The translations under genes were made by a program, and so were the position numbers. Positions 1-64,000 of a stretch of 64,000 nucleotides of DNA are shown here, in pieces. Origin of the DNA: Candidatus Poribacteria bacterium (GTDB lineage: Bacteria; Poribacteria; WGA-4E; WGA-3G); NCBI GenBank assembly GCA_965205025.1, contig CBDBFU010000014.1, forward strand, positions 192,001 to 256,000, read 5' to 3'. Positions within the stretch are counted from its first letter, which is position 1. Each line of letters begins with the position of its first letter. The notes under the pieces were generated by a model. The model searched no databases and was not told where the DNA came from. It was given only the letters and a program-made list of their open reading frames with translations.

Positions 1-516
1 ATAATCGCGCCAGTTTGTTAGACCATTCTCTTCCATCCAAATAGCATAGTGCTGTCCAACATGTGCTTCATCTGCGTGGTTGCGTGCCAACTCTACATGT
101 TCAAAACCGTAAAAAGGTTCATTGAAATTACGCCAGAAATCCAAGTCTTGTAATATAGGATATGATTCCAAGGATGGGTATTCGTCTGTTCCGTGTAAGG
201 GTTGGAAGTGTGCTTTACCAACAAGTGCAGTTCTATATCCTGCCTCTGTAAAATCCTCACCAACAGTATGTTCATCTTCAGATAACTTTGTACCAAGTGA
301 CCATGCCCCGTGTTGGCTCGGATATTTACCAGTAATGATCGATGCACGGGTTGGTGTACAGGTAGGATTTGGACAATAAGCTCGATGAAAAAGTGTTCCG
401 TCGTTTGCTAATGCATCTAAATGAGGTGTCTGGATTTCAGGGTTTAAGCAACCTAAGGTATTCCAATGCTGTTGATCACTTGTTATAAGCAGAATATTCG
501 GTCTGGCTTTATCCAT
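1..516 (-). CDS. Sulfatase, N-terminal part (runs off the window start)
   Basis: Manual translation from ATG at 516 (GGAGAG upstream): MDKARPNILLITSDQQH...AYCPNPTCTPTRASIITGKYP...GYRTALVGKAH. Contains the CxPxR formylglycine motif and GKxH. Confidence 0.9.
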   Translation of the reverse strand, partial: MDKARPNILLITSDQQHWNTLGCLNPEIQTPHLDALANDGTLFHRAYCPNPTCTPTRASIITGKYPSQHGAWSLGTKLSEDEHTVGEDFTEAGYRTALVGKAHFQPLHGTDEYPSLESYPILQDLDFWRNFNEPFYGFEHVELARNHADEAHVGQHYAIWMEENGLTNWRDY

Positions 517-591
517 ATCTCTCCTTGAAAATCTAATAAAATGTGTAAATATCTCCTTGAGTATCCAATATTCCAATACTACATATATATC

Positions 592-1917
592 TTATGTAGT
601 CTTCTCTAAACAACATTGCTTATACTTACGACCACTACCACATGGACAGGGTGAGTTTCGACCTATCTTCTGTGATTGTGTTGATAGTGTCTGTGTTCTC
701 GAATTGTTTGTTTTCTTATTGCTTCTTGTACTCTTTCCGAGTCGTCGCTCACGCATTATCGGCATTATACTATTCGCGAGTTGTCCCCTCTGAATGGCAG
801 AAGCCATGAGTTTCATCGGTTCATCTATGTGAGTGAAGAAATGTTTATAACCTTCACATAGATAGTTCAAACCGTCTTCTCCTGAAGGAGTTTGAATAAT
901 GCGATTCTTTGGACAACCTCCATTGCAGACGAATTTAACATCACAATTTAGACAGTATTCAGGTAATGTATCCCGTTTATCTGTCCCGAATTTTCGTTGA
1001 AACGTAGAATCAACCATATCTGCTATAGTGGTCTCCTCAATGTTTCCAATGAAGTAATCGGGTGTTACGTAGTGGTCACAGGAATATAAATCCCCATTAT
1101 GTTCTATAGCCATCGCGTCACCACAAGTCTCATTAAAAACACAAAGACTGGGGTTATATCCTAACCACGCTTCCAATGCAACATCAAATATCTGTATAAA
1201 GATTTTACCAATGTCATTAACTACCCATTCATCGAATATAGTCGATAAGAATTTCCCATATTGCTTACCTGTAACTGAACGTGGAGATACATTCTTTCCA
1301 TCAAAATGTTCAACAGCAGGAATAAACTGCATGAACTCAACACCAAGTCCTTTAAAATAGGAGTATACCTCTTTTGGATATTCTGCATTGTGACTGTTTA
1401 CCACGCAAAGAACATTATAGTCAACCTTATGTTCCTGCAATAAGCGTAATCCCCGAATAACCTGCTCGGATGTAGGACGACCGCGTTTGTCATACCGATA
1501 TTTATCATGGATTTCAGGTGGTCCGTCTATACTAATTCCAACTAAAAATCTGTTTCGTTTGAGAAATTCTCCCCATTCATCATCCAGAAGTGTTGCGTTG
1601 GTTTGGAAAGTATTTTGTATCCTCATACCACCGCGTTTATATTTCTGTTGATATCGTACAGCTTGTCGAAAAAAGTCAACACCCATCAAAGTCGGTTCGC
1701 CACCTTGCCACGCAAAAGTGACTTCATTTATCTGTTGAGCTTCTATGTATTGTTTGACATAGTTCTCCAGAGTCTCATCATTCATCCGAAAAGATTTCGT
1801 CTCTGGATATAGGTCTTCTTTTTCCAGATAAAAGCAATATTCGCAATCCAAATTACATATCGGTCCTATCGGCTTCGTCATTACATGAAAAGCGCGTGGT
1901 GCTTTAGGTTGAACCAT
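592..1917 (-). CDS. Anaerobic sulfatase maturase (radical SAM/SPASM) with C-terminal SEC-C motif
   Basis: CNLDCEYC radical SAM motif, WQGGEPTL, SPASM cysteines, C-terminal GRNSPCPCGSGRKYKQCC; directly upstream of a sulfatase. Confidence 0.95.
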   Translation of the reverse strand: MVQPKAPRAFHVMTKPIGPICNLDCEYCFYLEKEDLYPETKSFRMNDETLENYVKQYIEAQQINEVTFAWQGGEPTLMGVDFFRQAVRYQQKYKRGGMRIQNTFQTNATLLDDEWGEFLKRNRFLVGISIDGPPEIHDKYRYDKRGRPTSEQVIRGLRLLQEHKVDYNVLCVVNSHNAEYPKEVYSYFKGLGVEFMQFIPAVEHFDGKNVSPRSVTGKQYGKFLSTIFDEWVVNDIGKIFIQIFDVALEAWLGYNPSLCVFNETCGDAMAIEHNGDLYSCDHYVTPDYFIGNIEETTIADMVDSTFQRKFGTDKRDTLPEYCLNCDVKFVCNGGCPKNRIIQTPSGEDGLNYLCEGYKHFFTHIDEPMKLMASAIQRGQLANSIMPIMRERRLGKSTRSNKKTNNSRTQTLSTQSQKIGRNSPCPCGSGRKYKQCCLEKTT

Positions 1918-1989
1918 TCTAATACCTCCTATTTTACTTGTGTTAATATAGCATAATACACCTTAACCAACAAGTAAAAAGTAGACGGT

Positions 1990-2354
1990 GGGTGTGTAAA
2001 GTTTTTGTCCCTAAACATTACGCTGCTATTGTACCTGGATACCAATAATTATCCCAAGTATCATTCTTTAGCATACATCTCTAACAACTTTGTCCGATGG
2101 ATTGAGCACCTTCAAATACACGCTGCTCCGCTTCCATCAAATCACAAAAACCAAGCTCAAGGTTTCCTACTAAATCGTATATTTCTTCAACCAGTTCTTT
2201 CGCAGCTTCTGCATTTTTCTTTGATTTTACAACTTTCTAATGATAAACTAAACATCAAAATGAAATTAAGAAAATACTAAGATAGGATACCATTTTTATA
2301 TAGTTTTACAATCCCAAACTTAAACTCTTCAAGTGACAAAAACTTTACATACCC
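1990..2354. mobile_element. Internally deleted IS remnant (IS256-superfamily/ISKra4-like)
   Basis: 20-bp terminal inverted repeats gggtgtgtaaagtttttgtc (1990-2009) / gacaaaaactttacataccc (2335-2354), 1 mismatch. Minus strand holds transposase-like N-terminal (EAEQRVFEGAQSIG) and C-terminal (NDTWDNYWYPGTIAA*) fragments. Family call is from memory of motifs. Confidence 0.65.
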
Positions 2355-2441
2355 GGATGTGAACAAGCAAACAAGCATAGACATCATGAAGTTAATGGCT
2401 GTGAAGATTTTTATCAGTGAACAGTGAGAAATGTACAAATT

Positions 2442-2867
2442 ATGCGACAATCTATTTCATTTATAGTTTTTACCATCTTGATAGCAGCAAATTTTATTGG
2501 ATGTACCCGAGAGATAATCGAATTGATGCCCATCAAAGACGTTGAAATATATACTACAGCAATAGATCTACCTGATGCTCCGAACGTTTTTGCTATTTCC
2601 GTTTTAGTAACTGGAACATTATCGGATCAATGCATAGAAAAGCACGAGATAGATTATGATATTATGCCCGATGTGTTTGATAGATATCCAATTTATTCGG
2701 GTGGAGACACGATTTTTCTTGAGATCGAACAGACAGTAACGGTAGGTTGGGTTTCATGTGATATTGCAAGTCCATACTATATTGAGATGATCTTTCTCGG
2801 TTTCTGTGAACCAGGGCAATATACAATAAATGTGAACGGATATACTGAGACATTCAGTGTTGTGTGA
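2442..2867 (+). CDS. Hypothetical lipoprotein
   Basis: Signal peptide ending in lipobox-like FIGC; beta-rich body with Cys residues. Confidence 0.65.
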   Translation: MRQSISFIVFTILIAANFIGCTREIIELMPIKDVEIYTTAIDLPDAPNVFAISVLVTGTLSDQCIEKHEIDYDIMPDVFDRYPIYSGGDTIFLEIEQTVTVGWVSCDIASPYYIEMIFLGFCEPGQYTINVNGYTETFSVV

Positions 2868-3221
2868 TGTATTCGTGGATGGTGTGAGAAATCCTACTAT
2901 ATCTACTCCCATAGAATATTAACAACTGTGATAAAACACACCAGAAAACAAAAACTAAATAACCCTGAGGACAGGTTAACCTGAAACTTCAATTAATGTC
3001 TACCTAATGATAGAGTCTGAATCATATAGACTGTCCAAGCAACACATTCCAATTACGCTTGCAAAATATACCAATTTGCAGTATTATCTTCTATTAAAGG
3101 TTATGGGTTGTCGATAGACTTGAACCTTTCAATAGAAATAACGATACCCATTTATCCTCAATATTAATTCAACATAGAATGAATGTATAGTTAAATACAT
3201 TCAGATTCTTGGAGGACACTA

Positions 3222-3995
3222 ATGAGATTTGTAAGTGTTTTCATCACGTTATTTTTCTGTCTGAGTGTCATTACAGTATTGGCATTAGAACCAGATGATG
3301 AGGCTATTGTTGGTGTATGGCTATTTGAAGATAATGCTGATGATTCATCACGGAACAAAAATGACGGTAAGATTAATGGTGATTTCAAATTCGAAGACGG
3401 AAAATTTGGAAAAGCAGTTGTCGCAGCGGGTGGTGGTAGTATTGATGTACAGGATTCAAACAGTATAAAATCCATCAGTGATGAATTGACTGTGGCAGCA
3501 TGGTTCCGTGTGGATGCTGACTCCGATACTGGTGTCAGGAAAAATGGTGCATTCCTACTTGAAGACCAATCTGCTGGTGAACCCATCCCTGATGGTTTTT
3601 CCTTCAGAATCTGGACTGACCAAGGCATTACACCAGGTTTCTATGGAAAGACAAAATTAGAACAGAAGAAGTGGCATCATGTCGCTGGCACTTATGACGG
3701 TACAAAGGTCGAAATGTATGTTGACGGTAAACCTGATAGTGAAAATGGGGCACTCGCTGACAATAAAGGAGATTGGAAACCGGAATGGGGTGGTAAGGTG
3801 CAAGCAGGAGGGGTCTTACAACTTAAGTTCGGTCCAGAATCTTTCACTGGTGGAATAGACGAAATCATAATACTTAGCCGTGCCCTTGAAGCTGATGAAA
3901 TTAAACAACTGTTGAACGGTTGGGATGAGGCTTTTGATGTAGAACCCCAAGGAAAACTGGCAACGACATGGTCTCGTATAAAAGCCACACGATAA
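3222..3995 (+). CDS. Secreted LamG-like jellyroll domain protein with C-terminal KLATTW motif
   Basis: Signal peptide, WLFED/WHHVAGTYDG/GIDEIII LamG pattern, ends VEPQGKLATTWSRIKATR; GGAGG RBS. Confidence 0.88.
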   Translation: MRFVSVFITLFFCLSVITVLALEPDDEAIVGVWLFEDNADDSSRNKNDGKINGDFKFEDGKFGKAVVAAGGGSIDVQDSNSIKSISDELTVAAWFRVDADSDTGVRKNGAFLLEDQSAGEPIPDGFSFRIWTDQGITPGFYGKTKLEQKKWHHVAGTYDGTKVEMYVDGKPDSENGALADNKGDWKPEWGGKVQAGGVLQLKFGPESFTGGIDEIIILSRALEADEIKQLLNGWDEAFDVEPQGKLATTWSRIKATR

Positions 3996-4080
3996 ACTAA
4001 CAGATGTGCGGGATACTTTTTGTTGATTCTCGCACATTTATTTTAATTACAAAATTATCACAATCACAGTAATTATTCCA

Positions 4081-5604
4081 TTAATTATCGAAATCAAATG
4101 AGACTTGCTGATCTACATTACCAAACGATAATAACTTTTTGATCTTCCCCGGTTGTGCCCAATTACACTTGCCACTTCCATTAAGTTGACGAAGCAATTC
4201 AGGAATTTCTGGATTTTCAAGACCAGTTTTTATCCGTTGGGCATCGTCTTTAGACCAGCACGGTATAAACGCATGCATCGCTTGATTCCCTTGCCACATC
4301 TGTCCATTTACATTATCTAAAACAATAGGAGTAAAGTGACTCTTGCCATAAGCTTGCCAAATCACTTTGTACGGTGCAAAAGAATAAGGACCAACACCCA
4401 ACATTGCCCACCAATTACCTCTATTCATAGACGCTCGTAAAAGAGTTCCTTTTCGTTCTTTTAATCTATCCTCACTACTAAGTAGATACTTCTTTAGTGT
4501 CTCATGTTTTTCGATTTGACTCCAAGACAAAGGTTTTCCTGTATCTCGATTGTAGGGTAAGAGAATCCATTTATTAGGAACTGAATTCTCACCATGCCAT
4601 ATTTCCTTAGTTGCCAATGGAAACATAAATTCATCTGGAAGGTTTTTTGGTTTCTCTTCAAAAATGAAAACACTGTTAGCTCCACATGTATTCACACCCT
4701 GGCGAGGTTTTTGCTCAGATGATAATTTAATATCAAAAATCTCTCCAGGAAGTATTTCATCAGCATTTTGTATAATTCGCCACGGATCGGTACGGTCTCT
4801 CAACGGTATAGCTTTATGTTCAACCCAATCGTCGTTCACCTCCCTAAAATATCTAACAGGGAACTTCTGTGGTTTATCACTGATGAATCTGGCACAGCAA
4901 TATCCAGTATTAACACCTTCAAATACCTTTGTCGTAGAGAATTCATAAACTGTATCCACAGCAAAATCTCTCTGGGAATTTGAGAGTATATCTGAACTCT
5001 TTGAAGAATAATCCCTAAATCCTCTATGAGCACCCTCACCAAAGAATAATGATGTAGGTATATAGAAATAAGCTGCTCCGTTTTCTTTTAACAGTCTTCC
5101 AAGGGCAACCTTTAATACCAATGCTGCAATATCTATCCGAGAAGATCCCAGCAACATACGTTGGGTATTTTCAACAAGTCCTTCCTGTATAAAATAAGGC
5201 TTTAAATGCTCTTTATAAGAATCTGGCAGGTCTCCGAAATTTGCCCATGGAGGATTCCCTATAAGTATATCGTATTGTCTATGATGGCGTTGGGTTATGA
5301 CATCCTGAAAGTGAATTTGCGAGGTAGGAAAGTCTACTGAGAATTCTGATTGTATGTTCCTCTTAAACTGGTTAAGGAGGGATGGAACCATCTCAATTAG
5401 CGTCAAACGAGACAATCGTTCTGTAGTTATGGGTACACCTTTCTCTTCGGCAATTTGCAACATTGCCAATGCAAATATCCCTTGTCCTGCTGTGGGGTCA
5501 CATATTTGGGCACCATCAACCCAGGCTTCTATAATATTCCACTTGTTGATAAGCCATTTTGCCCAGTTAAGCGGTGTGAAAACCAGTCCAATTTTTTTAT
5601 TCAT
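4081..5604 (-). CDS. Amino (N6-adenine) DNA methyltransferase, gamma-type motif order
   Basis: VFTP (motif X), DPTAGQG (motif I), ILIGNPPW (motif IV), C-terminal TRD-like region. Confidence 0.85.
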   Translation of the reverse strand: MNKKIGLVFTPLNWAKWLINKWNIIEAWVDGAQICDPTAGQGIFALAMLQIAEEKGVPITTERLSRLTLIEMVPSLLNQFKRNIQSEFSVDFPTSQIHFQDVITQRHHRQYDILIGNPPWANFGDLPDSYKEHLKPYFIQEGLVENTQRMLLGSSRIDIAALVLKVALGRLLKENGAAYFYIPTSLFFGEGAHRGFRDYSSKSSDILSNSQRDFAVDTVYEFSTTKVFEGVNTGYCCARFISDKPQKFPVRYFREVNDDWVEHKAIPLRDRTDPWRIIQNADEILPGEIFDIKLSSEQKPRQGVNTCGANSVFIFEEKPKNLPDEFMFPLATKEIWHGENSVPNKWILLPYNRDTGKPLSWSQIEKHETLKKYLLSSEDRLKERKGTLLRASMNRGNWWAMLGVGPYSFAPYKVIWQAYGKSHFTPIVLDNVNGQMWQGNQAMHAFIPCWSKDDAQRIKTGLENPEIPELLRQLNGSGKCNWAQPGKIKKLLSFGNVDQQVSFDFDN

Positions 5605-5715
5605 TCAATTGAGTAAATACCTTAACTAATGTGAGACTTTCTTGACTTCCATAATATGTATAGCAGGACGTAAACTGTGATGTAGACAAAGATAATCCAG
5701 TCCATACATACTTAT

Positions 5716-5766
5716 AAAGTATATCAGAATAACAATTGTATTACAAATACCATCAAAGTATATCAG
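5716..5766 (-). promoter_or_regulatory. Two copies of a possible extended -10 element upstream of the methyltransferase
   Basis: 12-bp direct repeat aaagtatatcag at 5716 and 5755, reading TG-a-TATACT on the minus strand. Confidence 0.35.
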
Positions 5767-5767
5767 T

Positions 5768-6168
5768 GGGTGTGTAAACTTTTTTTCACTTTACAACAAT
5801 GTTTCTTATAAAAACGAATCGTTCGTACAGATAGAATTCTTCTTCTGTAGGAGAGAACTCCGACTCCCGACTCTTGCGTAATCCGTGATTCAGAAATAAC
5901 ACCTCTTTGTACCACAAACTTTATGAGGATTAAGTAAATATTTCGGTAATCCAGTCCATAAACTTATCGTAGGGGCAGGGTTAACCCGTCCGTATATTAC
6001 CGATTTAATAAATTAATCTTCATTTAGTTTGTGATCTTACTCCTTCCCCTCTCCAAACACTCTTATCCGCGTAATCTGTGTAATCTGTGATGCAGACAAC
6101 TCAAACATACATAAAAATAAACTAATCTCACAAAATTGACACCAAAGGTGACAATTATTTACACACCC
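5768..6168. mobile_element. MITE-like element with GGGTGTGTAAA ends, carrying REP-like hairpins
   Basis: gggtgtgtaaa (5768-5778) / tttacacaccc (6158-6168), same end family as 1990-2354. No ORF; contains a GTAG repeat at 5847 and nested element Y. Confidence 0.55.
5923..6023. mobile_element. Element Y copy 1 (TIR MITE inserted in a hairpin loop)
   Basis: atgaggattaa..ttcggtaat / attaccg..ttaatcttcat ends; splits cacaaacttt|ttagtttgtg, whose uninterrupted forms occur near 6404 and 9459. Confidence 0.8.
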
Positions 6169-6378
6169 GATCGCGCAGGGTGTGAAAGTATATGACATTA
6201 ACAAGAAATAAAGGAAACCAATCAAAGAAAAAAAATGAAGAAAACACCAATCTCTTACAACTAATATACATATATCACAAAAACAGAAAAACATATTAAT
6301 AATATTTGTAAAAATGAAAATAACGGTGTATAATATTATATCGTTCAATATTTATAAACTAAAACTAATACCATTTCA

Positions 6379-6482
6379 AATTGAAAATGTCTCTTTTTTG
6401 TACCACAAACTTTCAGTTTGTGACTTGAAAAATGACTAACATAATAACCGCCTAATGAGACAATAATTTATAGAAATGGTAT
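6379..6482. repeat. ~104-bp direct repeat, copy 1
   Basis: Near-identical to 7488-7591 (aattgaaaatgtctcttttttgtaccacaaactttcagtttgtgac...tagaaat). Confidence 0.9.
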
Positions 6483-7082
6483 AACACTGTAAATAAGGAT
6501 ATAAGGCGGAAAGATAACAACACAAACTAACAACCAATAACTAAAAACTATGAACTATAAGCTAATGACTCTCTATAAAGACGATCCTAATAACGAAGTT
6601 TCATATACGTCAAAAAAACATACCTTTTTAACCGTTGGGAATCACAAAATCAGGAAGCACAACAATAACACAAAATCACAATTTTTCGAATTTCTTATAA
6701 AGTCAATTCAAAGTGGGATAAAGTCAGTCTATGACAGGGGTTATAGGGATAATTTACACCAATTTCAATGTCACACAGTGTGACAAAAAGTGTAACTTTT
6801 TTCATGTTTTCGATGCATAGAGAATGCAACAACAACATGATCTACTGTCTGAGTATTTAGGATTAAATGTCTGGTTTTATACACTGTTTTTTGTCTGCAT
6901 ATTAGGATTAAATGTCTGGTTTTATGCATTTTAAACAATCATAAATATAAGTTATTAAAGAATGTTCTCAAGACCAATATATGCCAATTATATACAAAGC
7001 CTAAAAGTAAAATAATGTCTCAATGATACCGATCAAATACGTGAAATATGTGTAATTGGAGTTTTCTATATCAAGAATCCCT

Positions 7083-7155
7083 TACTCCAGAGGGGTACTA
7101 TGTGTCTATAGAAAACAATATCGGAACAGTCTGGCACTCCAGCGGAGTGCTATGT
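7083..7155. repeat. Tandem REP-like hairpin pair
   Basis: tactccagaggggtactatg...tctatagaa and gcactccagcggagtgctatg; same architecture as the gccccagcggggc units elsewhere. Confidence 0.65.
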
Positions 7156-7487
7156 CCCAATACACTTCGTATGAAAAACATATAAGTACTTAATACACAC
7201 TTAAGTTATAGTTTAGTTAACGTATGTGATTCACGGAGAATTGGTCTACTTTAAATTATAAACCCTTATAGAATAAGGCTTCGTAAAATTGCTCCGTGAA
7301 GGTTTCCGTGAAAGTGCAATCATCTCAAAACGATAAATATTAACACTTTTGCCATTCACAATAGCCATACATCTAATATAATTATGAGATTGACAGATTA
7401 CCTCCCAATAAATGATTGACAATGGCTAATATTAGATGTAATAATTACGATACATTGTGGATGTGATGTTTATATTATACGATTTCT

Positions 7488-7591
7488 AATTGAAAATGTC
7501 TCTTTTTTGTACCACAAACTTTCAGTTTGTGACCTGAAAAATGACTACCATAATAACCGTCTAATGAGACAATAATTTATAGAAATAGTAT
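7488..7591. repeat. ~104-bp direct repeat, copy 2
   Basis: Matches 6379-6482 at offset 1109 with few mismatches. Confidence 0.9.
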
Positions 7592-7630
7592 TAGATAGTA
7601 ATTTTCTACATGAAAACCTTAAGGAGTTTT

Positions 7631-8434
7631 ATGTCAAGCAGAACAAGAATAGATTTTGTTGCAGGGGGTGCAAGTCATGGGAGTGGATCACATGAACACC
7701 CAGCTGGTTGTTCTTTCTTAGCTGATCAATTTAACAATTATGTTGATGGCGTTGAAACTGTTGTTCATCAAGGATGGCCAACTGAATCAGATGTATTGGA
7801 TGATACAGATGCTATCATTGTGTATTCAGATGGAGGTGGGGGTCATCTCAGCATTCCTCACCTCGATCAAATCTCTACATTGACAGGAAACGGTATCGGA
7901 TTGGCAATGCTCCACTATGCCGTTGAAGTACCGAAGGGTGAACCTGGGGATTGCTTTTTGGAATGGATTGGTGGATATTTTGAGACACATTTATCAGTGA
8001 ACCCACACTGGACTGCGGAATTTACATCTTTTCCAGTTCATCCAATCACAAACGGCTTAGACCCGTTTGCGCTTGAGGATGAATGGTATTACCATATGCG
8101 TTTTCGCGATAATATGGAAGGTGTAACTCCTGTTCTAAGTGCTATAGCTCCTGAATCAACACTCACAAGACCAGATGGACCCCATAGTGGTAATCCACAT
8201 GTAAGAAAGTCTGTTGCAAATGGAGAACCACAACATCTTGGATGGTGTAGAGAACGACCTGATGGTGGACGTGGATTTGGTTTTACAGGTGGACATTACC
8301 ACAAGAACTGGGGGGAAGACCATCTCCGTAAGTTCATCCTTAATGCGATTGCATGGACTGCAAAAGTAGAGATTCCCACAGATGGCATAGATACTCCTTC
8401 ACCATCAGAAGAAGAATTGAATTCATATTTATAA
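7631..8434 (+). CDS. ThuA-like (class I glutamine amidotransferase-like fold) protein
   Basis: SHGSGSHEH, DEWYYHMRF, GGRGFGFTGGHYHKNW; AAGGAG RBS before ATG 7631. Confidence 0.85.
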   Translation: MSSRTRIDFVAGGASHGSGSHEHPAGCSFLADQFNNYVDGVETVVHQGWPTESDVLDDTDAIIVYSDGGGGHLSIPHLDQISTLTGNGIGLAMLHYAVEVPKGEPGDCFLEWIGGYFETHLSVNPHWTAEFTSFPVHPITNGLDPFALEDEWYYHMRFRDNMEGVTPVLSAIAPESTLTRPDGPHSGNPHVRKSVANGEPQHLGWCRERPDGGRGFGFTGGHYHKNWGEDHLRKFILNAIAWTAKVEIPTDGIDTPSPSEEELNSYL

Positions 8435-8523
8435 TTAAAGGAAATTAGTGTTGAGCGTCAAAAAAGCAATTCGGTTAATTGTTTTAGGGGCACATATTAA
8501 GAAAATGTCTAAGGAGAGATAGT

Positions 8524-9378
8524 ATGGAGCAAGAACAACTTGATTATCTGTTTGATTTGCAAGGATATCTAATCTTAGAGAATGCGATTTCTGATGAAGA
8601 TCTTGCAGAGATGAATGAGTGGATTGATAGACATTGGGAATATGTTGAAACCCCTTGGGCTCCTGATTCTGATGATAATCGTATCCCGCGTTGGATAGGT
8701 AATATTGAAACACATACATATAATATTGAAAATGGTGTAAACTTTCAGAATATCATTGAAGGTGGACGGGTATTTGAAAAGCTTATTGACCATCCTTCAT
8801 GGATAAATCTGATTAGAAAATACATTCATGAAGTAAACGGTGTTTCGATCCATGAGAATTTTTTGAATGTACGGGGAGAAGGTGGTTTCATACATATACA
8901 TTGTGGAGGTCATGTCCCACTTAGTTATCTAACTTTTCGACAGATAAATACGGGTGAATGGTTGGTAGGACAGATAAATGTATTGATGGCTCTTAATGAT
9001 ATTGGTCCGGGGGATGGTGCTCCTGTATTAATTCCAGGGAGTCATAAGAGTGCAGAGATTCATCCGCGACTTAAGCATGATGGTAAGGGAATCGTTTATG
9101 ATGGGATAACCGGTAAACCTGCTGGTACTGCATTTGCTACCGAAGAAGTACATCTGAAGGCAGGGGATGTTGTAATGTTTACAGATGCTATTACACACGG
9201 TTCAGCCGAACGCACCAACCCTGGATTTCGTCGGTCGATTGTTTATAGATATTCACCCAGATATGTACGTGAACGTTTTGATTATCCACATTCCGATGAG
9301 TTGTTATCCCGTTTGACACCTGATCAGCGTAAGATAATTCAACCCATGTCTCCGAGACGTCCACCTCAGGTAGCATAG
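8524..9378 (+). CDS. Phytanoyl-CoA dioxygenase (PhyH) family protein
   Basis: YLFDLQGYL N-terminus, LIPGSHK, AGDVVMFTDAITHG. Confidence 0.88.
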   Translation: MEQEQLDYLFDLQGYLILENAISDEDLAEMNEWIDRHWEYVETPWAPDSDDNRIPRWIGNIETHTYNIENGVNFQNIIEGGRVFEKLIDHPSWINLIRKYIHEVNGVSIHENFLNVRGEGGFIHIHCGGHVPLSYLTFRQINTGEWLVGQINVLMALNDIGPGDGAPVLIPGSHKSAEIHPRLKHDGKGIVYDGITGKPAGTAFATEEVHLKAGDVVMFTDAITHGSAERTNPGFRRSIVYRYSPRYVRERFDYPHSDELLSRLTPDQRKIIQPMSPRRPPQVA

Positions 9379-9453
9379 AGTAACGCCAGTTTGATAATAA
9401 ATGACATCAGTTCAAGAACATATCCTTTCTTGAAGGGCACCCCTTACTGTTCT

Positions 9454-9512
9454 TGTACCACAAACTTTCCAGTTTGTGGTTTACGTACGCAAACTGGAAA
9501 GTTTATGCTACA
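9454..9512. repeat. Inverted REP doublet (REPIN-like)
   Basis: tgtaccacaaactttccagtttgtgg...cgcaaactggaaagtttatgctaca: two inverted copies of the same hairpin. Confidence 0.75.
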
Positions 9513-9754
9513 ATGGACTTTTATCAAACTCACTATGATGAATATGGAATTTGGACAGAATTAGATCAGGATTTCGCTGCAGCGGAGATGTTTAGAGTTT
9601 TAGAAAAAGAAGAGGTGGCAGCAGATAATGTCAATAGTTTTTCTTAAAAAATTAGGAAAATTACAGTCTAATCAGATGAATTTAATTGATATTTGTGTTA
9701 AAAATTGGCTTGGTTTGGATTGATGTGGAAATAAAGAAAGATTCAATTATAAGT

Positions 9755-11245
9755 ATGAAGACTTCTAAAAAAAAACTATGGAGTGGACGATTTAGTGCTG
9801 ATCCTACCACACAAACCATATCATTTTCACACTCCATAGAAGCCGATACACGCCTTATCGGATACGATATTTGGGGTAGTCAAGTTCATGCTATAATGCT
9901 TGAACGGCAAGGTATCATATCTGAAGATGATTTACAAGAAATCTTACATTGGTTAGGAAGAGTAGAGGAAGAGTTTCAATCTGGCAACTTTACGCTTGAT
10001 CCAAATAAAGAAGATGTCCACATGAATGTGGAGTCGTATCTGATTGAGAATGCTGGACGCGAATTTGGTGGTAAACTTCACACAGCCCGTTCCCGAAACG
10101 ATCAAGTTCTTGTGGACGCACACCTTTATATCCGTGAAGAGATATTGAATGTTCTGCGCGGTATTACATCATTATGTGAAACTTTCTTGAATATAGCGAA
10201 AGCACATGTTGATACAGTGATGCCTGGATACACACATACTCAACATGCCCAACCCATTAGTCTCGGTTTTTGGGCGACAGCCTATGTAAGTATGTTTCTT
10301 AGAGACCAGAAACGATTATTGGCAGCCTACAAAATTGCCAATACAAATCCACTCGGGGCATGTGCTTTAGCTGGAACAACCTTTCCAATTGATCGGCAAT
10401 TTACAACCCAACTCCTCGGTTTTGACAACCCCCATGAACATGCTCTTGATGTGATTAGTAGTCGAGATTTTATTGCCGAAACCCTTTTCGCTTTGTCAAT
10501 GGTGATGGCGAATTTATCTCGTTTAAGTGAAGAGATTGTTTACTGGACTACTTTTGAATTTGGTATGGCAGCACTTGATGATGCTTATAGTTCCGGTAGT
10601 TCAATCATGCCTCAAAAGAAAAATGCTGACATCGCGGAACTCACACGGGGACGGACAGGTCGTGTTTATGGTGCTTTAATGGATTTGTTAACAAATCTAA
10701 AGGGTTTACCTTTGGGATATAACCGTGATTTTCAAGAAGATAAACCCCCATTATGGGAAGCGTTTGACATTGTAAATGCCTGTCTTGAGATATTACCGAA
10801 TCTTCTTCAAACCACTGAATTCAAGACTGAACGGATGGCTGAATTGGTGAATGCAAATTTTGCAACTGCAACAGAATTAGCTAATTATCTGGTAAAGGAA
10901 CATCATATAAGTTTTCGGGAGAGTCATGAGATTGTAGGTTGGCTTGTGGGTGAACTTGTGAGACAGGAATTGACATTTTCAGATTGGGAAGAAACCCACA
11001 GATTACTAAAACAGAAGGAAGTAAACATATCAATCCCGAAGTTGCAACAGATTTTAGATCCGGCATTGGCACTTCAGAATAACCAGAGTCTTGGAGGTAC
11101 ATCTCCTAAAGAGGTTAGTCGGATGATAGATAACTTTGAGAAACAATTGGATGATTTTGCAATGAATATCTATACAAGTCAGACAAAAATTGATGATGCA
11201 TACAAGAAGACGATGCATGAAATTGAAAAGGTGTTTAACAGGTAG
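9755..11245 (+). CDS. argH: Argininosuccinate lyase
   Basis: KLWSGRF, EDVHMNVE, LHTARSRNDQV, MPGYTH, SGSSIMPQKKN, YNRDFQEDK. Confidence 0.96.
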   Translation: MKTSKKKLWSGRFSADPTTQTISFSHSIEADTRLIGYDIWGSQVHAIMLERQGIISEDDLQEILHWLGRVEEEFQSGNFTLDPNKEDVHMNVESYLIENAGREFGGKLHTARSRNDQVLVDAHLYIREEILNVLRGITSLCETFLNIAKAHVDTVMPGYTHTQHAQPISLGFWATAYVSMFLRDQKRLLAAYKIANTNPLGACALAGTTFPIDRQFTTQLLGFDNPHEHALDVISSRDFIAETLFALSMVMANLSRLSEEIVYWTTFEFGMAALDDAYSSGSSIMPQKKNADIAELTRGRTGRVYGALMDLLTNLKGLPLGYNRDFQEDKPPLWEAFDIVNACLEILPNLLQTTEFKTERMAELVNANFATATELANYLVKEHHISFRESHEIVGWLVGELVRQELTFSDWEETHRLLKQKEVNISIPKLQQILDPALALQNNQSLGGTSPKEVSRMIDNFEKQLDDFAMNIYTSQTKIDDAYKKTMHEIEKVFNR

Positions 11246-11270
11246 AGAGAATTTACATAAGGAAAATAAA

Positions 11271-11984
11271 TTGAAAGATAGATTGATTGTGGCATTAGAT
11301 TTAGATGATGGAGAAGATATTTTCTGGTTATCTCAAGAACTCAAGGGGACAGTAGCATGGGTTAAGATTGGATTTCAGGCATTAATCTCACTTGGTACCG
11401 AAGCATTTGCTTGGTATAGTGAAAATCTATATAAGACATTTGTTGATCTCAAATACCATGATATTCCAAATACTGTCGCCAGAGATGTTGGAACAATGAC
11501 TAAACACGGTGCCGATATGATAAATATGCATGCATCCGGTGGAATGGAGATGATGCAAACTGCACGAATCAGAGCTGAGAATGTTGCTCAGGATAGCAAT
11601 ATTGCCAAACCAATCCTATTAGGGGTAACTATTCTTACCAGTATTGATGAAGAAGGTTTTCAATCTCAATTTGGTTCAGAAAGACAACTATCGGAACAGG
11701 TGGTTTTCCTGGCAAAACAAGCAAAAGAAGCAGGTTTAGATGGTGTTGTTGCATCTCCATTAGAGATTGAACCGATCCGAAAAGCCTGTGGGGATGATTT
11801 TGTGATTGTCACTCCTGGAATACGTCCAAGATGGGCAGAAACTGGAGATCAAAAACGTATTACCACGCCTGCAGAAGCAATTAATAGGGGTGCGGATTTT
11901 ATTGTTGTGGGGAGACCTATTATTGAAGCAGATGATCCGATAGAGGCTGCAGAAAGAATCTTGGAGGAGATTAGAGGAGTATAA
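11271..11984 (+). CDS. pyrF: Orotidine-5'-phosphate decarboxylase
   Basis: LIVALD, DLKYHDIPNTV, VTPGIRP, VVGRPI; TTG start after AAGGA. Confidence 0.96.
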   Translation: MKDRLIVALDLDDGEDIFWLSQELKGTVAWVKIGFQALISLGTEAFAWYSENLYKTFVDLKYHDIPNTVARDVGTMTKHGADMINMHASGGMEMMQTARIRAENVAQDSNIAKPILLGVTILTSIDEEGFQSQFGSERQLSEQVVFLAKQAKEAGLDGVVASPLEIEPIRKACGDDFVIVTPGIRPRWAETGDQKRITTPAEAINRGADFIVVGRPIIEADDPIEAAERILEEIRGV

Positions 11985-11987
11985 ATT

Positions 11988-13406
11988 ATGAATATTATCT
12001 GTATCTGTTTAGACACGTTTCGAGCGGATATAATTGGTCAAGGAAAGAAGTTTAGCCATGTTCAGACCCCTAACCTTGATGCGTTTGCTTCTGAGAGTGT
12101 TCGATTTACAAATGCCTTTGGTGAGGGACAACCTACACTACAGATCCGCAGGGGGAATTTCACAGGAATGCGGAGTTTTCCGTGGAGATATAATTTTGAC
12201 CGACGTGGCCATTGGCATCATGCACCCGGATGGCATAAAATACCACCAGAACAAGATACTATTGCTGAGGTGTTGTTGGATCGTGGTTATTTAACTGCTC
12301 TCATTGCAGATACATACCACATGTTTAAACCGACGATGAATTTCTCGCGGGGATTTGCACATTTTGATTTCATTCGTGGACAAGAATCAGATAATTGGAA
12401 TAGTGGTGATCCGAGATTGATTGAGGATACTCTACGTAACCATGTCAGTGAACCTATTAATTGGAAACGGCATGCAGGATTGGTAAACTACCTCCTATCT
12501 CAAAGGCATCGAAAAACAGAAGACGATTACAGTTGTGCGCGTGTATTTCGTTCTGCTGCTGATTGGCTACAGGATAATCATACGGTTGGACCATTTTTCC
12601 TATGGGTAGATAGTTTTGATCCACATGAGCCGTGGGATCCACCAAAATCTTACGCGGACATCTATATGTCTGACTATACAGGTAAAGATTTTATTATGGG
12701 TGGTGCTTCATCAGAAGAGGAATTAGATAGGGTTGAAGCACTCTATCTTGGTGAAGTGACTTTTGTTGATAAATGGGTTGGGGTATTATTAGATAAGATT
12801 GAATCACTTAACATCCGGAATGAAACCCTTGTTCTTGTGATGTCTGACCACGGCACACAACTTCGGGATCACGGTAGTTTTGGCAAAGGTGCAAATAAAC
12901 TACATCCCTTCAACACACAACTGAATCTGATGATACGACATCCTGAAGGACCACATGACAAAGATATATCTGCGTTTGTGCAGAACCATGATCTTATGCC
13001 TACTTTACTAAATATGGTTGATATTCCGTGCGGATGGACTGATGGTGAGGATATGTGGCAGCTTGTTAAAGGAGAGAAAGCATATCTGCGTGAACGAATT
13101 ATTACGGGTTGGGCAGGTTTTACAACAGGGAACGCTGTTGGTCGGGTAAGTGTTCGTGATAACCGCTGGAATTTCTGTACTTCTGTCGGGTACAAAGATG
13201 AGAAGGGTGATCAACTATTTGATGTACGAAACGATACTGAAGAAAAGAATAATATAGTGAATGATCACCCAGATATTGTTTCTGAACGACGTAGGGATGT
13301 AGAAGCATTGATAGGGCAGCCATTACCTGGACATTTTATAGAGGTATGTGATCCTGGACATGCTCCAATGCGGCAATGGCTACAGAAGAAGTTATCAGAG
13401 ATGTAA
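11988..13406 (+). CDS. Sulfatase-like alkaline phosphatase superfamily hydrolase
   Basis: ICLDTFRAD, FDPHEPWDPP, SDHG; the CxPxR position reads PTLQIR. Confidence 0.85.
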   Translation: MNIICICLDTFRADIIGQGKKFSHVQTPNLDAFASESVRFTNAFGEGQPTLQIRRGNFTGMRSFPWRYNFDRRGHWHHAPGWHKIPPEQDTIAEVLLDRGYLTALIADTYHMFKPTMNFSRGFAHFDFIRGQESDNWNSGDPRLIEDTLRNHVSEPINWKRHAGLVNYLLSQRHRKTEDDYSCARVFRSAADWLQDNHTVGPFFLWVDSFDPHEPWDPPKSYADIYMSDYTGKDFIMGGASSEEELDRVEALYLGEVTFVDKWVGVLLDKIESLNIRNETLVLVMSDHGTQLRDHGSFGKGANKLHPFNTQLNLMIRHPEGPHDKDISAFVQNHDLMPTLLNMVDIPCGWTDGEDMWQLVKGEKAYLRERIITGWAGFTTGNAVGRVSVRDNRWNFCTSVGYKDEKGDQLFDVRNDTEEKNNIVNDHPDIVSERRRDVEALIGQPLPGHFIEVCDPGHAPMRQWLQKKLSEM

Positions 13407-13436
13407 GAATTGTAAGAGAATTAGTTGAAGGATAAA

Positions 13437-15407
13437 TTATCTATCAGCAATTCCCATATCTTCTAAATCCCAGAGTAGAAGTGTACCGTTATTACTGCCA
13501 CTGACAAGAATTGATCCATCAGGTGAAAAGGTGAATTTAGTCGGTCCTGCACTTTCCTCTGTATTGAATTGATGATATAATGATCTTGTCTCCATATCAT
13601 AAATTCTGATTACCCCACCGTGTAAGCCAGTGACCATACTCTTACCATCAGGTGAGATTTCTAATCCCTCTGATGTTCCTCTTGCATCAAGAAAGTCAGC
13701 AATGTTTTCTTTAGTATCTGTATCCCACAATTTTATTTCACCATTCCAAAGAGCAGTCAATAGTTTATTATCTGGTGTAAAGGTTACTTCTTCAATTCCA
13801 TTTTCTGCCTGAATAGGTAATGTTGTTTTTGTAAAATCATCAAGATTCCACAAATTCACTGTACCATCTTCACTTCCACTTGCAAACCACTTCCCATCAG
13901 GTGAGAATGTAACAGATCTTACATCTTCAGTATGACCATCAAGTGTTTTATATAACTTTCGATTAGGTACATCCCACAAGAAAACTCTCCCACGCCAATG
14001 ACCACTCCCCAGTAGTTTTTCGTCTGGAGAGAATGCTAACGTTAAAACAAACTCACTATATTTTCCAAGTGGTGGATAGAATTTCTGAGTCTCAGCATCC
14101 CATAACCGTACCTCACCCCAACACCCAGAAGCCACTGTCTTTCCGTCTTTTGAAAATATCATGTCAAAAGCATACCAGGGTGGTTTTGTCTGTATGAATT
14201 TTTCTGAGATACCTGTTTCATCCATATTTGTCTGTGTTATAATACCATCTGAACCACCACTTAGAAGGGTTGCACCGTTATTAATAAAACGTACATCTTT
14301 GACAGATCCAGTATGTCCATGAATTGTTAAAAGTTCTTTCCCAGTATTTACCTCCCACACCTTCGCTGTTCCATCATCACTACCACTTACCAGTTTTTCT
14401 CCATCAGCAGAAAAGTGTAGTGCCTTAACTGGAAGAGTGTGTCCTATAAAGGTACGTTTTATTAACCTATTAGTGTTTTTCCTTTTGTTATTACCTGTAA
14501 GTGAACGTAACATCTTGGCTAATGAAGGTGTATTATCTCTCTCTATATGTGGTGAAGGTTCAAGATGCCATAGATTAATTTTTCCTCCTGTATCACCACT
14601 TGCGAATGTATTTCCATCAGGAGAAAATACGATTTTCTCTACATTGCGTGTATGACCATCGTATGTAAGTAATTCCTCTCCAGATTTAGTATCCCAGCTT
14701 TTAAGAGTTGTAGAACCACCAACAAGTATTTTACTATCTGGTGAAATAGCTAAAGCCCACCCCTCGTAAGGAATTGTATGGAGTTTTTCTTTGGTGAATG
14801 GATCCCATAAGAAAAGCTCGTTTCTTGCAGCACTTGCGATGTAATTTGAATCAGATGATAATGCTAAACCGTTAAACAACCCTTCTTGTTCACCAGTAAA
14901 CGATAACACTTCTCGACTTGATTCAATCTCCCACATATGGTATTCAACATTACGATTCCAACTTAAGCAAGTAAGTAGTCTACCATCTGGGGAAAATACC
15001 AAGGATTTTACACTCCCAATTCTTTCTTTCATTACCGTAAGGAGTTCACCTTTATTGACATCCCATAATTCTACTGCACCTCCTATAACCCAGTTTCCTA
15101 TAGCGAGTGTGTTACCATCTGGGGCAAATGCAATACAATTTACATTCCGAACACCTCGTGGTTTTACCTTAAGGAGAGATATTTCAGTTCCCGTATGCGC
15201 GTCATAAATCCAAACACCTATATCCGAAGCCACTGCCAACCGTGAACCGTCCGGAGACAATTTCATATCGTTGATTCCTCCTTTACCGATACGCATTATC
15301 GCTCCATCAGGTAAGTGCCATTGGTTATAATCTTGGACTTGACTGGTTGAATGGAATACAATGAATTGCATTAGTATGCAGGTTAGAATAAGAAAAGTCT
15401 TCTTCAT
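13437..15407 (-). CDS. Secreted WD40-repeat protein
   Basis: Signal peptide, LPDGAIMRIGKG leader, many GH...FSPDG..LASG..D...LWD repeats. Confidence 0.92.
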   Translation of the reverse strand: MKKTFLILTCILMQFIVFHSTSQVQDYNQWHLPDGAIMRIGKGGINDMKLSPDGSRLAVASDIGVWIYDAHTGTEISLLKVKPRGVRNVNCIAFAPDGNTLAIGNWVIGGAVELWDVNKGELLTVMKERIGSVKSLVFSPDGRLLTCLSWNRNVEYHMWEIESSREVLSFTGEQEGLFNGLALSSDSNYIASAARNELFLWDPFTKEKLHTIPYEGWALAISPDSKILVGGSTTLKSWDTKSGEELLTYDGHTRNVEKIVFSPDGNTFASGDTGGKINLWHLEPSPHIERDNTPSLAKMLRSLTGNNKRKNTNRLIKRTFIGHTLPVKALHFSADGEKLVSGSDDGTAKVWEVNTGKELLTIHGHTGSVKDVRFINNGATLLSGGSDGIITQTNMDETGISEKFIQTKPPWYAFDMIFSKDGKTVASGCWGEVRLWDAETQKFYPPLGKYSEFVLTLAFSPDEKLLGSGHWRGRVFLWDVPNRKLYKTLDGHTEDVRSVTFSPDGKWFASGSEDGTVNLWNLDDFTKTTLPIQAENGIEEVTFTPDNKLLTALWNGEIKLWDTDTKENIADFLDARGTSEGLEISPDGKSMVTGLHGGVIRIYDMETRSLYHQFNTEESAGPTKFTFSPDGSILVSGSNNGTLLLWDLEDMGIADR

Positions 15408-15601
15408 GATATGTTCCTCATATTTATTCTATTTGATTCGGTTTGGAAACCGAACCTATCGTTGTTTTTATTAAATTATAAGATGTGACATTCAATTCTT
15501 AGTATTTGATTACAATACAGTATAACATTATTCAGTAATATTGATACAGTTTTCAACGTGACCTATAAATACTGGTTCATCGGTGTGTATAGAATTATAT
15601 A

Positions 15602-16192
15602 CCATAGGCGTCAATTTAGGAGAAAAAATGTTGTATCCCAGACCGGTAGGTGCGGTTTCCCAACCGCACTATTGGGCCTCAATTTTAGACTATGACTTTA
15701 TTGGTTTTGAGTCCCGGGGAATGCCTAAATGGCATTCATACCGTTGATTTGGTAGGGACGGAATGTCTATAGAAAAAGGATCAATTAACAAAATGAGTCC
15801 CGTAGGGACGGAATGTCTATAGAAGTGGTTATCACCAATATCCCAAGCCCCGGTGAATGCCATAAGGCATTCATACCCGGTGAACGCCAAAAGGCGTTCA
15901 TACCGTTGATTCCTTGATTCGCGGGGCGAAAGGTGTGTAGAAAACGTATAAACACAAAACACTAAGCCCCGGTGAATGACTAATGAAGATTAACTAAATA
16001 TTTCGGTAATTCTAATTTTCCCAAACCCGGTAGGTGCGGTTTCCTAACCGCACTGGATCTTTCTCCAAAATTACCGAATTTAAAAATTAATCTTCATATG
16101 TCATTCATACCCGGTGAACGCCAAAAGGCGTTCATACCGTTGATTCCTTGATTCGCGGGGCGAAAGGTGTATCCCTAAATTGACGCCTATGG
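15602..16192. mobile_element. Composite MITE A with 19-bp TIRs and 18-bp target duplication, containing nested elements
   Basis: ccataggcgtcaatttagg (15602-15620) / cctaaattgacgcctatgg (16174-16192), flanked by tgtgtatagaattatata on both sides (15584-15601, 16193-16210). Confidence 0.88.
15983..16097. mobile_element. Element Y copy 2
   Basis: atgaagattaa...ttaatcttcat TIRs; carries gtaggtgcggtttcctaaccgcac; lies in the loop of gaatgac-ta|at-gtcattc. Confidence 0.85.
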
Positions 16193-16415
16193 TGTGTATA
16201 GAATTATATACCTACCCAATGATAGATCTTTATATGTAAGACACCGGTGTGCTATAAAGGGTACATACAACAGAAAAATCCAACGCATCTATGCAAGCTT
16301 CTCGGCAAGTCAAATAATTAGTTGTGTCAAAATTAATTGATTATGGTATAGGTTTTTAGTATAATATCAAACAGGAAGATAACTCCAAAATTTTCATTAT
16401 TTTAAGGAAAAGAAT

Positions 16416-17186
16416 ATGCAACGTAAAAGCTCCCGATCAAAATACTGTATGGGTGAACTGATTGAACGTGAAGATTTTTCTGAAGATTTAGCCGCCTTCA
16501 AATTCAAGACTGACCAAAAACTCCCGTTTATTCCTGGACAATATGCTACCATCGGTTTTGAAGTGAATGAAAAGATTGTTCAACGACCCTATTCAATTGT
16601 ATCATCACCTCACGAAGATTTTATGGAGGTGTTTGTAGAATTGGTACCGGAAGGTGCTACAACTCCACTGTTTTGGGAATTGAAACTTGGCGATAGTGTT
16701 TTTATCAGGGATCGTCTTGTTGGGAAGTTTGTTATGGATGTGGATAGTGGTATGACCCGTCATGTTATGGCAGGAACAGTTACAGGGGCTGCTCCTTATA
16801 TCAGTATTGCTCGGACGTTGAAGATTGAACAGGAACAGGGTAAATCGAACCCGCATGAGATTCTTACTATTGTTGGGGCAAGTCGTTCATGGGAACTTGG
16901 GTATTATATGGATGAGCTGAATGAACTTGCTGCTCAGGAGGAATGGTTTAGTTTTGTGCCTACTGTGAGCCGTCCCTGGGAAGATGAAAAGTGGGAAGGT
17001 GAGAGTGGACGTGCTGAAGATGTTATCCGTAAATATGGGGACGAGATGGGGTATGATCATACGAATTCAGTTGTTTATGCGTGTGGACATCCACAGATGA
17101 TTGAGAATTCCAAGGCTATTTGGTCACGTGCACGTTTCCCTGAGGAACGGATTAAAGAGGAGAAGTTTTTTGTAATTAAGGAGTAG
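16416..17186 (+). CDS. Ferredoxin-NADP+ reductase-like FAD/NAD(P)-binding oxidoreductase
   Basis: FIPGQY, RPYSIVS, GTVTGAAPY, VYACGHPQMI, EKFF C-terminus. Confidence 0.88.
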   Translation: MQRKSSRSKYCMGELIEREDFSEDLAAFKFKTDQKLPFIPGQYATIGFEVNEKIVQRPYSIVSSPHEDFMEVFVELVPEGATTPLFWELKLGDSVFIRDRLVGKFVMDVDSGMTRHVMAGTVTGAAPYISIARTLKIEQEQGKSNPHEILTIVGASRSWELGYYMDELNELAAQEEWFSFVPTVSRPWEDEKWEGESGRAEDVIRKYGDEMGYDHTNSVVYACGHPQMIENSKAIWSRARFPEERIKEEKFFVIKE

Positions 17187-17227
17187 GTTTGACGGAGAAT
17201 TGTTAAAAGATTGCATGTTAAATAAAT

Positions 17228-17270
17228 AGCGGTAACTGATGAATTGTGCTTCGGTTACCGCTTTCTTTTT
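17228..17270. terminator. Probable intrinsic terminator between convergent genes
   Basis: agcggtaactga...tcggttaccgct followed by ttcttttt. Confidence 0.6.
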
Positions 17271-17277
17271 AGTAATA

Positions 17278-19764
17278 CTATTTTACTTTTCTTAGTAAAT
17301 CTCTAAGATAATTTGAAGGAACAGCGAAGTTGATATTTTGTGCGCGATTTACTTTTGCTTTCGGATCAACCCTATAGTATGCCAATGTAGCGATTCCCAC
17401 GACATTACCTTTATTGTCTAATACAGCTCCACCACTACTCCCTGGTGAAATAGCAGCTGTCATTTGTAACCATTTGCTTTTTCCTGTATCTCTAATGCTA
17501 CTTATTATACCATCTGAAACAGTTCCTTCTAATCCTTCAGGATTACCAACAGCATAGATTTTCTCACCTACTTCGACCAGATCGCTATTGGATAAAGATA
17601 ATGGGTTTGTTGTTGCCCCAGAAACTCTTAGTATAGCAAGGTCATGTTCTATATCAGTTGCTTCTATGCTCTCTACCTTGAACCTAATAGTCGTATCTAC
17701 TAATCTTGCCGTTATCAATGAAGATCCTTTAATAACATGGTAGTTTGTCGCAATTAAATCACGTCGTACAAAAAAGCCACTTCCTAAACCAACTACATCA
17801 CCCTTCGCATTTAGTCTGTTGAGGAACACAGTTGACGACAGTGCTTCTTGAGCAATTTGTTGTCCAGTTAGTTGAAGGTTAGATTGTTTTGTTCTTGAAT
17901 TATCGTTAGGTGTAATGTGTTTATTGGGTAAATCCTTTTCTTGCTGATGTAGACTCTCTTTAAGTTTGTCCATATTACAGATAAATATTGAACCGTTTTC
18001 ACAACCAATAATCAATGATCTTTGATCCTTAGAAAAAACAATTGAAGTTATTTCACTTGGGTATGGGAGTAATGATATTTGCCCCTTGCTTTCAAAATTC
18101 TGTTGATATTGAGCTAATAAAATCTGACCCTTTTTATTCCCTATGAGAAGTATTGAATCTTCATGTCGATATCCTAAAGCTGATATAGTACCGATTGGTC
18201 CTAAATCAATACCATTTCCTATTTCTCTTCCAGTTAAGGCATCCCATTTCCTGAGAGTACCATTTTGTTCCCCACTGAATAATATGCTACCATCTGATGA
18301 AAATGTTAAAGATGTGATAGGGTGCTGTGCCCCTGTGAGTTTCTTTAACACTCTTTCAGTTTGAATATTAAATATATAGATGTTCCCGTCGGCACCACCT
18401 GTAGCGATCACAGAATTTCTTGGTGATATTGCTAAAGCTGAGATTCCATGCGGATTTCCATTAAATCTATGAGAAACAGTTGTCGTCTGAATTGAATTTT
18501 TGTTACTAAGAATTTTCTGTACTTCAGATAAAAACACAGTTCCATCATAGCTGCCTCCACTTGCGACATGTCTTCCATCATTAGAAAATATAACGGATTG
18601 GGTTAGATCAAAATGATCCCGTATTGTAGAAAGTTCGCTGCTTGTACCTGCATCCCATATTCTGAGTTTTCCATCTAAACCTGTACCACTTGCCCGAATA
18701 CGATTATCTTCAGTATACACTAATGCTTTTATCCTACCAGTATGTCCAGAAATGTCAAACTTTTTCCTCTCTCCAATTACATCCCATACAAACACTGTTC
18801 CATCTGGACTTCCACTTACAATAATCTTACTATCAGATGAACAGTCAAGTACAGAAACTTGGTCTTTATGGCCTTTTAATGGATTCTGTTGTTCGGTATA
18901 TGTCTGTGTATTCCATATTCGTATTAACTTGTCAGCACTTCCAGTAACTAATGAATTACCATTGGATAGATAACTTACTGTATAGACTGGACTCTCATGT
19001 GAGATTGTAGAGTTGAGTTTCCCACCGACACCAACTAAACTCCATACTCTAACCGTTTGGTCTGTACTGGCACTGACTAACTTTTTTCTGTCAGGCGAAA
19101 AAACTACCTGTTCAACAGGTTTTGTATGTTCAGTAAATAAGTAAATCTGATCACCTGTATTTGCATCCCATACTTGAATAGTTCCATTTACACTACCACC
19201 CGCTACTAATTGACTATCAGACGAGAAAGCAACAGTCAACACGGTATCTCTATATGGTAATAATTTCGATTCTATTCTATCCCTATGATGAGCAGGAAAA
19301 TTTGCAAGATTCCATAGTCTAATATTGTTATCTGCACTGGCACTTGCAAGTTTTGATCCATCAGGAGAGTATGTTAAATCATATATTTTCTTATTATGTC
19401 CCCTAAGAGTGTTTTTTTCTATATCCTGGTTTCTTCTGACAAGATTCCATAATCTTATGGTTCTATCTTGATGGGCTGCGGCTATGTACCGTCCATCAGG
19501 AGAATATGAGATAGCGTTTGCACCACCCATAATCCCTTCGAATCTATGCACTTCACGACCTGTCCTGCTATCATATATCCAAATACCAATTGTAGTTGCT
19601 ACGGCAAATTGGTCCCCATTAGGAGAAAATTTTATATCCTGAATCCATCCTTTTCCTAAGCGTTCTTCAACGAAGGCTGGAAGATTATCTTGAGCAATTA
19701 AATGTGGTGTGATAATTAAAATGAGAACTTCACAGAATAATAACAAATACAATAATTTCTTCAT
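17278..19764 (-). CDS. Secreted WD40-repeat protein fused to a C-terminal trypsin-like serine protease
   Basis: Signal peptide, roughly 13-14 WD repeats, protease triad motifs ATNYHV, DLAIL, ISPGSSGG. Confidence 0.92.
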   Translation of the reverse strand: MKKLLYLLLFCEVLILIITPHLIAQDNLPAFVEERLGKGWIQDIKFSPNGDQFAVATTIGIWIYDSRTGREVHRFEGIMGGANAISYSPDGRYIAAAHQDRTIRLWNLVRRNQDIEKNTLRGHNKKIYDLTYSPDGSKLASASADNNIRLWNLANFPAHHRDRIESKLLPYRDTVLTVAFSSDSQLVAGGSVNGTIQVWDANTGDQIYLFTEHTKPVEQVVFSPDRKKLVSASTDQTVRVWSLVGVGGKLNSTISHESPVYTVSYLSNGNSLVTGSADKLIRIWNTQTYTEQQNPLKGHKDQVSVLDCSSDSKIIVSGSPDGTVFVWDVIGERKKFDISGHTGRIKALVYTEDNRIRASGTGLDGKLRIWDAGTSSELSTIRDHFDLTQSVIFSNDGRHVASGGSYDGTVFLSEVQKILSNKNSIQTTTVSHRFNGNPHGISALAISPRNSVIATGGADGNIYIFNIQTERVLKKLTGAQHPITSLTFSSDGSILFSGEQNGTLRKWDALTGREIGNGIDLGPIGTISALGYRHEDSILLIGNKKGQILLAQYQQNFESKGQISLLPYPSEITSIVFSKDQRSLIIGCENGSIFICNMDKLKESLHQQEKDLPNKHITPNDNSRTKQSNLQLTGQQIAQEALSSTVFLNRLNAKGDVVGLGSGFFVRRDLIATNYHVIKGSSLITARLVDTTIRFKVESIEATDIEHDLAILRVSGATTNPLSLSNSDLVEVGEKIYAVGNPEGLEGTVSDGIISSIRDTGKSKWLQMTAAISPGSSGGAVLDNKGNVVGIATLAYYRVDPKAKVNRAQNINFAVPSNYLRDLLRKVK

Positions 19765-19820
19765 ATTGTTCCTTGATTTATATCTATATTACATCCTATG
19801 TTTATTATGAATTCCTAAGA

Positions 19821-21773
19821 TTATTCAGTTATTGCATCTCTAAGTTGTATGGCAGACTCGTATGTAGCATCAATTTCTAACGCCATATTTACATGATGTA
19901 ATGCATATTCAAAGGAATCCAACCCATAATACGCAATTGCTAAGTTAAAATATGCCTTCTTGTATTGGTTGTCTATTTCTATCGCATTCATTAGGGGTTT
20001 TATAGACTTTTCATATTCACCCTTATGGATATATGCGAATCCTATCTTAGCGTGTATTCTTTTATCATTTCTATCCAGTTCAAGACATTTATTTAATTCA
20101 TTTATCCCAATATCTAACATGTTCTTATCAATAAAACTTGATCCACGGACATAATATCTGTCCTTTATGTCAGATAATAACAATTCTGCAATTTCTAATC
20201 CTGGCTTAGTCTCTAATGCTCTTTTAGCAAATGAAACTGCTTCCTCAAGTTCATCATTATTATAGTGAATTCGACCTTCTTCCACAAATATATCCTCTCT
20301 TGTAGGTTCAGGTTTAAGACCATTCTGATCAGAGATATTATTTGATTTTCCTACTATACGTCTCTTTATTTCTTGCATTTCATTTAGCATTTCTAAGTTA
20401 TCACTATAGGCACTTACTCTAAATCTTTTATCTGCAGTATCTATTAAATTAATAATTATACTATATATGTCATTTGAATCATCCGTACCATCTGCGATAT
20501 ATGAATAAGCCTTAACTAAATGTAAATAAGAACTAATTAAATCCATTCTTTCTATGTACATAGGATATGCATACTCACTAATAAGTATATTGAAATATTC
20601 AATTGATTCCTTATAATATTCTTTGTTATTGCCTCCAGCCATGTAATAACAATAACCGCACCAATATAGTGCGTAGACTTTGTCATCAGACAATAAATCA
20701 CTAATTGCCAATCGTTTAAATAGAGTAGCTGCTTCTAAGAATTTACCATTAAAACGTAAGGAAGTTGCCTTACGGAAAAGATCTGAGTTATTAGTTTTTG
20801 GTCCTACAGTTTCATCCATATCTTCTGGAACAAAATATGTTTCTTTAGATTTATTGTCCAATAATTGTTTATATGTTGGGTTGTTAGTCCTATCAATTGC
20901 TAACTGATAGTATCTTCGTGCCTCAGGATAATTGCTCACATCAGTATAGATATCAGCAATTAACTCATAAGCTTTAGATAAATACTGACTATTTGGGTTG
21001 TCTGTAATCGTTTTTAACACTAAAAATGCATCGAATGCCTTATCTTGTTTTTTTAACTCAACGGCTGTTTGATAAAGGGTTTCATCAGTGAGTTGTTTGT
21101 TCTCAGCATTTTCGTCCCTATCCACATTGACATTTTGAGTTTTATTATTTTCCACTAAAAGATTTGATAAACGGTGTTCTATATCAGTACGATAGTTTGT
21201 AGTTGGAAATTCATCAATTAGTCGGTTAAACGCAGCATGAGCTTCTTCATAGTTTCGTGGGTTAGAATTTATTATACCAATTTTATATAATGCTTCTTCA
21301 ACTAATGAACTCTGAGGATATAGCCGAATAAAGTGAGAATATTTTTCATCAGCTTCCAAAGGCATTTTGTTCTTATATAATATTTCTGCCCATAAGAATG
21401 TAAGATTTGACTTATGTCGGATCTCATTAGTGTTTGATATAGATTGTCGGATATGATTCAATGCAATCGGATAGTATTTCTGTCTGTTGAAATCACTAAT
21501 TTCACCCAGTTTTTCATAACACAGTGCAATCTTATAATTTGCCAGGCCCGTGAAGTCGTTATCAATGAATTTAGGTCTTGCTCCGACTTTGTTGGAGGCT
21601 TTTATTGCTTTCTTATAGATCTTTATTGCTTCCTCGTATTTTCGAATTTCAAATAAATTTTCAGCATGATCATAATGTTTCTCGACTTTCTTTGCACTTC
21701 CTAAAACAAGAGGGGATAGTAAAGCAATTATTAATGCCACTCCTCCAATTATTCCGAGAGTTTTTGTATCCAT
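19821..21773 (-). CDS. TPR-repeat protein with N-terminal membrane anchor
   Basis: Hydrophobic N-terminus, BamD/YfiO-like TPRs (YPQSSLVEEALYKIG), C-terminal TPRs. Confidence 0.85.
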   Translation of the reverse strand: MDTKTLGIIGGVALIIALLSPLVLGSAKKVEKHYDHAENLFEIRKYEEAIKIYKKAIKASNKVGARPKFIDNDFTGLANYKIALCYEKLGEISDFNRQKYYPIALNHIRQSISNTNEIRHKSNLTFLWAEILYKNKMPLEADEKYSHFIRLYPQSSLVEEALYKIGIINSNPRNYEEAHAAFNRLIDEFPTTNYRTDIEHRLSNLLVENNKTQNVNVDRDENAENKQLTDETLYQTAVELKKQDKAFDAFLVLKTITDNPNSQYLSKAYELIADIYTDVSNYPEARRYYQLAIDRTNNPTYKQLLDNKSKETYFVPEDMDETVGPKTNNSDLFRKATSLRFNGKFLEAATLFKRLAISDLLSDDKVYALYWCGYCYYMAGGNNKEYYKESIEYFNILISEYAYPMYIERMDLISSYLHLVKAYSYIADGTDDSNDIYSIIINLIDTADKRFRVSAYSDNLEMLNEMQEIKRRIVGKSNNISDQNGLKPEPTREDIFVEEGRIHYNNDELEEAVSFAKRALETKPGLEIAELLLSDIKDRYYVRGSSFIDKNMLDIGINELNKCLELDRNDKRIHAKIGFAYIHKGEYEKSIKPLMNAIEIDNQYKKAYFNLAIAYYGLDSFEYALHHVNMALEIDATYESAIQLRDAITE

Positions 21774-21797
21774 ACTAACTCCTTATTCTTTCGGGAC

Positions 21798-24062
21798 TTA
21801 ATCTATCGGGTCTGGACCGAGTACTCTTAATGTAAGATCTTTTTCTGCAATTGTTTTATTTTTACTATCAACCAATGTAATATTCAATTTATTACTTGAT
21901 GTAACAGCTCTCGTATTAGATGTGATTTTTATATTTATAGTTTCATTCTTATTCTTGGTTATATTGAATCTATTATTGGGAATAGTAAATTGTAATCCTT
22001 TTATGGAATTAGGAGATATCCTCAAACTGATGTTTCTTGCTGTACTTCCACTATTTGCTATTTTTAGATTTAAACTATAATCCTGTCCAGAAAAGATTTG
22101 ATTAGATGGTTTCCCATATCTATTTAGCAATGTAGTTTCAATTGAAAGTTTGGGCTGAATTTGATTTTTAGAAGTTTTTCTGTTAGAACTAGTATTTGTA
22201 TCTGAACTGTCCTTATTATGAACTGTCTGATTACTTTGATTTTTTCCATCCGTTTGTTTACGATTTGAATCGAAGATATCAAAGAAAGTAAATACATCAT
22301 ACCGATATGCAATAAACAATCCAGCAAAAACTACTAAGACTATAGAAGCATACAAAAGTACTTTCTTTCTCTTTTTGTCATTCTTTTCAACCTTTTGAAT
22401 AAACTTTATCGTCTGAATGATATCCTGCGATGGTTTATGATTAGGGTTAAGTGCTAATGCCTTTTCTGCTGCAAGTTTGGCATTAGTATAATCACCCATG
22501 GCAAGATAGGTGTCACCTAAACGAGAATGACCATCAATATGGTTGGGATCAGTCTGAATAACCTTTTGGAATGAATCAACAGCTTGATCATATTGTTTTA
22601 TATTTAGAAACACTAAACCCCGTTCCAATTCCTTATCTATATCAATATCTTCTTGAGGTACAATCTCATTTTTAACCTCTTCACCATCAGAATCTTCTGA
22701 ACGTTCAACCTCTATCTCAGACAACAATTGTTTTGCGTCAGGTGAATTTTGATCAATCCGTAATACCTCTTGGACTGAACTTTCCGCTTCATCTAATTGC
22801 TGGTTCTGAAAGTATGCTTTTGCCAAACCAAGATGAGCATCAGCATAATCAGATTTAAGATCTAAAGCATTCTGAAATTCGCTTATAGATTCGTCTATCT
22901 TACCGGCATCAAGGTATGCCATTCCAGTTGCATAATGTGCTTCATGTCTTGGTTGAGTTGTAGTTGTTGAATCTGTAGTTTTTGGTGTAGCATTTTGAGT
23001 TTCATCTGTAGTATCGTTAGAATCAGCTTTATATGTAGGATCTATTGCTTCTAAAAGTGTCTTAGCAGGTTGATAATTTGGATCAATTGATAATGAATCT
23101 TTTGCAGCATTTCTTGCATTGTCAAGTTCACCTAAACCAAGGAATGTGAGTGCAAGACTATGATGTGCTTCCTTATTCCTTGGATCAAGTGATATAGTTT
23201 TTTGCAGATTATCTAATGCTCTAGGATAGCTCTCCAATTTCAAATGTGCTACTGCCAGATTATATTGTGCAGCAGTATAACCTGGATCAAGGGTAATGAC
23301 ATTCTGGAGTGAGGCTATTGCATCACTATAACGTTCATCTTTGAGAAATGTGATTCCATTGTTGTAATGTGTTTGTTTAATTGATTCTACAAGAGCATGA
23401 ATTGGTTGGAATTTAGGATCAAGTCGAAGAGTCTCTATAGCAGCATTCGTTGCAGCTTCTAAATTCCCTAACTCTCTATGGGCACGAGCAAGGTAGTAGT
23501 GTGTTTCTATTTGATTAGGATTTCTAACGATTGCGTCATCAAGGTATTGAATGGCATCTTGATATTGTTTTATTTCAACAAAAGCATTTCCTATGAGATA
23601 ATAGACATCGTCATAACTATTGTTAGATGAAATAGAGCTTTTTAATGAGTCAACTGCTTTCTCATAGTCCTTAAGACCCAGATAAGATCGACCAAGGTTA
23701 TAATTCGTATCTTTATAATCAGAATCAAGTATTATAACTTTTTCAAATGTAGTGACTGCATCCTGATAGTTTTTACCTTCTAATAATGTAATACCATTTT
23801 CGTAATGTGTGGTTTTTATTGTTTCACTTATGTCTTTCACTGAAGGATAATCAGGATTCAGTTTTAAAGCAGCAAGAATAGAGAGTTCGGCTTTGTACAG
23901 ATCATTTAACTCCAAATAGGCGCGACCGAGTCCACAGTGAGCATCAATATAATCAGGATCCACTTGAATCACTGCTTCGAATTCTGGAATAGCCTCTTTA
24001 TACTGTTGATCATTTAGATATGCGATGCCGAGATTGTAGCGTGCTTCTTTTATGGCATTCAT
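21798..24062 (-). CDS. Multi-TPR protein with one TM helix and a C-terminal Ig-like domain
   Basis: Many canonical TPRs (YNLG.AY...), KKRKK then TM segment VLLYASIVLVVFAGLFIAY, beta-rich C-terminus. Confidence 0.88.
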   Translation of the reverse strand: MNAIKEARYNLGIAYLNDQQYKEAIPEFEAVIQVDPDYIDAHCGLGRAYLELNDLYKAELSILAALKLNPDYPSVKDISETIKTTHYENGITLLEGKNYQDAVTTFEKVIILDSDYKDTNYNLGRSYLGLKDYEKAVDSLKSSISSNNSYDDVYYLIGNAFVEIKQYQDAIQYLDDAIVRNPNQIETHYYLARAHRELGNLEAATNAAIETLRLDPKFQPIHALVESIKQTHYNNGITFLKDERYSDAIASLQNVITLDPGYTAAQYNLAVAHLKLESYPRALDNLQKTISLDPRNKEAHHSLALTFLGLGELDNARNAAKDSLSIDPNYQPAKTLLEAIDPTYKADSNDTTDETQNATPKTTDSTTTTQPRHEAHYATGMAYLDAGKIDESISEFQNALDLKSDYADAHLGLAKAYFQNQQLDEAESSVQEVLRIDQNSPDAKQLLSEIEVERSEDSDGEEVKNEIVPQEDIDIDKELERGLVFLNIKQYDQAVDSFQKVIQTDPNHIDGHSRLGDTYLAMGDYTNAKLAAEKALALNPNHKPSQDIIQTIKFIQKVEKNDKKRKKVLLYASIVLVVFAGLFIAYRYDVFTFFDIFDSNRKQTDGKNQSNQTVHNKDSSDTNTSSNRKTSKNQIQPKLSIETTLLNRYGKPSNQIFSGQDYSLNLKIANSGSTARNISLRISPNSIKGLQFTIPNNRFNITKNKNETINIKITSNTRAVTSSNKLNITLVDSKNKTIAEKDLTLRVLGPDPID

Positions 24063-24235
24063 TGTCTCGTTGAAATAGAGAAGAATCAGACAGAGTATAT
24101 TTTGAACATTTTATTACAATATATGTAAATTATCAAGAATGAAATCTAAAAGATGGCAATTATCTTGAAATGTAAAGTTGTTTTTGATAAACTTCCAATT
24201 TAGTAGACAAACTTTCTCATAAACGAGGTAAGAAA

Positions 24236-25288
24236 ATGGCAGAAAAAACATATCGTGTTGGAATTATCGGTTGTGGTGGTATGGGTAGATCACATACCGG
24301 TAATTGGAGAGGTACAGGTCGTGCAGAAGTTGTAACTGCATCCGATATCAATGAAGAATCCGCAAAGAAATTCGCTGAAGACCAATCACTATCCTCATAC
24401 TACACAGATTTTGAAGAAATGTGTGAAAAAGAGGAACTTGATATCGTAAGTATCACTACTTGGCAAAGTGTCCGAGCAGAACCAACTATCGCTGCAGCAG
24501 AAAACGGTGTCGTCGGTGTTATTACGGAGAAACCGATGGCTGCTTCTGTTGGTGATGCACAAGATATGATGGATGCTTGTGAAAAGAATGGTACCAAACT
24601 GGTGGTTGGACACCAACGACGTTTCAGTCCACAAAATTGTGAAGCACGGAGACTAATCCAGGAAGGTGCTATTGGTCAACCGCAAGCGATGTTACGTCGG
24701 GATGGTCATGGTTTGCTAAATCGCGGAACACATGAAATTGACGAGATGCGATATATTCTTGGTGATCCTGAACCTCAATGGCTTATTGCTCAAGTTGCAC
24801 GAAAAACAGATCGTTGGGAACGTCGTGTAAGAACTGAAGACCTTTGTATGGCGGAAATCTGCTTTGAAGGCGGTATACGTGGTGTTTATGAAAGTGATTT
24901 ACCCGGTCCTGGACTCCGGGGTGATGCGGTTTATGGAGATGATGGACAACTCCGCCGCGGAGAGAATGGAACGATAGAACTTCTGAATAGTAAAGCAGCA
25001 GGATGGCAAACAATCGAACCACGTCAAGGTGAACCGAACCAATTTACCGAAATGTTAGCGTGGATTGAAGGAGAAGTCGATGAGCATCGGAATGCTGGTA
25101 GACACGGTTTTTGTACAATCGAAATTCTGATGGCCTTCTACGAATCTTTACGACTACAAGATGTTGTGACATTTCCAATGGAAACGCGGCCAAACCCACT
25201 TGATTTGTTGGTTGAAGGTGGAAAATTACCTGTTCATGTTGAAGGACGGTACGATATTCGTGCCCCGTTTCCTGAAGAGAACAAGTAA
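24236..25288 (+). CDS. Gfo/Idh/MocA family oxidoreductase
   Basis: VGIIGCGGMG, TEKPMA, VGHQRRF. Confidence 0.92.
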   Translation: MAEKTYRVGIIGCGGMGRSHTGNWRGTGRAEVVTASDINEESAKKFAEDQSLSSYYTDFEEMCEKEELDIVSITTWQSVRAEPTIAAAENGVVGVITEKPMAASVGDAQDMMDACEKNGTKLVVGHQRRFSPQNCEARRLIQEGAIGQPQAMLRRDGHGLLNRGTHEIDEMRYILGDPEPQWLIAQVARKTDRWERRVRTEDLCMAEICFEGGIRGVYESDLPGPGLRGDAVYGDDGQLRRGENGTIELLNSKAAGWQTIEPRQGEPNQFTEMLAWIEGEVDEHRNAGRHGFCTIEILMAFYESLRLQDVVTFPMETRPNPLDLLVEGGKLPVHVEGRYDIRAPFPEENK

Positions 25289-25327
25289 ACCTATCCTAAC
25301 GGAACATACCAATACATACAATTTAGT

Positions 25328-25353
25328 AAAGGACGGTAACCACCGTCCTTTTT
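25328..25353. terminator. Bidirectional intrinsic terminator
   Basis: aaaggacggt-aacc-accgtccttttt between convergent genes. Confidence 0.7.
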
Positions 25354-25355
25354 CA

Positions 25356-26231
25356 TTAACAATCTACATCTTTTCCATCACTACCATATACACCCATTCT
25401 ATCCTGTGTAGATATCTCTTCAGAACTTGCAGGTTTATAATGTAATTGTAGTGCTCTTCTACGTTTTGGAGTTTGATTTGCGGGACTTCCATGATGTGTT
25501 AATCCGTGCCAAAACAGACAGCCACCTGGTTGAAGTGGCACAACTGTATCGCGAGCAACAGGAACATCAGTATCACAGATTTGCCAATCCCTTCGTTTGA
25601 AATGGATCATTGGACCTTCAATATGTGAACCGGGTATGATGTGCATACAACCGTTTTCTGCTGTGGCTTCATCTAAGGCAATCCAAACACCAACAACAAT
25701 TGTGCTTCTCTGAAGATTGAAGTATGCCAAATCTTGATGCCACGGTTTTTCTGATCCGAAAATAGGGGGTTTTACTAATGCCATATCTTGGAACAATACA
25801 GGTGTATCATCCATAATTCGTTGTAAAATACCGAGTAATCCTTGATGGTCAGCAATAGCATTCAGCCGAGGTTCGTGACTAACATAGTTGAATATTTTCC
25901 GAATAGCATCACGACGTTCGTCAGGATTCATCTCATCCTTAGCCTTTACAAGTTTAGGTTCAAATTGGATTGCTTTAAAGTCAGGATTGTTCCCATCCAT
26001 CAGATATACCATACCTTCTAAAGCGGATTTTATTTCCTCCTGTGAAAAACCATCTTCAATTACAAGATATCCATGTTGATGAAAGTAGGCAATATCATCG
26101 TCTGTTACAGAGGAAAATCCACCTGTAATACTGTGAGCAATAGTATCGAATCGGTATAGCTCCTCAGGATATGGTATAGGTGGGACAGTAGGATCGGTGT
26201 TTTGTGGATTAGTTGATGAATGTTGATTCAT
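25356..26231 (-). CDS. Phytanoyl-CoA dioxygenase (PhyH) family Fe(II)/2OG oxygenase
   Basis: KPWHQD, WIALD, NGCMHIIPGSH, HHGSPAN...RRALQLHY. Confidence 0.92.
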   Translation of the reverse strand: MNQHSSTNPQNTDPTVPPIPYPEELYRFDTIAHSITGGFSSVTDDDIAYFHQHGYLVIEDGFSQEEIKSALEGMVYLMDGNNPDFKAIQFEPKLVKAKDEMNPDERRDAIRKIFNYVSHEPRLNAIADHQGLLGILQRIMDDTPVLFQDMALVKPPIFGSEKPWHQDLAYFNLQRSTIVVGVWIALDEATAENGCMHIIPGSHIEGPMIHFKRRDWQICDTDVPVARDTVVPLQPGGCLFWHGLTHHGSPANQTPKRRRALQLHYKPASSEEISTQDRMGVYGSDGKDVDC

Positions 26232-26242
26232 AATAATACTCC

Positions 26243-27256
26243 TTAGATTTCACCACGACTTTCTTGGGCAAGTAAAGTCAAGAAGTGCTTAACGCGATTA
26301 ACAGAATCTTGTGCACGTTCACGGGATGAAGAATCTCTTTCCTCATCTTCTACCCATCTTTGACGTTCTGGTAACCACTCCTCCTGTAGATATTGTAGTT
26401 GATTTTGAAAATGTGGATCCTCAGTTTCACTAACAAAATACTCAATTATACCAAGTAAACCGTATTTGCGATTGATCTCCATATCATCTAATTCATTCAC
26501 CATCTGAGTGAATAAATGTTGATTACGATCTTGTCTTGCTTGAGCAACTTCCCGCGCAGATTCGGTCAATAGATTGTCAACAAACTCCTGTTTGGAATTA
26601 ATCCATCTGGGTAAATTTCTGACGTACTCTTCTAAATCCCAACTTCCACGTTGAAGTGCGAAGTATGCGTGAATATGGATGTTTCTGAAGAAACCTGTAT
26701 AACCGACATTCGGATCCATAGTATCTGCATCATAAAGAATTTGGTTCTCAATGTTTCCATAGAGGAGTTTGAAATTTTCTGCTGTAAGGTTCATCGGTTT
26801 AAGATGTGCTAACACTACAGCCGTCGCGGCTTCAACAAATTCCTGTTCAAAGTCGTACATTTGTAGGATATTTTCAGTGATAACAGCACCCGATTCGTGA
26901 TGAACTTTTCCATGAAGATTGTGCTTCTTGTATAGATCGGTAACTACATTCTGTCCTGCGGGTGTTAGCGTTTCATTAAGCCAGAAACCGTTGTGGTCGA
27001 GAATCCTTTTGCCATTGTCATCTGTAAGTATGACACCGTCATAACGTTTTGTAATGTCGTGTAAAGTTCCTGCGATTTCCAATAGTTTTACATTACCATT
27101 TTCACGTCTTCCAAGTTCCATACTCATTGCTCGGACACGCATAGTGTGGTTCCAGGTATAATGTCGCCATTGAAACCCTACTCGGTTGTGTTCCCAAAGA
27201 TTAAATGTGTCATTGACCAGTGTTTCCAATTCACTCAAGACTTGGTCGTAATTCAT
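26243..27256 (-). CDS. HD-domain metalloprotein
   Basis: NHTMRV...LHDITK...HHESGA...LAH...LYDADTMD. Confidence 0.85.
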   Translation of the reverse strand: MNYDQVLSELETLVNDTFNLWEHNRVGFQWRHYTWNHTMRVRAMSMELGRRENGNVKLLEIAGTLHDITKRYDGVILTDDNGKRILDHNGFWLNETLTPAGQNVVTDLYKKHNLHGKVHHESGAVITENILQMYDFEQEFVEAATAVVLAHLKPMNLTAENFKLLYGNIENQILYDADTMDPNVGYTGFFRNIHIHAYFALQRGSWDLEEYVRNLPRWINSKQEFVDNLLTESAREVAQARQDRNQHLFTQMVNELDDMEINRKYGLLGIIEYFVSETEDPHFQNQLQYLQEEWLPERQRWVEDEERDSSSRERAQDSVNRVKHFLTLLAQESRGEI

Positions 27257-27272
27257 AAAAACCTCGTTTCAT

Positions 27273-28028
27273 TTATTCACTATACTTAACTTTGACAAGT
27301 GATAAACCGTTCGCGGGAACTGATGGTCCAGCTTTAGATCTATCTCTTGCATCTACAATACTTTGGAATTGCGTGGTTGCATCTGTGATATTAAATTTTG
27401 GATCTTTTATACACTTTAAAATTGTTCCAACTATAGCTCGTACCATACCTCTTAAGAATGAATCCGCTTCAAATTCAAAAAAGATTAAATCCTCTCTTGT
27501 ATGACAAAATGCTTTGAAAATATCACAGACAGGATTGCTTCTATCACTACCCGTTTTTTGAAAGGAAGAGAAATCGTGTTTACCTATTAAACATTTACAT
27601 ATTTCATTAGCGATTTCAATGTTTATGTTCGTAGAAAGATGATGGCACGTTCTGTGTATGAGTGCAGAAGGAAATGATCTATTTAGTATTGTATACCTAT
27701 AATACCTACTTATTGCACTAAACCTCGCATGAAATTCTGTATCCACTTCAGTTGCATCAATCACAACGACGTCAGAAGGAAGAAAGGTATTTGTACCTGA
27801 TTGGAAGGCTGCAATTGGAATTGACGAATTTGTCTGAAAGTTAGCAACTTGACCCTCTGCATGTACACCCGTATCTGTTCTTCCTGCTCCTATAATCTGT
27901 ATTGACGAATTTGTCAATTGTCTGATTGCATCTTCAACAACACCCTGAACTGTAGGTAGATTGGGTTGTATCTGCCACCCATGGTAATTAGTTCCATCAT
28001 ATTCGAGGACCAGTTTAATATTTCGCAT
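27273..28028 (-). CDS. truA: tRNA pseudouridine(38-40) synthase
   Basis: YDGTNYHGWQIQ, GAGRTDTGVHA, FHARFSA, FLRGMVR. Confidence 0.97.
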   Translation of the reverse strand: MRNIKLVLEYDGTNYHGWQIQPNLPTVQGVVEDAIRQLTNSSIQIIGAGRTDTGVHAEGQVANFQTNSSIPIAAFQSGTNTFLPSDVVVIDATEVDTEFHARFSAISRYYRYTILNRSFPSALIHRTCHHLSTNINIEIANEICKCLIGKHDFSSFQKTGSDRSNPVCDIFKAFCHTREDLIFFEFEADSFLRGMVRAIVGTILKCIKDPKFNITDATTQFQSIVDARDRSKAGPSVPANGLSLVKVKYSE

Positions 28029-28179
28029 TTTCTTACATAAAAGGTCTAAACCTAAACTGTATACAAAATATCATACCATTCTATAGGTGTCAATATGAAT
28101 TATAGTTTTGAAATATGGTGCATGCAATCATTGTATATGATACGATACTAATAGAATTTAAATGAGAGGTAATTTAATA

Positions 28180-29271
28180 ATGAGCCGTGTACGAATAGGT
28201 GTTATTGGTAGTGGTGCAATTGCGCAGGTACACCATTTGCCGAATCTTGCCCAGTTACATAGAGAATTTGAAGTACCCATAATTTGTGACTTATCTGAAA
28301 AGACTGTAGAAGCAGCTGCGAAGAGATTTAAAATTCCTGAATATGTTACAGATTACCGTAAAATCTTAGATTCAAAGGTTGATGCTGTCTTATTATGTCA
28401 TGGTGATCCAAAGACAGAAGTTGCTCTTGCTGCATTTGAAGCAGGAAAACATGTCTTCATTGAGAAACCTGTCTGTTTTTCATTACAAGAAATAGATGCC
28501 ATGATTGCTGCTCAGAAAAAGGCTAACAAAATAGGACAGGCAGGTTATATGAAGGTACACGATCCTGCTTTTCAATATGCAAAAACTGAAGTTGATTCAA
28601 TGGAGAGTTATCGGTTTGTACAAATTAACCATCTACATCCAAACAACAGATTACATCTGAGTCAATTTGACGTGGAAAGATATGATGACATTCCTGAAAA
28701 TGCTTTTGAACCTGCACATACTGCTCGCAGACAGGCTGTAGCAGAAGCAATTGGTGATGTCTCACCAGAAGCAGAACGCGCGTTCTTCTTACTATCAGGA
28801 AGTATGATTCATGACCTATACAGTATGCGAGTGATGTTGGGATCACCATCTGAGGTAGTGAGTGCCGAAGTATGGTCAAATGGACAAGGTGTGAGTATCG
28901 TATTTGGATTTCCAAACGGTGCGCGTTGTATTGCTACCTGGGTTGATTTACCGGATCTGTGGGATTTCAAAGAAACATTAGAGATCTATGGTGATAATAA
29001 AAGGGTTGTTGTCTCCTATCCTACAGGATTTTCACGAGGTATACTTTCTGAAGTGAATATACACGGAATTGATGCAGTAGGCACAACATATAGTAAAACT
29101 CCAGCGATTGAGTGGGAAAGTGCTTTTGTACGCGAATTACGCCATTTTCATGCTTGTATTACCGAAGGTGTAGAATGCTATACTTCGATTGAATCTGCAC
29201 GGAAGGATATTGAATTAATTATTAGTATTGTTAGGTGTTTTGTTGATAGATCTCCTATAACATGCAATTAA
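28180..29271 (+). CDS. Gfo/Idh/MocA family oxidoreductase
   Basis: IGVIGSGAIA, GKHVFIEKP, SMIHD. Confidence 0.9.
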   Translation: MSRVRIGVIGSGAIAQVHHLPNLAQLHREFEVPIICDLSEKTVEAAAKRFKIPEYVTDYRKILDSKVDAVLLCHGDPKTEVALAAFEAGKHVFIEKPVCFSLQEIDAMIAAQKKANKIGQAGYMKVHDPAFQYAKTEVDSMESYRFVQINHLHPNNRLHLSQFDVERYDDIPENAFEPAHTARRQAVAEAIGDVSPEAERAFFLLSGSMIHDLYSMRVMLGSPSEVVSAEVWSNGQGVSIVFGFPNGARCIATWVDLPDLWDFKETLEIYGDNKRVVVSYPTGFSRGILSEVNIHGIDAVGTTYSKTPAIEWESAFVRELRHFHACITEGVECYTSIESARKDIELIISIVRCFVDRSPITCN

Positions 29272-29276
29272 AAATG

Positions 29277-29312
29277 AAAGGGTGGACAATTCTGTTAAAT
29301 TGTCCACCCTTT
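29277..29312. terminator. Bidirectional intrinsic terminator
   Basis: aaagggtggacaatt...aattgtccacccttt between convergent genes. Confidence 0.7.
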
Positions 29313-29327
29313 GTTGAAGATAGAGTA

Positions 29328-31430
29328 TTATTCTTCAATTACTTCATCATCTATTGCCGGTTCAATTACTTCGTCATCTATTATTGGTTCAATGGGTTGA
29401 ACTTCGACTTCAATTTCTGTGTCTCCAGTCACAATAAACCTATTTACGATGAATGGCAGACCAGTAATTGGTACTGGTAATGGTTCCTCAATTTCTTCCT
29501 GTAGTTCACCATCGTCAGGTAGTTCACCGTCTTCAGGTAGTTCACTGTCATCTGGCATTTCACCATCGTCAGGTAGTTCACCGTCTTCAGGTAGTTCACT
29601 GTCATCTGGCATTTCACCGTCCTCTGGGAGTTCACCATTATCAGGTAGTTCACTGTCTTCACCTATATCAGGTTCTGGTAGGTTCTCGAACAATGTGGTA
29701 AAGAATTGTTCAAAGAAATTTTCAAAAAGTTCTTCGATTTCTGGATCGAGCATTTCAGGTTCATCCTCTAATGCAGCAAGCGTTACAAGGACTAATCCTT
29801 TATCATACTGACCATCTTTGAGTTGATATATCAGTTGATCTAAACTCTCTGGAGATGGAGCATTCTGTATACCAAAAGGATTGAAACCGAAAGTTGTCGC
29901 AGAGGTGACGGCTAAACGAGCTGGACCAGGTATGAAGTTTTCAGGTATTTGGAGTTTAACTTCTCTATACATCTTCCGATTTCTACCAGCAGCACTCCAA
30001 TGTGGTAACATCTCAACGACAAAAGTTGCTTCTTCACCCTGTTTAATTTCACCAACAACATGAATATCAGTTATCTCTGTGTGTAGAATATATGGTATAT
30101 CTATGAGAGATATCTTGACTTCATCAATGGTTGCTCTTTCAGCACCATTATAGAGAATATTGGATAATGGTTGAATTATTGATTTCATATTTTCCAATAC
30201 AGCTTTAAACGGGTCTGGTGCGATTGTTCTGAATGATTCTGTATAGACAGTATCAGTTTCTTTAAAACTAATTGCGACATTGGCTTCAATTGTACCCGGA
30301 CTAACTTCCATTCGAATTGAATCCAGTGTTGTAGCAACTACAACTGGAATTGCCCATTCTTGACCATATGCTACCTCATGGTTTTTCTGAATAGGTACTT
30401 GACTGTTGACGGGTTTATAATACACAGTAACAGGAATCATATCAGGTAATTTACCAAGTTCACCTACAATACCAGGCCTAAGGTCTTTGGTAATTGTACC
30501 TATTGGATTCCCATAAGCAGAAGCAGATTTATATGCAATTTCTGTATTCGGAACTATTCCATCAACTACAGCTCTGTATACAGGGAGTGACACCTTGCCA
30601 GCACGAAACATGTCATGACCAAAGGCAACAAAATTCCCATCATAAACCTGAGTGACAGTTCCAAAACCTATACTGTTTACAACATCACCGGTTGCGATTG
30701 CAACACCAATCATGTCACCCGCAGAAAGTTGTAATGTCGCATTTGCTGGTGGGGCAACAGGAGCACCGCCTATCCTTGAGAAAAATTGCACAGAATCAAA
30801 ATGTGTACCGCTAAGATGATCCGAAAGTTGTTGTAACCTGTTGTTGTCAACACCAGAGATTGTAACTGGAGTCTTCACTTTGGTAAAGGTCGCTTTTATT
30901 CCACCGCCTGGAGCAGCAGGTGGATTCAAAATATCACCAAAGGTTGTATGGTTAATGGTCGCTTCCATAGCTTCAATTGGTGTAACCAAAAATCTATATG
31001 GAGCTTTAGCCCAGGCGTCCCCATAAGCAAGAGCACCGAACACTCTTCCTGGAGGTCCAACTGGACTACCCGACATACCTTGTGCAACTCCTCCCATTGC
31101 TGTCACTGCTTCGTCGGTAAGAACACATTCATAGAGTGGAAATCCAAATCCAGAAGGTTGAATTCTACGAAATTCAGCTTCAAAAGCTACTTTACTCGTT
31201 CCTTCAATGGCAGTAATTACTTCTATACGGGTCTTAGTTGCAAGTTTACTGACTTCAGCTTCATACATCGGTTCAAGCACTACTTCTCCAACCAAAGGTG
31301 CTCCATTAAATACATTTGATACATCAGCAATAGTTGGATTTTGAACTTCAGGTTGTTCTTCATCCTGAGAACAACCGAATTGTATTATAATTGCTAATGT
31401 AATAAAAGCTATAACAAAATATCGTTTCAT
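29328..31430 (-). CDS. SpoIVB/peptidase S55-domain lipoprotein with acidic repeat tail
   Basis: Lipobox QFGC, GVAQGMSGSPV, GALAYG, AFGH; C-terminal (ELPEDG)n repeats. Confidence 0.85.
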   Translation of the reverse strand: MKRYFVIAFITLAIIIQFGCSQDEEQPEVQNPTIADVSNVFNGAPLVGEVVLEPMYEAEVSKLATKTRIEVITAIEGTSKVAFEAEFRRIQPSGFGFPLYECVLTDEAVTAMGGVAQGMSGSPVGPPGRVFGALAYGDAWAKAPYRFLVTPIEAMEATINHTTFGDILNPPAAPGGGIKATFTKVKTPVTISGVDNNRLQQLSDHLSGTHFDSVQFFSRIGGAPVAPPANATLQLSAGDMIGVAIATGDVVNSIGFGTVTQVYDGNFVAFGHDMFRAGKVSLPVYRAVVDGIVPNTEIAYKSASAYGNPIGTITKDLRPGIVGELGKLPDMIPVTVYYKPVNSQVPIQKNHEVAYGQEWAIPVVVATTLDSIRMEVSPGTIEANVAISFKETDTVYTESFRTIAPDPFKAVLENMKSIIQPLSNILYNGAERATIDEVKISLIDIPYILHTEITDIHVVGEIKQGEEATFVVEMLPHWSAAGRNRKMYREVKLQIPENFIPGPARLAVTSATTFGFNPFGIQNAPSPESLDQLIYQLKDGQYDKGLVLVTLAALEDEPEMLDPEIEELFENFFEQFFTTLFENLPEPDIGEDSELPDNGELPEDGEMPDDSELPEDGELPDDGEMPDDSELPEDGELPDDGELQEEIEEPLPVPITGLPFIVNRFIVTGDTEIEVEVQPIEPIIDDEVIEPAIDDEVIEE
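29497..29660 (-). repeat. Coding tandem repeat (18-bp units within a 54-bp higher-order repeat)
   Basis: Encodes ELPDNG ELPEDG EMPDDS ELPEDG ELPDDG EMPDDS ELPEDG ELPDDG. Confidence 0.85.
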
Positions 31431-31783
31431 TACTTTCCCCTAATTAAAGTATATGAATAATTGAAATGAATTTCTTAATTAATTCATTATTTCTTTAAAA
31501 GTATTGAATTCAATAGTTGACTTTTAATTTGACAGACATAATTCATCAAAAAATATAAAATCTTATTAATGAACCTTAATCCGATTCATAGATTAAGAAT
31601 GGATTTTAAACGATATTATATATCTATGAGATATCTTGTTATGTCAAATTAAAGTATTGTTTAAAAACATTACTCTGTAGATATTTCAAGAAATAATCTA
31701 CAATAACTTAACCTAATTGATGGATACAAAATATTAATCTAATCAAAATATTAGATAGAATCCATGGTTGAATGCCTATAAAC

Positions 31784-32548
31784 CTACCAAGCAACCCAAC
31801 CCCCATCAACAGCTATTGTCTGCCCTGTGACCCAATTGGCGGCATCTGATGCTAAGAACAGAACTGCACCGACAACTTCGTCTACTTCTCCAACCCTCCC
31901 CATTGGAATACGACGGACAACATCTTCGTAAAATTCTTTTCTTTGTAATAAGACATTTGCAAGGGGGGTACGTGTGAACGCGGGGGCAACTGCATTGACT
32001 GTTACATTATGTGGTGCCCATTCCACGGCAAGTCCTTTCGTTAATAATACCACACCACCTTTACTACCAGAATAAGCTGTACGTAAAGGACCTCCCACTA
32101 AACCCATAGTTGATGAGATATTTATTATTTTTCCACTTTCGCGTTCTATCATTGGTTTAACAAGAGTTTGTGTCAGGAAGAATAGACCTTTCATATTCAG
32201 ATCATAGATTGCATCCCAATCTTCTTCTGTTAGTTCTAATGCTGGTTTTGGACGGTTGGTACCAGCATTATTGACAAGTACATCAACTCTTCCCCAGATA
32301 TTGATTGCAGCATGTGCACCATCAGATATAGATTTTAGATCACTTACATCAAATACAACTGATTCTGCTTCTCCACCATTATCTTTTATCTCTGCAGCAA
32401 CTTCGTCAAGATCAGATTGTGTCCTACTGTTTAAGATCACTTTCGCACCCATTTGTGATGCTGCTAATGCTATTCCTTTACCTATTCCTTTACCAGAACC
32501 GGTAATCAGGATGACTTTATCTGTCAATTCAAATCCTGGAAATGCCAT
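31784..32548 (-). CDS. SDR family oxidoreductase
   Basis: TGSGKGIG, NNAG, YSGSK, VDGG. Confidence 0.93.
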   Translation of the reverse strand: MAFPGFELTDKVILITGSGKGIGKGIALAASQMGAKVILNSRTQSDLDEVAAEIKDNGGEAESVVFDVSDLKSISDGAHAAINIWGRVDVLVNNAGTNRPKPALELTEEDWDAIYDLNMKGLFFLTQTLVKPMIERESGKIINISSTMGLVGGPLRTAYSGSKGGVVLLTKGLAVEWAPHNVTVNAVAPAFTRTPLANVLLQRKEFYEDVVRRIPMGRVGEVDEVVGAVLFLASDAANWVTGQTIAVDGGWVAW

Positions 32549-32749
32549 ACATTACTCTCCTATAAATGTAGATCCTTTTCTATAACTTTATATTCTAATT
32601 TTGAAAGAATTATAATTCACGCGAGTTCAATGAAAGAGAAATGAGAAATTCAATTTCTGAACTCCTGCTATCACTGTGGACCGTGTTTAAATTATCTATC
32701 CTCAACTTACTTAATACTTTGTGGATATAAAATGAAGATTGCAGTTCCT

Positions 32750-33586
32750 CTAAGTTATTGCTAATTTTAGAGTGTTTTCTAATAACATTGCCCTAGTTAA
32801 TGGTCCTACACCACCCGGTACAGGAGTAATAAACCCTGCAACTTTTTGTACTTCATCAAATTTTACATCTCCTACAAGACGATCACTAATACTGTTAATA
32901 CCTACATCAATGACAGTAGCATTTGGTTTTACCATATCTGCGGTGATAAATTCTGGCTTACCCACAGCGGCTATAAGGATATCTGCCTGTTTGGTTATCT
33001 CTGCTAAATTCATTGTCCGTGAATGGCAATAAGTCACCGTCGCATTCCTATTTAGTAGCATAATACCTATTGGTTTACCAACGAGATGACTTCTCCCTAC
33101 ACAAACTGCTTTTTTACCTTCAATCGGTAGACCCGTTAACTCAATTAATCTAATAATACCTGTTGGAGTACAAGGAGTCACACCTTCACGATTAATAAAT
33201 AGTTTGCCTAAATTAAGCGGGTTTAAGCCATCTGCGTCTTTTTCAGGAGGGATAGAATCAATAACAGTTTGCTCATCAATCTGTTCGGGTAGTGGCATTT
33301 GCACTAATAGTCCGTGTATGTTTTTTCGAGTACTTAAATCGGTTACTACCGTGATGAGTTCTTGTTGGGTAGTATTGGCTGGGAGATTGAGAACTTCAGA
33401 ATGGAAATTAACCTTATCACAATCGCGTTGTTTGTGTTTTATGTAGATCGTTGAAGCTGGATCCTCTCCAACTTGGATAACAGCGAGACCGGGAATTATG
33501 TTTAGTTTTTTAAGTTTCTTACGTATTTGGCTGCGGATACTTTGAGCAAGACGAGTGCCATTTAATATTTCGGCTGACAATACCAT
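32750..33586 (-). CDS. folD: Methylenetetrahydrofolate dehydrogenase/cyclohydrolase
   Basis: PEKDADG, PCTPTG, GRSHLVGKP, TPVPGGVGPLT. Confidence 0.97.
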   Translation of the reverse strand: MVLSAEILNGTRLAQSIRSQIRKKLKKLNIIPGLAVIQVGEDPASTIYIKHKQRDCDKVNFHSEVLNLPANTTQQELITVVTDLSTRKNIHGLLVQMPLPEQIDEQTVIDSIPPEKDADGLNPLNLGKLFINREGVTPCTPTGIIRLIELTGLPIEGKKAVCVGRSHLVGKPIGIMLLNRNATVTYCHSRTMNLAEITKQADILIAAVGKPEFITADMVKPNATVIDVGINSISDRLVGDVKFDEVQKVAGFITPVPGGVGPLTRAMLLENTLKLAIT

Positions 33587-33777
33587 TCCTCCGATGCACC
33601 TGTGAATATGTAAATGTCTTTAAAAAGTGATTAATCACAACCCCTTTTAGTTCTTTACATTATACCAAATCAGTTTCGATTTGTCTATATATTGCTATTG
33701 ATTTTAGCTATTGTCAACTTTGCCGGTCTCTCGATAGATCCTAATGTGTGAAATAATCAGATTTTGACATCCTCATA

Positions 33778-35754
33778 CTATTCAGAAGTGAGTCGTTTGA
33801 TTCTGTCCTGTAGGAATTGGATTACTTGTTCAGCACTATGAATACCAAATGTTGATGCTTCGTCTAAGACTATCTGTATTAGAACATGATTATCTTCCAA
33901 TGCTTTCTCAGCTTTACGGAAATACTCTATAGCTTTCTCTATATCGTTGCTGTCCTGATACATGACTCCTAAGTAAATGTTTGCAGCAGCGAATCTGGGT
34001 GAATTGGGACGGTTTTTGATAAACCCTTCAAATGCATACCGAGCATCAGCGTAACGTTGGTCTTCATAATGTACTCTACCTATACGAAATTGTGCTCTAT
34101 CAGCAAAACTATCATTATATCCACCAGGAAGATACAATTCACGCTCTGGATAACCGATAGTCGTTTGATAGGCACGTAATGCTTCTTCATAACGTTGTAA
34201 TCTTCGATAAATCTCCCCAACTTGATAGGTAGACATCATTGCCTGCAGTGTATTCTTATGTTGTTCTATCACAGTATTAAAAGTCTGAAGAGCTGTATTT
34301 GGTTTTTCAAGAACATCCGAATATATAACACCAATCCTGTAATATGCCTCAGCTGCATAAGTTGATTTTGGATTGTATTCAATTACCTTTCTATACCCAT
34401 CTAATGCTTGCGAATAATCCAACAACTCACGTTCATAAATCGTTGCAATTTGAAGCTGAGTTCTACTTTTTTCACCTATGTTTCGATTACTATCTGCAAT
34501 ATGTTCATTAAGCTTCTGTATAGTTGCCAGATGTTCATAGGATCGGAGTAACGAAGCAGCCTGTTTTGCATATTGGGTATCACGTTCATTGACAATTAAA
34601 TCTCGTATAAGCGTTAATGCTTGATCATACTGACCATTATCCCCATATCTATTGAGTCTATCGAATTTTTGTGAGGGGATCAGTTCTGTCAATGTATTTA
34701 TCTTCTCTTGTAATAATTCATCCACTTCAGCAATACTTTTATCGTACATGGCTACCTGTCCAAGATACATTGGATCAAGTGTAGGTAGGTATACGTGATG
34801 AAATATTTTATATGCATTTAATGCATTAGAATACTCTTGTAGTTCTTCATAACAAATACCTAATGAATAAAAGACTGCATGCATATTCCAGAAGTTCGGG
34901 TAATTGTCTACGATTGAATTGTATACTATTAATGCTTGTTTAAATTGTTTAGCATCTCTATGTAGATTCCCAATATGAAATAGACCTTCGGCAGCAAAAT
35001 TACTTGTAGGATAATTCTGTGCGACTTTATGGTATTCAGAAATTGCCTGAGATAACTGATGTAAAGTTGTATGTCTTATATGAGCAATACGCCATTGAGC
35101 TTCAGCAGCTAATTTATCGTTTGGATGTTTTTCAAGTAATTCTTGATATGTTTCAATAGCTTTTTCAGGTTGATTCAGTTGTGATTGTGTCCGATAAAGT
35201 TCTGCGATTTGAAAGAGAGCTACTACATGTATTGGTGTACCTTTATATGTACGTAAAATCTCTCTTTGTATCATAAGATCTTTTAATGCCATGCGTATAT
35301 CTCGGATTCGTTGTTGTCCGAGTTGATGAACAAACTGTGTACTTGGAACCATATCAATCAGTGTACGAAAACTTGAAATAGCAAAATCATACTTACCCAT
35401 CCGACTATATACATCACCTATCTTTATATATGCAAGAAGAATCTCAGCGGTTGGTAAACCATCTGCTTCCATTTCAAGAATTGCTTTATATACATTAATA
35501 GCCTTAGGATATTGTTGTGTATAATTATAGTACAACTCTCCAAGTTGGTTGTAATATTGACTTCGTAATTCAACATTATTTGATTTCTCAACAAGTGTTT
35601 CTAACATTCTGATAGCATCTGTATACCTCTGCTGCTGAATTAAATCCTTCACTTCCTCATTTTGGGCATTTGTTGGAGTTACAATGGAAATTTGCAGCAC
35701 AAGAATACTGATTACATAAAAAAAATAGTTTGATATACTATTTATCTTTTTCAC
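33778..35754 (-). CDS. Secreted TPR-repeat protein
   Basis: Signal peptide; repeated YP.S..A.EA....G TPR units. Confidence 0.87.
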   Translation of the reverse strand: MKKINSISNYFFYVISILVLQISIVTPTNAQNEEVKDLIQQQRYTDAIRMLETLVEKSNNVELRSQYYNQLGELYYNYTQQYPKAINVYKAILEMEADGLPTAEILLAYIKIGDVYSRMGKYDFAISSFRTLIDMVPSTQFVHQLGQQRIRDIRMALKDLMIQREILRTYKGTPIHVVALFQIAELYRTQSQLNQPEKAIETYQELLEKHPNDKLAAEAQWRIAHIRHTTLHQLSQAISEYHKVAQNYPTSNFAAEGLFHIGNLHRDAKQFKQALIVYNSIVDNYPNFWNMHAVFYSLGICYEELQEYSNALNAYKIFHHVYLPTLDPMYLGQVAMYDKSIAEVDELLQEKINTLTELIPSQKFDRLNRYGDNGQYDQALTLIRDLIVNERDTQYAKQAASLLRSYEHLATIQKLNEHIADSNRNIGEKSRTQLQIATIYERELLDYSQALDGYRKVIEYNPKSTYAAEAYYRIGVIYSDVLEKPNTALQTFNTVIEQHKNTLQAMMSTYQVGEIYRRLQRYEEALRAYQTTIGYPERELYLPGGYNDSFADRAQFRIGRVHYEDQRYADARYAFEGFIKNRPNSPRFAAANIYLGVMYQDSNDIEKAIEYFRKAEKALEDNHVLIQIVLDEASTFGIHSAEQVIQFLQDRIKRLTSE

Positions 35755-35761
35755 AATAATA

Positions 35762-35803
35762 CCTTGTTTCAGATGCCTTGTTTCAGATGCCTTGTTTCAG
35801 ATG
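35762..35803. repeat. 14-bp perfect tandem repeat x3
   Basis: (ccttgtttcagatg)3 between the anti-sigma and TPR genes. Confidence 0.95.
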
Positions 35804-35823
35804 ATTGTGTAGGATGGTATCAA

Positions 35824-36441
35824 TCAGAGTTCAGAATTAACACTCTTGAGATGTTGATGTGCAACAATTGCCCAATCAGTGCCTTGTGCTTGATCTTTAA
35901 CTCGATTCAGTTGACTAACTCTATCCCATTTATCGGAATTTCGTAGGTGTCGATTGCGGAGTACATCTTCCATATTGCGTTGTATCTCCTGATGCCTATA
36001 CTCTTGTATCTTCAGATGTGCAGAATCAGTTACATTCTCTTCATAGGTTGACACATATTGAAAGGGATCAGTTAAAAGAAATGTAATTCCAATCACAGCA
36101 ACAATAAACAGAGAAAATACTGCTGCTTTTTGTTGATATATCAGAGTTAGTAGATTCGATACTCGTGCTGCTAAGTTTGAATGTTTTGTAGGTATAACTG
36201 TATTCTCAGCAGCGATGCGTTTGTAGAGTTTTGTCTGAAGGTTTTTTGGCATGCTAAGATTATGAGCGTAAACACCTTCAGCGTCATCAACAAGTTGAAG
36301 CACACGTTTATAGGAATTGACCATTCTTGTGCATTTATTACAAGTCATTAAATGTACCTTATAATTATCCATTTTAGATGGATCAAATTCACCAAATACA
36401 TAGTCAATAGCATGCGCCTCAGACATATTACATTTGGGCAT
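35824..36441 (-). CDS. Zinc-binding anti-sigma factor with TM helix
   Basis: HLMTCNKC (HxxxCxxC) motif, central TM helix, directly downstream of an ECF sigma. Confidence 0.85.
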   Translation of the reverse strand: MPKCNMSEAHAIDYVFGEFDPSKMDNYKVHLMTCNKCTRMVNSYKRVLQLVDDAEGVYAHNLSMPKNLQTKLYKRIAAENTVIPTKHSNLAARVSNLLTLIYQQKAAVFSLFIVAVIGITFLLTDPFQYVSTYEENVTDSAHLKIQEYRHQEIQRNMEDVLRNRHLRNSDKWDRVSQLNRVKDQAQGTDWAIVAHQHLKSVNSEL

Positions 36442-36452
36442 ATAATTACCTC

Positions 36453-37046
36453 CTATATTTCATTGTTTTCCATTAATGGTCTTAATAGAGTCTGTAATTT
36501 CTTCATTGCACGGTGTAAATGAATTTTAACTGTTCCTTCCGCCATACCTAAAGTTTCTGCTACTTCTCTAATTGGTAAACCTTCATATCGAGTTAGCATA
36601 AATACTTCTTTTTGCTTTGATGAGAGTTCGTCCACAGCTTCACGAATAATACGTCCACGTTCAATATCTTCAACTTGTTTTTCGGGATTACTTGATAAAT
36701 CTGTTGCTACGAGTTTTGTTTCTAATACCTCTTCATCTTCCAACACATAGACTGGATGTCGAGACTTAGACCTATGATAATCAATTGAAAGATTTGATGC
36801 AATGGTATATAACCAAGTTGAGAATTTTGCTTTCGGTTCCCATGAAGATAAAGCACGATAAGCTTTAAAAAAGACTTCAAGTGTTAGTTCTTCGGCATCT
36901 TCATAATTTCTTACTGATCGTAGGAGATAACCAAAGATTTTACGTTCATAACGTTTCATCAATTCATCAAATGCTCTTTGGCTTCCTGATTGGAATTGTT
37001 TAACGAGTATTTCATCATCTATTAATTTGTCCATATTATGTGCCAA
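36453..37046 (-). CDS. ECF RNA polymerase sigma factor
   Basis: DAEELTLEVF, KFSTWLYTIASN, EVAETLGMAEGTVKIHLHRA. Confidence 0.95.
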   Translation of the reverse strand: MAHNMDKLIDDEILVKQFQSGSQRAFDELMKRYERKIFGYLLRSVRNYEDAEELTLEVFFKAYRALSSWEPKAKFSTWLYTIASNLSIDYHRSKSRHPVYVLEDEEVLETKLVATDLSSNPEKQVEDIERGRIIREAVDELSSKQKEVFMLTRYEGLPIREVAETLGMAEGTVKIHLHRAMKKLQTLLRPLMENNEI

Positions 37047-37267
37047 TCTTTCGTTTTGATTCCATCATCATATTCATTTAACGGATAAGGGAATAATTAA
37101 GTTTACAGTATTTCCTTTTCATAAAGTAATTCTAAATTGGCAATTTGTGCTTCGATTTCAAGTATGGGTATAAATACATTAAAAACTGAAACATAATTAA
37201 TTGTGTGGAAATATATTTGTAGTTTGGATAAAATAAAATTAGATGATTTTATTCGGAGGTATTAAGG

Positions 37268-38298
37268 TGGCAACTACACATAAAAATCCTCAAGGATCAC
37301 CGTTAGTAATTCCTGCATCGGAAACCGCAGAAAATATGGTGAAAGTAGCAGTGGATTTTTTGGATGGATTACCAACAGAATTACGAGAGAAAGCATCTGA
37401 ACCGTTTGACGGTAATGAAAGATTCCGTTGGCATTACATTCCTATTGAAATGTGGGAACGTCAAGGTGTATCATTACAGGAGTTGGATAGTAAACAAAAG
37501 GAATTAGCTTTTGCACTTATGGAAAGCGGTTTGAGTGCAAAAGGATATGAAAAAGCTCAAGCAATTATTAATTTAGAAACAACACTTGGTGAGATAGAAA
37601 AAGCGTCAGGAGATGGGAAACTTGAACGAAATCCTGAATACTATTTTTTTACAATCTTTGGTGATCCAACTGGAAATGGGGCATGGGGATGGCGTACAGA
37701 AGGACACCATATTTCATTGAATTTTACAATTGTCAATCGAGAGCTTATTTCACCGAATCCTTTTTTCTTTGGGTCTAATCCTGCAGAAGTTCTACAAGGT
37801 GATAAAAAAGGACTACGAGTTCTCTTAGCTGAAGAAGATCTCGCACGTCAACTTCTCACAAGTTTTACACCGTACCAAAAGACTAATGCAGTTATAGATA
37901 CGGAGGCACCATCAGATATACTCACAAGGAATGCTCCGAAAGTAGAGTTTGATGCTGTAGAGGGATTAGCTGTAGAAACAATGGAAACACATCAACGGGA
38001 ACTGTTGATGCAGCTTCTTAATGAGTATATTGATAGGCTTCCTGATGAGATGGCTGAGATTGAACGACGAAAATTACGTGAAGGGAGTTTCAACGATATT
38101 CACTTTGCATGGGCTGGTGGAGAGGAAAGAAGAATGCCACATTATTATCGATTACATAGTCCATTCTTCTTCGTGGAATATGATAACACACAGAATGATG
38201 CCAATCATATCCACTCAGTATGGCGTCATATTGAAGATGATTTTGGTGGGGATTTGCTTCGATTACACTACCATAAATCTAAACATCATAGTCATTAG
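37268..38298 (+). CDS. DUF3500 domain protein
   Basis: YFFTIFGDP, WGWRTEGHHISLNF, VEYDNTQNDANHIHSVWR, DFGGDLL; probable GTG start after GGAGG. Confidence 0.85.
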
Positions 38299-38308
38299 TA
38301 TTGACAAA

Positions 38309-38345
38309 AAACAAAAAAGCCACCAAAAAGGTGGCTTTTTTGTTT
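38309..38345. terminator. Bidirectional intrinsic terminator
   Basis: aaacaaaaaagccacc-aaaaa-ggtggcttttttgttt. Confidence 0.85.
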
Positions 38346-38368
38346 GTCATCTATATTCTATACAAAGA

Positions 38369-39211
38369 TTATTTAACGGATTTAATTGTACTCCAGGTAG
38401 TGGCTAATTTACCTGCGGGTTCAACTGGGGTAGGAGTGTTTGAGCTAAGCACAACGAGTCCAGTCTTTTCAGGATTTTTCCCATAGACAACAGCATGGGG
38501 GTACCAACCATCCCATCCCTTTTGTCCAGTTTGTCCGCCACCCTTATCACCATCATTAACACAAATACCTAATCCAATTTCAAGTCCTGCAGTAAGTGAA
38601 ATTGAAAGTCCAAAATTTGCAGGTGTGAATTTGAACTCATAATATGTCTTCTTAGCGCCTTCATCTCTGACAATAGCAACATCATCTGCTTCGAGTCCAG
38701 GAGCACCATTGGTTCTTTCATTCTGTAGAAGGATATCTCCGTTATCATGTAGTCCAACGTTATAAAGAAAGAATGGTTGTCCACCAGCACGATTCCCACT
38801 CGGAACAACAGATAGTTGAGCACCATCACCATTCCAAGCAGCACCCGCAGCATGTTCATGTTCGTCATCTGTGACGCTTAGTGCCAGATATACTGCATCC
38901 GGATTCCAAGCAATCATGAAACATGTTGTATGATCATCAGCATCATTCCAAACACCTGTTTGGTATGTTTCAAATGTCTTTATGACACCACCGTTAGCTT
39001 CGAATTCAAGACCACAAAACGGAGAACCATCGGTACCAGTGACAGCGTCCATGACACCATCCCATTCATCAAGTTTACCGTCAATGGTCACATCTAATCC
39101 AGTAACAGCATTGTATACATCATGAGTTTCACTACGCCATTGCGCATCTGCTATGTTTAATGTAAACAGGACTACGAAAATAGTAGTCATAATAAAAACG
39201 TATTTTTTCAT
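38369..39211 (-). CDS. Secreted CBM9/DOMON-like sugar-binding protein with KLATTW tail
   Basis: Signal peptide, IDGKLDEW, YLALSVTDD, WNGDG, YEF, VNDGD; ends VEPAGKLATTWSTIKSVK. Confidence 0.78.
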   Translation of the reverse strand: MKKYVFIMTTIFVVLFTLNIADAQWRSETHDVYNAVTGLDVTIDGKLDEWDGVMDAVTGTDGSPFCGLEFEANGGVIKTFETYQTGVWNDADDHTTCFMIAWNPDAVYLALSVTDDEHEHAAGAAWNGDGAQLSVVPSGNRAGGQPFFLYNVGLHDNGDILLQNERTNGAPGLEADDVAIVRDEGAKKTYYEFKFTPANFGLSISLTAGLEIGLGICVNDGDKGGGQTGQKGWDGWYPHAVVYGKNPEKTGLVVLSSNTPTPVEPAGKLATTWSTIKSVK

Positions 39212-39377
39212 AAAAGATTTCCTCAATACAGAATTGACCTTAGGTCGTTATTTTGGTTAGTAGATTTGAAATTACATTATTAATATTCATTATGATATTT
39301 CTTCTTATGAAAGAATATCATCGTTTATTTATAGTAAATAAGTATTAGGCTTACTAATACTTATTTCAGACTAATAC

Positions 39378-40205
39378 TTATTTCAGGGATTTTATATTAC
39401 CCCATGTGGTTGTTATTTTATTTATAGGATCAACGGCGAGGGTTTCATCTGTGAGAATTACCAAACCAGTTTTATCTGGATTTTTCCCATGGACAATAGA
39501 ATGTGGATACCAACCTGACCAACCTTTTTGCCCACCTTGTCCAGCTGCTTTATCTCCATCGTTAACACATATTCCAAGTCCAAATTGTAACCCTTCTTTA
39601 AATGGATCTTTATACCCTAAATTATCTGGTGAAATTCTAAATTCATAGTATGTCTTCTTTTTTACTTCATCACGTACAATTACAACATCTTCACCTCCAA
39701 CAAGACCGGGATTCCCACGGGTTGTTTCATTTTGGAGTAATAGGTTTTTGGCATCATCAGACAATCCAGCATTATAGAGTATATCGGTTCTGGCAGGTTG
39801 ACGTTTCCCAGTAGGTTCAAAAGCGAGTTGTGCACCATCACCATTCCATGCTGCTCCTGCTGCATGTTCATGTTCATCATCGGTGACATCCAAAGCAAGA
39901 TAGACATACTCTGGGGTCCAAAGAATCATAAAACATGTTTCATGGTCGTCCGGACCTTTCCAATTTCCACCACCGTGTGCTTCAAAAACACCTTGTTCAT
40001 TTTTAATGCCGCAGAAAGGTTTTCCATCAGTTCCTTTAACTGCATCTAAAACACCATCCCAATCATCAAGATTTCCATCTATTTTTATGTCGGTGTCTGC
40101 TTGAAGAGCATTATATTTGTCATGTGTTGCATGCCGCCATTGAGCATTTACTGATACACTTGTTATGAAAAATAATAGAATTATTATGTATGTAGACTTT
40201 CTCAT
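39378..40205 (-). CDS. Secreted CBM9/DOMON-like sugar-binding protein (tandem paralog) with KITTTW tail
   Basis: Same motifs as the neighbour; ends VDPINKITTTWGNIKSLK. Confidence 0.78.
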   Translation of the reverse strand: MRKSTYIIILLFFITSVSVNAQWRHATHDKYNALQADTDIKIDGNLDDWDGVLDAVKGTDGKPFCGIKNEQGVFEAHGGGNWKGPDDHETCFMILWTPEYVYLALDVTDDEHEHAAGAAWNGDGAQLAFEPTGKRQPARTDILYNAGLSDDAKNLLLQNETTRGNPGLVGGEDVVIVRDEVKKKTYYEFRISPDNLGYKDPFKEGLQFGLGICVNDGDKAAGQGGQKGWSGWYPHSIVHGKNPDKTGLVILTDETLAVDPINKITTTWGNIKSLK

Positions 40206-40312
40206 TTCTTTATCTCCTATTTCAGATATATCTTTAAATATATATAAGTATAACCTAAACAAAACCTAATAATTAAACGATTTTAACAGTGATTTATTTA
40301 TTGAAAGTACTG

Positions 40313-41842
40313 TTAACGGTCTTCAAATGATCCAGCACCCTTGTCTCCACCTAAACAAAAGACATACCGTCCACTTGAACCAATGTATAGATTGCCATTA
40401 GCAATTACGGGTGAAGAAATGAACTTTAATCCATTTGAAACAGAATTAGCATCATATATCCACTCAATGTCACCATCAGATAGATCCAGTGAGAATATTC
40501 TCCCGTCATAAGTTGCAGCGTAAACTGATTGTTCTGTTACGGCTGGGGATGAAGCTACAACGGCATTTAGATCCACACTCCAATTTAATTCTCCATCTAA
40601 AGCACTGAGATTATAAACATGTCCATCTTTGGAACCAAATATCACCTGTTCGTTTTTAACGCAAATTGCTGACATCACAGCATCCCCAACTTCATATTCC
40701 CAAACTTTTTTACCGGTTTCCATATTTAATGCAATTACACTACCTTTTGGAATTGGTGCACTTTCTGAAAAATTACCTCTACCGAGTCCAAAATAGATAA
40801 TGTTGTCATAAGAACTTGGGCTACCCCAAACAGGATAGGCAGTGGGTGTAGACCAGATTTCCTTCCCCGTCATAGCATCTAAGGCATAGGTACGATATTC
40901 ACCATAACCTGTACCAAAATAGACCTTCCCATCTTTAACTATCGGTGCCATATCTGCATGAACAGCAGGAAAATGCCAAATCTCTTCACCTGCCAGAGCA
41001 TCTAAACAATACACACCATCTCCACCAGCCGTAAAATAAAGTCTCCCTTGAATAATATATGGTGTGGATTCTACGTGACTTGCTGTCTTAAAACTCCAAA
41101 TGGGATCACCTGTATTAGCATCAAGACAGCGGAGTCTACACCCAGTATCATAGTGATAGCCTTCACCAATATATACCCGTCCTGCAACAACTGCTGGAGA
41201 TGATATGATAGGGATATCAGAATCATGTTGCCAAATCAACTTATTCGTTTCTATATCAATACAGTAAGTAGCACCGCTAACAGATAAGATCGCTCCATGT
41301 GTCGCACCTATAAATAGACGATTCCCAACTATTGCAGGTGATGATGAGAGTTCTACTGCCATAGCTTCTTTGGATTTAAATATCCAATTAATGTTATTCG
41401 TTAAGGGACCAGGTAGATCGTCTAAATGTCCTGTACGATTAGCATTACCTCTAAATGTTGGCCAGGATTGTGTGTTGGTTACTAATTCTGTTTTCGATTT
41501 CTCAGGTTCTACTGTTATAGGGGGAGTTGGCTTGACATTCCTACCTACAAGTTGAAAGGTTAACACAGCTAAAATAACTAAAACTAAGATACTAATTAGT
41601 GAACCTATTTTGTTGGCGAAAACAAAATTACGTAGTCTATAGAATAACATCTTTGTCGTATCACGTGCAAAAACAAGACTGGTTACGACAGCGATTCCAA
41701 CAAAAGCAAGAATTTGAGGTATTATACTAAGTAGTGCAGAAAGAGGACCCAGTAGCTGGGGAATGACTGCATAAGCAGATGCTGTAAAACAGAAGAAAAC
41801 TGAAACGATTATCAAAGGTATAAGTATTCTAATTCTGTTCAT
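40313..41842 (-). CDS. PQQ-like beta-propeller repeat protein (BamB-like repeats), membrane anchored
   Basis: WPTFRGNANRTG, repeated SSP.V..G.VY.G...YCLDA.TG..IW; N-terminal hydrophobic segments. Confidence 0.87.
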   Translation of the reverse strand: MNRIRILIPLIIVSVFFCFTASAYAVIPQLLGPLSALLSIIPQILAFVGIAVVTSLVFARDTTKMLFYRLRNFVFANKIGSLISILVLVILAVLTFQLVGRNVKPTPPITVEPEKSKTELVTNTQSWPTFRGNANRTGHLDDLPGPLTNNINWIFKSKEAMAVELSSSPAIVGNRLFIGATHGAILSVSGATYCIDIETNKLIWQHDSDIPIISSPAVVAGRVYIGEGYHYDTGCRLRCLDANTGDPIWSFKTASHVESTPYIIQGRLYFTAGGDGVYCLDALAGEEIWHFPAVHADMAPIVKDGKVYFGTGYGEYRTYALDAMTGKEIWSTPTAYPVWGSPSSYDNIIYFGLGRGNFSESAPIPKGSVIALNMETGKKVWEYEVGDAVMSAICVKNEQVIFGSKDGHVYNLSALDGELNWSVDLNAVVASSPAVTEQSVYAATYDGRIFSLDLSDGDIEWIYDANSVSNGLKFISSPVIANGNLYIGSSGRYVFCLGGDKGAGSFEDR

Positions 41843-41864
41843 TATTAGATCCCTCGTTATAATG

Positions 41865-43031
41865 TCATTTTATAGTTGCCACAGCAAAATGTATAAGGTT
41901 TTCAAGCATATAGCGATTCTTTGCAGCTTTTTCTTTACTATTATTATGTAGGTTCGTTATCAGATACATACCTTTCCCATGTCGCAATTTAGCAACAACA
42001 ATTTCCTTTCCATTGTTTGTTGTTGCAAGTATCTCAAATCTATCATTCCAACCGCTCCATGAATCATCAAGGGCAAGTTGTCCAGAACGAATACGGTGTG
42101 GTGTCTTAAATAATGAACCTGCTAAAGATGTGGACTTGAAATCATTTCTGTGATTACTTTCAACCCCATTCAATTTATGTGGTAACCAACCAGTTTTACA
42201 AGGATTATCATCATCGCTGTCTTGTCCCGAAACAATGACAATACCACCATTTTTTACAAATTCTTTTATTTTTTTCTCTTGATTGTCATTAAGCCTGTAC
42301 CTCCCATCACGTCCAATAGATCTACATCCAATCCATAATATTTCAGCATTACTGAGTCCAGGCAAATTACGATCAGTTGTTTGATGATAAGAAATCCATT
42401 GCTTATCTACTTTATTTATCTCCGAGATAATTGGAATTTCTGCCTGATATCTTTCATCATGAAAAAGATGTAACTGTATAGCATTTTTACCAAGCATCGC
42501 ATTGAGTTCTTTTTGGAATTCTTGGGTTGAATCTCTTCGTGTGACTTGGTCTTTATTAAAGTATTTCTCAAAGTGTGTGAATCCCCACCAACCCCATTTT
42601 CCATTCTGTCTTGTGACTTGGGTTTGAAACCATTTTCCTCTTGTGTGTGCAAGACTATCAATTCTTCTATCATTTTTTAAATAAAAGATAATAATTGGTT
42701 CATCCACTTTTAGAAATTTGCTAATTTGGTCTCTGTGATCTTCCTCACCTTTATATACGTCAAACCTGATTTTGATCTCTTTGAAGTCACTTTTTCCTTT
42801 TAAATACTTCTCTACATTTACTGTGGCATTTTTTCGCTTAGTATTAACTTCTTTGACTGTGCCAAAAAGGACATTACTGCTTTCACCAATGATTTGGGGT
42901 ACAGTATAACGCTTTGTAATATAAGCATTAGCGTTATTCTGTGAAAAGAGTAATGTAATTAGACATACTGCTATTAAATATAATAGAAATCTGTAATATG
43001 ATAGTTTAGTATACTTACTTAATATATGCAC
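41865..43031 (-). CDS. Hypothetical secreted protein, C-terminal domain possibly GATase-like fold
   Basis: Signal peptide; IKEFVKNGGIVIV and HGKGMYLIT patterns. Confidence 0.6.
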   Translation of the reverse strand: MHILSKYTKLSYYRFLLYLIAVCLITLLFSQNNANAYITKRYTVPQIIGESSNVLFGTVKEVNTKRKNATVNVEKYLKGKSDFKEIKIRFDVYKGEEDHRDQISKFLKVDEPIIIFYLKNDRRIDSLAHTRGKWFQTQVTRQNGKWGWWGFTHFEKYFNKDQVTRRDSTQEFQKELNAMLGKNAIQLHLFHDERYQAEIPIISEINKVDKQWISYHQTTDRNLPGLSNAEILWIGCRSIGRDGRYRLNDNQEKKIKEFVKNGGIVIVSGQDSDDDNPCKTGWLPHKLNGVESNHRNDFKSTSLAGSLFKTPHRIRSGQLALDDSWSGWNDRFEILATTNNGKEIVVAKLRHGKGMYLITNLHNNSKEKAAKNRYMLENLIHFAVATIK

Positions 43032-43115
43032 GGCATGTCTCCTGTAATATCTATATAGTGTGGAATAAAGTTATAGGTTATTAGAAGGTATGTTGGTAAT
43101 AAATGGTAAATTAAT

Positions 43116-43436
43116 TTAGTCTAACTTCACAGCAGTACCAGTAGCTGTCACCATTAACATGCCATTACTACTTCCAAGTACCTGATAATCTATATCAATT
43201 CCTACTATTGCATCTGCATTCTGTTGTGATGCGATCTGTTCCATTTCCCGAATTGCAGTTTCACGTGCCTCGGTTAACTTACTCTCATAAGCTTCTGATC
43301 TCCCACCGATCATATCAGTTATACCCGCAAGAAAATCACGGACGATATTCGCACCCATAATTGTCTCACCAGTTACCAATCCCATGTATTCCACGATTTG
43401 TCTGCCTTCAATCGAATTTGTTGTCGTCGTAATCAT
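43116..43436 (-). CDS. YbjQ/UPF0145 family protein
   Basis: [43 protein letters not shown]. Confidence 0.93.
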
Positions 43437-44545
43437 TATTGTGCCTTCCCTCTTGCAGCGATATCCCAACAACATACTACAATGTTGTCTCGAATTCCAT
43501 AAGACTTGTCATGTAAATTTACGGTAGTGCAACAATGTGTAGGTAATATTTCAAACTTATCTCCAGGTTTTAAGTTAATATCACCATTGGATACTTCAAT
43601 TTTTCCATGTTCCTCGGAAAGTCCTACCAATTCAAGATTGGAAAAACCAATTGGTTGTGGATTGCCAAACTCAGTTGTCAGTACTTTCATTCCTGAATCT
43701 ACAATAATACGATTCTGTTGGGGTCGACTTACAACTGTGGTAAGTACGGATAAAGCGTAATCGAATTTCTCACCTATTCCTTCTACTCCACTGTATGTTG
43801 AATCCATAAATACATACGAGCCTGCCTGTATTTCAGTCATTTCAGGGATACGACTTGTTATATCAAATGTACCGGTTCCACCACCGCTCATTATATTTAC
43901 AGGGATACCATTATTTTCAAGAAGATTCTTGGATTCAACCAAGTGTTGCATATCATTTTTTACTGCTTTTTCTCTATCAGCGCGCTCTGTTCTCGCTACT
44001 ATATGACCTTCATACCCCATCAATCCTTCAAATTCTAAGTTTGGACTCTTACAAATCTGCTGTGCTAATTCAAGGGTAGGTTGTCCTGGTTCAACTCCAC
44101 AACGGTTCATACCAATGTTAACTTCAATTAGAATCCTGACTTTTACTCCTTTTGACTTTGCAGCATCAGAGATATTCTGCACATTATCGGAGTTATCAAC
44201 TGCAACCATGATTTCTGATCGAGCTGCAAGGTTGATAAGTCTTTCTATTTTTTGGACACCAACTATCTGATTGGCAATCAGAACATCATGAATTCCTGTA
44301 TCAACAACTGCTTCTGCTTCACCTAATTTTGCACATGTAATTCCAATTGCACCAGCATCCAACTGTTTCTGAGCAATAATTGGGGTTTTATGTGTTTTTA
44401 GATGTGGTCTGAGATCTGTAGAAATACCAGAAAAATAATCCGCCATATTCTGGATATTACTTTCCAATATATCCAGATTAATTAATAGTGCTGGGGTATC
44501 TAATTCAGTCTTGTGTTTTCCAAGAAATGATTGAGTATCTGACAT
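43436..44545 (-). CDS. DSD1/D-threonine aldolase family PLP-dependent enzyme
   Basis: [42 protein letters not shown]. Confidence 0.92.
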
Positions 44546-44555
44546 CTTCGTTCAG

Positions 44556-45509
44556 TTAAAGTTGTTTTACAGGATTTGATAATGTTCCGAAACCATCAAT
44601 TTCTATTTTTACAATATCTCCGGCAGCCAAGGGAAGGTCGTTAGGTACGATTATACCTGTACCAGTTGTAACCACTGTTCCAAAGGGTATAGGGTTATCC
44701 CGCATCAGGAACTCAGAAAGTTGTTCAAATTTCCAATTAATTTGTGAAGTATTAACTTCTCCTACGTATAATTCTTTTTCATCTCGAAGAATAGTACATT
44801 TCATCTGAAGGTTGTATGGATCATCCACTTCAGAAGTGGTTACAAACATTGGACCCAGCGCACAACAGCCAGCATATACTTTCGATTGCGGTAGGTATAA
44901 CGGGTTGTCGCGTTCAATATCCCAGGCAGAGACATCATTGCAGAGAGTATAACCTAATATCTCACCATCCATACCAAGTATATATGCAAGTTCTGGTTCT
45001 GCTGCTGTAAGATTTGAATCACTACGTATACCTATATATCCGTTAGGTCCAACGCATCGAGGCGGTGTCGCTTTGAAAAATATCTCAGGTCTATCTGCAT
45101 GATATACACGACTGTATATATCTTGTTCACTATCATCATCCCGCATATCAGCACTACGTTTATATGTAACACCACATCCCCAAACCTCAGGTGAATCTAT
45201 GGGCGACAATAGATAGGGTAAATCATCTGCTGGTGAAATATTTAACTTATCTAAGGTTAAACCCCCATCTTCTGATGATTCGGCTTCAGGTATCGGGTTT
45301 GTGGGAAATCTGATTGGTTTAGGTGTTGAAGTCTGTTCCTGTATATCTGCAAGCAATACACCTAAACTAACTCGTTCTTTATTAGCAAGTTCAAGAATTT
45401 CTAACACACCAGGTGATTCATCGCTTGTAACATCTATTACTTCATTCTCACGGGTAACAATTCCTACACGTTTTCCTATACTTGGCAGATGAAATTGGAT
45501 TAGTTTCAT
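44556..45509 (-). CDS. Fumarylacetoacetate hydrolase family protein (2-keto-3-deoxy-pentonate dehydratase-like)
   Basis: EVWGCGVTYKRS, RPEIFFKA, EPEL, NDVSAWDIE, NPLYLPQSK, TGTGIIVP. Confidence 0.9.
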   Translation of the reverse strand: MKLIQFHLPSIGKRVGIVTRENEVIDVTSDESPGVLEILELANKERVSLGVLLADIQEQTSTPKPIRFPTNPIPEAESSEDGGLTLDKLNISPADDLPYLLSPIDSPEVWGCGVTYKRSADMRDDDSEQDIYSRVYHADRPEIFFKATPPRCVGPNGYIGIRSDSNLTAAEPELAYILGMDGEILGYTLCNDVSAWDIERDNPLYLPQSKVYAGCCALGPMFVTTSEVDDPYNLQMKCTILRDEKELYVGEVNTSQINWKFEQLSEFLMRDNPIPFGTVVTTGTGIIVPNDLPLAAGDIVKIEIDGFGTLSNPVKQL

Positions 45510-45619
45510 GATACTCCGAACAAACAGTTATAAACATAAAGGTAATTAAAATACCATTTAACAAACTTTATATGTAACAAACTTTATATGCCGTATATTT
45601 AGACCTGTTTTTATATAAC

Positions 45620-46234
45620 CTATGATGAAGGAACCAGTAATGATTTCTCAAGATATAATACGACTTCTTGGGCGGATTCAAGGATATCCAGTTGTGACGT
45701 GTCAATGACAACTTCTGCGTTATTAGGAGCTTCGTAGGGGGCACTGATACCAGTAAATTCCTTAATCTCACCTGAACGGGCTTTCTTATATAGTCCTTTT
45801 GGATCACGTTGTTCGCACACATCAAGAGGACAATCCACATATACTTCAACAAATCTATTTTCTGTTAGAAGGTCTCTTGCTTGATCTCGATCTGCGCGGT
45901 AAGGAGAAATAAATGCAGTCATGACAATTGTGCCAGCATCTACAAATAATTTTGCAACTTCTCCTACTCGTCGTATGTTTTCTTCTCTATCTTCTGGAGA
46001 AAAACCCAAATTCTTGTTTAATCCATGTCGAACATTATCACCATCTAATACATAGGTATGGTGATTGCGTTCGTGTAATAGATGTGCTACTGTGTTTGCT
46101 AACGTTGATTTTCCTGATCCTGATAGTCCTGTAAACCAAATTACACAACCCTTTTGGTTGAGTAGTTCCTCTCTATCTTCCATAGAGACAGTCATTTCAT
46201 GCCATGTAATATTAGTTGCTCTCTGTTCTGCCAA
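45620..46234 (-). CDS. cysC: Adenylyl-sulfate kinase
   Basis: [41 protein letters not shown]. Confidence 0.97.
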
Positions 46235-46770
46235 TCGATTTTCCCTCGTAAAATATTAAATTATTGCATGCAATATACATTATATAGTTGTCCTTATAAT
46301 CACATCCTGTATAAATACATTTGATGTATAAGTATACCAGATAGAATAGCGAAGTGCAAACTATATTTGAGAGTATTCAATATTTAACGAACTTAGTTAC
46401 AACGCAGTGTACTATTAACATTTAGTGTTTTACATTTCACATACCCGTCCCGTTTGGGTTCAATTCTAAGACTTTCTGATACCTGAAAACTTCAAAGGTA
46501 TGAGGGAACTCCTATTCCCAACTACAAACAGGCCACAATTCGGAGATCGCTCTTACATATATGAACATTTATGAAATGCAACAAAACTGCTGTCTAACTG
46601 ATACAAAACGATACTAAGTAAATAATATTACTTGAATTTCGAATTATTGGTTTAGTTGTAATTAAATATGGTTATTTTGGCTTCTATTTTAATTTGGTTT
46701 TATAGATATATCATGTTATTATTTATTAACTATATAAGCAAGATATTATTATGTCATTTTGGAGGTATTT

Positions 46771-47235
46771 ATGGCAGAAAAAGGAAGCGCAGCTCCAGAT
46801 TTTACTTTATCAGGATCAAATAATCAAGATGATACGGAAGTTTCATTAGGTGATTATAAAGGGAAGAAATTAGTAGTTTTATTTTATCCCCTTGATTTCT
46901 CACCAGTGTGTTCGGAACAGGTCCCCGATTTCAATGAGAATTTAGAAGCAATTAGAGCAAAAGGTGCTGACGTAGTTGCTATAAGTCGAGATTCAACCTT
47001 TGCACACAAAGCATGGAGTGAAACCCTTGGTGGTGTAGATTTTCCACTCCTTTCAGATATGAATCTTGAAGTATCAAAGAAATTTGGAATGGCACTTGAA
47101 GAAGTAGGTATTACAACTCGAGGTGTATTTATAATTGATCAATCTGGAAATATAGCATTTAAACACGTTGAAGATGCACCACCAGATAATACATTGACTG
47201 CTAAACAGGTTGTTGAAGAACTTGATAATTTGTAG
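46771..47235 (+). CDS. Peroxiredoxin (1-Cys, AhpE-like)
   Basis: FYPLDFSPVC, RGVFIID; single Cys; GGAGG RBS. Confidence 0.9.
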   Translation: MAEKGSAAPDFTLSGSNNQDDTEVSLGDYKGKKLVVLFYPLDFSPVCSEQVPDFNENLEAIRAKGADVVAISRDSTFAHKAWSETLGGVDFPLLSDMNLEVSKKFGMALEEVGITTRGVFIIDQSGNIAFKHVEDAPPDNTLTAKQVVEELDNL

Positions 47236-47396
47236 GTCTTGCTACATCATGATAGGAAGGGATGGGTAATCTTAATTATCCGTCCTTTCTATATAGTCCA
47301 CATACGACTTTATCAGAGAGTAGTATAATTCTAAAACTTCAGTCACATCCTGTCTTTAAACACCTATTTTATTATCTTTTCTATACTATCTATTTC

Positions 47397-47425
47397 TTGA
47401 CAATCCACCCATGATATGGTATAAT
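47397..47425 (+). promoter_or_regulatory. Consensus sigma70 promoter of tRNA-Gly
   Basis: TTGACA-17 bp-TATAAT with extended TG, 13 bp upstream of the tRNA. Confidence 0.85.
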
Positions 47426-47438
47426 TCCTATGATGGGT

Positions 47439-47510
47439 GCGGGTGTAGCTCAGCGGTAGAGCATCAGCTTCCCAAGCTGAGGGTCGCGGGTTCAATTCCC
47501 GTCACCCGCT
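47439..47510 (+). tRNA. tRNA-Gly (CCC)
   Basis: gcgggtg/cacccgc acceptor stem, anticodon loop ttcccaa, GTTCAATTC T-loop; CCA not encoded. Confidence 0.95.
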
Positions 47511-47538
47511 TGTAAGTCATAAAATCATTGAGGATATC

Positions 47539-48687
47539 ATGTCACAAAAAAGACGTATAATGAATGAAGAAATAAAACAAGAGGATAAGTTTATTGATCT
47601 TGTTTTTGCATGTTATTCATTCATAAAAGACAATGCTAAGATAATTACGATTGTTACTGCAGTGGTAATTGTTGGAGTTGTTGGGTATATTGTCTATAAT
47701 CAGAATCAGGAAAACACTTACGCTAAGGCATCCGCCCATTATTCTGAAGCAATCACTACATATAAAGATGCAGAGAAAGATTTCTTAGACACATCTGCAC
47801 CCACTGATGAAACTGAAAATAAGGAAGAAACTGAAAAACCTACATTTCCTGAAGCCGAAGAAAAACTTAAGGCGTTTTTCCAGAAATATCCTAATACTAT
47901 ATTTGCAGATAAAGCACGTTACCAATATGCCAAAAGTCTATATTATCAAGAAAAATATCCTGAGGCACGGAATGAATTTCAGGTAGTAGTGGACAATCAT
48001 AAAGCAGAAAATGAACTTATTGCATTGTATGCACAAAAGGCTATTGGCAACTGTTACGAACAAGAGAAAAACTACACTAAAGCAATTTCCGCCTATGAAG
48101 CAAATTCATTTCCGACAACCTCGAATCTCTCTACACAAATTAGACAGTATGTCATAACTGGTGCAAAATTCAATCAAGCTCTCTGTTATGAAAAGCTCAA
48201 TGAAATTGAAGATGCTAAAGTCGCATATCAAGATGTTATTGACGAATTTGAAAAAACAATACAGTCTGGTTTAGATCAGAAAAGTCATGATTTACTCAAT
48301 CATGCAAAAGATGTAATCAGTGTTATTGAAGATTCAATAGATCTAACACAAGCCACAAAATTAGAGACTGATGAGCTTTTCTTTGATGCACTTATAGCCT
48401 ATACAGATGTAATACGGGATTACAAGGTATCAAAGGATATTAGCCATGGGTTGCCAAAAGATATTCGTAAACGCATCAAAATTTACGAAGATTTAGCAAC
48501 ATCCTTTATTAAAAATGTACAATTAGCAAAGGAAGCAGAAAAAAATGAAAACCATAGTTCTGCATTGAATAGTTACAATCGAATTACAAACCTAACAGAT
48601 TTAGGATTAAATAGAAATGTTTATGAACGCGCTCATCTGAATTATGACCGTCTAAATCTTTCAGCACAAGTGGTGTCAAATGAATAA
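47539..48687 (+). CDS. Membrane-anchored TPR protein (YfgM-like N-terminus)
   Basis: N-terminal TM helix then TPR units (KYPNTIFADKARYQYA). Confidence 0.8.
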   Translation: MSQKRRIMNEEIKQEDKFIDLVFACYSFIKDNAKIITIVTAVVIVGVVGYIVYNQNQENTYAKASAHYSEAITTYKDAEKDFLDTSAPTDETENKEETEKPTFPEAEEKLKAFFQKYPNTIFADKARYQYAKSLYYQEKYPEARNEFQVVVDNHKAENELIALYAQKAIGNCYEQEKNYTKAISAYEANSFPTTSNLSTQIRQYVITGAKFNQALCYEKLNEIEDAKVAYQDVIDEFEKTIQSGLDQKSHDLLNHAKDVISVIEDSIDLTQATKLETDELFFDALIAYTDVIRDYKVSKDISHGLPKDIRKRIKIYEDLATSFIKNVQLAKEAEKNENHSSALNSYNRITNLTDLGLNRNVYERAHLNYDRLNLSAQVVSNE

Positions 48688-49687
48688 TTCAAGCTATAAT
48701 ATAATACAAACAAAAGTAAGAAATGCAATTTCATTAACTATATTTTGTGTATTGCTGATTTTTCCACTGAATGTTTACGCTCAACCACAAGGTAGAATTG
48801 CGTATGCCGTATCTGGATTCAATGACAAAGTAGGTAGATTAGATTTTAATCTCCATATGACAACTTTCACACCAGATGGGGATTATAAGACCCTACCCTT
48901 AAACCAAACAGGAATGTATCCTGCTTGGGGACCAAAAGGGGATACTCTCTACTTCATTCAGCGCGCTGCCACCCAATCAGATGTATATTCAATAGATATC
49001 AATAACCCAAGGAATAAAACGAAACACACCCCTATTAGTGGGACATACAGATTCCTTGCAGTATCACCAAATGGTAAGAAGTTGGCATTTAACGGCTGGA
49101 CAAATGAACAAAAACAACAAGACAACCAGATTTGGGTACTTGATATTGCTTCCGGTGAAATGGAAGTGATGACACAAATTCCTCATTTTGGTAGATCCTT
49201 CTTTTTTTGGGGCATTACTTGGTCACCAAATAGTAAACAACTTGCCTTCTCTCTGGAAAGATCAGGTGGTTTAGATCAATTATACATATTAGATACTGAA
49301 ACAAAAGAGATTGATATATTAACAGAACTAAATATTGATTTATATCCGGTATGGGCACCAGATGGGAAGAGTATTTTGTTCCGCAGATGGAATAGGGAAT
49401 TTGATACCTTAACTACTATTGATGTTGAGACACGAGCCATCAAACCTTTATTTGATGTTGATAAATTTACAGGTATGTGGACAGATTGGTCGTTTGACGG
49501 ACAACAAATTATCTATTCTCGTTGGGGTGTTTTTTATCTTCATAATCTTGAAGATGGAAAGACTGAGCAATTGTTTGAAATTGAAGGTAGTATATTTGTG
49601 ATTTCATGGTGGAAACATGAGGTATTACCTGTGGCACCACGAGAAAAATTAGCTACCACATGGGGAACTGTAAAACAAAGGAATTGA
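48680..49687 (+). CDS. Secreted TolB-like (PD40) beta-propeller protein with KLATTW tail
   Basis: Signal peptide, PAWGP/VSPNG/WSPNS/WAPDG repeats; ends VAPREKLATTWGTVKQRN. Confidence 0.85.
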   Translation: MNNSSYNIIQTKVRNAISLTIFCVLLIFPLNVYAQPQGRIAYAVSGFNDKVGRLDFNLHMTTFTPDGDYKTLPLNQTGMYPAWGPKGDTLYFIQRAATQSDVYSIDINNPRNKTKHTPISGTYRFLAVSPNGKKLAFNGWTNEQKQQDNQIWVLDIASGEMEVMTQIPHFGRSFFFWGITWSPNSKQLAFSLERSGGLDQLYILDTETKEIDILTELNIDLYPVWAPDGKSILFRRWNREFDTLTTIDVETRAIKPLFDVDKFTGMWTDWSFDGQQIIYSRWGVFYLHNLEDGKTEQLFEIEGSIFVISWWKHEVLPVAPREKLATTWGTVKQRN

Positions 49688-50014
49688 CTGTTTCTCTATT
49701 TACTGATAAAACAAACCCAGAATTAGTTCGGAAGTATAGTGGCACAAATCTGAATGTTCTGTGAACAAAAATTAACACTTTAAAATACTCCGTATAAAAT
49801 AACAAATTAAATCAAATTCTTATCTGATTAAAGCTTGTATTTCCCTCATGGTGAATATGAATCTACATTGAAGAGATAAGGTGTCCGCCTTTAAAAGTGT
49901 AGGTAATGGTTGGGTTAAGTTAATTAGGATAGAATTGTTTTGGAATTTCATTTACTTAGGAGTTTCCATAAATACATCGCCTTAATAGTATTTAGACAAT
50001 GAAAGGTTACACCG

Positions 50015-52465
50015 ATGATTCCTATCGTAGAACAAGCCTTAGAATACGATAAAGTCAAAGTACTCCTAAAAAAATATACTGTCTCAGAGCTGGGAAATAC
50101 GCGGATAGATAATCTTACCCCCTCTAAATCTCTGGACTTGATTCGTTATGAATTGACATTATGTTCTGAGGTAAAGAAATTTCAAGAACGCTGCGGAGAC
50201 CTTCCATTAGCTGGACTAACAGATATAGCTAAAACGCTTACCCATGCATCTAAAACAGGTACCATTTTAGATCCAGAAGAATTCCTAAACATAACAAGAG
50301 TTGCTCAACTCCCCTCTCAAATAAAGCAAAAAACCTATAATCAAAACACAGAAGAATTCCCATACTTATTTGAAATTGTTAGATCACTTCCAAAGTTTGA
50401 TGAGCTTGTTGACTCTATCAACAATTGTATTAGTTCTGAAGGTATTTTACTTGACCGTGCAAGTAAAGAACTACGTTCTATCCGGCAAAGACTCAGAAAG
50501 ATACGTAGTAACATTCATGATAAGTTAGAGACAATTCTTCGCTCACCAGATCATCAAAAATCCATTCAAGAATCTGTCATAACATCACGAAATAATCGTT
50601 TTGTTATTCCAATTAAGCAAGATGCAAGGGCATTTTTCAATGGAGTTGTCCAGGGACAATCCACCAGTGGTGCAACGTACTTTATTGAACCATTATCCGT
50701 TGTTGAAATGAATAACTCCTTACATGATGCAACTGAAACTGAACAACGTGAAATTCGACGGATATTACTTGAATTAACTGACCAATTACGAGAACAATTA
50801 CCAGAACTTGAGCAAGCACTTAATATACTTGGAGATCTTGATTTCTTATCAGCAAAAGCACGTTTTAGTCAAGAACTCAATGCCATTGAACCAAAAATAA
50901 ATAAAAACGGGAATGTCAATCTAAGAAAAGCACGGCATCCGCTATTGGAATTTCAAACACGTCAAAATCGAGAAACGATACAGAAGAAAACTGATGATTC
51001 AATTATATCTGATGAAAAAGATAGATCAAGATTACCAAAACGGGTGATTCCAACTAATATTCATATTGGACGAGATTTTAATACACTCGTTATTACAGGA
51101 CCAAATACCGGTGGAAAAACTGTAGTCTTAAAAACCGTGGGTTTACTATGTATGATGGTACAGTCTGGTCTCCACATTCCTGCAGCAGCAAATAGTGAGT
51201 TGCCAATTTTTGATCATATCTTTGCCGATATTGGTGATGACCAAGGGATTGAACATAATCTAAGCACTTTCTCCTCACATATATCCAAAATAGCAAAAAT
51301 GTTGAAAGAAATTGAAGAATCGGAGTCAACCCATTCCTTAGTACTGTTAGATGAAATCGGCGCAGGAACAGACCCTACAGAAGGTACAGCCATCGGCATG
51401 GCTATCCTCTCATGGCTATCTGAAAGAGATGTTAGAACCATTGTTACTACCCATTATGGTGCTCTCAAGGCATTTACACATACACATCATAAAATGGAAA
51501 ACGCATCTATGGAGTTTGATTCAACTACACTCAGTCCTACATATCGTTTGAGAATTGGGGTGCCTGGGAGTAGCAACGCAATTAAGATTGCTGAACAACT
51601 CGGTCTACCTAACAGTATTCTTACAACCGCTGAAACCTTTTTTGGCAATCATAATATTGCTGTCGAAGATCTATTAATGGAATTACAGGAGACACAACAG
51701 GATTTAGAAACAAAACGTAAGGAACTGCAAGAAAAGATCCATCTCTCAGAATCAGAACATCAGAAATATAAAGAACTAATTGAATCACTTAATTCGGAAC
51801 ATAAGACACTCCAAGAAAAGGCTGAAAAGGAAGCGTTCGAAATCATCTCATCCGCTCGAAAAACTGTTGATAATGTCGTATCTGACATTCGACGTGAACA
51901 AGCCTCCAAAGAAAGCATTCGGGAGGCATTTAACAAAATTGAAAACGCGAAAAAACAGCTTAAACCTGCCCCTCCTGTAATACCTCAGACAAAGAAAATA
52001 CCCATTCTACAAATTGGAGACAAAGTACGAATAATTAAACTAAACCGATTCGGTGAGGTAACTGCTATTGCTAAACAAGGACAAACCCCTATACGTATCA
52101 GTGTCGGTAAAATGCAGATGAATCTTTCATATAACGATATAGACAATGTAGTATCTAAGAAAGAAGCACGACATCTTACCCCATCTGTTCTTGAGTTACA
52201 ACATAGCAAAGCTAATCAAGTAAAAGAAGAACTTTGTATTCATGGTATGCTTGTTAAAGAAGGATTAGATATTACTGATAAATATTTGGATGATGCTTAC
52301 CTTGCCGGATTATTAAAGGTCAGAATTCTTCATGGAAAAGGTACAGGGGCATTAAGAAATGCAGTACATCAAGTGTTAAACGAAAACCCTCATGTAGGTA
52401 ATTATGAATATGCCCCGCCAAGTGAAGGTGGCGAAGGTGTTACAGTCGTAAAATTCAAAGAATGA
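50015..52465 (+). CDS. mutS2: Endonuclease MutS2
   Basis: ITGPNTGGKT, LSTFSSH, DEIGAGTDP, C-terminal Smr domain HGKGTG. Confidence 0.96.
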   Translation: MIPIVEQALEYDKVKVLLKKYTVSELGNTRIDNLTPSKSLDLIRYELTLCSEVKKFQERCGDLPLAGLTDIAKTLTHASKTGTILDPEEFLNITRVAQLPSQIKQKTYNQNTEEFPYLFEIVRSLPKFDELVDSINNCISSEGILLDRASKELRSIRQRLRKIRSNIHDKLETILRSPDHQKSIQESVITSRNNRFVIPIKQDARAFFNGVVQGQSTSGATYFIEPLSVVEMNNSLHDATETEQREIRRILLELTDQLREQLPELEQALNILGDLDFLSAKARFSQELNAIEPKINKNGNVNLRKARHPLLEFQTRQNRETIQKKTDDSIISDEKDRSRLPKRVIPTNIHIGRDFNTLVITGPNTGGKTVVLKTVGLLCMMVQSGLHIPAAANSELPIFDHIFADIGDDQGIEHNLSTFSSHISKIAKMLKEIEESESTHSLVLLDEIGAGTDPTEGTAIGMAILSWLSERDVRTIVTTHYGALKAFTHTHHKMENASMEFDSTTLSPTYRLRIGVPGSSNAIKIAEQLGLPNSILTTAETFFGNHNIAVEDLLMELQETQQDLETKRKELQEKIHLSESEHQKYKELIESLNSEHKTLQEKAEKEAFEIISSARKTVDNVVSDIRREQASKESIREAFNKIENAKKQLKPAPPVIPQTKKIPILQIGDKVRIIKLNRFGEVTAIAKQGQTPIRISVGKMQMNLSYNDIDNVVSKKEARHLTPSVLELQHSKANQVKEELCIHGMLVKEGLDITDKYLDDAYLAGLLKVRILHGKGTGALRNAVHQVLNENPHVGNYEYAPPSEGGEGVTVVKFKE

Positions 52466-52483
52466 GAACTCATAGAAGAAAAA

Positions 52484-54331
52484 ATGGCAACTAACCAATA
52501 TATTCCACCAGAAGTTATAGATGAAATTCGTACCAGCAATAATATTGTGGATGTAATCTCCGATTGTGGGGTACAATTAAAACAGGCTGGTAGGAATTAT
52601 CAGGCACTATGTCCATTTCACGATGAGAAAACACCATCCTTTTCTGTTTCTCCTGAAAAACAGATTTTCTACTGTTTTGGTTGTCAAACTGGCGGTAATG
52701 TCATAAGTTTTGTACAAAAACATGAAGGGAAAAACTTCATTGAAACAATAAAATGGCTGGCAGACCGGGCAAACATCTCATTACCTGAACGGGATTCAAA
52801 ATCAAATGAGAGACAAAAAAAAATAAATGCTCTAAGTGAACTAAATACATTTGCAATTAAATATTATCATGAACTCCTACGCACCGGTCAACATAGCCAA
52901 CAAGCACGTGAATATCTAAAGAACCGGGGTGTAATTTCACAGACGATTAATCAATTCCAACTCGGCTATGCAAAACAACAGAGACAAGACTTTGTTAAAG
53001 CTGCAAAACACGAAGGATATACAATACAGCAATTATTAGATGTTGGATTAATTAAAAATGAAGACTATGGTCCACAGGATAGGTTTTGGAATCGGATTCT
53101 ATTTCCAATCCATAATGCACAAGGCAACCCAGTCGGATTCGGAGGCAGATCATTATCAGAAGAACACCAACCCAAATATCTTAATTCTCCCGCTACAGTC
53201 TTGTATGACAAGAGTAAAATCCTATACAACCTTGATAAGGCGAGACAATCTATATCAAGAAAACAGTCAGCACTTCTCGTTGAGGGTTATATGGATGTAT
53301 TAATGCTACATCAACATGGGATTGAGAATGTAATTGCATCATCAGGTACATCTCTGAGTCAACAGCACGCATCTCTCTTGAGTCGGTATACTCCAGAAGT
53401 CGTAATTGTTTTTGATGGAGACAACTCAGGTCTTCAGGCTGCTCAACGTGGTCTACACTGTTTAGTCGCTGAAGGTATCCGTGTACGTATTGCCTTAGTT
53501 CCTGAAGGCGACGATCCTGATTCTTTTGTGAAAGAACATGGTGCTGATGAATTTGATAATCTCATTGGTAATGCTATAAACCTAATTGAATTTCAGATAC
53601 AATCTGCCATACAAGGAAATAATATTCGTAATCCAGAAGTTAAAACCCAGGTATTGAAGGATACATGTGAGATACTTGTTAATATTCAGAATCGAGTTGA
53701 GCGTACCGAGTATGTGAAATATGCAGTAAGAGAGCTTGATGTAGACGAAGGATTAATTTGGAGAGAATTGCGCGAGTTAGGCTTGAAAGATACACCCATC
53801 CCTCGACAGGGTTCCCAACAAAAGATAAATCAAAAAAAACTATCACCACGCGAACAAATTGAACTACAATTCGTCCAATCCTTAATCCAATCTCCTGAAC
53901 ATGTATCTACTGTTAGACACGAATTTGATATCAATGATATACAAGATCCTATTCTTGCAAACATCGCTCAAATACTATGGGATGCAGCTGAAACAAATGA
54001 AGAAATTGATATACAACAGGTCCTTAATACTATTGAAGATGAAAAACTAAGTGGTTTTATAACCAACGCACTTCTGAACAAGAAGGATATTCCCAACTAC
54101 CATACACGGATTCAAGGGTGTATTGTCAAGTTGAAAGCTTACCTAATTCAAGATATTGAGCAACAAGTGAGAAAATCATCACAAGCAGATGATAATGATC
54201 TTGATACTCTCAAGGAATTAGTTAACATTTCAAATAGAAGAAAAAATTATGTTCAAGAGAAGCAATCTGAACAAAAGGAAAATAACAACAAGTCTGAGAT
54301 AGCAACGGACACACCAGTAAATTCTAAGTAA
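52484..54331 (+). CDS. dnaG: DNA primase
   Basis: CPFHDEKTPSF/CFGC zinc finger, PKYLNSP, EGYMD, FDGD, DPD. Confidence 0.97.
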   Translation: MATNQYIPPEVIDEIRTSNNIVDVISDCGVQLKQAGRNYQALCPFHDEKTPSFSVSPEKQIFYCFGCQTGGNVISFVQKHEGKNFIETIKWLADRANISLPERDSKSNERQKKINALSELNTFAIKYYHELLRTGQHSQQAREYLKNRGVISQTINQFQLGYAKQQRQDFVKAAKHEGYTIQQLLDVGLIKNEDYGPQDRFWNRILFPIHNAQGNPVGFGGRSLSEEHQPKYLNSPATVLYDKSKILYNLDKARQSISRKQSALLVEGYMDVLMLHQHGIENVIASSGTSLSQQHASLLSRYTPEVVIVFDGDNSGLQAAQRGLHCLVAEGIRVRIALVPEGDDPDSFVKEHGADEFDNLIGNAINLIEFQIQSAIQGNNIRNPEVKTQVLKDTCEILVNIQNRVERTEYVKYAVRELDVDEGLIWRELRELGLKDTPIPRQGSQQKINQKKLSPREQIELQFVQSLIQSPEHVSTVRHEFDINDIQDPILANIAQILWDAAETNEEIDIQQVLNTIEDEKLSGFITNALLNKKDIPNYHTRIQGCIVKLKAYLIQDIEQQVRKSSQADDNDLDTLKELVNISNRRKNYVQEKQSEQKENNNKSEIATDTPVNSK

Positions 54332-54350
54332 TATAAAGGAGAACTAAGCA

Positions 54351-55958
54351 GTGGACTTAGAAACAACCCACCCACTTGATATAACGGAATCGGATAACAG
54401 CGATCAAATTGAAATAGATGAGTTAATCGATTTACCCCCAGGGGAAGTAAGTGAACGGGAGGACCTCATTAAGGTCTATTTACGCGATATGGGAAAAATA
54501 CCGTTGCTTGATAAAGATATGGAGATCGAATTGTCTCAACAAATTGAGATGGGTCACCATCAAGTACAAGAAGCAACATTCACAACGCGATTGGCAATTG
54601 CCGAGGTAAGAAAACTATTATATAAGATCATAATTGCCAAAAAACGTGCTTCTGATCTCATTGATATGAGAATTTCAAGCAATTCCACGCGCGATAAAGA
54701 ACGGAAACTTCGTAATAAGGTAGAGAAGACTATGCGTGTGATTGAAGAACTGGAATTGGAGTATCTTGATGCTGCGAAAAAATCCATCAATGACAATTCT
54801 CAGGTGGAACTCCCAACGATAGGAAATCACTCTACATTTTTAAAGCACATTGAACAACTGAAGATTGACCGTGAAGAAATAAGTAAAATCTCCGGTCAAG
54901 TAAAAGATGTGGAACGAAACATAAGTGACCGTGAACAAGCTATTTTACGCCTTCAAAGTGAACATAAGATCTCTCCCGAATGGTCAAATGGCAGGATTGA
55001 TGTCAAATTGAAGGAGTTTAAATCTGATGCTGCCAAACAAGCATATATACAAATTGTACGATATGAACGTGAAATACAGCAATATCTCAACACAATAGGC
55101 ATATCACGGGATTCCCTCCATAGTATTACAAAACAGATTTGTTTAGGAGAAGCAAATGCCCAAGATGCTAAAATGGCAATTGTTGAAGCAAATCTTCGAT
55201 TAGTCGTTAGTATCGCAAAGAAATATAGACATCAAGCTCCTGGACTTGAATTTCTTGATTTAATTCAAGAAGGCAACATAGGATTAATGCGGGCTGTAGA
55301 TAAATTCGACTATCAAAGAGGATTTAAGTTCAGTACTTATGCAACATGGTGGATTCGTCAGAGCATTACTCGTGCCATTGCTGACCAAGGACGAACAATA
55401 CGGATACCTGTACATATGCACGAAAGAATCAATAAAATGCGACGGGCAGAACGCTCATTACTTCAAGAAATAGGTCGAAGACCTACACCCGAAGAAATTG
55501 CTGATGATATGGGAATACCACCAGAAAAAGTAAGAGAAGTATTAAGAATTGTTCCTGAAACAGTTTCGCTGGAAACACCTATCGGTGATGACGACGATGA
55601 TAGTCAATTAGGGGATTTTATTGAGGATGTAAGCGTTTTATCCCCTTCCACTGAGGCAGAACTCAGTATCCTAAAAGAACGTATACAAGAAGCACTCATT
55701 GATCTTTCTGAAAGAGAACGTGAAGTTATTGTTCTTAGGTTTGGCATTGAAGATGATTCCAATAATCCTCTGTTGTCTGAGCATACACGTCAACGGATAG
55801 AAGAATTATGTATCACTACTGGATATCCTAAGACACTTGAAGAAGTGGGTGAGGTATTTGCTGTTACACGAGAACGTATACGCCAAATTGAGGCGAAAGC
55901 ACTCCGAAAACTACGCCATCCTGTTCGGAGCCATCGACTTCGTGGATTCATTGAGTAG
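54351..55958 (+). CDS. rpoD: Primary sigma-70 factor
   Basis: [57 protein letters not shown]; follows dnaG. Confidence 0.95.
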
Positions 55959-56047
55959 TCATGTATCAGATACTTTGTAGAATCCAACGGATTATTTTAT
56001 AAAATTCTTGAATTTTAATTATATGGAAGGTATAATTAAGATACTAA

Positions 56048-56121
56048 GGGTCCATAGCTCAGTGGTCAGAGCCGTCGGCTCATAACCGACTGGTCCCTAG
56101 GTTCGAGTCCTAGTGGGCCCA
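56048..56121 (+). tRNA. tRNA with CAT anticodon (probably Ile2, lysidine-modified)
   Basis: gggtcca/tgggccc acceptor stem, loop ctcataa; lacks the initiator GGG/CCC anticodon stem; located after rpoD. Confidence 0.9.
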
Positions 56122-56133
56122 TTCTTCTTTTTA

Positions 56134-56206
56134 GGGGCGTTAGCTCAGGGGTACGAGCGCTACCTTCACACGGTAGAAGTCACTGGTTCAAATCCAGTAC
56201 GCCCCA
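56134..56206 (+). tRNA. tRNA-Val (CAC)
   Basis: ggggcgt/acgcccc acceptor stem, ctacc-ttcacac-ggtag anticodon arm, GTTCAAATC. Confidence 0.93.
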
Positions 56207-56263
56207 TTATCAAGAAAACACCCCAATTACCCACTTACTATATCTATTTACCCAACAATAACT

Positions 56264-56704
56264 ATGCATGAGCATGAACCCCGTTGGATACAACGTGCAA
56301 ACAGTTTTAAGAGAGCATTAGCTCAATTGAAATCGGCTGTTAAACTAAGGGAACAACGTGAACTTTCAGATTTAGAATCACAAGGCTTAATACAAAGGTT
56401 TGAATTTACACATGAACTCGCTTGGAAAACTCTGAAAAATTTCCTTGAATCTAAAGGTTTGATGAATTTATACGGTTCACGAGACACAACACGGGCAAGA
56501 GATGACTTTAGGAATGGATCTGATATTGATTTGACGTTGTATGGTGGGGATGAACTAACACACACTGTTGTTTCTCAAATTTCAATTGACCTTGACGATC
56601 AATTGCTACCGTATACCATTGATTTATCTATTTTTAAGAATCTTCGTAATCCTGAAATGATTAAAGAAATTGAACGCATTGGAAAAATATTCTACAGAAG
56701 ATAA
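56264..56704 (+). CDS. In-frame fusion of HEPN (HI0074-like) N-terminus and MNT nucleotidyltransferase C-terminus; probable deletion derivative of a HEPN-MNT pair
   Basis: RWIQR..F..AL..QGLIQRFEFTHELAWKTLK (HI0074 family) joined to ARDDFRNGSDIDL...LPYTIDL...IERIGK (MNT). Confidence 0.8.
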   Translation: MHEHEPRWIQRANSFKRALAQLKSAVKLREQRELSDLESQGLIQRFEFTHELAWKTLKNFLESKGLMNLYGSRDTTRARDDFRNGSDIDLTLYGGDELTHTVVSQISIDLDDQLLPYTIDLSIFKNLRNPEMIKEIERIGKIFYRR

Positions 56705-56823
56705 CGTGAGTTTGATAATAGGTTTATGAACTTCATTTTATCTAAAATATTACTCTCATAGACCCGGTAGGTGCGGTTTCCTAACCGCACTGAATTCAAA
56801 AATTTGAGTTTTCAAACTCACGT
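56704..56823. mobile_element. MITE Z, 12-bp TIR, 8-bp TSD, carrying a GTAG REP
   Basis: acgtgagtttga / tcaaactcacgt; agaagata duplicated at 56696-56703 and 56824-56831; internal gtaggtgcggtttcctaaccgcac. Confidence 0.85.
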
Positions 56824-56848
56824 AGAAGATAGATTGTTAAGGTCATAA

Positions 56849-57619
56849 ATGCAAGAATTCAAAATTGGAAATCACACATATACATCAAGGCTCTTAATCG
56901 GCACAGCAGGATATCCGAATTTCCAGATCATGACAGAAGCAATCTTGGCAAGTGGAGCAGAAATAGCTACTGTTTCGATGCGTAGAGTTAAATTTACTGA
57001 TTCATCTGAAGAGAATCTATTTACACTTCTAAGTGAACGAGGAATTACAATACTCCCAAATACTGCTGGGTGTTTTACTGCCAAGGATGCAATCTTAACT
57101 GCACAGCTTGCACAAGAAGCACTTGCAACCTCATTGATTAAACTCGAAGTAATAGGTGATGATCAGACACTATTCCCAGATGTTGAGCAACTACTCTCTG
57201 CTGCGGACACTCTTGTAAAGGATGGATTTACTGTTCTCCCCTATTGCAATGATGACCCTATTACATGTAAGAAATTAGAAGACCTTGGCTGTGTAGCAGT
57301 TATGCCGTTAGGTGCACCCATTGGTTCTGGAATGGGGATTCGAAACCCATATAACATACAAATAATACGTGATAGTGTCAATGTTCCACTTATTGTCGAT
57401 GCGGGGGTCGGAACAGCATCAGATGCAGCAATCGCAATGGAATTAGGATGCGATGGTGTATTACTCAACACTGCTGTTGCCAAAGCACACCGACCTGTCC
57501 TTATGGCAGAAGCCATGAAGAAAGCTGTAGAAGCTGGCCGTGCTGCATTCTTAGCAGGACGTATTCCTCGGAAACTCTATGCTACTGCTTCAAGTCCACA
57601 AGATGGATTGATAGAGTAA
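56849..57619 (+). CDS. thiG: Thiazole synthase
   Basis: [42 protein letters not shown]. Confidence 0.97.
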
Positions 57620-57674
57620 AATTCTGTAAATCATATTCACCCAATCTATGGTACAATAAAGTATTAGAAATTAG

Positions 57675-58895
57675 ATGAAAAAAACTACCCTTCCTATTCT
57701 GATAGGGATCGCTGTATACACACTCCTGTTTTCCCCATTTTCGCAACCCACGGATGCACAATTACAAGATCAATTTGGACAAGATCTACAACAGCTTGTG
57801 CCACCAACCCCACCAAAGACTGATACAGCTAAACTCACTATTGATCCAAATATAACAAATACCTTTAATAATCACATTGAGCTTGGATTGAGTGTTGACC
57901 CATACACAAGTAGTCTTGCTGGGCAAGAAAATCCACAGCTAATTGGGTTAATAAATCGGTTTGGTGTAAACTTTCAAGGTGATTTACCGATTGTAGATAA
58001 GAAATTGATGCTAAAATTATCTTATTCTCCGCAATATGAAAACTATAATGGAGCAGAAGGAAAACTTGATGAATTTGATGCATTTACAGACAGGTCTCTC
58101 ACTGAGTTAAGCTATAGTCCATTTTCAAATTCTCCTGAAATTACATTTTCACACAACCTTAAACGTCTGAAACGAACATTACCTGTCTATAATAATACTG
58201 ATCGTCAGATAGGACTAAGGTTCGGTCGTTTATTTGAATACAACTTTCGTATTCATAGATTTGATGATGAATCTGAACTAAGAGAGGATTTCCTTCTTAT
58301 TGGTTCAACCAGCCATAGAGCAACAACCCGTTTACAGTTTGGTTTACTCAGACAGATGATTGGAAAGGTTGAGTATTCGATTGAAAATGCCCGATACCAG
58401 ACAAATCTAAATAATCTAATATTAGGTATTTCTGGTCTGGAAGAAGGGGAAATAAGGGGTGATTGGAGACATGCTGGTAGTATAGAATTGTTACAGGTAA
58501 TCACGAAACGAATTGTATTTCAGGAAGAGGTTAACCTATTTAATAACCGTTCTAATGTAGATTTTTTTAATTTTCAAAGCACAGAAGCTGCATTTAGTAC
58601 ATTCTATAAGTTAGATACAGAAGATTGGGTTCGAATACGCCTTTCTCGGCTTTGGGTCGTTTTTGAACACAGAGGAATACGGGATGCAGAAGGTGCTATT
58701 ATGGAGAATGCAGGAAATCGGAGTGATAGACAATTCAGTATAAATACACAAACAAATTGGCAATTCTACGATAATATCTCACTAAATTTAGATTACAAAT
58801 ATACCTATAATGATTCGAATCAGATTGATCCGTTATACAGTTTTTTAGACTATCAACATAGTATATTAAGCGTAACATTACGCGGTAGTTATTAA
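57675..58895 (+). CDS. Probable outer-membrane beta-barrel protein
   Basis: Signal peptide, alternating amphipathic strands, C-terminal beta-signal-like LSVTLRGSY. Confidence 0.65.
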   Translation: MKKTTLPILIGIAVYTLLFSPFSQPTDAQLQDQFGQDLQQLVPPTPPKTDTAKLTIDPNITNTFNNHIELGLSVDPYTSSLAGQENPQLIGLINRFGVNFQGDLPIVDKKLMLKLSYSPQYENYNGAEGKLDEFDAFTDRSLTELSYSPFSNSPEITFSHNLKRLKRTLPVYNNTDRQIGLRFGRLFEYNFRIHRFDDESELREDFLLIGSTSHRATTRLQFGLLRQMIGKVEYSIENARYQTNLNNLILGISGLEEGEIRGDWRHAGSIELLQVITKRIVFQEEVNLFNNRSNVDFFNFQSTEAAFSTFYKLDTEDWVRIRLSRLWVVFEHRGIRDAEGAIMENAGNRSDRQFSINTQTNWQFYDNISLNLDYKYTYNDSNQIDPLYSFLDYQHSILSVTLRGSY

Positions 58896-58954
58896 AATCA
58901 AATCATCATCCCACCCAATTTCCTCAACAAACTCTGTTGAATCAATAATTATAG

Positions 58955-60490
58955 TTATCTCTCTCGTTGTCCTTTATAGAGTTTTAACCTTCCTTTAGCA
59001 TCTATCAGACTATAACATGCTTCAATTTCCTTAGAAACCTTCTCTGTATTAGGATCACCCCACAATAATAGATAATCAACATTGTCAGCATAATCACATA
59101 AATCAATCTGTTCTGATCGCCAATGGACAGTCTGTACCCATTCCTTTTCATCGGTTGGTGTTTCAAATGTGGGTTTGAAGTGAACAGGAAAATAGTCAAA
59201 CTGAACTTCATAGTTTCCAAGATTGATACAGCCGTTATCAAGACAATAATAATTGGCACCATTGACAAAAATGCCTACTCTTAAGGACTCTCCACCAGAG
59301 TCAAACTGTAAAGGAAGAATAACACTATTATCCTCAACTTTCTCAACGAAAGCATTGAATTCATCTAATTCAGTGTTTAGTTTTTTACAGAGTATACCAA
59401 TATAGGTGATATTAACTATTGCCAACATTGTTACTGCTACTGTAAATACTCTCTTCCAACTACGATTCTCACTTAATCTGAAACATGCAAACAAAGACAA
59501 CATTGATAGAATCAACAATCTGTCGTTTACCCATCCACCGGGACCAACGTTATTAGGTAGGATTAGATATAGACCGAACAGGACAACAAATAGAATCAAG
59601 AATAGTTTCTGTCCTGTATTCTCCTTGAAGAATTCCATTCTGCTTTTCCAAAAAGTAAAAATAGTAAGAAAAAGTAAAAATGCAAAAACACAATATGCTA
59701 TCCAAGATTGATTTTGATTATATGCGACTAACACCTTTAAACCGACAAGATTTTCCAATAAACCACCTATTCTTCCAAAATCAATATCTGGGAGTCTACC
59801 AGATAATAAATCGGATGTTGGCAAATATACCAAAAACATTAATGCAGCAGGTAGAACTGAACATCCGGTAAGCAAGATCTTTTTAAAGTTACGTCTATAG
59901 TGGACTACGGTGAGCAATGCAATCGAGAATAGAACAAAGGCATACGAAATCAAATGTGCAAAGTAGGTTATCAGTATTAATAGATTGATATAGATAATTT
60001 TTCTCGTATCCAAATTATCCTTGTATTTCCACCAGAACCCTAATGCTAAGAAAAACAGTGGAACACTCACTGCAAAGTTGTAGAAACCCATTAAGAGAAG
60101 ATAGTTATAGATGAAGGTAAAACTCAGAATTACTAACGAATTCTGGTTTGGTCTCACAGCATTTAGAAAATAATGAATAGATACTGGGAAAAGGATAACA
60201 TATAGACTCAAGAAAACCTTCTCTGCATATAATGGTGAGAAGATATACATTAATAATGTCAACGATATATGTGATAACCAGTTAGGGAATGGGAACCAAT
60301 GAATGTCGTAGTAATCACCAAACTCAAAATCAGGATTATTATAATCTGTAATTATGTGTGAGTTATAGACATGGCTTATACCATCTTGTGTAGGGAAGTA
60401 GGTGAAAAGCCAAATTGGTAATAGATAGAAAAATATCAGTGTACCAATTAGCAAATTTGATTTCGTGTAATACCTTGAAAGATCTTTCAT
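58955..60490 (-). CDS. Polytopic membrane protein, GT-C glycosyltransferase-like
   Basis: About 11-12 TM segments, first-loop PTQDGISH motif, soluble C-terminal domain. Confidence 0.6.
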   Translation of the reverse strand: MKDLSRYYTKSNLLIGTLIFFYLLPIWLFTYFPTQDGISHVYNSHIITDYNNPDFEFGDYYDIHWFPFPNWLSHISLTLLMYIFSPLYAEKVFLSLYVILFPVSIHYFLNAVRPNQNSLVILSFTFIYNYLLLMGFYNFAVSVPLFFLALGFWWKYKDNLDTRKIIYINLLILITYFAHLISYAFVLFSIALLTVVHYRRNFKKILLTGCSVLPAALMFLVYLPTSDLLSGRLPDIDFGRIGGLLENLVGLKVLVAYNQNQSWIAYCVFAFLLFLTIFTFWKSRMEFFKENTGQKLFLILFVVLFGLYLILPNNVGPGGWVNDRLLILSMLSLFACFRLSENRSWKRVFTVAVTMLAIVNITYIGILCKKLNTELDEFNAFVEKVEDNSVILPLQFDSGGESLRVGIFVNGANYYCLDNGCINLGNYEVQFDYFPVHFKPTFETPTDEKEWVQTVHWRSEQIDLCDYADNVDYLLLWGDPNTEKVSKEIEACYSLIDAKGRLKLYKGQRER

Positions 60491-60675
60491 AATTTATCCC
60501 TTTAGATACGTAAATCCTCTCACGCGACTGATTCTACTTTCATCTTACCATATTTCTACATTTTAATAATCAACGAATTGATTCTATCACATTCCTATCC
60601 TACTGGATAGTCCACGCTAAATTTACAAGTTGTCTTTTTCGATAGAAGCAATCATACAAAAACCATTACCTCGTC

Positions 60676-61186
60676 CCGGTAGGTGCGGTTTCATGTAGAT
60701 TAAGAAAATATTTCGGTAATTCTAATTTTCCCAAACACGGTAGGTGCGGTTTCCCGGGGAATGCCTTATGGCATTCATACCGTTGATTCACCACGGGGAA
60801 TGCTAAATAGCATTCATACCGTTGATTTGGATCTTTCTTTAAAATTACAGAATTTAAAAATTAATCTACATCTAACCGCACTATTAGCGTCAATTTTAGA
60901 CTATGATTTTATTGGTATTGAGTCCCATAGGGACGGAATGTTTATAGAAAATGTGTATATCCCATAATTGAGTCCCGGGGAATGCCTAAATGGCATTCAT
61001 ACCCGGTGAACGCCAAAAGGCGTTCAACCGTTGATTCCTTGATTTGGTAGGGACGGAATGTATATAGAAGTCGTTATCAGCTAATATCCTAAGCCCCAGC
61101 GGGGCGAAATGTTTGTAGAAAACGGTTAAACCCACTAACAAAGCCCCAGCGGGGCGAAATGTGTATCCTGAAATTGATGCTTATGG
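60676..61186. mobile_element. Second, left-truncated copy of composite MITE A with different nested insertions
   Basis: Colinear with 15643-16192; right TIR cctgaaattgatgcttatgg (61167-61186); left TIR not found. Confidence 0.8.
60693..60871. mobile_element. Element Y copy 3 (contains two X units)
   Basis: atgtagattaa...ttaatctacat TIRs; splits gtgcggtttc|ctaaccgcac. Confidence 0.85.
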
Positions 61187-61451
61187 TTTGTAAACTTGTT
61201 GTCACAAGGGAGGGAGATTAAGCATAATAGTGTATCTATCTGACTATGGGAAACCTGAAGGGAGGGAACACTGATACCCAATTAAAAACGTATCATGATT
61301 CGAAGAACGTACCTTCAAGTGATTCATGCCAAAAACTTTACACACCCCATGTAACATGTAACCCTAAATCTTGCTATTATCATCAAACTGTGCTAACATT
61401 GCTCAATATGCAGAATCTTGTTTCCCAGATTTCGATATAAGGAGATTGTCA

Positions 61452-62786
61452 ATGACATTAGATCAGGTAAAACAGATAATTCAAGAGAAAGGCATAGAGT
61501 TCTTCCTATGCTCTTTCGTTGAGATGAGCGGTGCACCAAAGGCAAAAGTCATTCCAGCAACCCATCTTGAGAATATGGCGAATGAAGGTGCGGGTTTTGG
61601 TGGGTTTGCCGCTGGTGAAATAGGACAGTCTCCACATGATCCAGAGATGGCAAGTATTCCGGATTTTAACTCACTCACTGTTGTTCCGTGGAAGGATAAA
61701 TTAGCTTGGGTGGCAGGCGATATGTACGTAGAAGGAGAATCTTGGCACTATTGTCCACGGACTATTCTAAAAAAGCAATTGGCGAAAGCACATGAATTAG
61801 GCTATACCTTCAATGTTGGAATAGAAGCGGAATTTATGTTGTTAAAACAGGATGAGAATGGAAATTATATCCCGTGGGATACACTTGATACAATGGATAA
61901 ACCCTGTTATGACCTTAAAGCCTTGTATCGAAATCTTGATATGATGACAACTCTGATAAAATACATGCAAGAACTGGGATGGGAACCTTATGCAAACGAT
62001 CATGAAGATGGAACATGTCAATATGAACTAAATTGGACATATTCAGATGCTTTAACAACCGCAGATAGACACACATTTTTTAAATGGATGGTCAAAACAG
62101 TAGCAGAGGAAAGCGGTCTATTGGCAACCTTTATGCCAAAACCATTTTCAAACCTTACAGGAAACGGCGCACATTTCCATATGAGTCTATGGGACGAGGA
62201 TAATCAGAAAAACCTCTTCTTAGATGAAGATGACCCGTATGGTCTTTCACAACTTGGATATTGGTTTACTGGAGGTATCCTTCATCATGCAAGTGCATTG
62301 ACAGCTGTCACGAATCCTCTTGTAAATAGCTACAAACGCTTAGTACGAAAAAAACCCCGATCTGGTTCAACATGGGCACCAGTCTATGTCACCTATGGTG
62401 CCAATAACCGAACCCAAATGATCCGAATTCCTGCAGAAGGACGAATTGAAAATCGATTAGGCGATGGTGCAGCGAATCCGTATCTCGCAGCAACAGTTCT
62501 TCTCGCCGCAGGATTAAATGGTATCAAAAATAAGATTGATCCGGGTGAGGCAAATGAAGATAACCTTTATGAAATATCCGATCTTGAAATGGAATTTAGA
62601 GGGATCTATTCACTTCCTTCCACATTGTTTGAAGCAGTAGATTTTCTTGAAGAAGACGAAATTATAAGGAAATCCCTTGGACCGGAATATGCTGACTATT
62701 TCATTGAAGTCAAACGGGAAGAATGGCATAACTACAATTCAAGTGTCAGTCAATGGGAAACCGACAATTATCTAACAGTATATTAA
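61452..62786 (+). CDS. glnT: Type III glutamate-ammonia ligase (GlnT / gamma-glutamylmethylamide synthetase-like)
   Basis: FVEMSGAPKAK, GAGFGGFA, KPCYD, NDHEDGTCQYE, FMPKPF, GSTWAP, NNRTQMIR, ANPYL. Confidence 0.85.
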   Translation: MTLDQVKQIIQEKGIEFFLCSFVEMSGAPKAKVIPATHLENMANEGAGFGGFAAGEIGQSPHDPEMASIPDFNSLTVVPWKDKLAWVAGDMYVEGESWHYCPRTILKKQLAKAHELGYTFNVGIEAEFMLLKQDENGNYIPWDTLDTMDKPCYDLKALYRNLDMMTTLIKYMQELGWEPYANDHEDGTCQYELNWTYSDALTTADRHTFFKWMVKTVAEESGLLATFMPKPFSNLTGNGAHFHMSLWDEDNQKNLFLDEDDPYGLSQLGYWFTGGILHHASALTAVTNPLVNSYKRLVRKKPRSGSTWAPVYVTYGANNRTQMIRIPAEGRIENRLGDGAANPYLAATVLLAAGLNGIKNKIDPGEANEDNLYEISDLEMEFRGIYSLPSTLFEAVDFLEEDEIIRKSLGPEYADYFIEVKREEWHNYNSSVSQWETDNYLTVY

Positions 62787-62791
62787 ATATA

Positions 62792-63010
62792 CTATAGTTT
62801 GGACAATTTCTGAAAGGTGTTTCACCTATTTTTAAAGTGTTTCTGGTTATTAACCACGTTTCTTACGACAGTCCAACTCTGAGAAAAACAAACTTAGATG
62901 CACCTAACAGTAGCCCCAGCGGGGCGAAATGTGTGTAGAAACACCATACATCCAAGATCCAAGCCCCAGCGGGGCGAAATGTGTATCGCTAAAAACTGTC
63001 CAAACTATAG
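62792..63010. mobile_element. MITE W, 14-bp TIR, 8-bp TSD, carrying two REP-like hairpins
   Basis: ctatagtttggaca / tgtccaaactatag; taaatata duplicated at 62784-62791 and 63011-63018; two agccccagcggggcgaaatgtgt units inside. Confidence 0.88.
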
Positions 63011-63183
63011 TAAATATAATCTAATGTATAACGGAAACCCACACTAATACAAACTCACCCAATTCAATTTTAGTCAATCTCCATAGAAAGAATCGGTATT
63101 CATCAATTTTAGTAAATTTATGAATTTATCAATGTAACTATAAGAGTTCTTAAACTGTTAATTACGATAACTTATCTTGTATC

Positions 63184-63212
63184 TTGACAATTGCAAATCT
63201 GAGTGTTATACT
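63184..63212 (+). promoter_or_regulatory. Sigma70 promoter upstream of the methyltransferase
   Basis: TTGACA-17 bp-TATACT. Confidence 0.7.
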
Positions 63213-63269
63213 CACTTTGTCCAAGAAAAATCCTTCCAAAACTATCCTAATTTCATAGTAGGACTTAAA

Positions 63270-64000
63270 ATGTTGCTAAATCTCAAACAAGCAAGTCAAT
63301 GGGCATCAGACTATCTGAATAAATCCGTCACCACAGCTAACATCACTTATCTAATTCAATACGGAAAGATTGACACTATTTCCAATAATGGATCTAAACT
63401 AATTCCTTTAGATAGTCTTAAAGAATATTATAGTCAATATTGTCGAGAAATGCGTTGGAAAAACGAACTCGGTGAAGACCTTAATTGGGAATTATCTTTC
63501 GAAAAATATAAGGAAGCAGAGACTACTAAACATGTCCACCGTCTACATCCATATAAAGGTAAATTTATACCTCAGTTGGTAGAATATTTTTTAGATCAAC
63601 ATACAGACAACTTTAAGAATGATATATATTTCCAACCAGGGGATGTTGTGCTTGATCCATTTTGTGGAAGTGGAACAACCTTAGTCCAAGCAAATGAATT
63701 AGGTTTACACGCGATAGGCATAGACATTTCTGTTTTTAATTCATTCATTAGTAATGCAAAAGTTGAGAATTTCAACCTAACGAAATTGTATGAGGAATCA
63801 AAAAAAATAACATCCGCTCTTAAAGTAAAAGTGGCATCCTCAAATATAGTTGATTTTGATACTAAACTATCCGATATCTTGACAAAATTTAATAATGAGT
63901 ATTTTCCAATATCCTTCAAAAAACGAGTCAGGAATGGTGAAATTAATCAAAAGAAATATGGAGCAGAAAAAGAAGCTGCATTTTTAAATACATATCAAAA
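63270..64000 (+). CDS. Site-specific DNA methyltransferase (N4/N6 family) with N-terminal HTH-like region, partial
   Basis: Manual translation MLLNLKQASQWASDYL...HVHRLHPYKGKFIPQLVEYFL...VLDPFCGSGTTLV; open to the window end. Confidence 0.88.
   Translation, partial: MLLNLKQASQWASDYLNKSVTTANITYLIQYGKIDTISNNGSKLIPLDSLKEYYSQYCREMRWKNELGEDLNWELSFEKYKEAETTKHVHRLHPYKGKFIPQLVEYFLDQHTDNFKNDIYFQPGDVVLDPFCGSGTTLVQANELGLHAIGIDISVFNSFISNAKVENFNLTKLYEESKKITSALKVKVASSNIVDFDTKLSDILTKFNNEYFPISFKKRVRNGEINQKKYGAEKEAAFLNTYQ

Follow-up and report, generated by a model that had tools for sequence, protein, structure and literature searches.

A short, conserved C-terminal tail on unrelated exported proteins of Poribacteria as a candidate envelope-sorting tag

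Introduction

Four proteins encoded in a 64-kb stretch of poribacterial DNA (the whole of the stretch analysed, hereafter the window) end in nearly the same ∼18 residues, which raises the question of what a common ending is doing on them. Sortase, exosortase, rhombosortase, myxosortase and the T9SS are examples of machines whose discovery was prompted by the C-terminal tags that they recognise. An earlier note on this DNA proposed that the tail is a lineage-specific secretion or surface-anchoring signal. Here we examine where the tail occurs, what selection acts on, which known systems it resembles and which reading best accounts for it.

Results

Tail carriers in the window

The four open reading frames and their tails lie where the earlier note had placed them, its end coordinates taking in the stop codon. 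The features are:

3222–3995, + strand: LamG (Laminin_G_3) exported protein, 257 aa, carries the tail
3222–3284, + strand: predicted signal peptide of the LamG protein, residues 1–21, ending V-L-A (hydrophobicity heuristic)
3939–3992, + strand: C-terminal tail of the LamG protein, VEPQGKLATTWSRIKATR, 45.0 bits with the tail HMM
38369–39226, − strand: first CBM9-like exported protein, 285 aa when counted from the most upstream start, carries the tail
38372–38425, − strand: C-terminal tail of the first CBM9-like protein, VEPAGKLATTWSTIKSVK, tail HMM 37.3 bits
39378–40262, − strand: second CBM9-like exported protein, 294 aa when read from a TTG start, carries the tail
39381–39434, − strand: C-terminal tail of the second CBM9-like protein, VDPINKITTTWGNIKSLK, tail HMM 36.0 bits
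48680–49687, + strand: PD40 beta-propeller exported protein, 335 aa, carries the tail
48680–48781, + strand: predicted signal peptide of the PD40 protein, residues 1–34, ending V-Y-A (heuristic)
49631–49684, + strand: C-terminal tail of the PD40 protein, VAPREKLATTWGTVKQRN, tail HMM 36.6 bits

Three unrelated folds had been claimed for these carriers, in agreement with Pfam, which assigns Laminin_G_3 to residues 71–228 of the LamG protein (E = 4e-21; a ConA-like lectin jelly-roll by fold search), CBM9_1 to the CBM9-like pair (E = 1.1e-7 for 38369–39226 and 1.4e-6 for 39378–40262) and PD40 to the fourth protein (E = 5.2e-17). The label ‘TolB-like’ given to the last of these has to be dropped, as it scores 72.4 bits with TIGR02800 against a cut-off of 343.15 and consists of a propeller only. 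The signal peptides that had been noted are consistent with the N-termini of all four carriers, which, read from the translations, are hydrophobic with A-x-A-type ends; judging from its sequence, the second CBM9-like protein probably starts at an internal Met (40205) instead of the TTG. The start of the PD40 gene overlaps by 8 nt the 3′ end of an upstream TPR gene (47539–48687) with a YbgF/CpoB-like product (44.3 bits, under the cut-off of 90.1). This pairing could indicate a purely periplasmic role, which would suit docking, not export.

The window consensus of the four tails is V-x-P-x-x-K-[LI]-[AT]-T-T-W-[GS]-x-[IV]-K, followed by three residues. A six-frame regular expression finds the motif exactly four times in the window, never internally and always in one constant register to the stop codon, and the back-translated pattern likewise gives four matches, compared with none in 100 dinucleotide-preserving shuffles. 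No other protein in the window has the tail by a degenerate regular expression or by the tail HMM, which recovered only the four known carriers among all six-frame ORFs.

The tail is abundant, terminal and conserved as a peptide

A DNA pattern gave at least 143 matches in at least 123 genome loci. All 143 matches listed end 1–12 residues before a stop codon, though the pattern held none, and the 170 tail-HMM matches among 2305 six-frame ORFs all end 0–12 residues before a stop; the motif is thus not internal. Lineage specificity was also borne out, 118 of the 123 loci having Poribacteria titles among the matches listed, and as far as could be seen in the sequences searched the tail appears to be confined to this phylum. 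Among 1.84 billion proteins, the tail-only HMM retrieved 952 representatives (at 50% identity) with E ≤ 0.001, and in 140 of the 150 matches listed from this search the motif lies within seven residues of the end. In a word-indexed search, 1307 of the 8000 clusters that were scored reached E ≤ 10. One MAG carries at least five tail genes on its contigs (RKRO01: two at locus L029 and one each at L032, L115 and L116). NCBI names the tail proteins only ‘LamG domain-containing’ or ‘hypothetical’.

The broad consensus reads [LTF]-[APS]-V-[ED]-P-x-[GD]-K-L-[AT]-T-T-W-[GA]-x-[LIV]-K, followed by 1–10 mostly basic or polar residues. In an alignment of 144 tails that includes looser variants, Trp and the final Lys are the sole invariant columns, with V, P, K, T and T each at least 90% conserved; the Val at −10, which the DNA pattern did not impose, is present in 126 of 127 tails. 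The tail copies of the window are only 58–70% identical in DNA and synonymous codons vary freely, so that selection acts on the peptide. The distance from the motif to the carboxyl end varies (about 1–10 residues), and recognition therefore cannot require the motif to lie at a set distance from the terminus.

Passengers and export signals

At least nine types of passenger carry the tail. Pfam assigns 41 of 75 full-length carriers to Laminin_G_3, three to CBM_4_9, two each to CBM9, DUF1080 and DUF4960, two to a DUF3108-like family and one to PD40, with weak matches to F5/8-C (three) and DUF7383 (one) and no match for the remaining 18; a Kelch passenger was found outside this set. Export signals accompany the tail almost throughout: 74 of the 75 have a signal-peptide-like N-terminus by the hydrophobicity heuristic, as do 35 of 38 in a second set, the other three starting inside or after the signal region. 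The tail is also kept in 76 of 79 CBM9-family relatives of the 38369–39226 protein that were retrieved by passenger alone. A single CBM9 orthologue, P0256, has in place of the tail a type-I dockerin (residues 261–306; 30.0 bits, cut-off 22.9), which sits after the conserved L-A-V, where the tail begins in other orthologues.

Predicted structure and searches for known families

AlphaFold2 models place the tail outside the passenger folds. The mature LamG protein is modelled with a mean pLDDT of 88.7, its 18 tail residues falling below 50, and the PD40 protein forms a propeller with residues 279–301 under 50; one of the two models used a 112-sequence alignment. Neither helix nor strand is predicted for the tail in either model, and on two different folds it is thus predicted to be intrinsically disordered.

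The tail could not be assigned to a known family: 30-residue tails match no NCBIfam or Pfam family at E ≤ 10, no PDB match was found and the literature searched contains no mention of the motif. Whole carrier proteins have no match to the T9SS type A CTD (TIGR04183/PF18962). No receptor, translocon or processing enzyme for the tail was found in the 64-kb window, and no candidate partner gene recurs among 202 ORFs in the 2-kb flanks of tail loci. T9SS machinery was likewise absent from the window, where only a generic TPR similarity to PorW was seen (78.2 bits, cut-off 250). A radical SAM/SPASM gene in the vicinity of the LamG carrier was considered as a tail modifier and set aside; it directly adjoins a sulfatase gene and is therefore read as a sulfatase maturase.

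Discussion

Comparison with known C-terminal signals

Like the T9SS CTD, the tail is found at the extreme C-terminus of unrelated, Sec-exported passengers and has no transmembrane segment, and typical T9SS cargo includes lectin-like modules and propellers, overlapping the passengers of the tail. Unlike that domain, a folded seven-strand Ig-like beta-sandwich according to one study (PMC4804311), the conserved tail spans only ∼18 residues, is predicted to be disordered (pLDDT < 50) and matches neither CTD model. The T9SS targeting signal is reported there to reside in the final 22 CTD residues, which makes a signal of the tail's length plausible. For poribacterial single-cell genomes, an absence of T9SS structural genes is reported by Kamke et al. 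2014 (PMC3909097).

The tail also has five of seven attributes of small C-terminal sorting domains, as these are set out in Haft's preprint (10.1101/2023.06.07.544157). With the tripartite domains described there it shares the terminal position, several copies per genome, a conserved V/P/K start, an N-terminal signal peptide and otherwise unrelated carriers. Like members of this class (LPXTG/sortase, PEP-CTERM/exosortase, GlyGly-CTERM and MYXO-CTERM), it is short and lineage-restricted, with a Pro-containing start signature (V-E-P, compared with P-E-P in PEP-CTERM). However, it matches no curated model and is without the defining feature of the class, a hydrophobic transmembrane helix, and therefore cannot form the membrane-anchored intermediate that the enzymes of this class cut. 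The cluster of two to five basic residues with which the class ends has a weak and partial counterpart: the trailing residues are 32% K+R, but two or more basic residues follow the motif in only 33 of 144 tails, one in 70 and none in 41.

Type-I dockerins (PF00404) offer a further parallel, being C-terminal additions to carbohydrate-binding proteins that they dock on a scaffold. Dockerins fold into duplicated calcium-binding modules of ∼60–70 residues (the Pfam model has a length of 57), whereas the tail has 18 residues and no match to PF00404 with its duplicated calcium-binding segment. No cohesin-like partner was identified, nor was a link of cohesins or dockerins to Poribacteria found in the literature searched. 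In the curli subunit CsgA, the N-terminal 22 residues are unstructured and direct a Sec-exported protein to an outer-membrane route. This peptide is similar to the tail in its ∼20 residues and lack of structure, but it is N-terminal and belongs to a single cargo family, whereas the tail is C-terminal and common to many.

A proposed docking tag and its alternatives

With a probability of roughly one half, we propose that the tail is a linear tag specific to this lineage, which a putative envelope receptor would read once Sec export is complete, for docking or outer-membrane sorting. The precursor would cross the inner membrane by Sec and lose its signal peptide, whereupon the folded lectin, CBM or propeller module would expose its flexible tail in the periplasm. 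A dedicated, putative envelope protein may then bind the tail, and the bound module would either be docked on an envelope or surface scaffold or be passed to an outer-membrane export route. Such a tag would function much as a dockerin or the T9SS C-terminal signal does while being minimal and unfolded, and unlike sortase-type systems would involve no membrane-anchored intermediate. The analysis itself shows the tail's terminal position, its conservation as a peptide, its occurrence on unrelated folds, the export signals of its carriers, its predicted disorder, its apparent restriction to one lineage and its absence from curated libraries; the existence of the receptor and its handling of cargo are what we infer. 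The earlier proposal of a secretion or anchoring signal fares well in part. Three outcomes had been named that would count against it, namely a motif that is often internal or on signal-less proteins, one that is part of a passenger fold and one already assigned to a family; all were examined and none occurred. That the tail sorts its carriers we infer by analogy with the systems above.

It is unlikely that the tail is instead recognised by an enzyme that modifies or processes the protein and so serves maturation or stabilisation and not localisation, e.g. a protease acting near V-E-P, an enzyme forming a cross-link via the invariant Lys or Trp, or one glycosylating the Thr-Thr pair. The most invariant positions, Trp and the final Lys among them, are chemically reactive or bulky, the Pro-containing start resembles sortase-type cleavage motifs as given in PMC1569441, and a tail that is exposed and disordered in the AlphaFold2 models would be accessible to an enzyme; however, no candidate enzyme recurs among the flanking ORFs of the tail loci. 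According to 10.1101/2023.06.07.544157, known systems usually combine modification with sorting as successive steps of a single pathway, so that this alternative overlaps with the proposed tag.

Less likely again is a peripheral anchor that binds anionic lipid or lipopolysaccharide through Trp and positive charge, with no protein receptor. Some penicillin-binding proteins have C-terminal amphipathic anchors, which would be comparable. The tail carries a mean net charge of +2.1 and one invariant Trp, and the residues trailing the motif are 32% K+R compared with 6% D+E. Against this, the most hydrophobic 15-residue Kyte–Doolittle window of the final 30 residues has a mean of 0.29 over the 144 tails (maximum 1.55), in line with the earlier statement that it has no transmembrane helix; the core from Lys to Lys has a mean hydropathy of −0.33 and a low hydrophobic moment (0.85 as helix, 1.15 as strand), and AlphaFold2 predicts no helix. 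The residues V, P, K, T, T, W and K are also conserved, position by position, far more strictly than a generic membrane-binding peptide would require.

There is only a slim chance that the tail is a donor strand inserted into a neighbouring subunit, by which beta-sandwich proteins would polymerise into fibres or a surface lattice. The carriers are uniformly small, single-domain and beta-rich (200–300 aa in 73 of 75), tandem arrangement of the genes is frequent (loci L001–L080 include at least 12 distinct pairs less than 2 kb apart) and, in our reading of its composition, the residues of the tail favour beta-strand. Passengers as unrelated as jelly-rolls, CBM9 and six-bladed PD40 and Kelch propellers, however, cannot all offer the same acceptor groove, and AlphaFold2, given a deep alignment, left the tail undocked from the LamG domain. 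A relic of an expanding LamG family, lacking a common function and occasionally copied by 3′-end recombination, would fit the dominance of Laminin_G_3 (41 of 75 and 25 of 31 carriers, and the whole top of the word-indexed search) but is very improbable and already disfavoured, as a functionless extension would decay, whereas the seven residues are nearly invariant with synonymous sites randomised, at loci spanning 36% to 63% GC. The tail is also retained by 76 of the 79 CBM9-family relatives that were found by passenger alone.

Implications

The tail looks like an undescribed envelope address or docking label, carried as a short, disordered recognition tag. More tentatively, and with somewhat less confidence than in the tag itself, we suggest that Poribacteria may own an unrecognised envelope sorting or docking system whose label would be a bare, disordered tag of ∼18 residues, free of any membrane helix or folded domain and read by a dedicated receptor or translocon, and whose cargo would be only small lectin-like modules from hundreds of protein families. 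The tag is abundant, almost invariant and invisible to current annotation, and it provides a precise, computable profile with which partners can be sought by phylogenetic profiling. If neither a membrane-anchored intermediate nor a folded domain is needed for it to work, it would widen the design space of bacterial sorting signals, and the tail could be put to use as a display tag of very small size. It marks the glycan-binding modules with which Poribacteria probably face their sponge host or marine particles. Should the docking system prove real, its label would be the first of a new class among the C-terminal protein-sorting signals of bacteria and give a handle on how an uncultivated, sponge-associated phylum builds its glycan-binding surface.

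Tail-bearing proteins in the window

The four ORFs and tails described in the earlier note were recovered at the same positions by ORF calling and translation, and Pfam upholds the three passenger folds, LamG, CBM9 and PD40.

Tail-bearing genes (ORFs; fold confirmed by Pfam in each case)
3222-3995, + strand, LamG protein with tail
38369-39226, - strand, CBM9-like protein with tail
39378-40262, - strand, second CBM9-like protein with tail
48680-49687, + strand, PD40 beta-propeller protein with tail

The last of these had been called TolB-like; it is not TolB, since its TIGR02800 score of 72.4 bits falls short of the cut-off, 343.15. The tail is a conserved 18-residue C-terminal motif, and a six-frame scan of the 64 kb found its core, K-[LI]-[AT]-T-T-W-[GS], exactly four times, never internally and always in identical register relative to the stop codon. 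Neither a degenerate regular expression nor a profile HMM revealed further copies in the window, and the back-translated DNA pattern matched four times there, with no match in 100 shuffles. The N-terminal signal peptides reported for the four carriers are also borne out by heuristic reading, each protein starting with a hydrophobic segment that ends in an A-x-A-type site.

Distribution of the tail

The source of the window belongs to Candidatus Poribacteria, the name that close relatives of its proteins carry at NCBI. Species-representative genomes were scanned for DNA able to encode P-x-x-K-[LIVMF]-[AT]-T-T-W-x-x-[LIVMF]-K, with no stop codon in the pattern, and at least 123 loci matched (L-numbers below). 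The titles of the 123 loci listed comprise 118 Poribacteria, four 'uncultured bacterium' and one Paceibacterota, in agreement with the proposal that the tail is lineage-specific. The loci span 36-63% GC and, to go by their record titles, include MAGs from sponges, deep water, the Caspian and hot springs. We calculate that a pattern of ∼36 bits should match by chance between about ten and a few tens of times across the collection as a whole. The sole title from another phylum among the matches listed is the Paceibacterota-labelled L104 (JAQULB010000016.1, locus ∼281-400, - strand, GC 38%), whose ORF has a tail-like end four residues before the stop codon and lacks the V-[ED] signature; chance, or mis-binning of the contig, may account for it.

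The scan also gives an unbiased measure of position: a stop codon follows after 1-12 residues in all 143 pattern matches listed (127 distinct ORFs), and after 1-5 residues in 132 of them. Likewise, a local tail HMM run on 2305 six-frame ORFs (60 aa or longer) from the window and the loci gave 170 matches, every one ending 0-12 residues before the stop. At the protein level, 127 aligned 40-residue ends served as query in a word-indexed search; among the 8000 candidates scored, at least 1307 clusters (at 90% identity) reached E ≤ 10. An exhaustive search of 1.84 billion proteins with a 30-position tail-only HMM yielded 952 representatives at 50% identity with E ≤ 0.001. The motif is present in 149 of the 150 matches listed from the exhaustive search; it ends at most seven residues from the protein end in 140, ten residues from it in two, and 11-59 residues from it in seven, all of them fragments of 50-123 aa. 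The top-scoring match, P0275, is rejected as a false positive, being an unrelated 624-aa protein of ∼57-residue tandem repeats without W-G-x-I-K, whose repeats match only the linker half of the tail profile, in 11 stretches. In one orthologous group the motif is followed by a 10-residue trailer that is itself conserved. The motif thus lies near the carboxyl end, at a distance that is not fixed.

The observation made in the window is thereby confirmed as a phylum-wide feature, and restriction of the tail to Poribacteria is well supported, if not proven.

Sequence and predicted structure of the tail

Anchored on its tryptophan, the consensus reads [LTF]-[APS]-V-[ED]-P-x-[GD]-K-L-[AT]-T-T-W-[GA]-x-[LIV]-K, with a short trailer behind it. 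The DNA pattern fixed P, K, T, T, W and K beforehand in the 127-tail set; the V at -10, which it leaves free, is present in 126 of the 127. Across an alignment of 144 tails, 17 looser variants among them, W and the final K never vary, and conservation at V, P, K, T and T is 90% or higher. Since neighbouring paralogues carry looser tails, the truly invariant core narrows to W-[GA]-x-[ILV]-K. Synonymous positions are randomised, with V, P and both T each using all four codons, and the four window copies share 58-70% of their bases. This variation indicates selection on the peptide and not on a repeated DNA element, and rules out a DNA-repeat origin.

The tail core is not hydrophobic (Kyte-Doolittle mean -0.33), and the most hydrophobic 15-residue stretch within the final 30 residues has a mean hydropathy of 0.29 and a maximum of 1.55. 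Such low values leave no room for a membrane helix, as had been read from the window copies, and exclude a transmembrane anchor. The mean net charge is +2.1. AlphaFold2 modelled the LamG protein as a confident jelly-roll (mean pLDDT 88.7, 112-sequence alignment) with all 18 tail residues below pLDDT 50, and the PD40 protein at a mean pLDDT of 71.2 (seven sequences) with residues 279-301 below 50 and devoid of secondary structure. On both models the tail is thus not a structural part of the passenger, and that possibility is rejected for two folds. A tail so strongly conserved yet predicted to be unpacked on two folds has the signature of a linear motif that would be read by another molecule.

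Passengers and carriers

Pfam matches of the 75 full-length carriers from the loci
Laminin_G_3, 41
No Pfam match, 18
CBM_4_9, 3
F5/8 type C, 3 (all slightly below gathering score)
CBM9_1, 2
3-keto-disaccharide hydrolase/DUF1080, 2
DUF4960, 2
DUF3108-like, 2
PD40, 1
DUF7383, 1 (weak match)

The 31 full-length proteins of the tail-ranked search comprise 25 Laminin_G_3, two DUF1080, one DUF4960, one Kelch propeller and two unmatched proteins. The carriers are binding-type modules, few of them matching an enzyme family. They are small and of strikingly even size, with a median of 265 aa and 73 of the 75 between 200 and 300 aa; the longest true match among those listed from the exhaustive HMM search does not exceed 311 aa. 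The reported association with signal peptides extends to the loci, where 74 of the 75 have a signal-peptide-like N-terminus by the same kind of heuristic reading. A lipobox-like string occurs in eight of the 75 and is mostly unconvincing. At least 12 distinct pairs of tandem tail genes, no more than 2 kb apart, are found among loci L001-L080.

Comparison with known families and sorting systems

No NCBIfam or Pfam model covers the tail at E ≤ 10, either in whole proteins or in isolated 30-residue tails, which bears out its status as an unassigned element. PDB sequences gave only chance-level partial matches to the tail HMM (E 0.17-0.78), and the ESM Atlas matched it only to unnamed short clusters scoring 0.79-0.83, below the meaningful 0.9. 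Six- and seven-letter motif strings are absent from the literature searched, and the papers listed for the five-letter string are all unrelated. None of the papers listed in searches linking Poribacteria to sorting, LamG, dockerins or T9SS describes the tail. Kamke et al. 2014 (PMC3909097), in the sections available, report possible TIGR04183-type domains in poribacterial repeat proteins, did not find T9SS structural genes in poribacterial single-cell genomes, regard the secretion route as still to be revealed, and do not mention the tail.

Of the seven attributes of small C-terminal sorting domains listed in the accessible text of the Haft preprint (10.1101/2023.06.07.544157), which makes no mention there of Poribacteria, the tail has five. 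It resembles these domains in its C-terminal position, its multiple copies per genome and an invariant signature at its start, and its carriers resemble theirs in having N-terminal signal peptides and being mutually unrelated; unlike them, it lacks the hydrophobic helix, and the counterpart of their basic cluster is equivocal (trailer K+R 32% versus D+E 6%). Sortase, exosortase, rhombosortase and myxosortase types act on a membrane-anchored intermediate, according to the part of PMC1569441 at hand, so a tail without a membrane helix is not a substrate of these types. It is closer in logic to the C-terminal signal of the T9SS, itself read in the periplasm. The targeting information of that signal reportedly resides within the final 22 CTD residues (PMC4804311). 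The tail is not itself a T9SS CTD, because the latter is a folded seven-strand beta-sandwich. By analogy, it would be classed among C-terminal sorting or docking tags.

Gene neighbourhood

The 202 non-tail ORFs adjoining tail genes fall into 131 clusters, the largest of which (18 ORFs) consists of further LamG paralogues, mostly with looser tails. Recurring neighbours confirmed by Pfam are FG-GAP/UnbV_ASPIC (9), DUF6785 (4) and ABC-2 permease (3); those assigned by sequence reading are PhyH (5), methyltransferase-like (4), sulfatase-like (3) and ECF sigma-like (3). No recurring enzyme or sorting enzyme was found beside tail genes in the 2-kb flanks of the loci, and the 64-kb window contains no sortase-like, T9SS or cohesin gene. 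As no recurring neighbour family resembles a sorting enzyme, no partner is proposed.

FG-GAP/UnbV_ASPIC proteins, some with TPR, adjoin tail genes in L008/L009, L012, L035, L052/L053, L054, L074 and L078 (9 ORFs, ∼6-7 independent contexts out of ∼75 loci), as do DUF6785 (+DUF6784) membrane proteins in L059/L060, L066 and L076, both as raw counts. ECF sigma-like ORFs flank CBM9-tail genes in L032 and L046, as in the window, and sulfatase-like ORFs, by sequence reading, adjoin tail genes in L007, L067 and L069.

Other genes of the window
1-1917, - strand, sulfatase gene, then a radical SAM/SPASM protein that has a SEC-C motif at its C-terminus and probably matures sulfatases as an anaerobic sulfatase-maturating enzyme
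2424-2867, + strand, envelope-type ORF with lipobox-like N-terminus, ending 355 bp upstream of the LamG tail gene; no Pfam/NCBIfam family
4081-5604, - strand, Eco57I-type methylase-like gene directly downstream of the LamG gene
11988-13406, + strand, second sulfatase gene
17278-19764, - strand, exported 828-aa fusion of WD40 propellers and a trypsin domain of HtrA/DegP type (TIGR02037 at 118.8 bits over residues 650-826); WD40 here takes the position that PDZ domains usually have in HtrA proteases
35824-43031, ECF sigma factor, putative anti-sigma, divergent DUF3500 gene, the two CBM9-tail genes, a BamB/PQQ-like propeller with N-terminal membrane helices and a 388-aa protein without assigned family
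41865-43031 and 58955-60490, both - strand, envelope-type ORFs; no Pfam/NCBIfam family
47539-48687, + strand, gene for a membrane-anchored TPR protein, its last 8 nt shared with the beginning of the PD40 tail gene
56264-56704, + strand, small ORF with nucleotidyltransferase substrate-binding and Pol-beta nucleotidyltransferase domains
57675-58895, + strand, envelope-type ORF with signal peptide and faint EpsL-like outer-membrane C-terminus (E 0.003); no Pfam/NCBIfam family
63177-63998, + strand, N6/N4 DNA methylase gene at the window end

The TPR protein matches TPR_21 and, below the cut-off (44.3 versus 90.1 bits), a YbgF/CpoB-like repeat; its periplasmic part comprises residues 56-382. The TPR-PD40 gene pair is also present in L002, an arrangement that recalls the TolB-CpoB pairing of Tol-Pal operons.

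Proposed role of the tail

The tail is near the carboxyl end of proteins with signal-peptide-like N-termini, is no part of the passenger fold and belongs to no known family, and the interpretation as a sorting signal offered in the earlier note therefore survives on all three counts; sorting is nevertheless what we infer. In the reading that we prefer, at a probability of roughly one half, a folded module exported by Sec would expose the flexible tag, a dedicated envelope protein would bind it, and the bound module would be docked on an envelope or surface scaffold or passed to an outer-membrane route. Both the existence of this reader and the fate of its cargo are what we infer.

It is unlikely that the tail is instead the recognition site of a modifying or processing enzyme and has no sorting role. 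Somewhat more doubtful is a direct lipid or LPS anchor, against which stand both the low hydrophobicity and the strict sequence conservation of the tail. A donor strand for self-assembly is improbable in view of the variety of passenger folds. Purifying selection makes a functionless family relic highly improbable.

The preferred reading, a tag bound for docking or transfer, can be set beside the CBM9 relatives. A passenger-only query (CBM9 residues 28-266, without signal peptide and tail), which recovers the tail independently of the DNA pattern, found 250 relatives; among the best 120 of these, 76 of the 79 that were new end in the tail. Two others, P0220 and P0221, lack the tail, their sequences leaving the family consensus immediately ahead of its position. 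In P0256, the only such case, the conserved L-A-V is followed in place of the tail by a type-I dockerin (Dockerin_1, residues 261-306, 30.0 bits, cut-off 22.9). Type-I dockerins serve to dock proteins onto a scaffold. In this single protein a scaffold-docking module occupies exactly the tail's usual place, which suggests that docking of the cohesin-dockerin type is present in some Poribacteria.

Follow-up and report, generated by a model that had tools for sequence, protein, structure and literature searches.

This Candidatus Poribacteria genome contains about 261 copies of a hairpin module of 34–36 nt, here called X, which is a real, discrete and probably mobile micro-element, most like the small dispersed repeats (SDRs) of cyanobacteria and set within a REP/BIME-like mosaic. 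Its leader, C-GG(G/T)G, is followed by a 7-bp hairpin (loop of 4–5 nt) and by a tail, ATACCGTTGATT, that does not vary. The four variable positions of the stem are all Watson–Crick paired in 219 of the 261 both-side-anchored copies, which comprise six stem types, whereas shuffling the 3′ arms leaves 77.7 ± 6.5 copies fully paired (maximum 99). Among 49 distinct sequences from many genomes, four of the seven stem pairs are changed on both sides and none on one side only, a result matched by 0 of 500 shuffles, and 18 of the 36 alignment columns are invariant. Only 3 of the 261 copies lie in long open frames, although such frames make up 81% of the genome. A search of the window (the whole 64,000-nt stretch of DNA that was analysed) against Rfam at gathering score found three tRNAs and no match to X. 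The 8-nt tail also expands alone, with one variant unit repeated five times.

Nine copies of X had been reported in the window by a first-pass annotation, and direct reading of the window recovered all nine, together with the four reported stem variants, i.e., GAATGCC/GGCATTC, GAACGCC/GGCGTTC, GAATGAC/GTCATTC and GAATGCT/AGCATTC. An X core 19-mer with up to three mismatches gives five matches in the window versus 0 in 100 dinucleotide shuffles; the remaining four copies, missed by this core, are either outer copies that an insert divides or the inner copy with the deletion. The intact host repeats that the annotation had described are likewise present, and are given below with the filled ones.

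The first locus is a repeat mosaic at 15582..16211, bounded by a 22-nt direct repeat (15582–15603 and 16190–16211) with inverted 17-nt motifs just within it. On the forward strand, a REP1 hairpin at 15709..15774 (5′ arm 15709–15715; 3′ arm and tail 15752–15774) carries one X in its loop (15715–15750); it folds into nested hairpins (−12.1 kcal/mol, z −4.0) and has an X-less paralogue of 92% identity. The empty form of this host, an intact REP1 with hairpin and conserved tail, lies at 15795..15824 (forward strand); copies of REP1 also flank the RAYT-like genes of contig C27, and a REP1 15-mer occurs 156 times in the genome. At 15845..15945 (forward strand), a REP2 hairpin holds an outer X (15851–15920), which itself holds an inner X (15878–15912) after CATACC. 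The outer tail is CCTTGATT, a tandem period of 27 nt is present in 2.1 copies, the fold has −25.2 kcal/mol (z −5.2), and a paralogue without the inner X is 96% identical. The REP2 at 15964..16170 (forward strand) has an outer X (15970–16154) whose tail holds an inner X (16112–16146) and whose hairpin loop is interrupted by an inverted-repeat element of 115 nt (15983–16097) with an intact H3 (16034–16053) inside; elements of this family are also found in hairpin loops elsewhere in the genome.

The second mosaic lies in the intergenic stretch 60603..61354, which was compared with the corresponding gap of the three nearest species. Here, an H3 hairpin at 60683..60881 (forward strand; arms 60683–60692 and 60872–60881; fold computed) has its loop split by a 179-nt inverted-repeat element (60693–60871), whose own H3 holds two X, a loop copy (60755–60789) and a 3′-arm copy (60794–60828). 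An intact REP1 variant with the loop ATA, read in the window and counted genome-wide, lies at 60920..60949 (forward strand). It is followed at 60970..61069 (forward strand, read in the window; −22.4 kcal/mol, z −5.4) by a REP1 with an outer X (60976–61045) and an inner X (61004–61037), the ATACC box of the latter being two bases short. Two intact REP2 copies at 61091..61165 (61091–61123 and 61141–61165, forward strand) represent the empty form of the second host, whose empty and filled forms were counted genome-wide.

Throughout the genome, at least six families of hairpins have X within or next to them. X occupies loops or feet of REP1, REP2, H3 and H4 and the loops of X or X2; its most recurrent site, after CATACC, is where head and tail of another X meet, an arrangement that produces head-head-tail-tail 'Russian dolls'. 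Named host classes cover all but 29 of 140 distinct flank contexts. A stem of at least 5 bp surrounds X in 30 of these 140 contexts, versus 7.2 ± 2.4 with permuted flanks and 4.2 ± 1.9 at random positions, an excess that fits the targeting of structured DNA proposed by the first-pass annotation. Its observation that no target duplication is made also holds at the X sites of the window and of the paralogous arrays. The junctions show small replacements of 0–5 target bases; depending on the host, X takes the place of no base, A, TA, G or 4–5 bases, and GATT at the 3′ end is followed by C, CC or TG. In five classes the left flank ends in CC, and in others in CCA, AGG or GGGG, and comparison of host classes and paralogous arrays revealed no fixed target word beside X. 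The boundaries of X are constant over at least eight unrelated contexts. The leader variant GGTG is constant whatever the flank, which argues against guide–target pairing.

Six paralogous arrays of ~500 nt, with flanks 97–100% identical, differ at five sites solely by the presence or absence of X, with junctions defined at the base level. The combinations are not nested, i.e., the array of C18 has X at site C and lacks it at site D, and that of C20 has it at D and lacks it at C. For 89 of 201 complete X, an X-less paralogue aligns across the junction (identity at least 88%, at least 50 nt on each side), and at a stricter cut (at least 97%, at least 100 nt on each side) this is the case for 5 of 201. 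Empty counterparts of filled sites exist between paralogues. Between species, no site was found to be empty of X alone: in the nearest species, the orthologous intergenic regions are unalignable and the mosaic is missing entirely. The region orthologous to the first locus is 262 nt in the near species G018, from which the mosaic is absent, versus 797 nt here, and that of the second locus is 752 nt here, as opposed to 78, 79 and 175 nt in the three species closest to this one. At the polymorphic paralogous sites, every filled copy of one site has the same X subtype, which, with the link between host and subtype described below, fits excision loss or gene conversion as well as insertion.

The nesting of X is directional. 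Adjacent head-head pairs number 32, in 23 outer/inner combinations, the commonest being two identical heads (5 of 32). By stem type, inner versus outer counts are 10/0 for CGCC, 9/1 for TGAC and 10/20 for TGCC (Fisher 1e-5), so two stem types are almost always inner, giving a time order. In 239 clusters with a tail, heads equal tails in 192, tails are in excess in 45 and heads in 2; stacking reaches a depth of five, and one reading of the X tandem 8-mers is that the tails of nested copies have piled up. Such nesting might come from collapsed or chimeric assembly of repeats, and the unitigs of four public short-read runs are broken throughout the locus, with none spanning it. However, 33 of 40 congeneric genomes contain the same nested junction, with 34, 25, 16, 14 and 5 in single-contig assemblies, as do 2 of 21 loci from records labelled as whole chromosomes, and the nested copies differ from each other in sequence. 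This recurrence and these differences contradict an assembly artefact, to which we attach practically no credence.

Each host repeat has its own dominant X subtype (in three host classes, 48 of 56, 19 of 28 and 12 of 17 copies), a pattern compatible with hitch-hiking or gene conversion that suggests that many X spread with their host repeats or by conversion between them. An explanation that dispenses with a transposase takes this further: X would have entered each host repeat on one or a few occasions by illegitimate events and would then be multiplied or lost through homologous recombination or gene conversion among host-repeat copies, perhaps after hairpin breakage, and by replication slippage in the head/tail arrays. 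It accommodates the single subtype across the filled copies of a paralogous site, the chimeras in which a left half from REP1 or H3 and a right half from REP2 surround one X, the frequency of identical heads in nested pairs, the fivefold variant tail unit, and the persistence of X in genomes without Y1 genes (see below). The homology arms within short hairpins are, however, only about 7–25 nt, each host class has 4–17 X types, and the inner/outer asymmetry (19:1 vs. 10:20) is unexpected from symmetric exchange. Moreover, the constant boundaries and a tail that is invariant across two genera point to sequence-specific recognition, and we regard this explanation as unlikely.

With a covariance model, the approach proposed by the annotation, 90 of 99 further genomes from the family proved to contain X, against 1 of 51 genomes outside the family, i.e., X occurs across this family of sponge-symbiont Poribacteria, with consensus-level scores in both of its large genera and 0 to 213 copies among species of one genus. 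X and tandem flanking genes are co-oriented in 71 regions and opposed in 30, and orientation is uniform within regions (1 mixed among 102); concordance with local GC skew is 56%. The invariant columns, consensus-level copies in two genera, compensated stem, strictly intergenic position and orientation bias would suit an X that is kept mainly for use by the host, for instance through its RNA structure or by binding a regulatory or nucleoid protein, so that conservation would reflect use and not mobility. We consider such a role quite improbable, since occupancy is random among near-identical arrays, copy number varies widely within one genus, and X is stacked up to five deep and confined to other selfish-looking repeats.

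The annotation proposed mobilisation in trans; in this mechanism, a Y1/HUH enzyme (RAYT or IS200/IS605 TnpA) would bind the single hairpin of X in single-stranded DNA, cut at leader and tail, and paste X into single-stranded hairpin loops. This genome has three intact Y1_Tnp genes (97–100% identical, 100 bits), with HUH and Y motifs visible in translation, direct REP1 arrays upstream and inverted REP1 copies downstream; their score is 84 bits for the IS200 type, and 32.7 bits with the curated RAYT model versus a cut-off of 80. In the genus, each Y1 clade has its specific REP type, and the flanks of 20 homologous Y1 loci carry REP types, not X. Thus, the anticipated Y1 gene with hairpin flanks exists, but the flanks are REP1 instead of X. 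The sole trace of X at the gene in this genome is a degenerate X-like hairpin just upstream, between two REP1 3′ arms. Here and in G042 and G055, an X-like tail is joined to a REP1 3′ arm just upstream of the Y1 start codon, and the REP1 tail and the X 5′ arm have GGAATG.CTA.A in common. These features speak for the enzyme, as do the missing target duplication, the orientation of X relative to genes, and the searches for alternatives, in which TnpB was not found in this genome and neither IS110 nor Y2 gave a match in five related genomes, though the control for Y2 failed.

However, X does not track Y1. Genomes G023 (a single contig), G001, G010 and G024 have zero Y1_Tnp matches and yet 100, 74, 87 and 29 strict X matches with 14, 8, 8 and 4 nested junctions, whereas G003 has three Y1 matches, 0 strict X and only four weak model hits. 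Across the 40 genomes, the count of nested junctions versus that of Y1 gives rho 0.16 (p 0.32), with medians of 10.5 with the RAYT clade and 8 without it. Uneven junctions and a target word that is not fixed also weigh against Y1/HUH mobilisation, as may a GC-skew concordance of only 56%; we find this mechanism doubtful. The RAYT-like Y1 is the only hairpin-specific candidate enzyme in this genome and is clearly not needed for the persistence of X elsewhere.

As a whole, we lean slightly towards X being a non-autonomous micro-element that is gained and lost as a unit in the REP/BIME-like mosaic, through a trans-acting protein and second-hand multiplication. X would enter single-stranded, folded DNA, gain rather than loss would account for the filled sites, and a trans-acting protein would read the conserved leader and tail; most copies would then multiply second-hand, carried with the host repeat or by recombination between host-repeat copies. 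Of the minimal single-hairpin mobile unit first suggested, the discrete unit stands (five array sites, at least six hairpin hosts, self-nesting) and the mechanism is weakened. No catalyst that moves X was identified, which counts against the micro-element explanation. A further proposal, which we rate as rather unlikely, is that a conserved host replication or repair activity would read leader and tail and copy X, which would have no transposase of its own, into other folded hairpins at their single-stranded loops, in a form of hairpin-loop homing. This would explain consensus-perfect nested X in genomes without a Y1 or IS110 match (likewise Y2, with the failed control), the constancy of the X subtype within each host repeat, and the exchange of a few loop bases in a manner specific to the host; if true, it might also account for the long-unsolved cyanobacterial SDRs.

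To our knowledge, the spread of repeats far smaller than any transposon has been an open question since the cyanobacterial SDRs were described in 2008. For this question, X has the advantage that a genome can hold hundreds of copies, that related species supply many single-contig genomes with anything from 0 to more than 200 of them, that X occupancy is all that separates near-identical paralogous arrays, and that the order of nesting is legible. There is also one obvious candidate enzyme open to testing, which, as the evidence stands, may well fail. Short tandem repeats can here be interpreted concretely as tails that nested insertions have stacked up. REP/RAYT-type mosaics exist in Poribacteria and can be layered landing pads, in the order REP, X, inverted-repeat element, H3, X.

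A classical MITE has terminal inverted repeats and a target-site duplication; X was rejected as such, having no duplication and ends (CGGGG... and ...GTTGATT) that are not inverted repeats. Miniature derivatives of IS200/IS605 (palindrome-associated transposable elements) are hairpin-based, make no target duplication and are thought to move as single-stranded DNA; their two ends carry different hairpins, integration takes place precisely 3′ of one set tetra- or pentanucleotide, and strand bias is strong. X shares the lack of duplication, but has one hairpin, no fixed target word and 0–5 bases replaced; its junctions, being neither uniform nor set by a fixed word, depart from this precise rule.

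REP1 and REP2 resemble REP/REPIN–RAYT systems (Bertels & Rainey 2011, PMC3116915; PMC3337134; Messing et al. 2012, PMC3479197) in being extragenic hairpins with an (A/G)TAG-bearing tail, in hundreds of copies, with a Y1 gene flanked by direct and inverted copies, and the arrays here combine several motifs as BIME mosaics do. REP1 and REP2 therefore qualify as REP-type hairpins, with the caveats that the Y1 gene, unlike the RAYTs of those systems, is present in three near-identical copies and has an IS200-type score, below the curated RAYT cut-off. X differs from these systems in not flanking the Y1 gene, in being a single hairpin and not a doublet, and in sitting inside REP loops. The insertion sequences IS1397 (cited in PMC3116915) and ISPpu9 (PMC8450116) target REP palindromes and so share REP-directed insertion with X, but these are full-length elements with their own transposase, versus a non-coding X of 35 nt. 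X was rejected as a REP/REPIN, showing no RAYT flanking, no inverted doublet and no dependence on the genome's RAYT.

Nostoc punctiforme reportedly contains the small dispersed repeats SDR1–8, of 21–27 nt, and we know of no catalyst for such repeats. Compared by description only, SDRs differ from X in phylum, in size (21–27 nt vs. 34–36 nt) and in host, which is HIP1 in place of REP-type hairpins. SDR5 enters the HIP1 octamer at a fixed position (PMC4390886). Like X, SDRs are very small dispersed hairpins with compensatory changes, nested mutually and in other repeats, and associated with short tandem repeats. Next to them, neither the size nor the nesting of X is unprecedented. X is, as an SDR would be, a dispersed, compensated hairpin of <~40 nt that is nested and is present or absent at matching sites, which here are paralogous only.

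X is a 34-36-nt hairpin module built of a leader (C-GG(G/T)G), a 7-bp stem starting with GAA, a 4-5-nt loop, an arm ending in TTC and the tail ATACCGTTGATT; the boundary between head and tail falls after CATACC. The first-pass annotation had listed nine copies in the window, and the window sequence holds all of them at exactly those positions, i.e., 15715-15750, 15851-15920 (inner copy 15878-15912), 15970-16154 (inner copy 16112-16146), 60755-60789, 60794-60828 and 60976-61045 (inner copy 61004-61037), together with the intact forms described for the repeats they interrupt. Four window copies are simple, and in three outer copies the head and tail are parted by an inner X that follows CATACC. 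In the outer copy at 15970-16154, an inverted-repeat element of 115 nt (15983-16097) also divides the hairpin loop, and the inner copy at 61004-61037 is two bases short. The contiguous 19-mer core of X, with up to three mismatches, gave five matches in the window vs. none in 100 shuffles, and Tandem Repeats Finder reported the 27-nt head as a period at 15849-15904.

The compensatory stem changes claimed for the window copies extend to its whole genome, G000, where pairing is complete at the four variable positions in 219 of 261 copies, which fall into six stem types; 34 copies have one mismatch and 8 have two or three. When the 3′ arms were shuffled, 77.7 ± 6.5 copies were fully paired. An alignment of 49 X sequences showed two-sided changes at four of the seven stem pairs (15 cells) and one-sided changes at none; this covariation was matched by 0 of 500 shuffles, and slid registers dropped to 27-51% paired, although these figures are not probabilities, because the copies share kinship. 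Pairing is kept in at least seven founder stem types. Folded as single-stranded DNA, composites of host repeat and X give hairpins within hairpins, with the host stem as the closing one (z-scores −4.0 to −5.4). X is real, discrete and kept as a hairpin.

The 261 copies, anchored on both sides with pairing not demanded (183 by the strict pattern), lie in a genome of 5.66 Mb, 33 contigs and 38.5% G+C. With one genome taken per species, the strict pattern matched at least 83 stretches; among the matches listed, the records are titled Candidatus or uncultured Poribacteria, except one MAG titled "uncultured bacterium", and some are titled whole chromosomes. A covariance model made from 49 distinct copies of many genomes was then run over 151 genomes of the phylum, G000 included, with the number of matches per genome capped. 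X was found in 90 of the 99 other genomes of family f1, i.e., 37 of 37 in genus g1, 52 of 57 in g9 and one of two in g10, with consensus-level scores in both large genera, g1 and g9; X is therefore an element of the whole family rather than a quirk of this assembly. Family f3 gave 1 of 26 genomes, and the model found no X in the 25 genomes of seven further families. The single f3 match, in G151, is consensus-grade and could be explained by contamination or transfer.

The sites of X are limited to other hairpin repeats and to X itself. A survey of 236 X clusters, reduced to 140 distinct flank contexts, placed 59 copies (27 contexts) in the 3′ arm of the host hairpin H3, 28 (10) in the H3 loop, 33 (21) and 26 (15) in the loops of the hairpin repeats REP2 and REP1, 20 (15) at the 5′ foot of H3 or another GTAGG site, and 17 (4) in the hairpin repeat H4. 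A further 16 copies (13 contexts) lie in an X tail with no parsed head, six (6) after the tail of X or of its sister module X2, and 31 (29) in other sites, several of these inside the loops of other X copies or of X2. A stem of at least 5 bp surrounds X in 30 of the 140 contexts, vs. 7.2 ± 2.4 (maximum 14) with permuted right flanks and 4.2 ± 1.9 at random genome positions; in the REP stems, the first C of X doubles as the last stem base. The proposed targeting of structured DNA stands as a real preference for structured repeats, but it is these families that X favours, and not strictly their loops. Long coding-length frames make up 81% of the genome and hold three of the 261 copies. In intergenic regions whose flanking genes share a strand, X is co-directed with them in 71 cases, opposed in 30 and mixed in one, a stronger orientation bias than that of intact REP1, REP2 and H3. 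Guide-target pairing of the IS608 kind was rejected, as the leader variant GGTG shows no co-variation with the flank.

To look for empty sites, each complete X was deleted in silico and the joined flanks were searched against G000. An X-less paralogue spanning the junction at 88% identity or more, with at least 50 nt on each side, was found for 89 of 201 copies; 40 have one at 95% or more, and five at 97% or more with at least 100 nt on each side. These five sit in an array family of about 500 nt, present at least six times in G000, to which the first window locus belongs; its inner X at 15878-15912 has an X-less paralogue at 96% identity. In the aligned arrays (named here by contig), the flanks are 97-100% identical and X occupancy varies at five sites. 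Site A, in the H3 3′ arm, is filled in C14, C22 and C20 and empty in C5; site B, in the H3 loop, is filled in C7 and empty in C14, C22, C18, C20 and C5; site C, in the REP1 loop, is filled in C14, C18 and C7 (the last with an extra inner X) and empty in C22, C20 and C5; site D, in the first REP2, is filled in C14, C20 and C7 and empty in C22, C18 and C5; and site E, in the second REP2, is filled in C14 and C7 and empty in C22, C18, C20 and C5. Since C18 has site C filled and D empty, whereas C20 has D filled and C empty, a single event is insufficient for this pattern. The REP1 junction is a clean gain of 36 nt between CCC and GTA, with one G ambiguous. In REP2, 34-35 nt ending in GATTC stand in place of the loop A; in H3, X replaces TA; at the 3′ arm of H3, 4-5 bases give way to X plus an added A; and in an X tail, an X ending in GATTCC takes the place of G after CATACC. 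X therefore varies as a unit between near-identical paralogues.

Beyond these paralogues, the Logan contigs of four runs break within repeats over window positions 14900-16900, and their joints have a short side of 20-38 letters that may come from paralogues. One joint links 15851 to 15921 through a single A, as in the empty form of REP2, and may likewise be paralogous. Two metagenome-contig scans with conserved flanking words returned no strain-level orthologue. In the nearest species the whole mosaic is absent and the intergenic DNA unalignable. Mapping onto G000 the flanking sequences of 120 X copies at 84 foreign loci gave 14 candidate pairs, and the five inspected showed just presence or absence of host plus X, or misalignment. 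The first mosaic is enclosed by a 22-nt direct repeat (15582-15603 and 16190-16211), immediately within which lie 17-nt motifs in inverted orientation; either the mosaic arrived as one piece, or the bracketing words are repeat modules themselves.

The nesting was also examined by the balance of heads and tails. Of 239 clusters with one or more tails, 192 have equal numbers of heads and tails (161 single, 29 double, 2 triple); this count omits 230 anchor clusters without a recognisable tail, most presumed to be chance matches of a loose anchor. Surplus tails occur in 45 clusters and surplus heads in 2, the former partly from outer heads split by other inserts and partly from the 8-mer expanding alone; one variant tail unit reaches five successive repeats. 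The 32 adjacent head pairs comprise 23 outer/inner combinations, in which the CGCC stem type takes the inner place in 10 pairs and the outer in none, TGAC the inner in 9 and the outer in one, and TGCC, the commonest, the inner in 10 and the outer in 20 (Fisher 1e-5 for the asymmetry). This suggests successive waves of insertion; symmetric recombination would not yield such an asymmetry. Assembly artefact is excluded as the source of nesting: of 40 genomes in the genus, 33 carry the nested junction word, among them single-contig assemblies with 34, 25, 16, 14 and 5 copies, and it is also present at 2 of 21 loci in chromosome-titled records.

Recombination nevertheless does occur at X, as seen in chimeric sites where the half to the left of X and the half to the right belong to different host repeats. 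One X subtype accounts for 48 of 56 copies in the H3 3′ arm (about 20 of these with identical long flanks), 19 of 28 in REP1, 13 of 32 in REP2 and 12 of 17 in H4, and at each site of the paralogous arrays all filled copies carry one subtype; much of the copy number is therefore second-hand. The polymorphism between arrays may reflect the gain or exact loss of X, or gene conversion among the host repeats. An integron attC or Xer-type site was rejected: it did not fit the consensus sequences when judged by eye, and the head-head-tail-tail order is unlike the product of site-specific exchange at a single core.

The Pfam Y1_Tnp profile matched three intact G000 genes (L088-L090), all on contig C27 and thus not in the window. 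Their mutual identity is 97-100%, they encode 155 aa with the HUH and Y-x3-Q motifs in translation, and REP1 hairpins lie on both sides of each gene, as a direct array upstream and as two inverted copies downstream, the layout given for REP-associated tyrosine transposases (RAYTs) in PMC3337134 and PMC3479197. Across 20 homologous loci in the genus, each Y1 clade has its own flanking hairpin type, REP2 being that of one clade; the flanking stem varies between the RAYT-like clades (L088-L090 in G000 and L134-L152 in related genomes), while the (A/G)TAG-bearing tail is constant. The repeats interrupted by X that flank Y1 genes in this manner, REP1 and REP2, are thus REPs, and the loci BIME-like mosaics. 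With the curated IS200 model the G000 protein scores 84 bits, a pass, but with the curated RAYT model it reaches 32.7 bits, below the cut-off of 80, and its three copies depart from the single-copy rule for RAYTs stated in PMC3337134. REP2 is present in hundreds of copies in G000, yet the Y1 clade that it flanks in G018 has no gene there. H3 has a constant TTTCCTAA loop, co-varying stems (GTGCGG, GTTCGG, CTTCGG, GTACGG, GCGAGG) and a TAG-bearing tail, followed by a conserved TAGGCGTCAATTT motif; it occurs at 16034-16053, 15648-15669 and 60683-60881 of the window and at locus L071. H3 looks like a third REP class, or may alternatively be a protein- or RNA-binding hairpin. No paper connecting Poribacteria to RAYT or REP turned up in a search of main texts.

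In G000, the Y1 gene product is the sole enzyme found that is specific for hairpins; the multi-copy genes scanned there, picked by a k-mer method, are DDE transposases, and no TnpB was found. TnpB-like genes do occur in G023, G001, G010, G017 and G049 (4-43 matches per genome), even without a detectable Y1 TnpA. These five related genomes gave no IS110 match and no Y2_Tnp match, although the control of the latter search was equally silent, which makes that search uninformative. The motif GGAATG.CTA.A is common to the tail of REP1 and the 5′ arm of X, and an X-like tail is fused to the REP1 3′ arm directly upstream of the Y1 gene in G000, G042 and G055; these sequence likenesses hint at kinship. 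Mobilization of X by a Y1/HUH enzyme, as the first-pass annotation proposed, accords with the REP1-flanked genes in G000, but the link fails over 40 genomes. No Y1_Tnp match was obtained in G023 (a single contig), G001, G010 or G024, with the caveat that incomplete genomes may hide genes, and these hold 100, 74, 87 and 29 strict X copies and 14, 8, 8 and 4 nested junctions, respectively. Conversely, G003 has three Y1 matches, no strict X and just four weak model matches. The rank correlation of Y1 count with nested junctions over the 40 genomes, which are kin and not independent, is 0.16 (p 0.32), and the median number of junctions is 10.5 with the RAYT clade and 8 without. Dependence of X on a Y1 enzyme is therefore hard to square with a hundred consensus-grade copies in the single-contig G023, which gave no Y1 match.

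Other elements share these loci. The inverted-repeat element (about 101-146 nt, ends ATGAAGATTAA / TTAATCTTCAT, central H3 hairpin) is found genome-wide and, in the window, at 15983-16097 and 60693-60871. Its commonest host is the loop of an ACAAACT / AGTTTGT hairpin (about 57 copies, several loop variants), and it also enters X and H3 loops, without clear duplication; the IS630-type DDE transposases of G000 might be its movers. The sister module X2 has a longer stem, a leader CGCC paired with GGCG, and the GTTGATT end of X; it lies in REP loops (G000 C20:99.0-99.3k and C23:52.8-52.9k; loci L137 and L145), and X inserts beside it and into its loop. Elsewhere in the window, tandem repeats of 18, 27 and 54 nt with up to 8.9 copies occupy apparently coding sequence at 29334-29661, and the sole Rfam matches are three tRNA genes (47439-47510, 56048-56121, 56134-56206).

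Taken as a whole, X behaves like a non-autonomous module that targets folded single-stranded DNA for insertion. To our knowledge, no mechanism is known for the small dispersed repeats of cyanobacteria. When tested for membership, X fell outside REPs and REPINs, miniature elements of the IS200/IS605 family and classical MITEs alike. Those cyanobacterial repeats are the nearest described relatives of X in kind.
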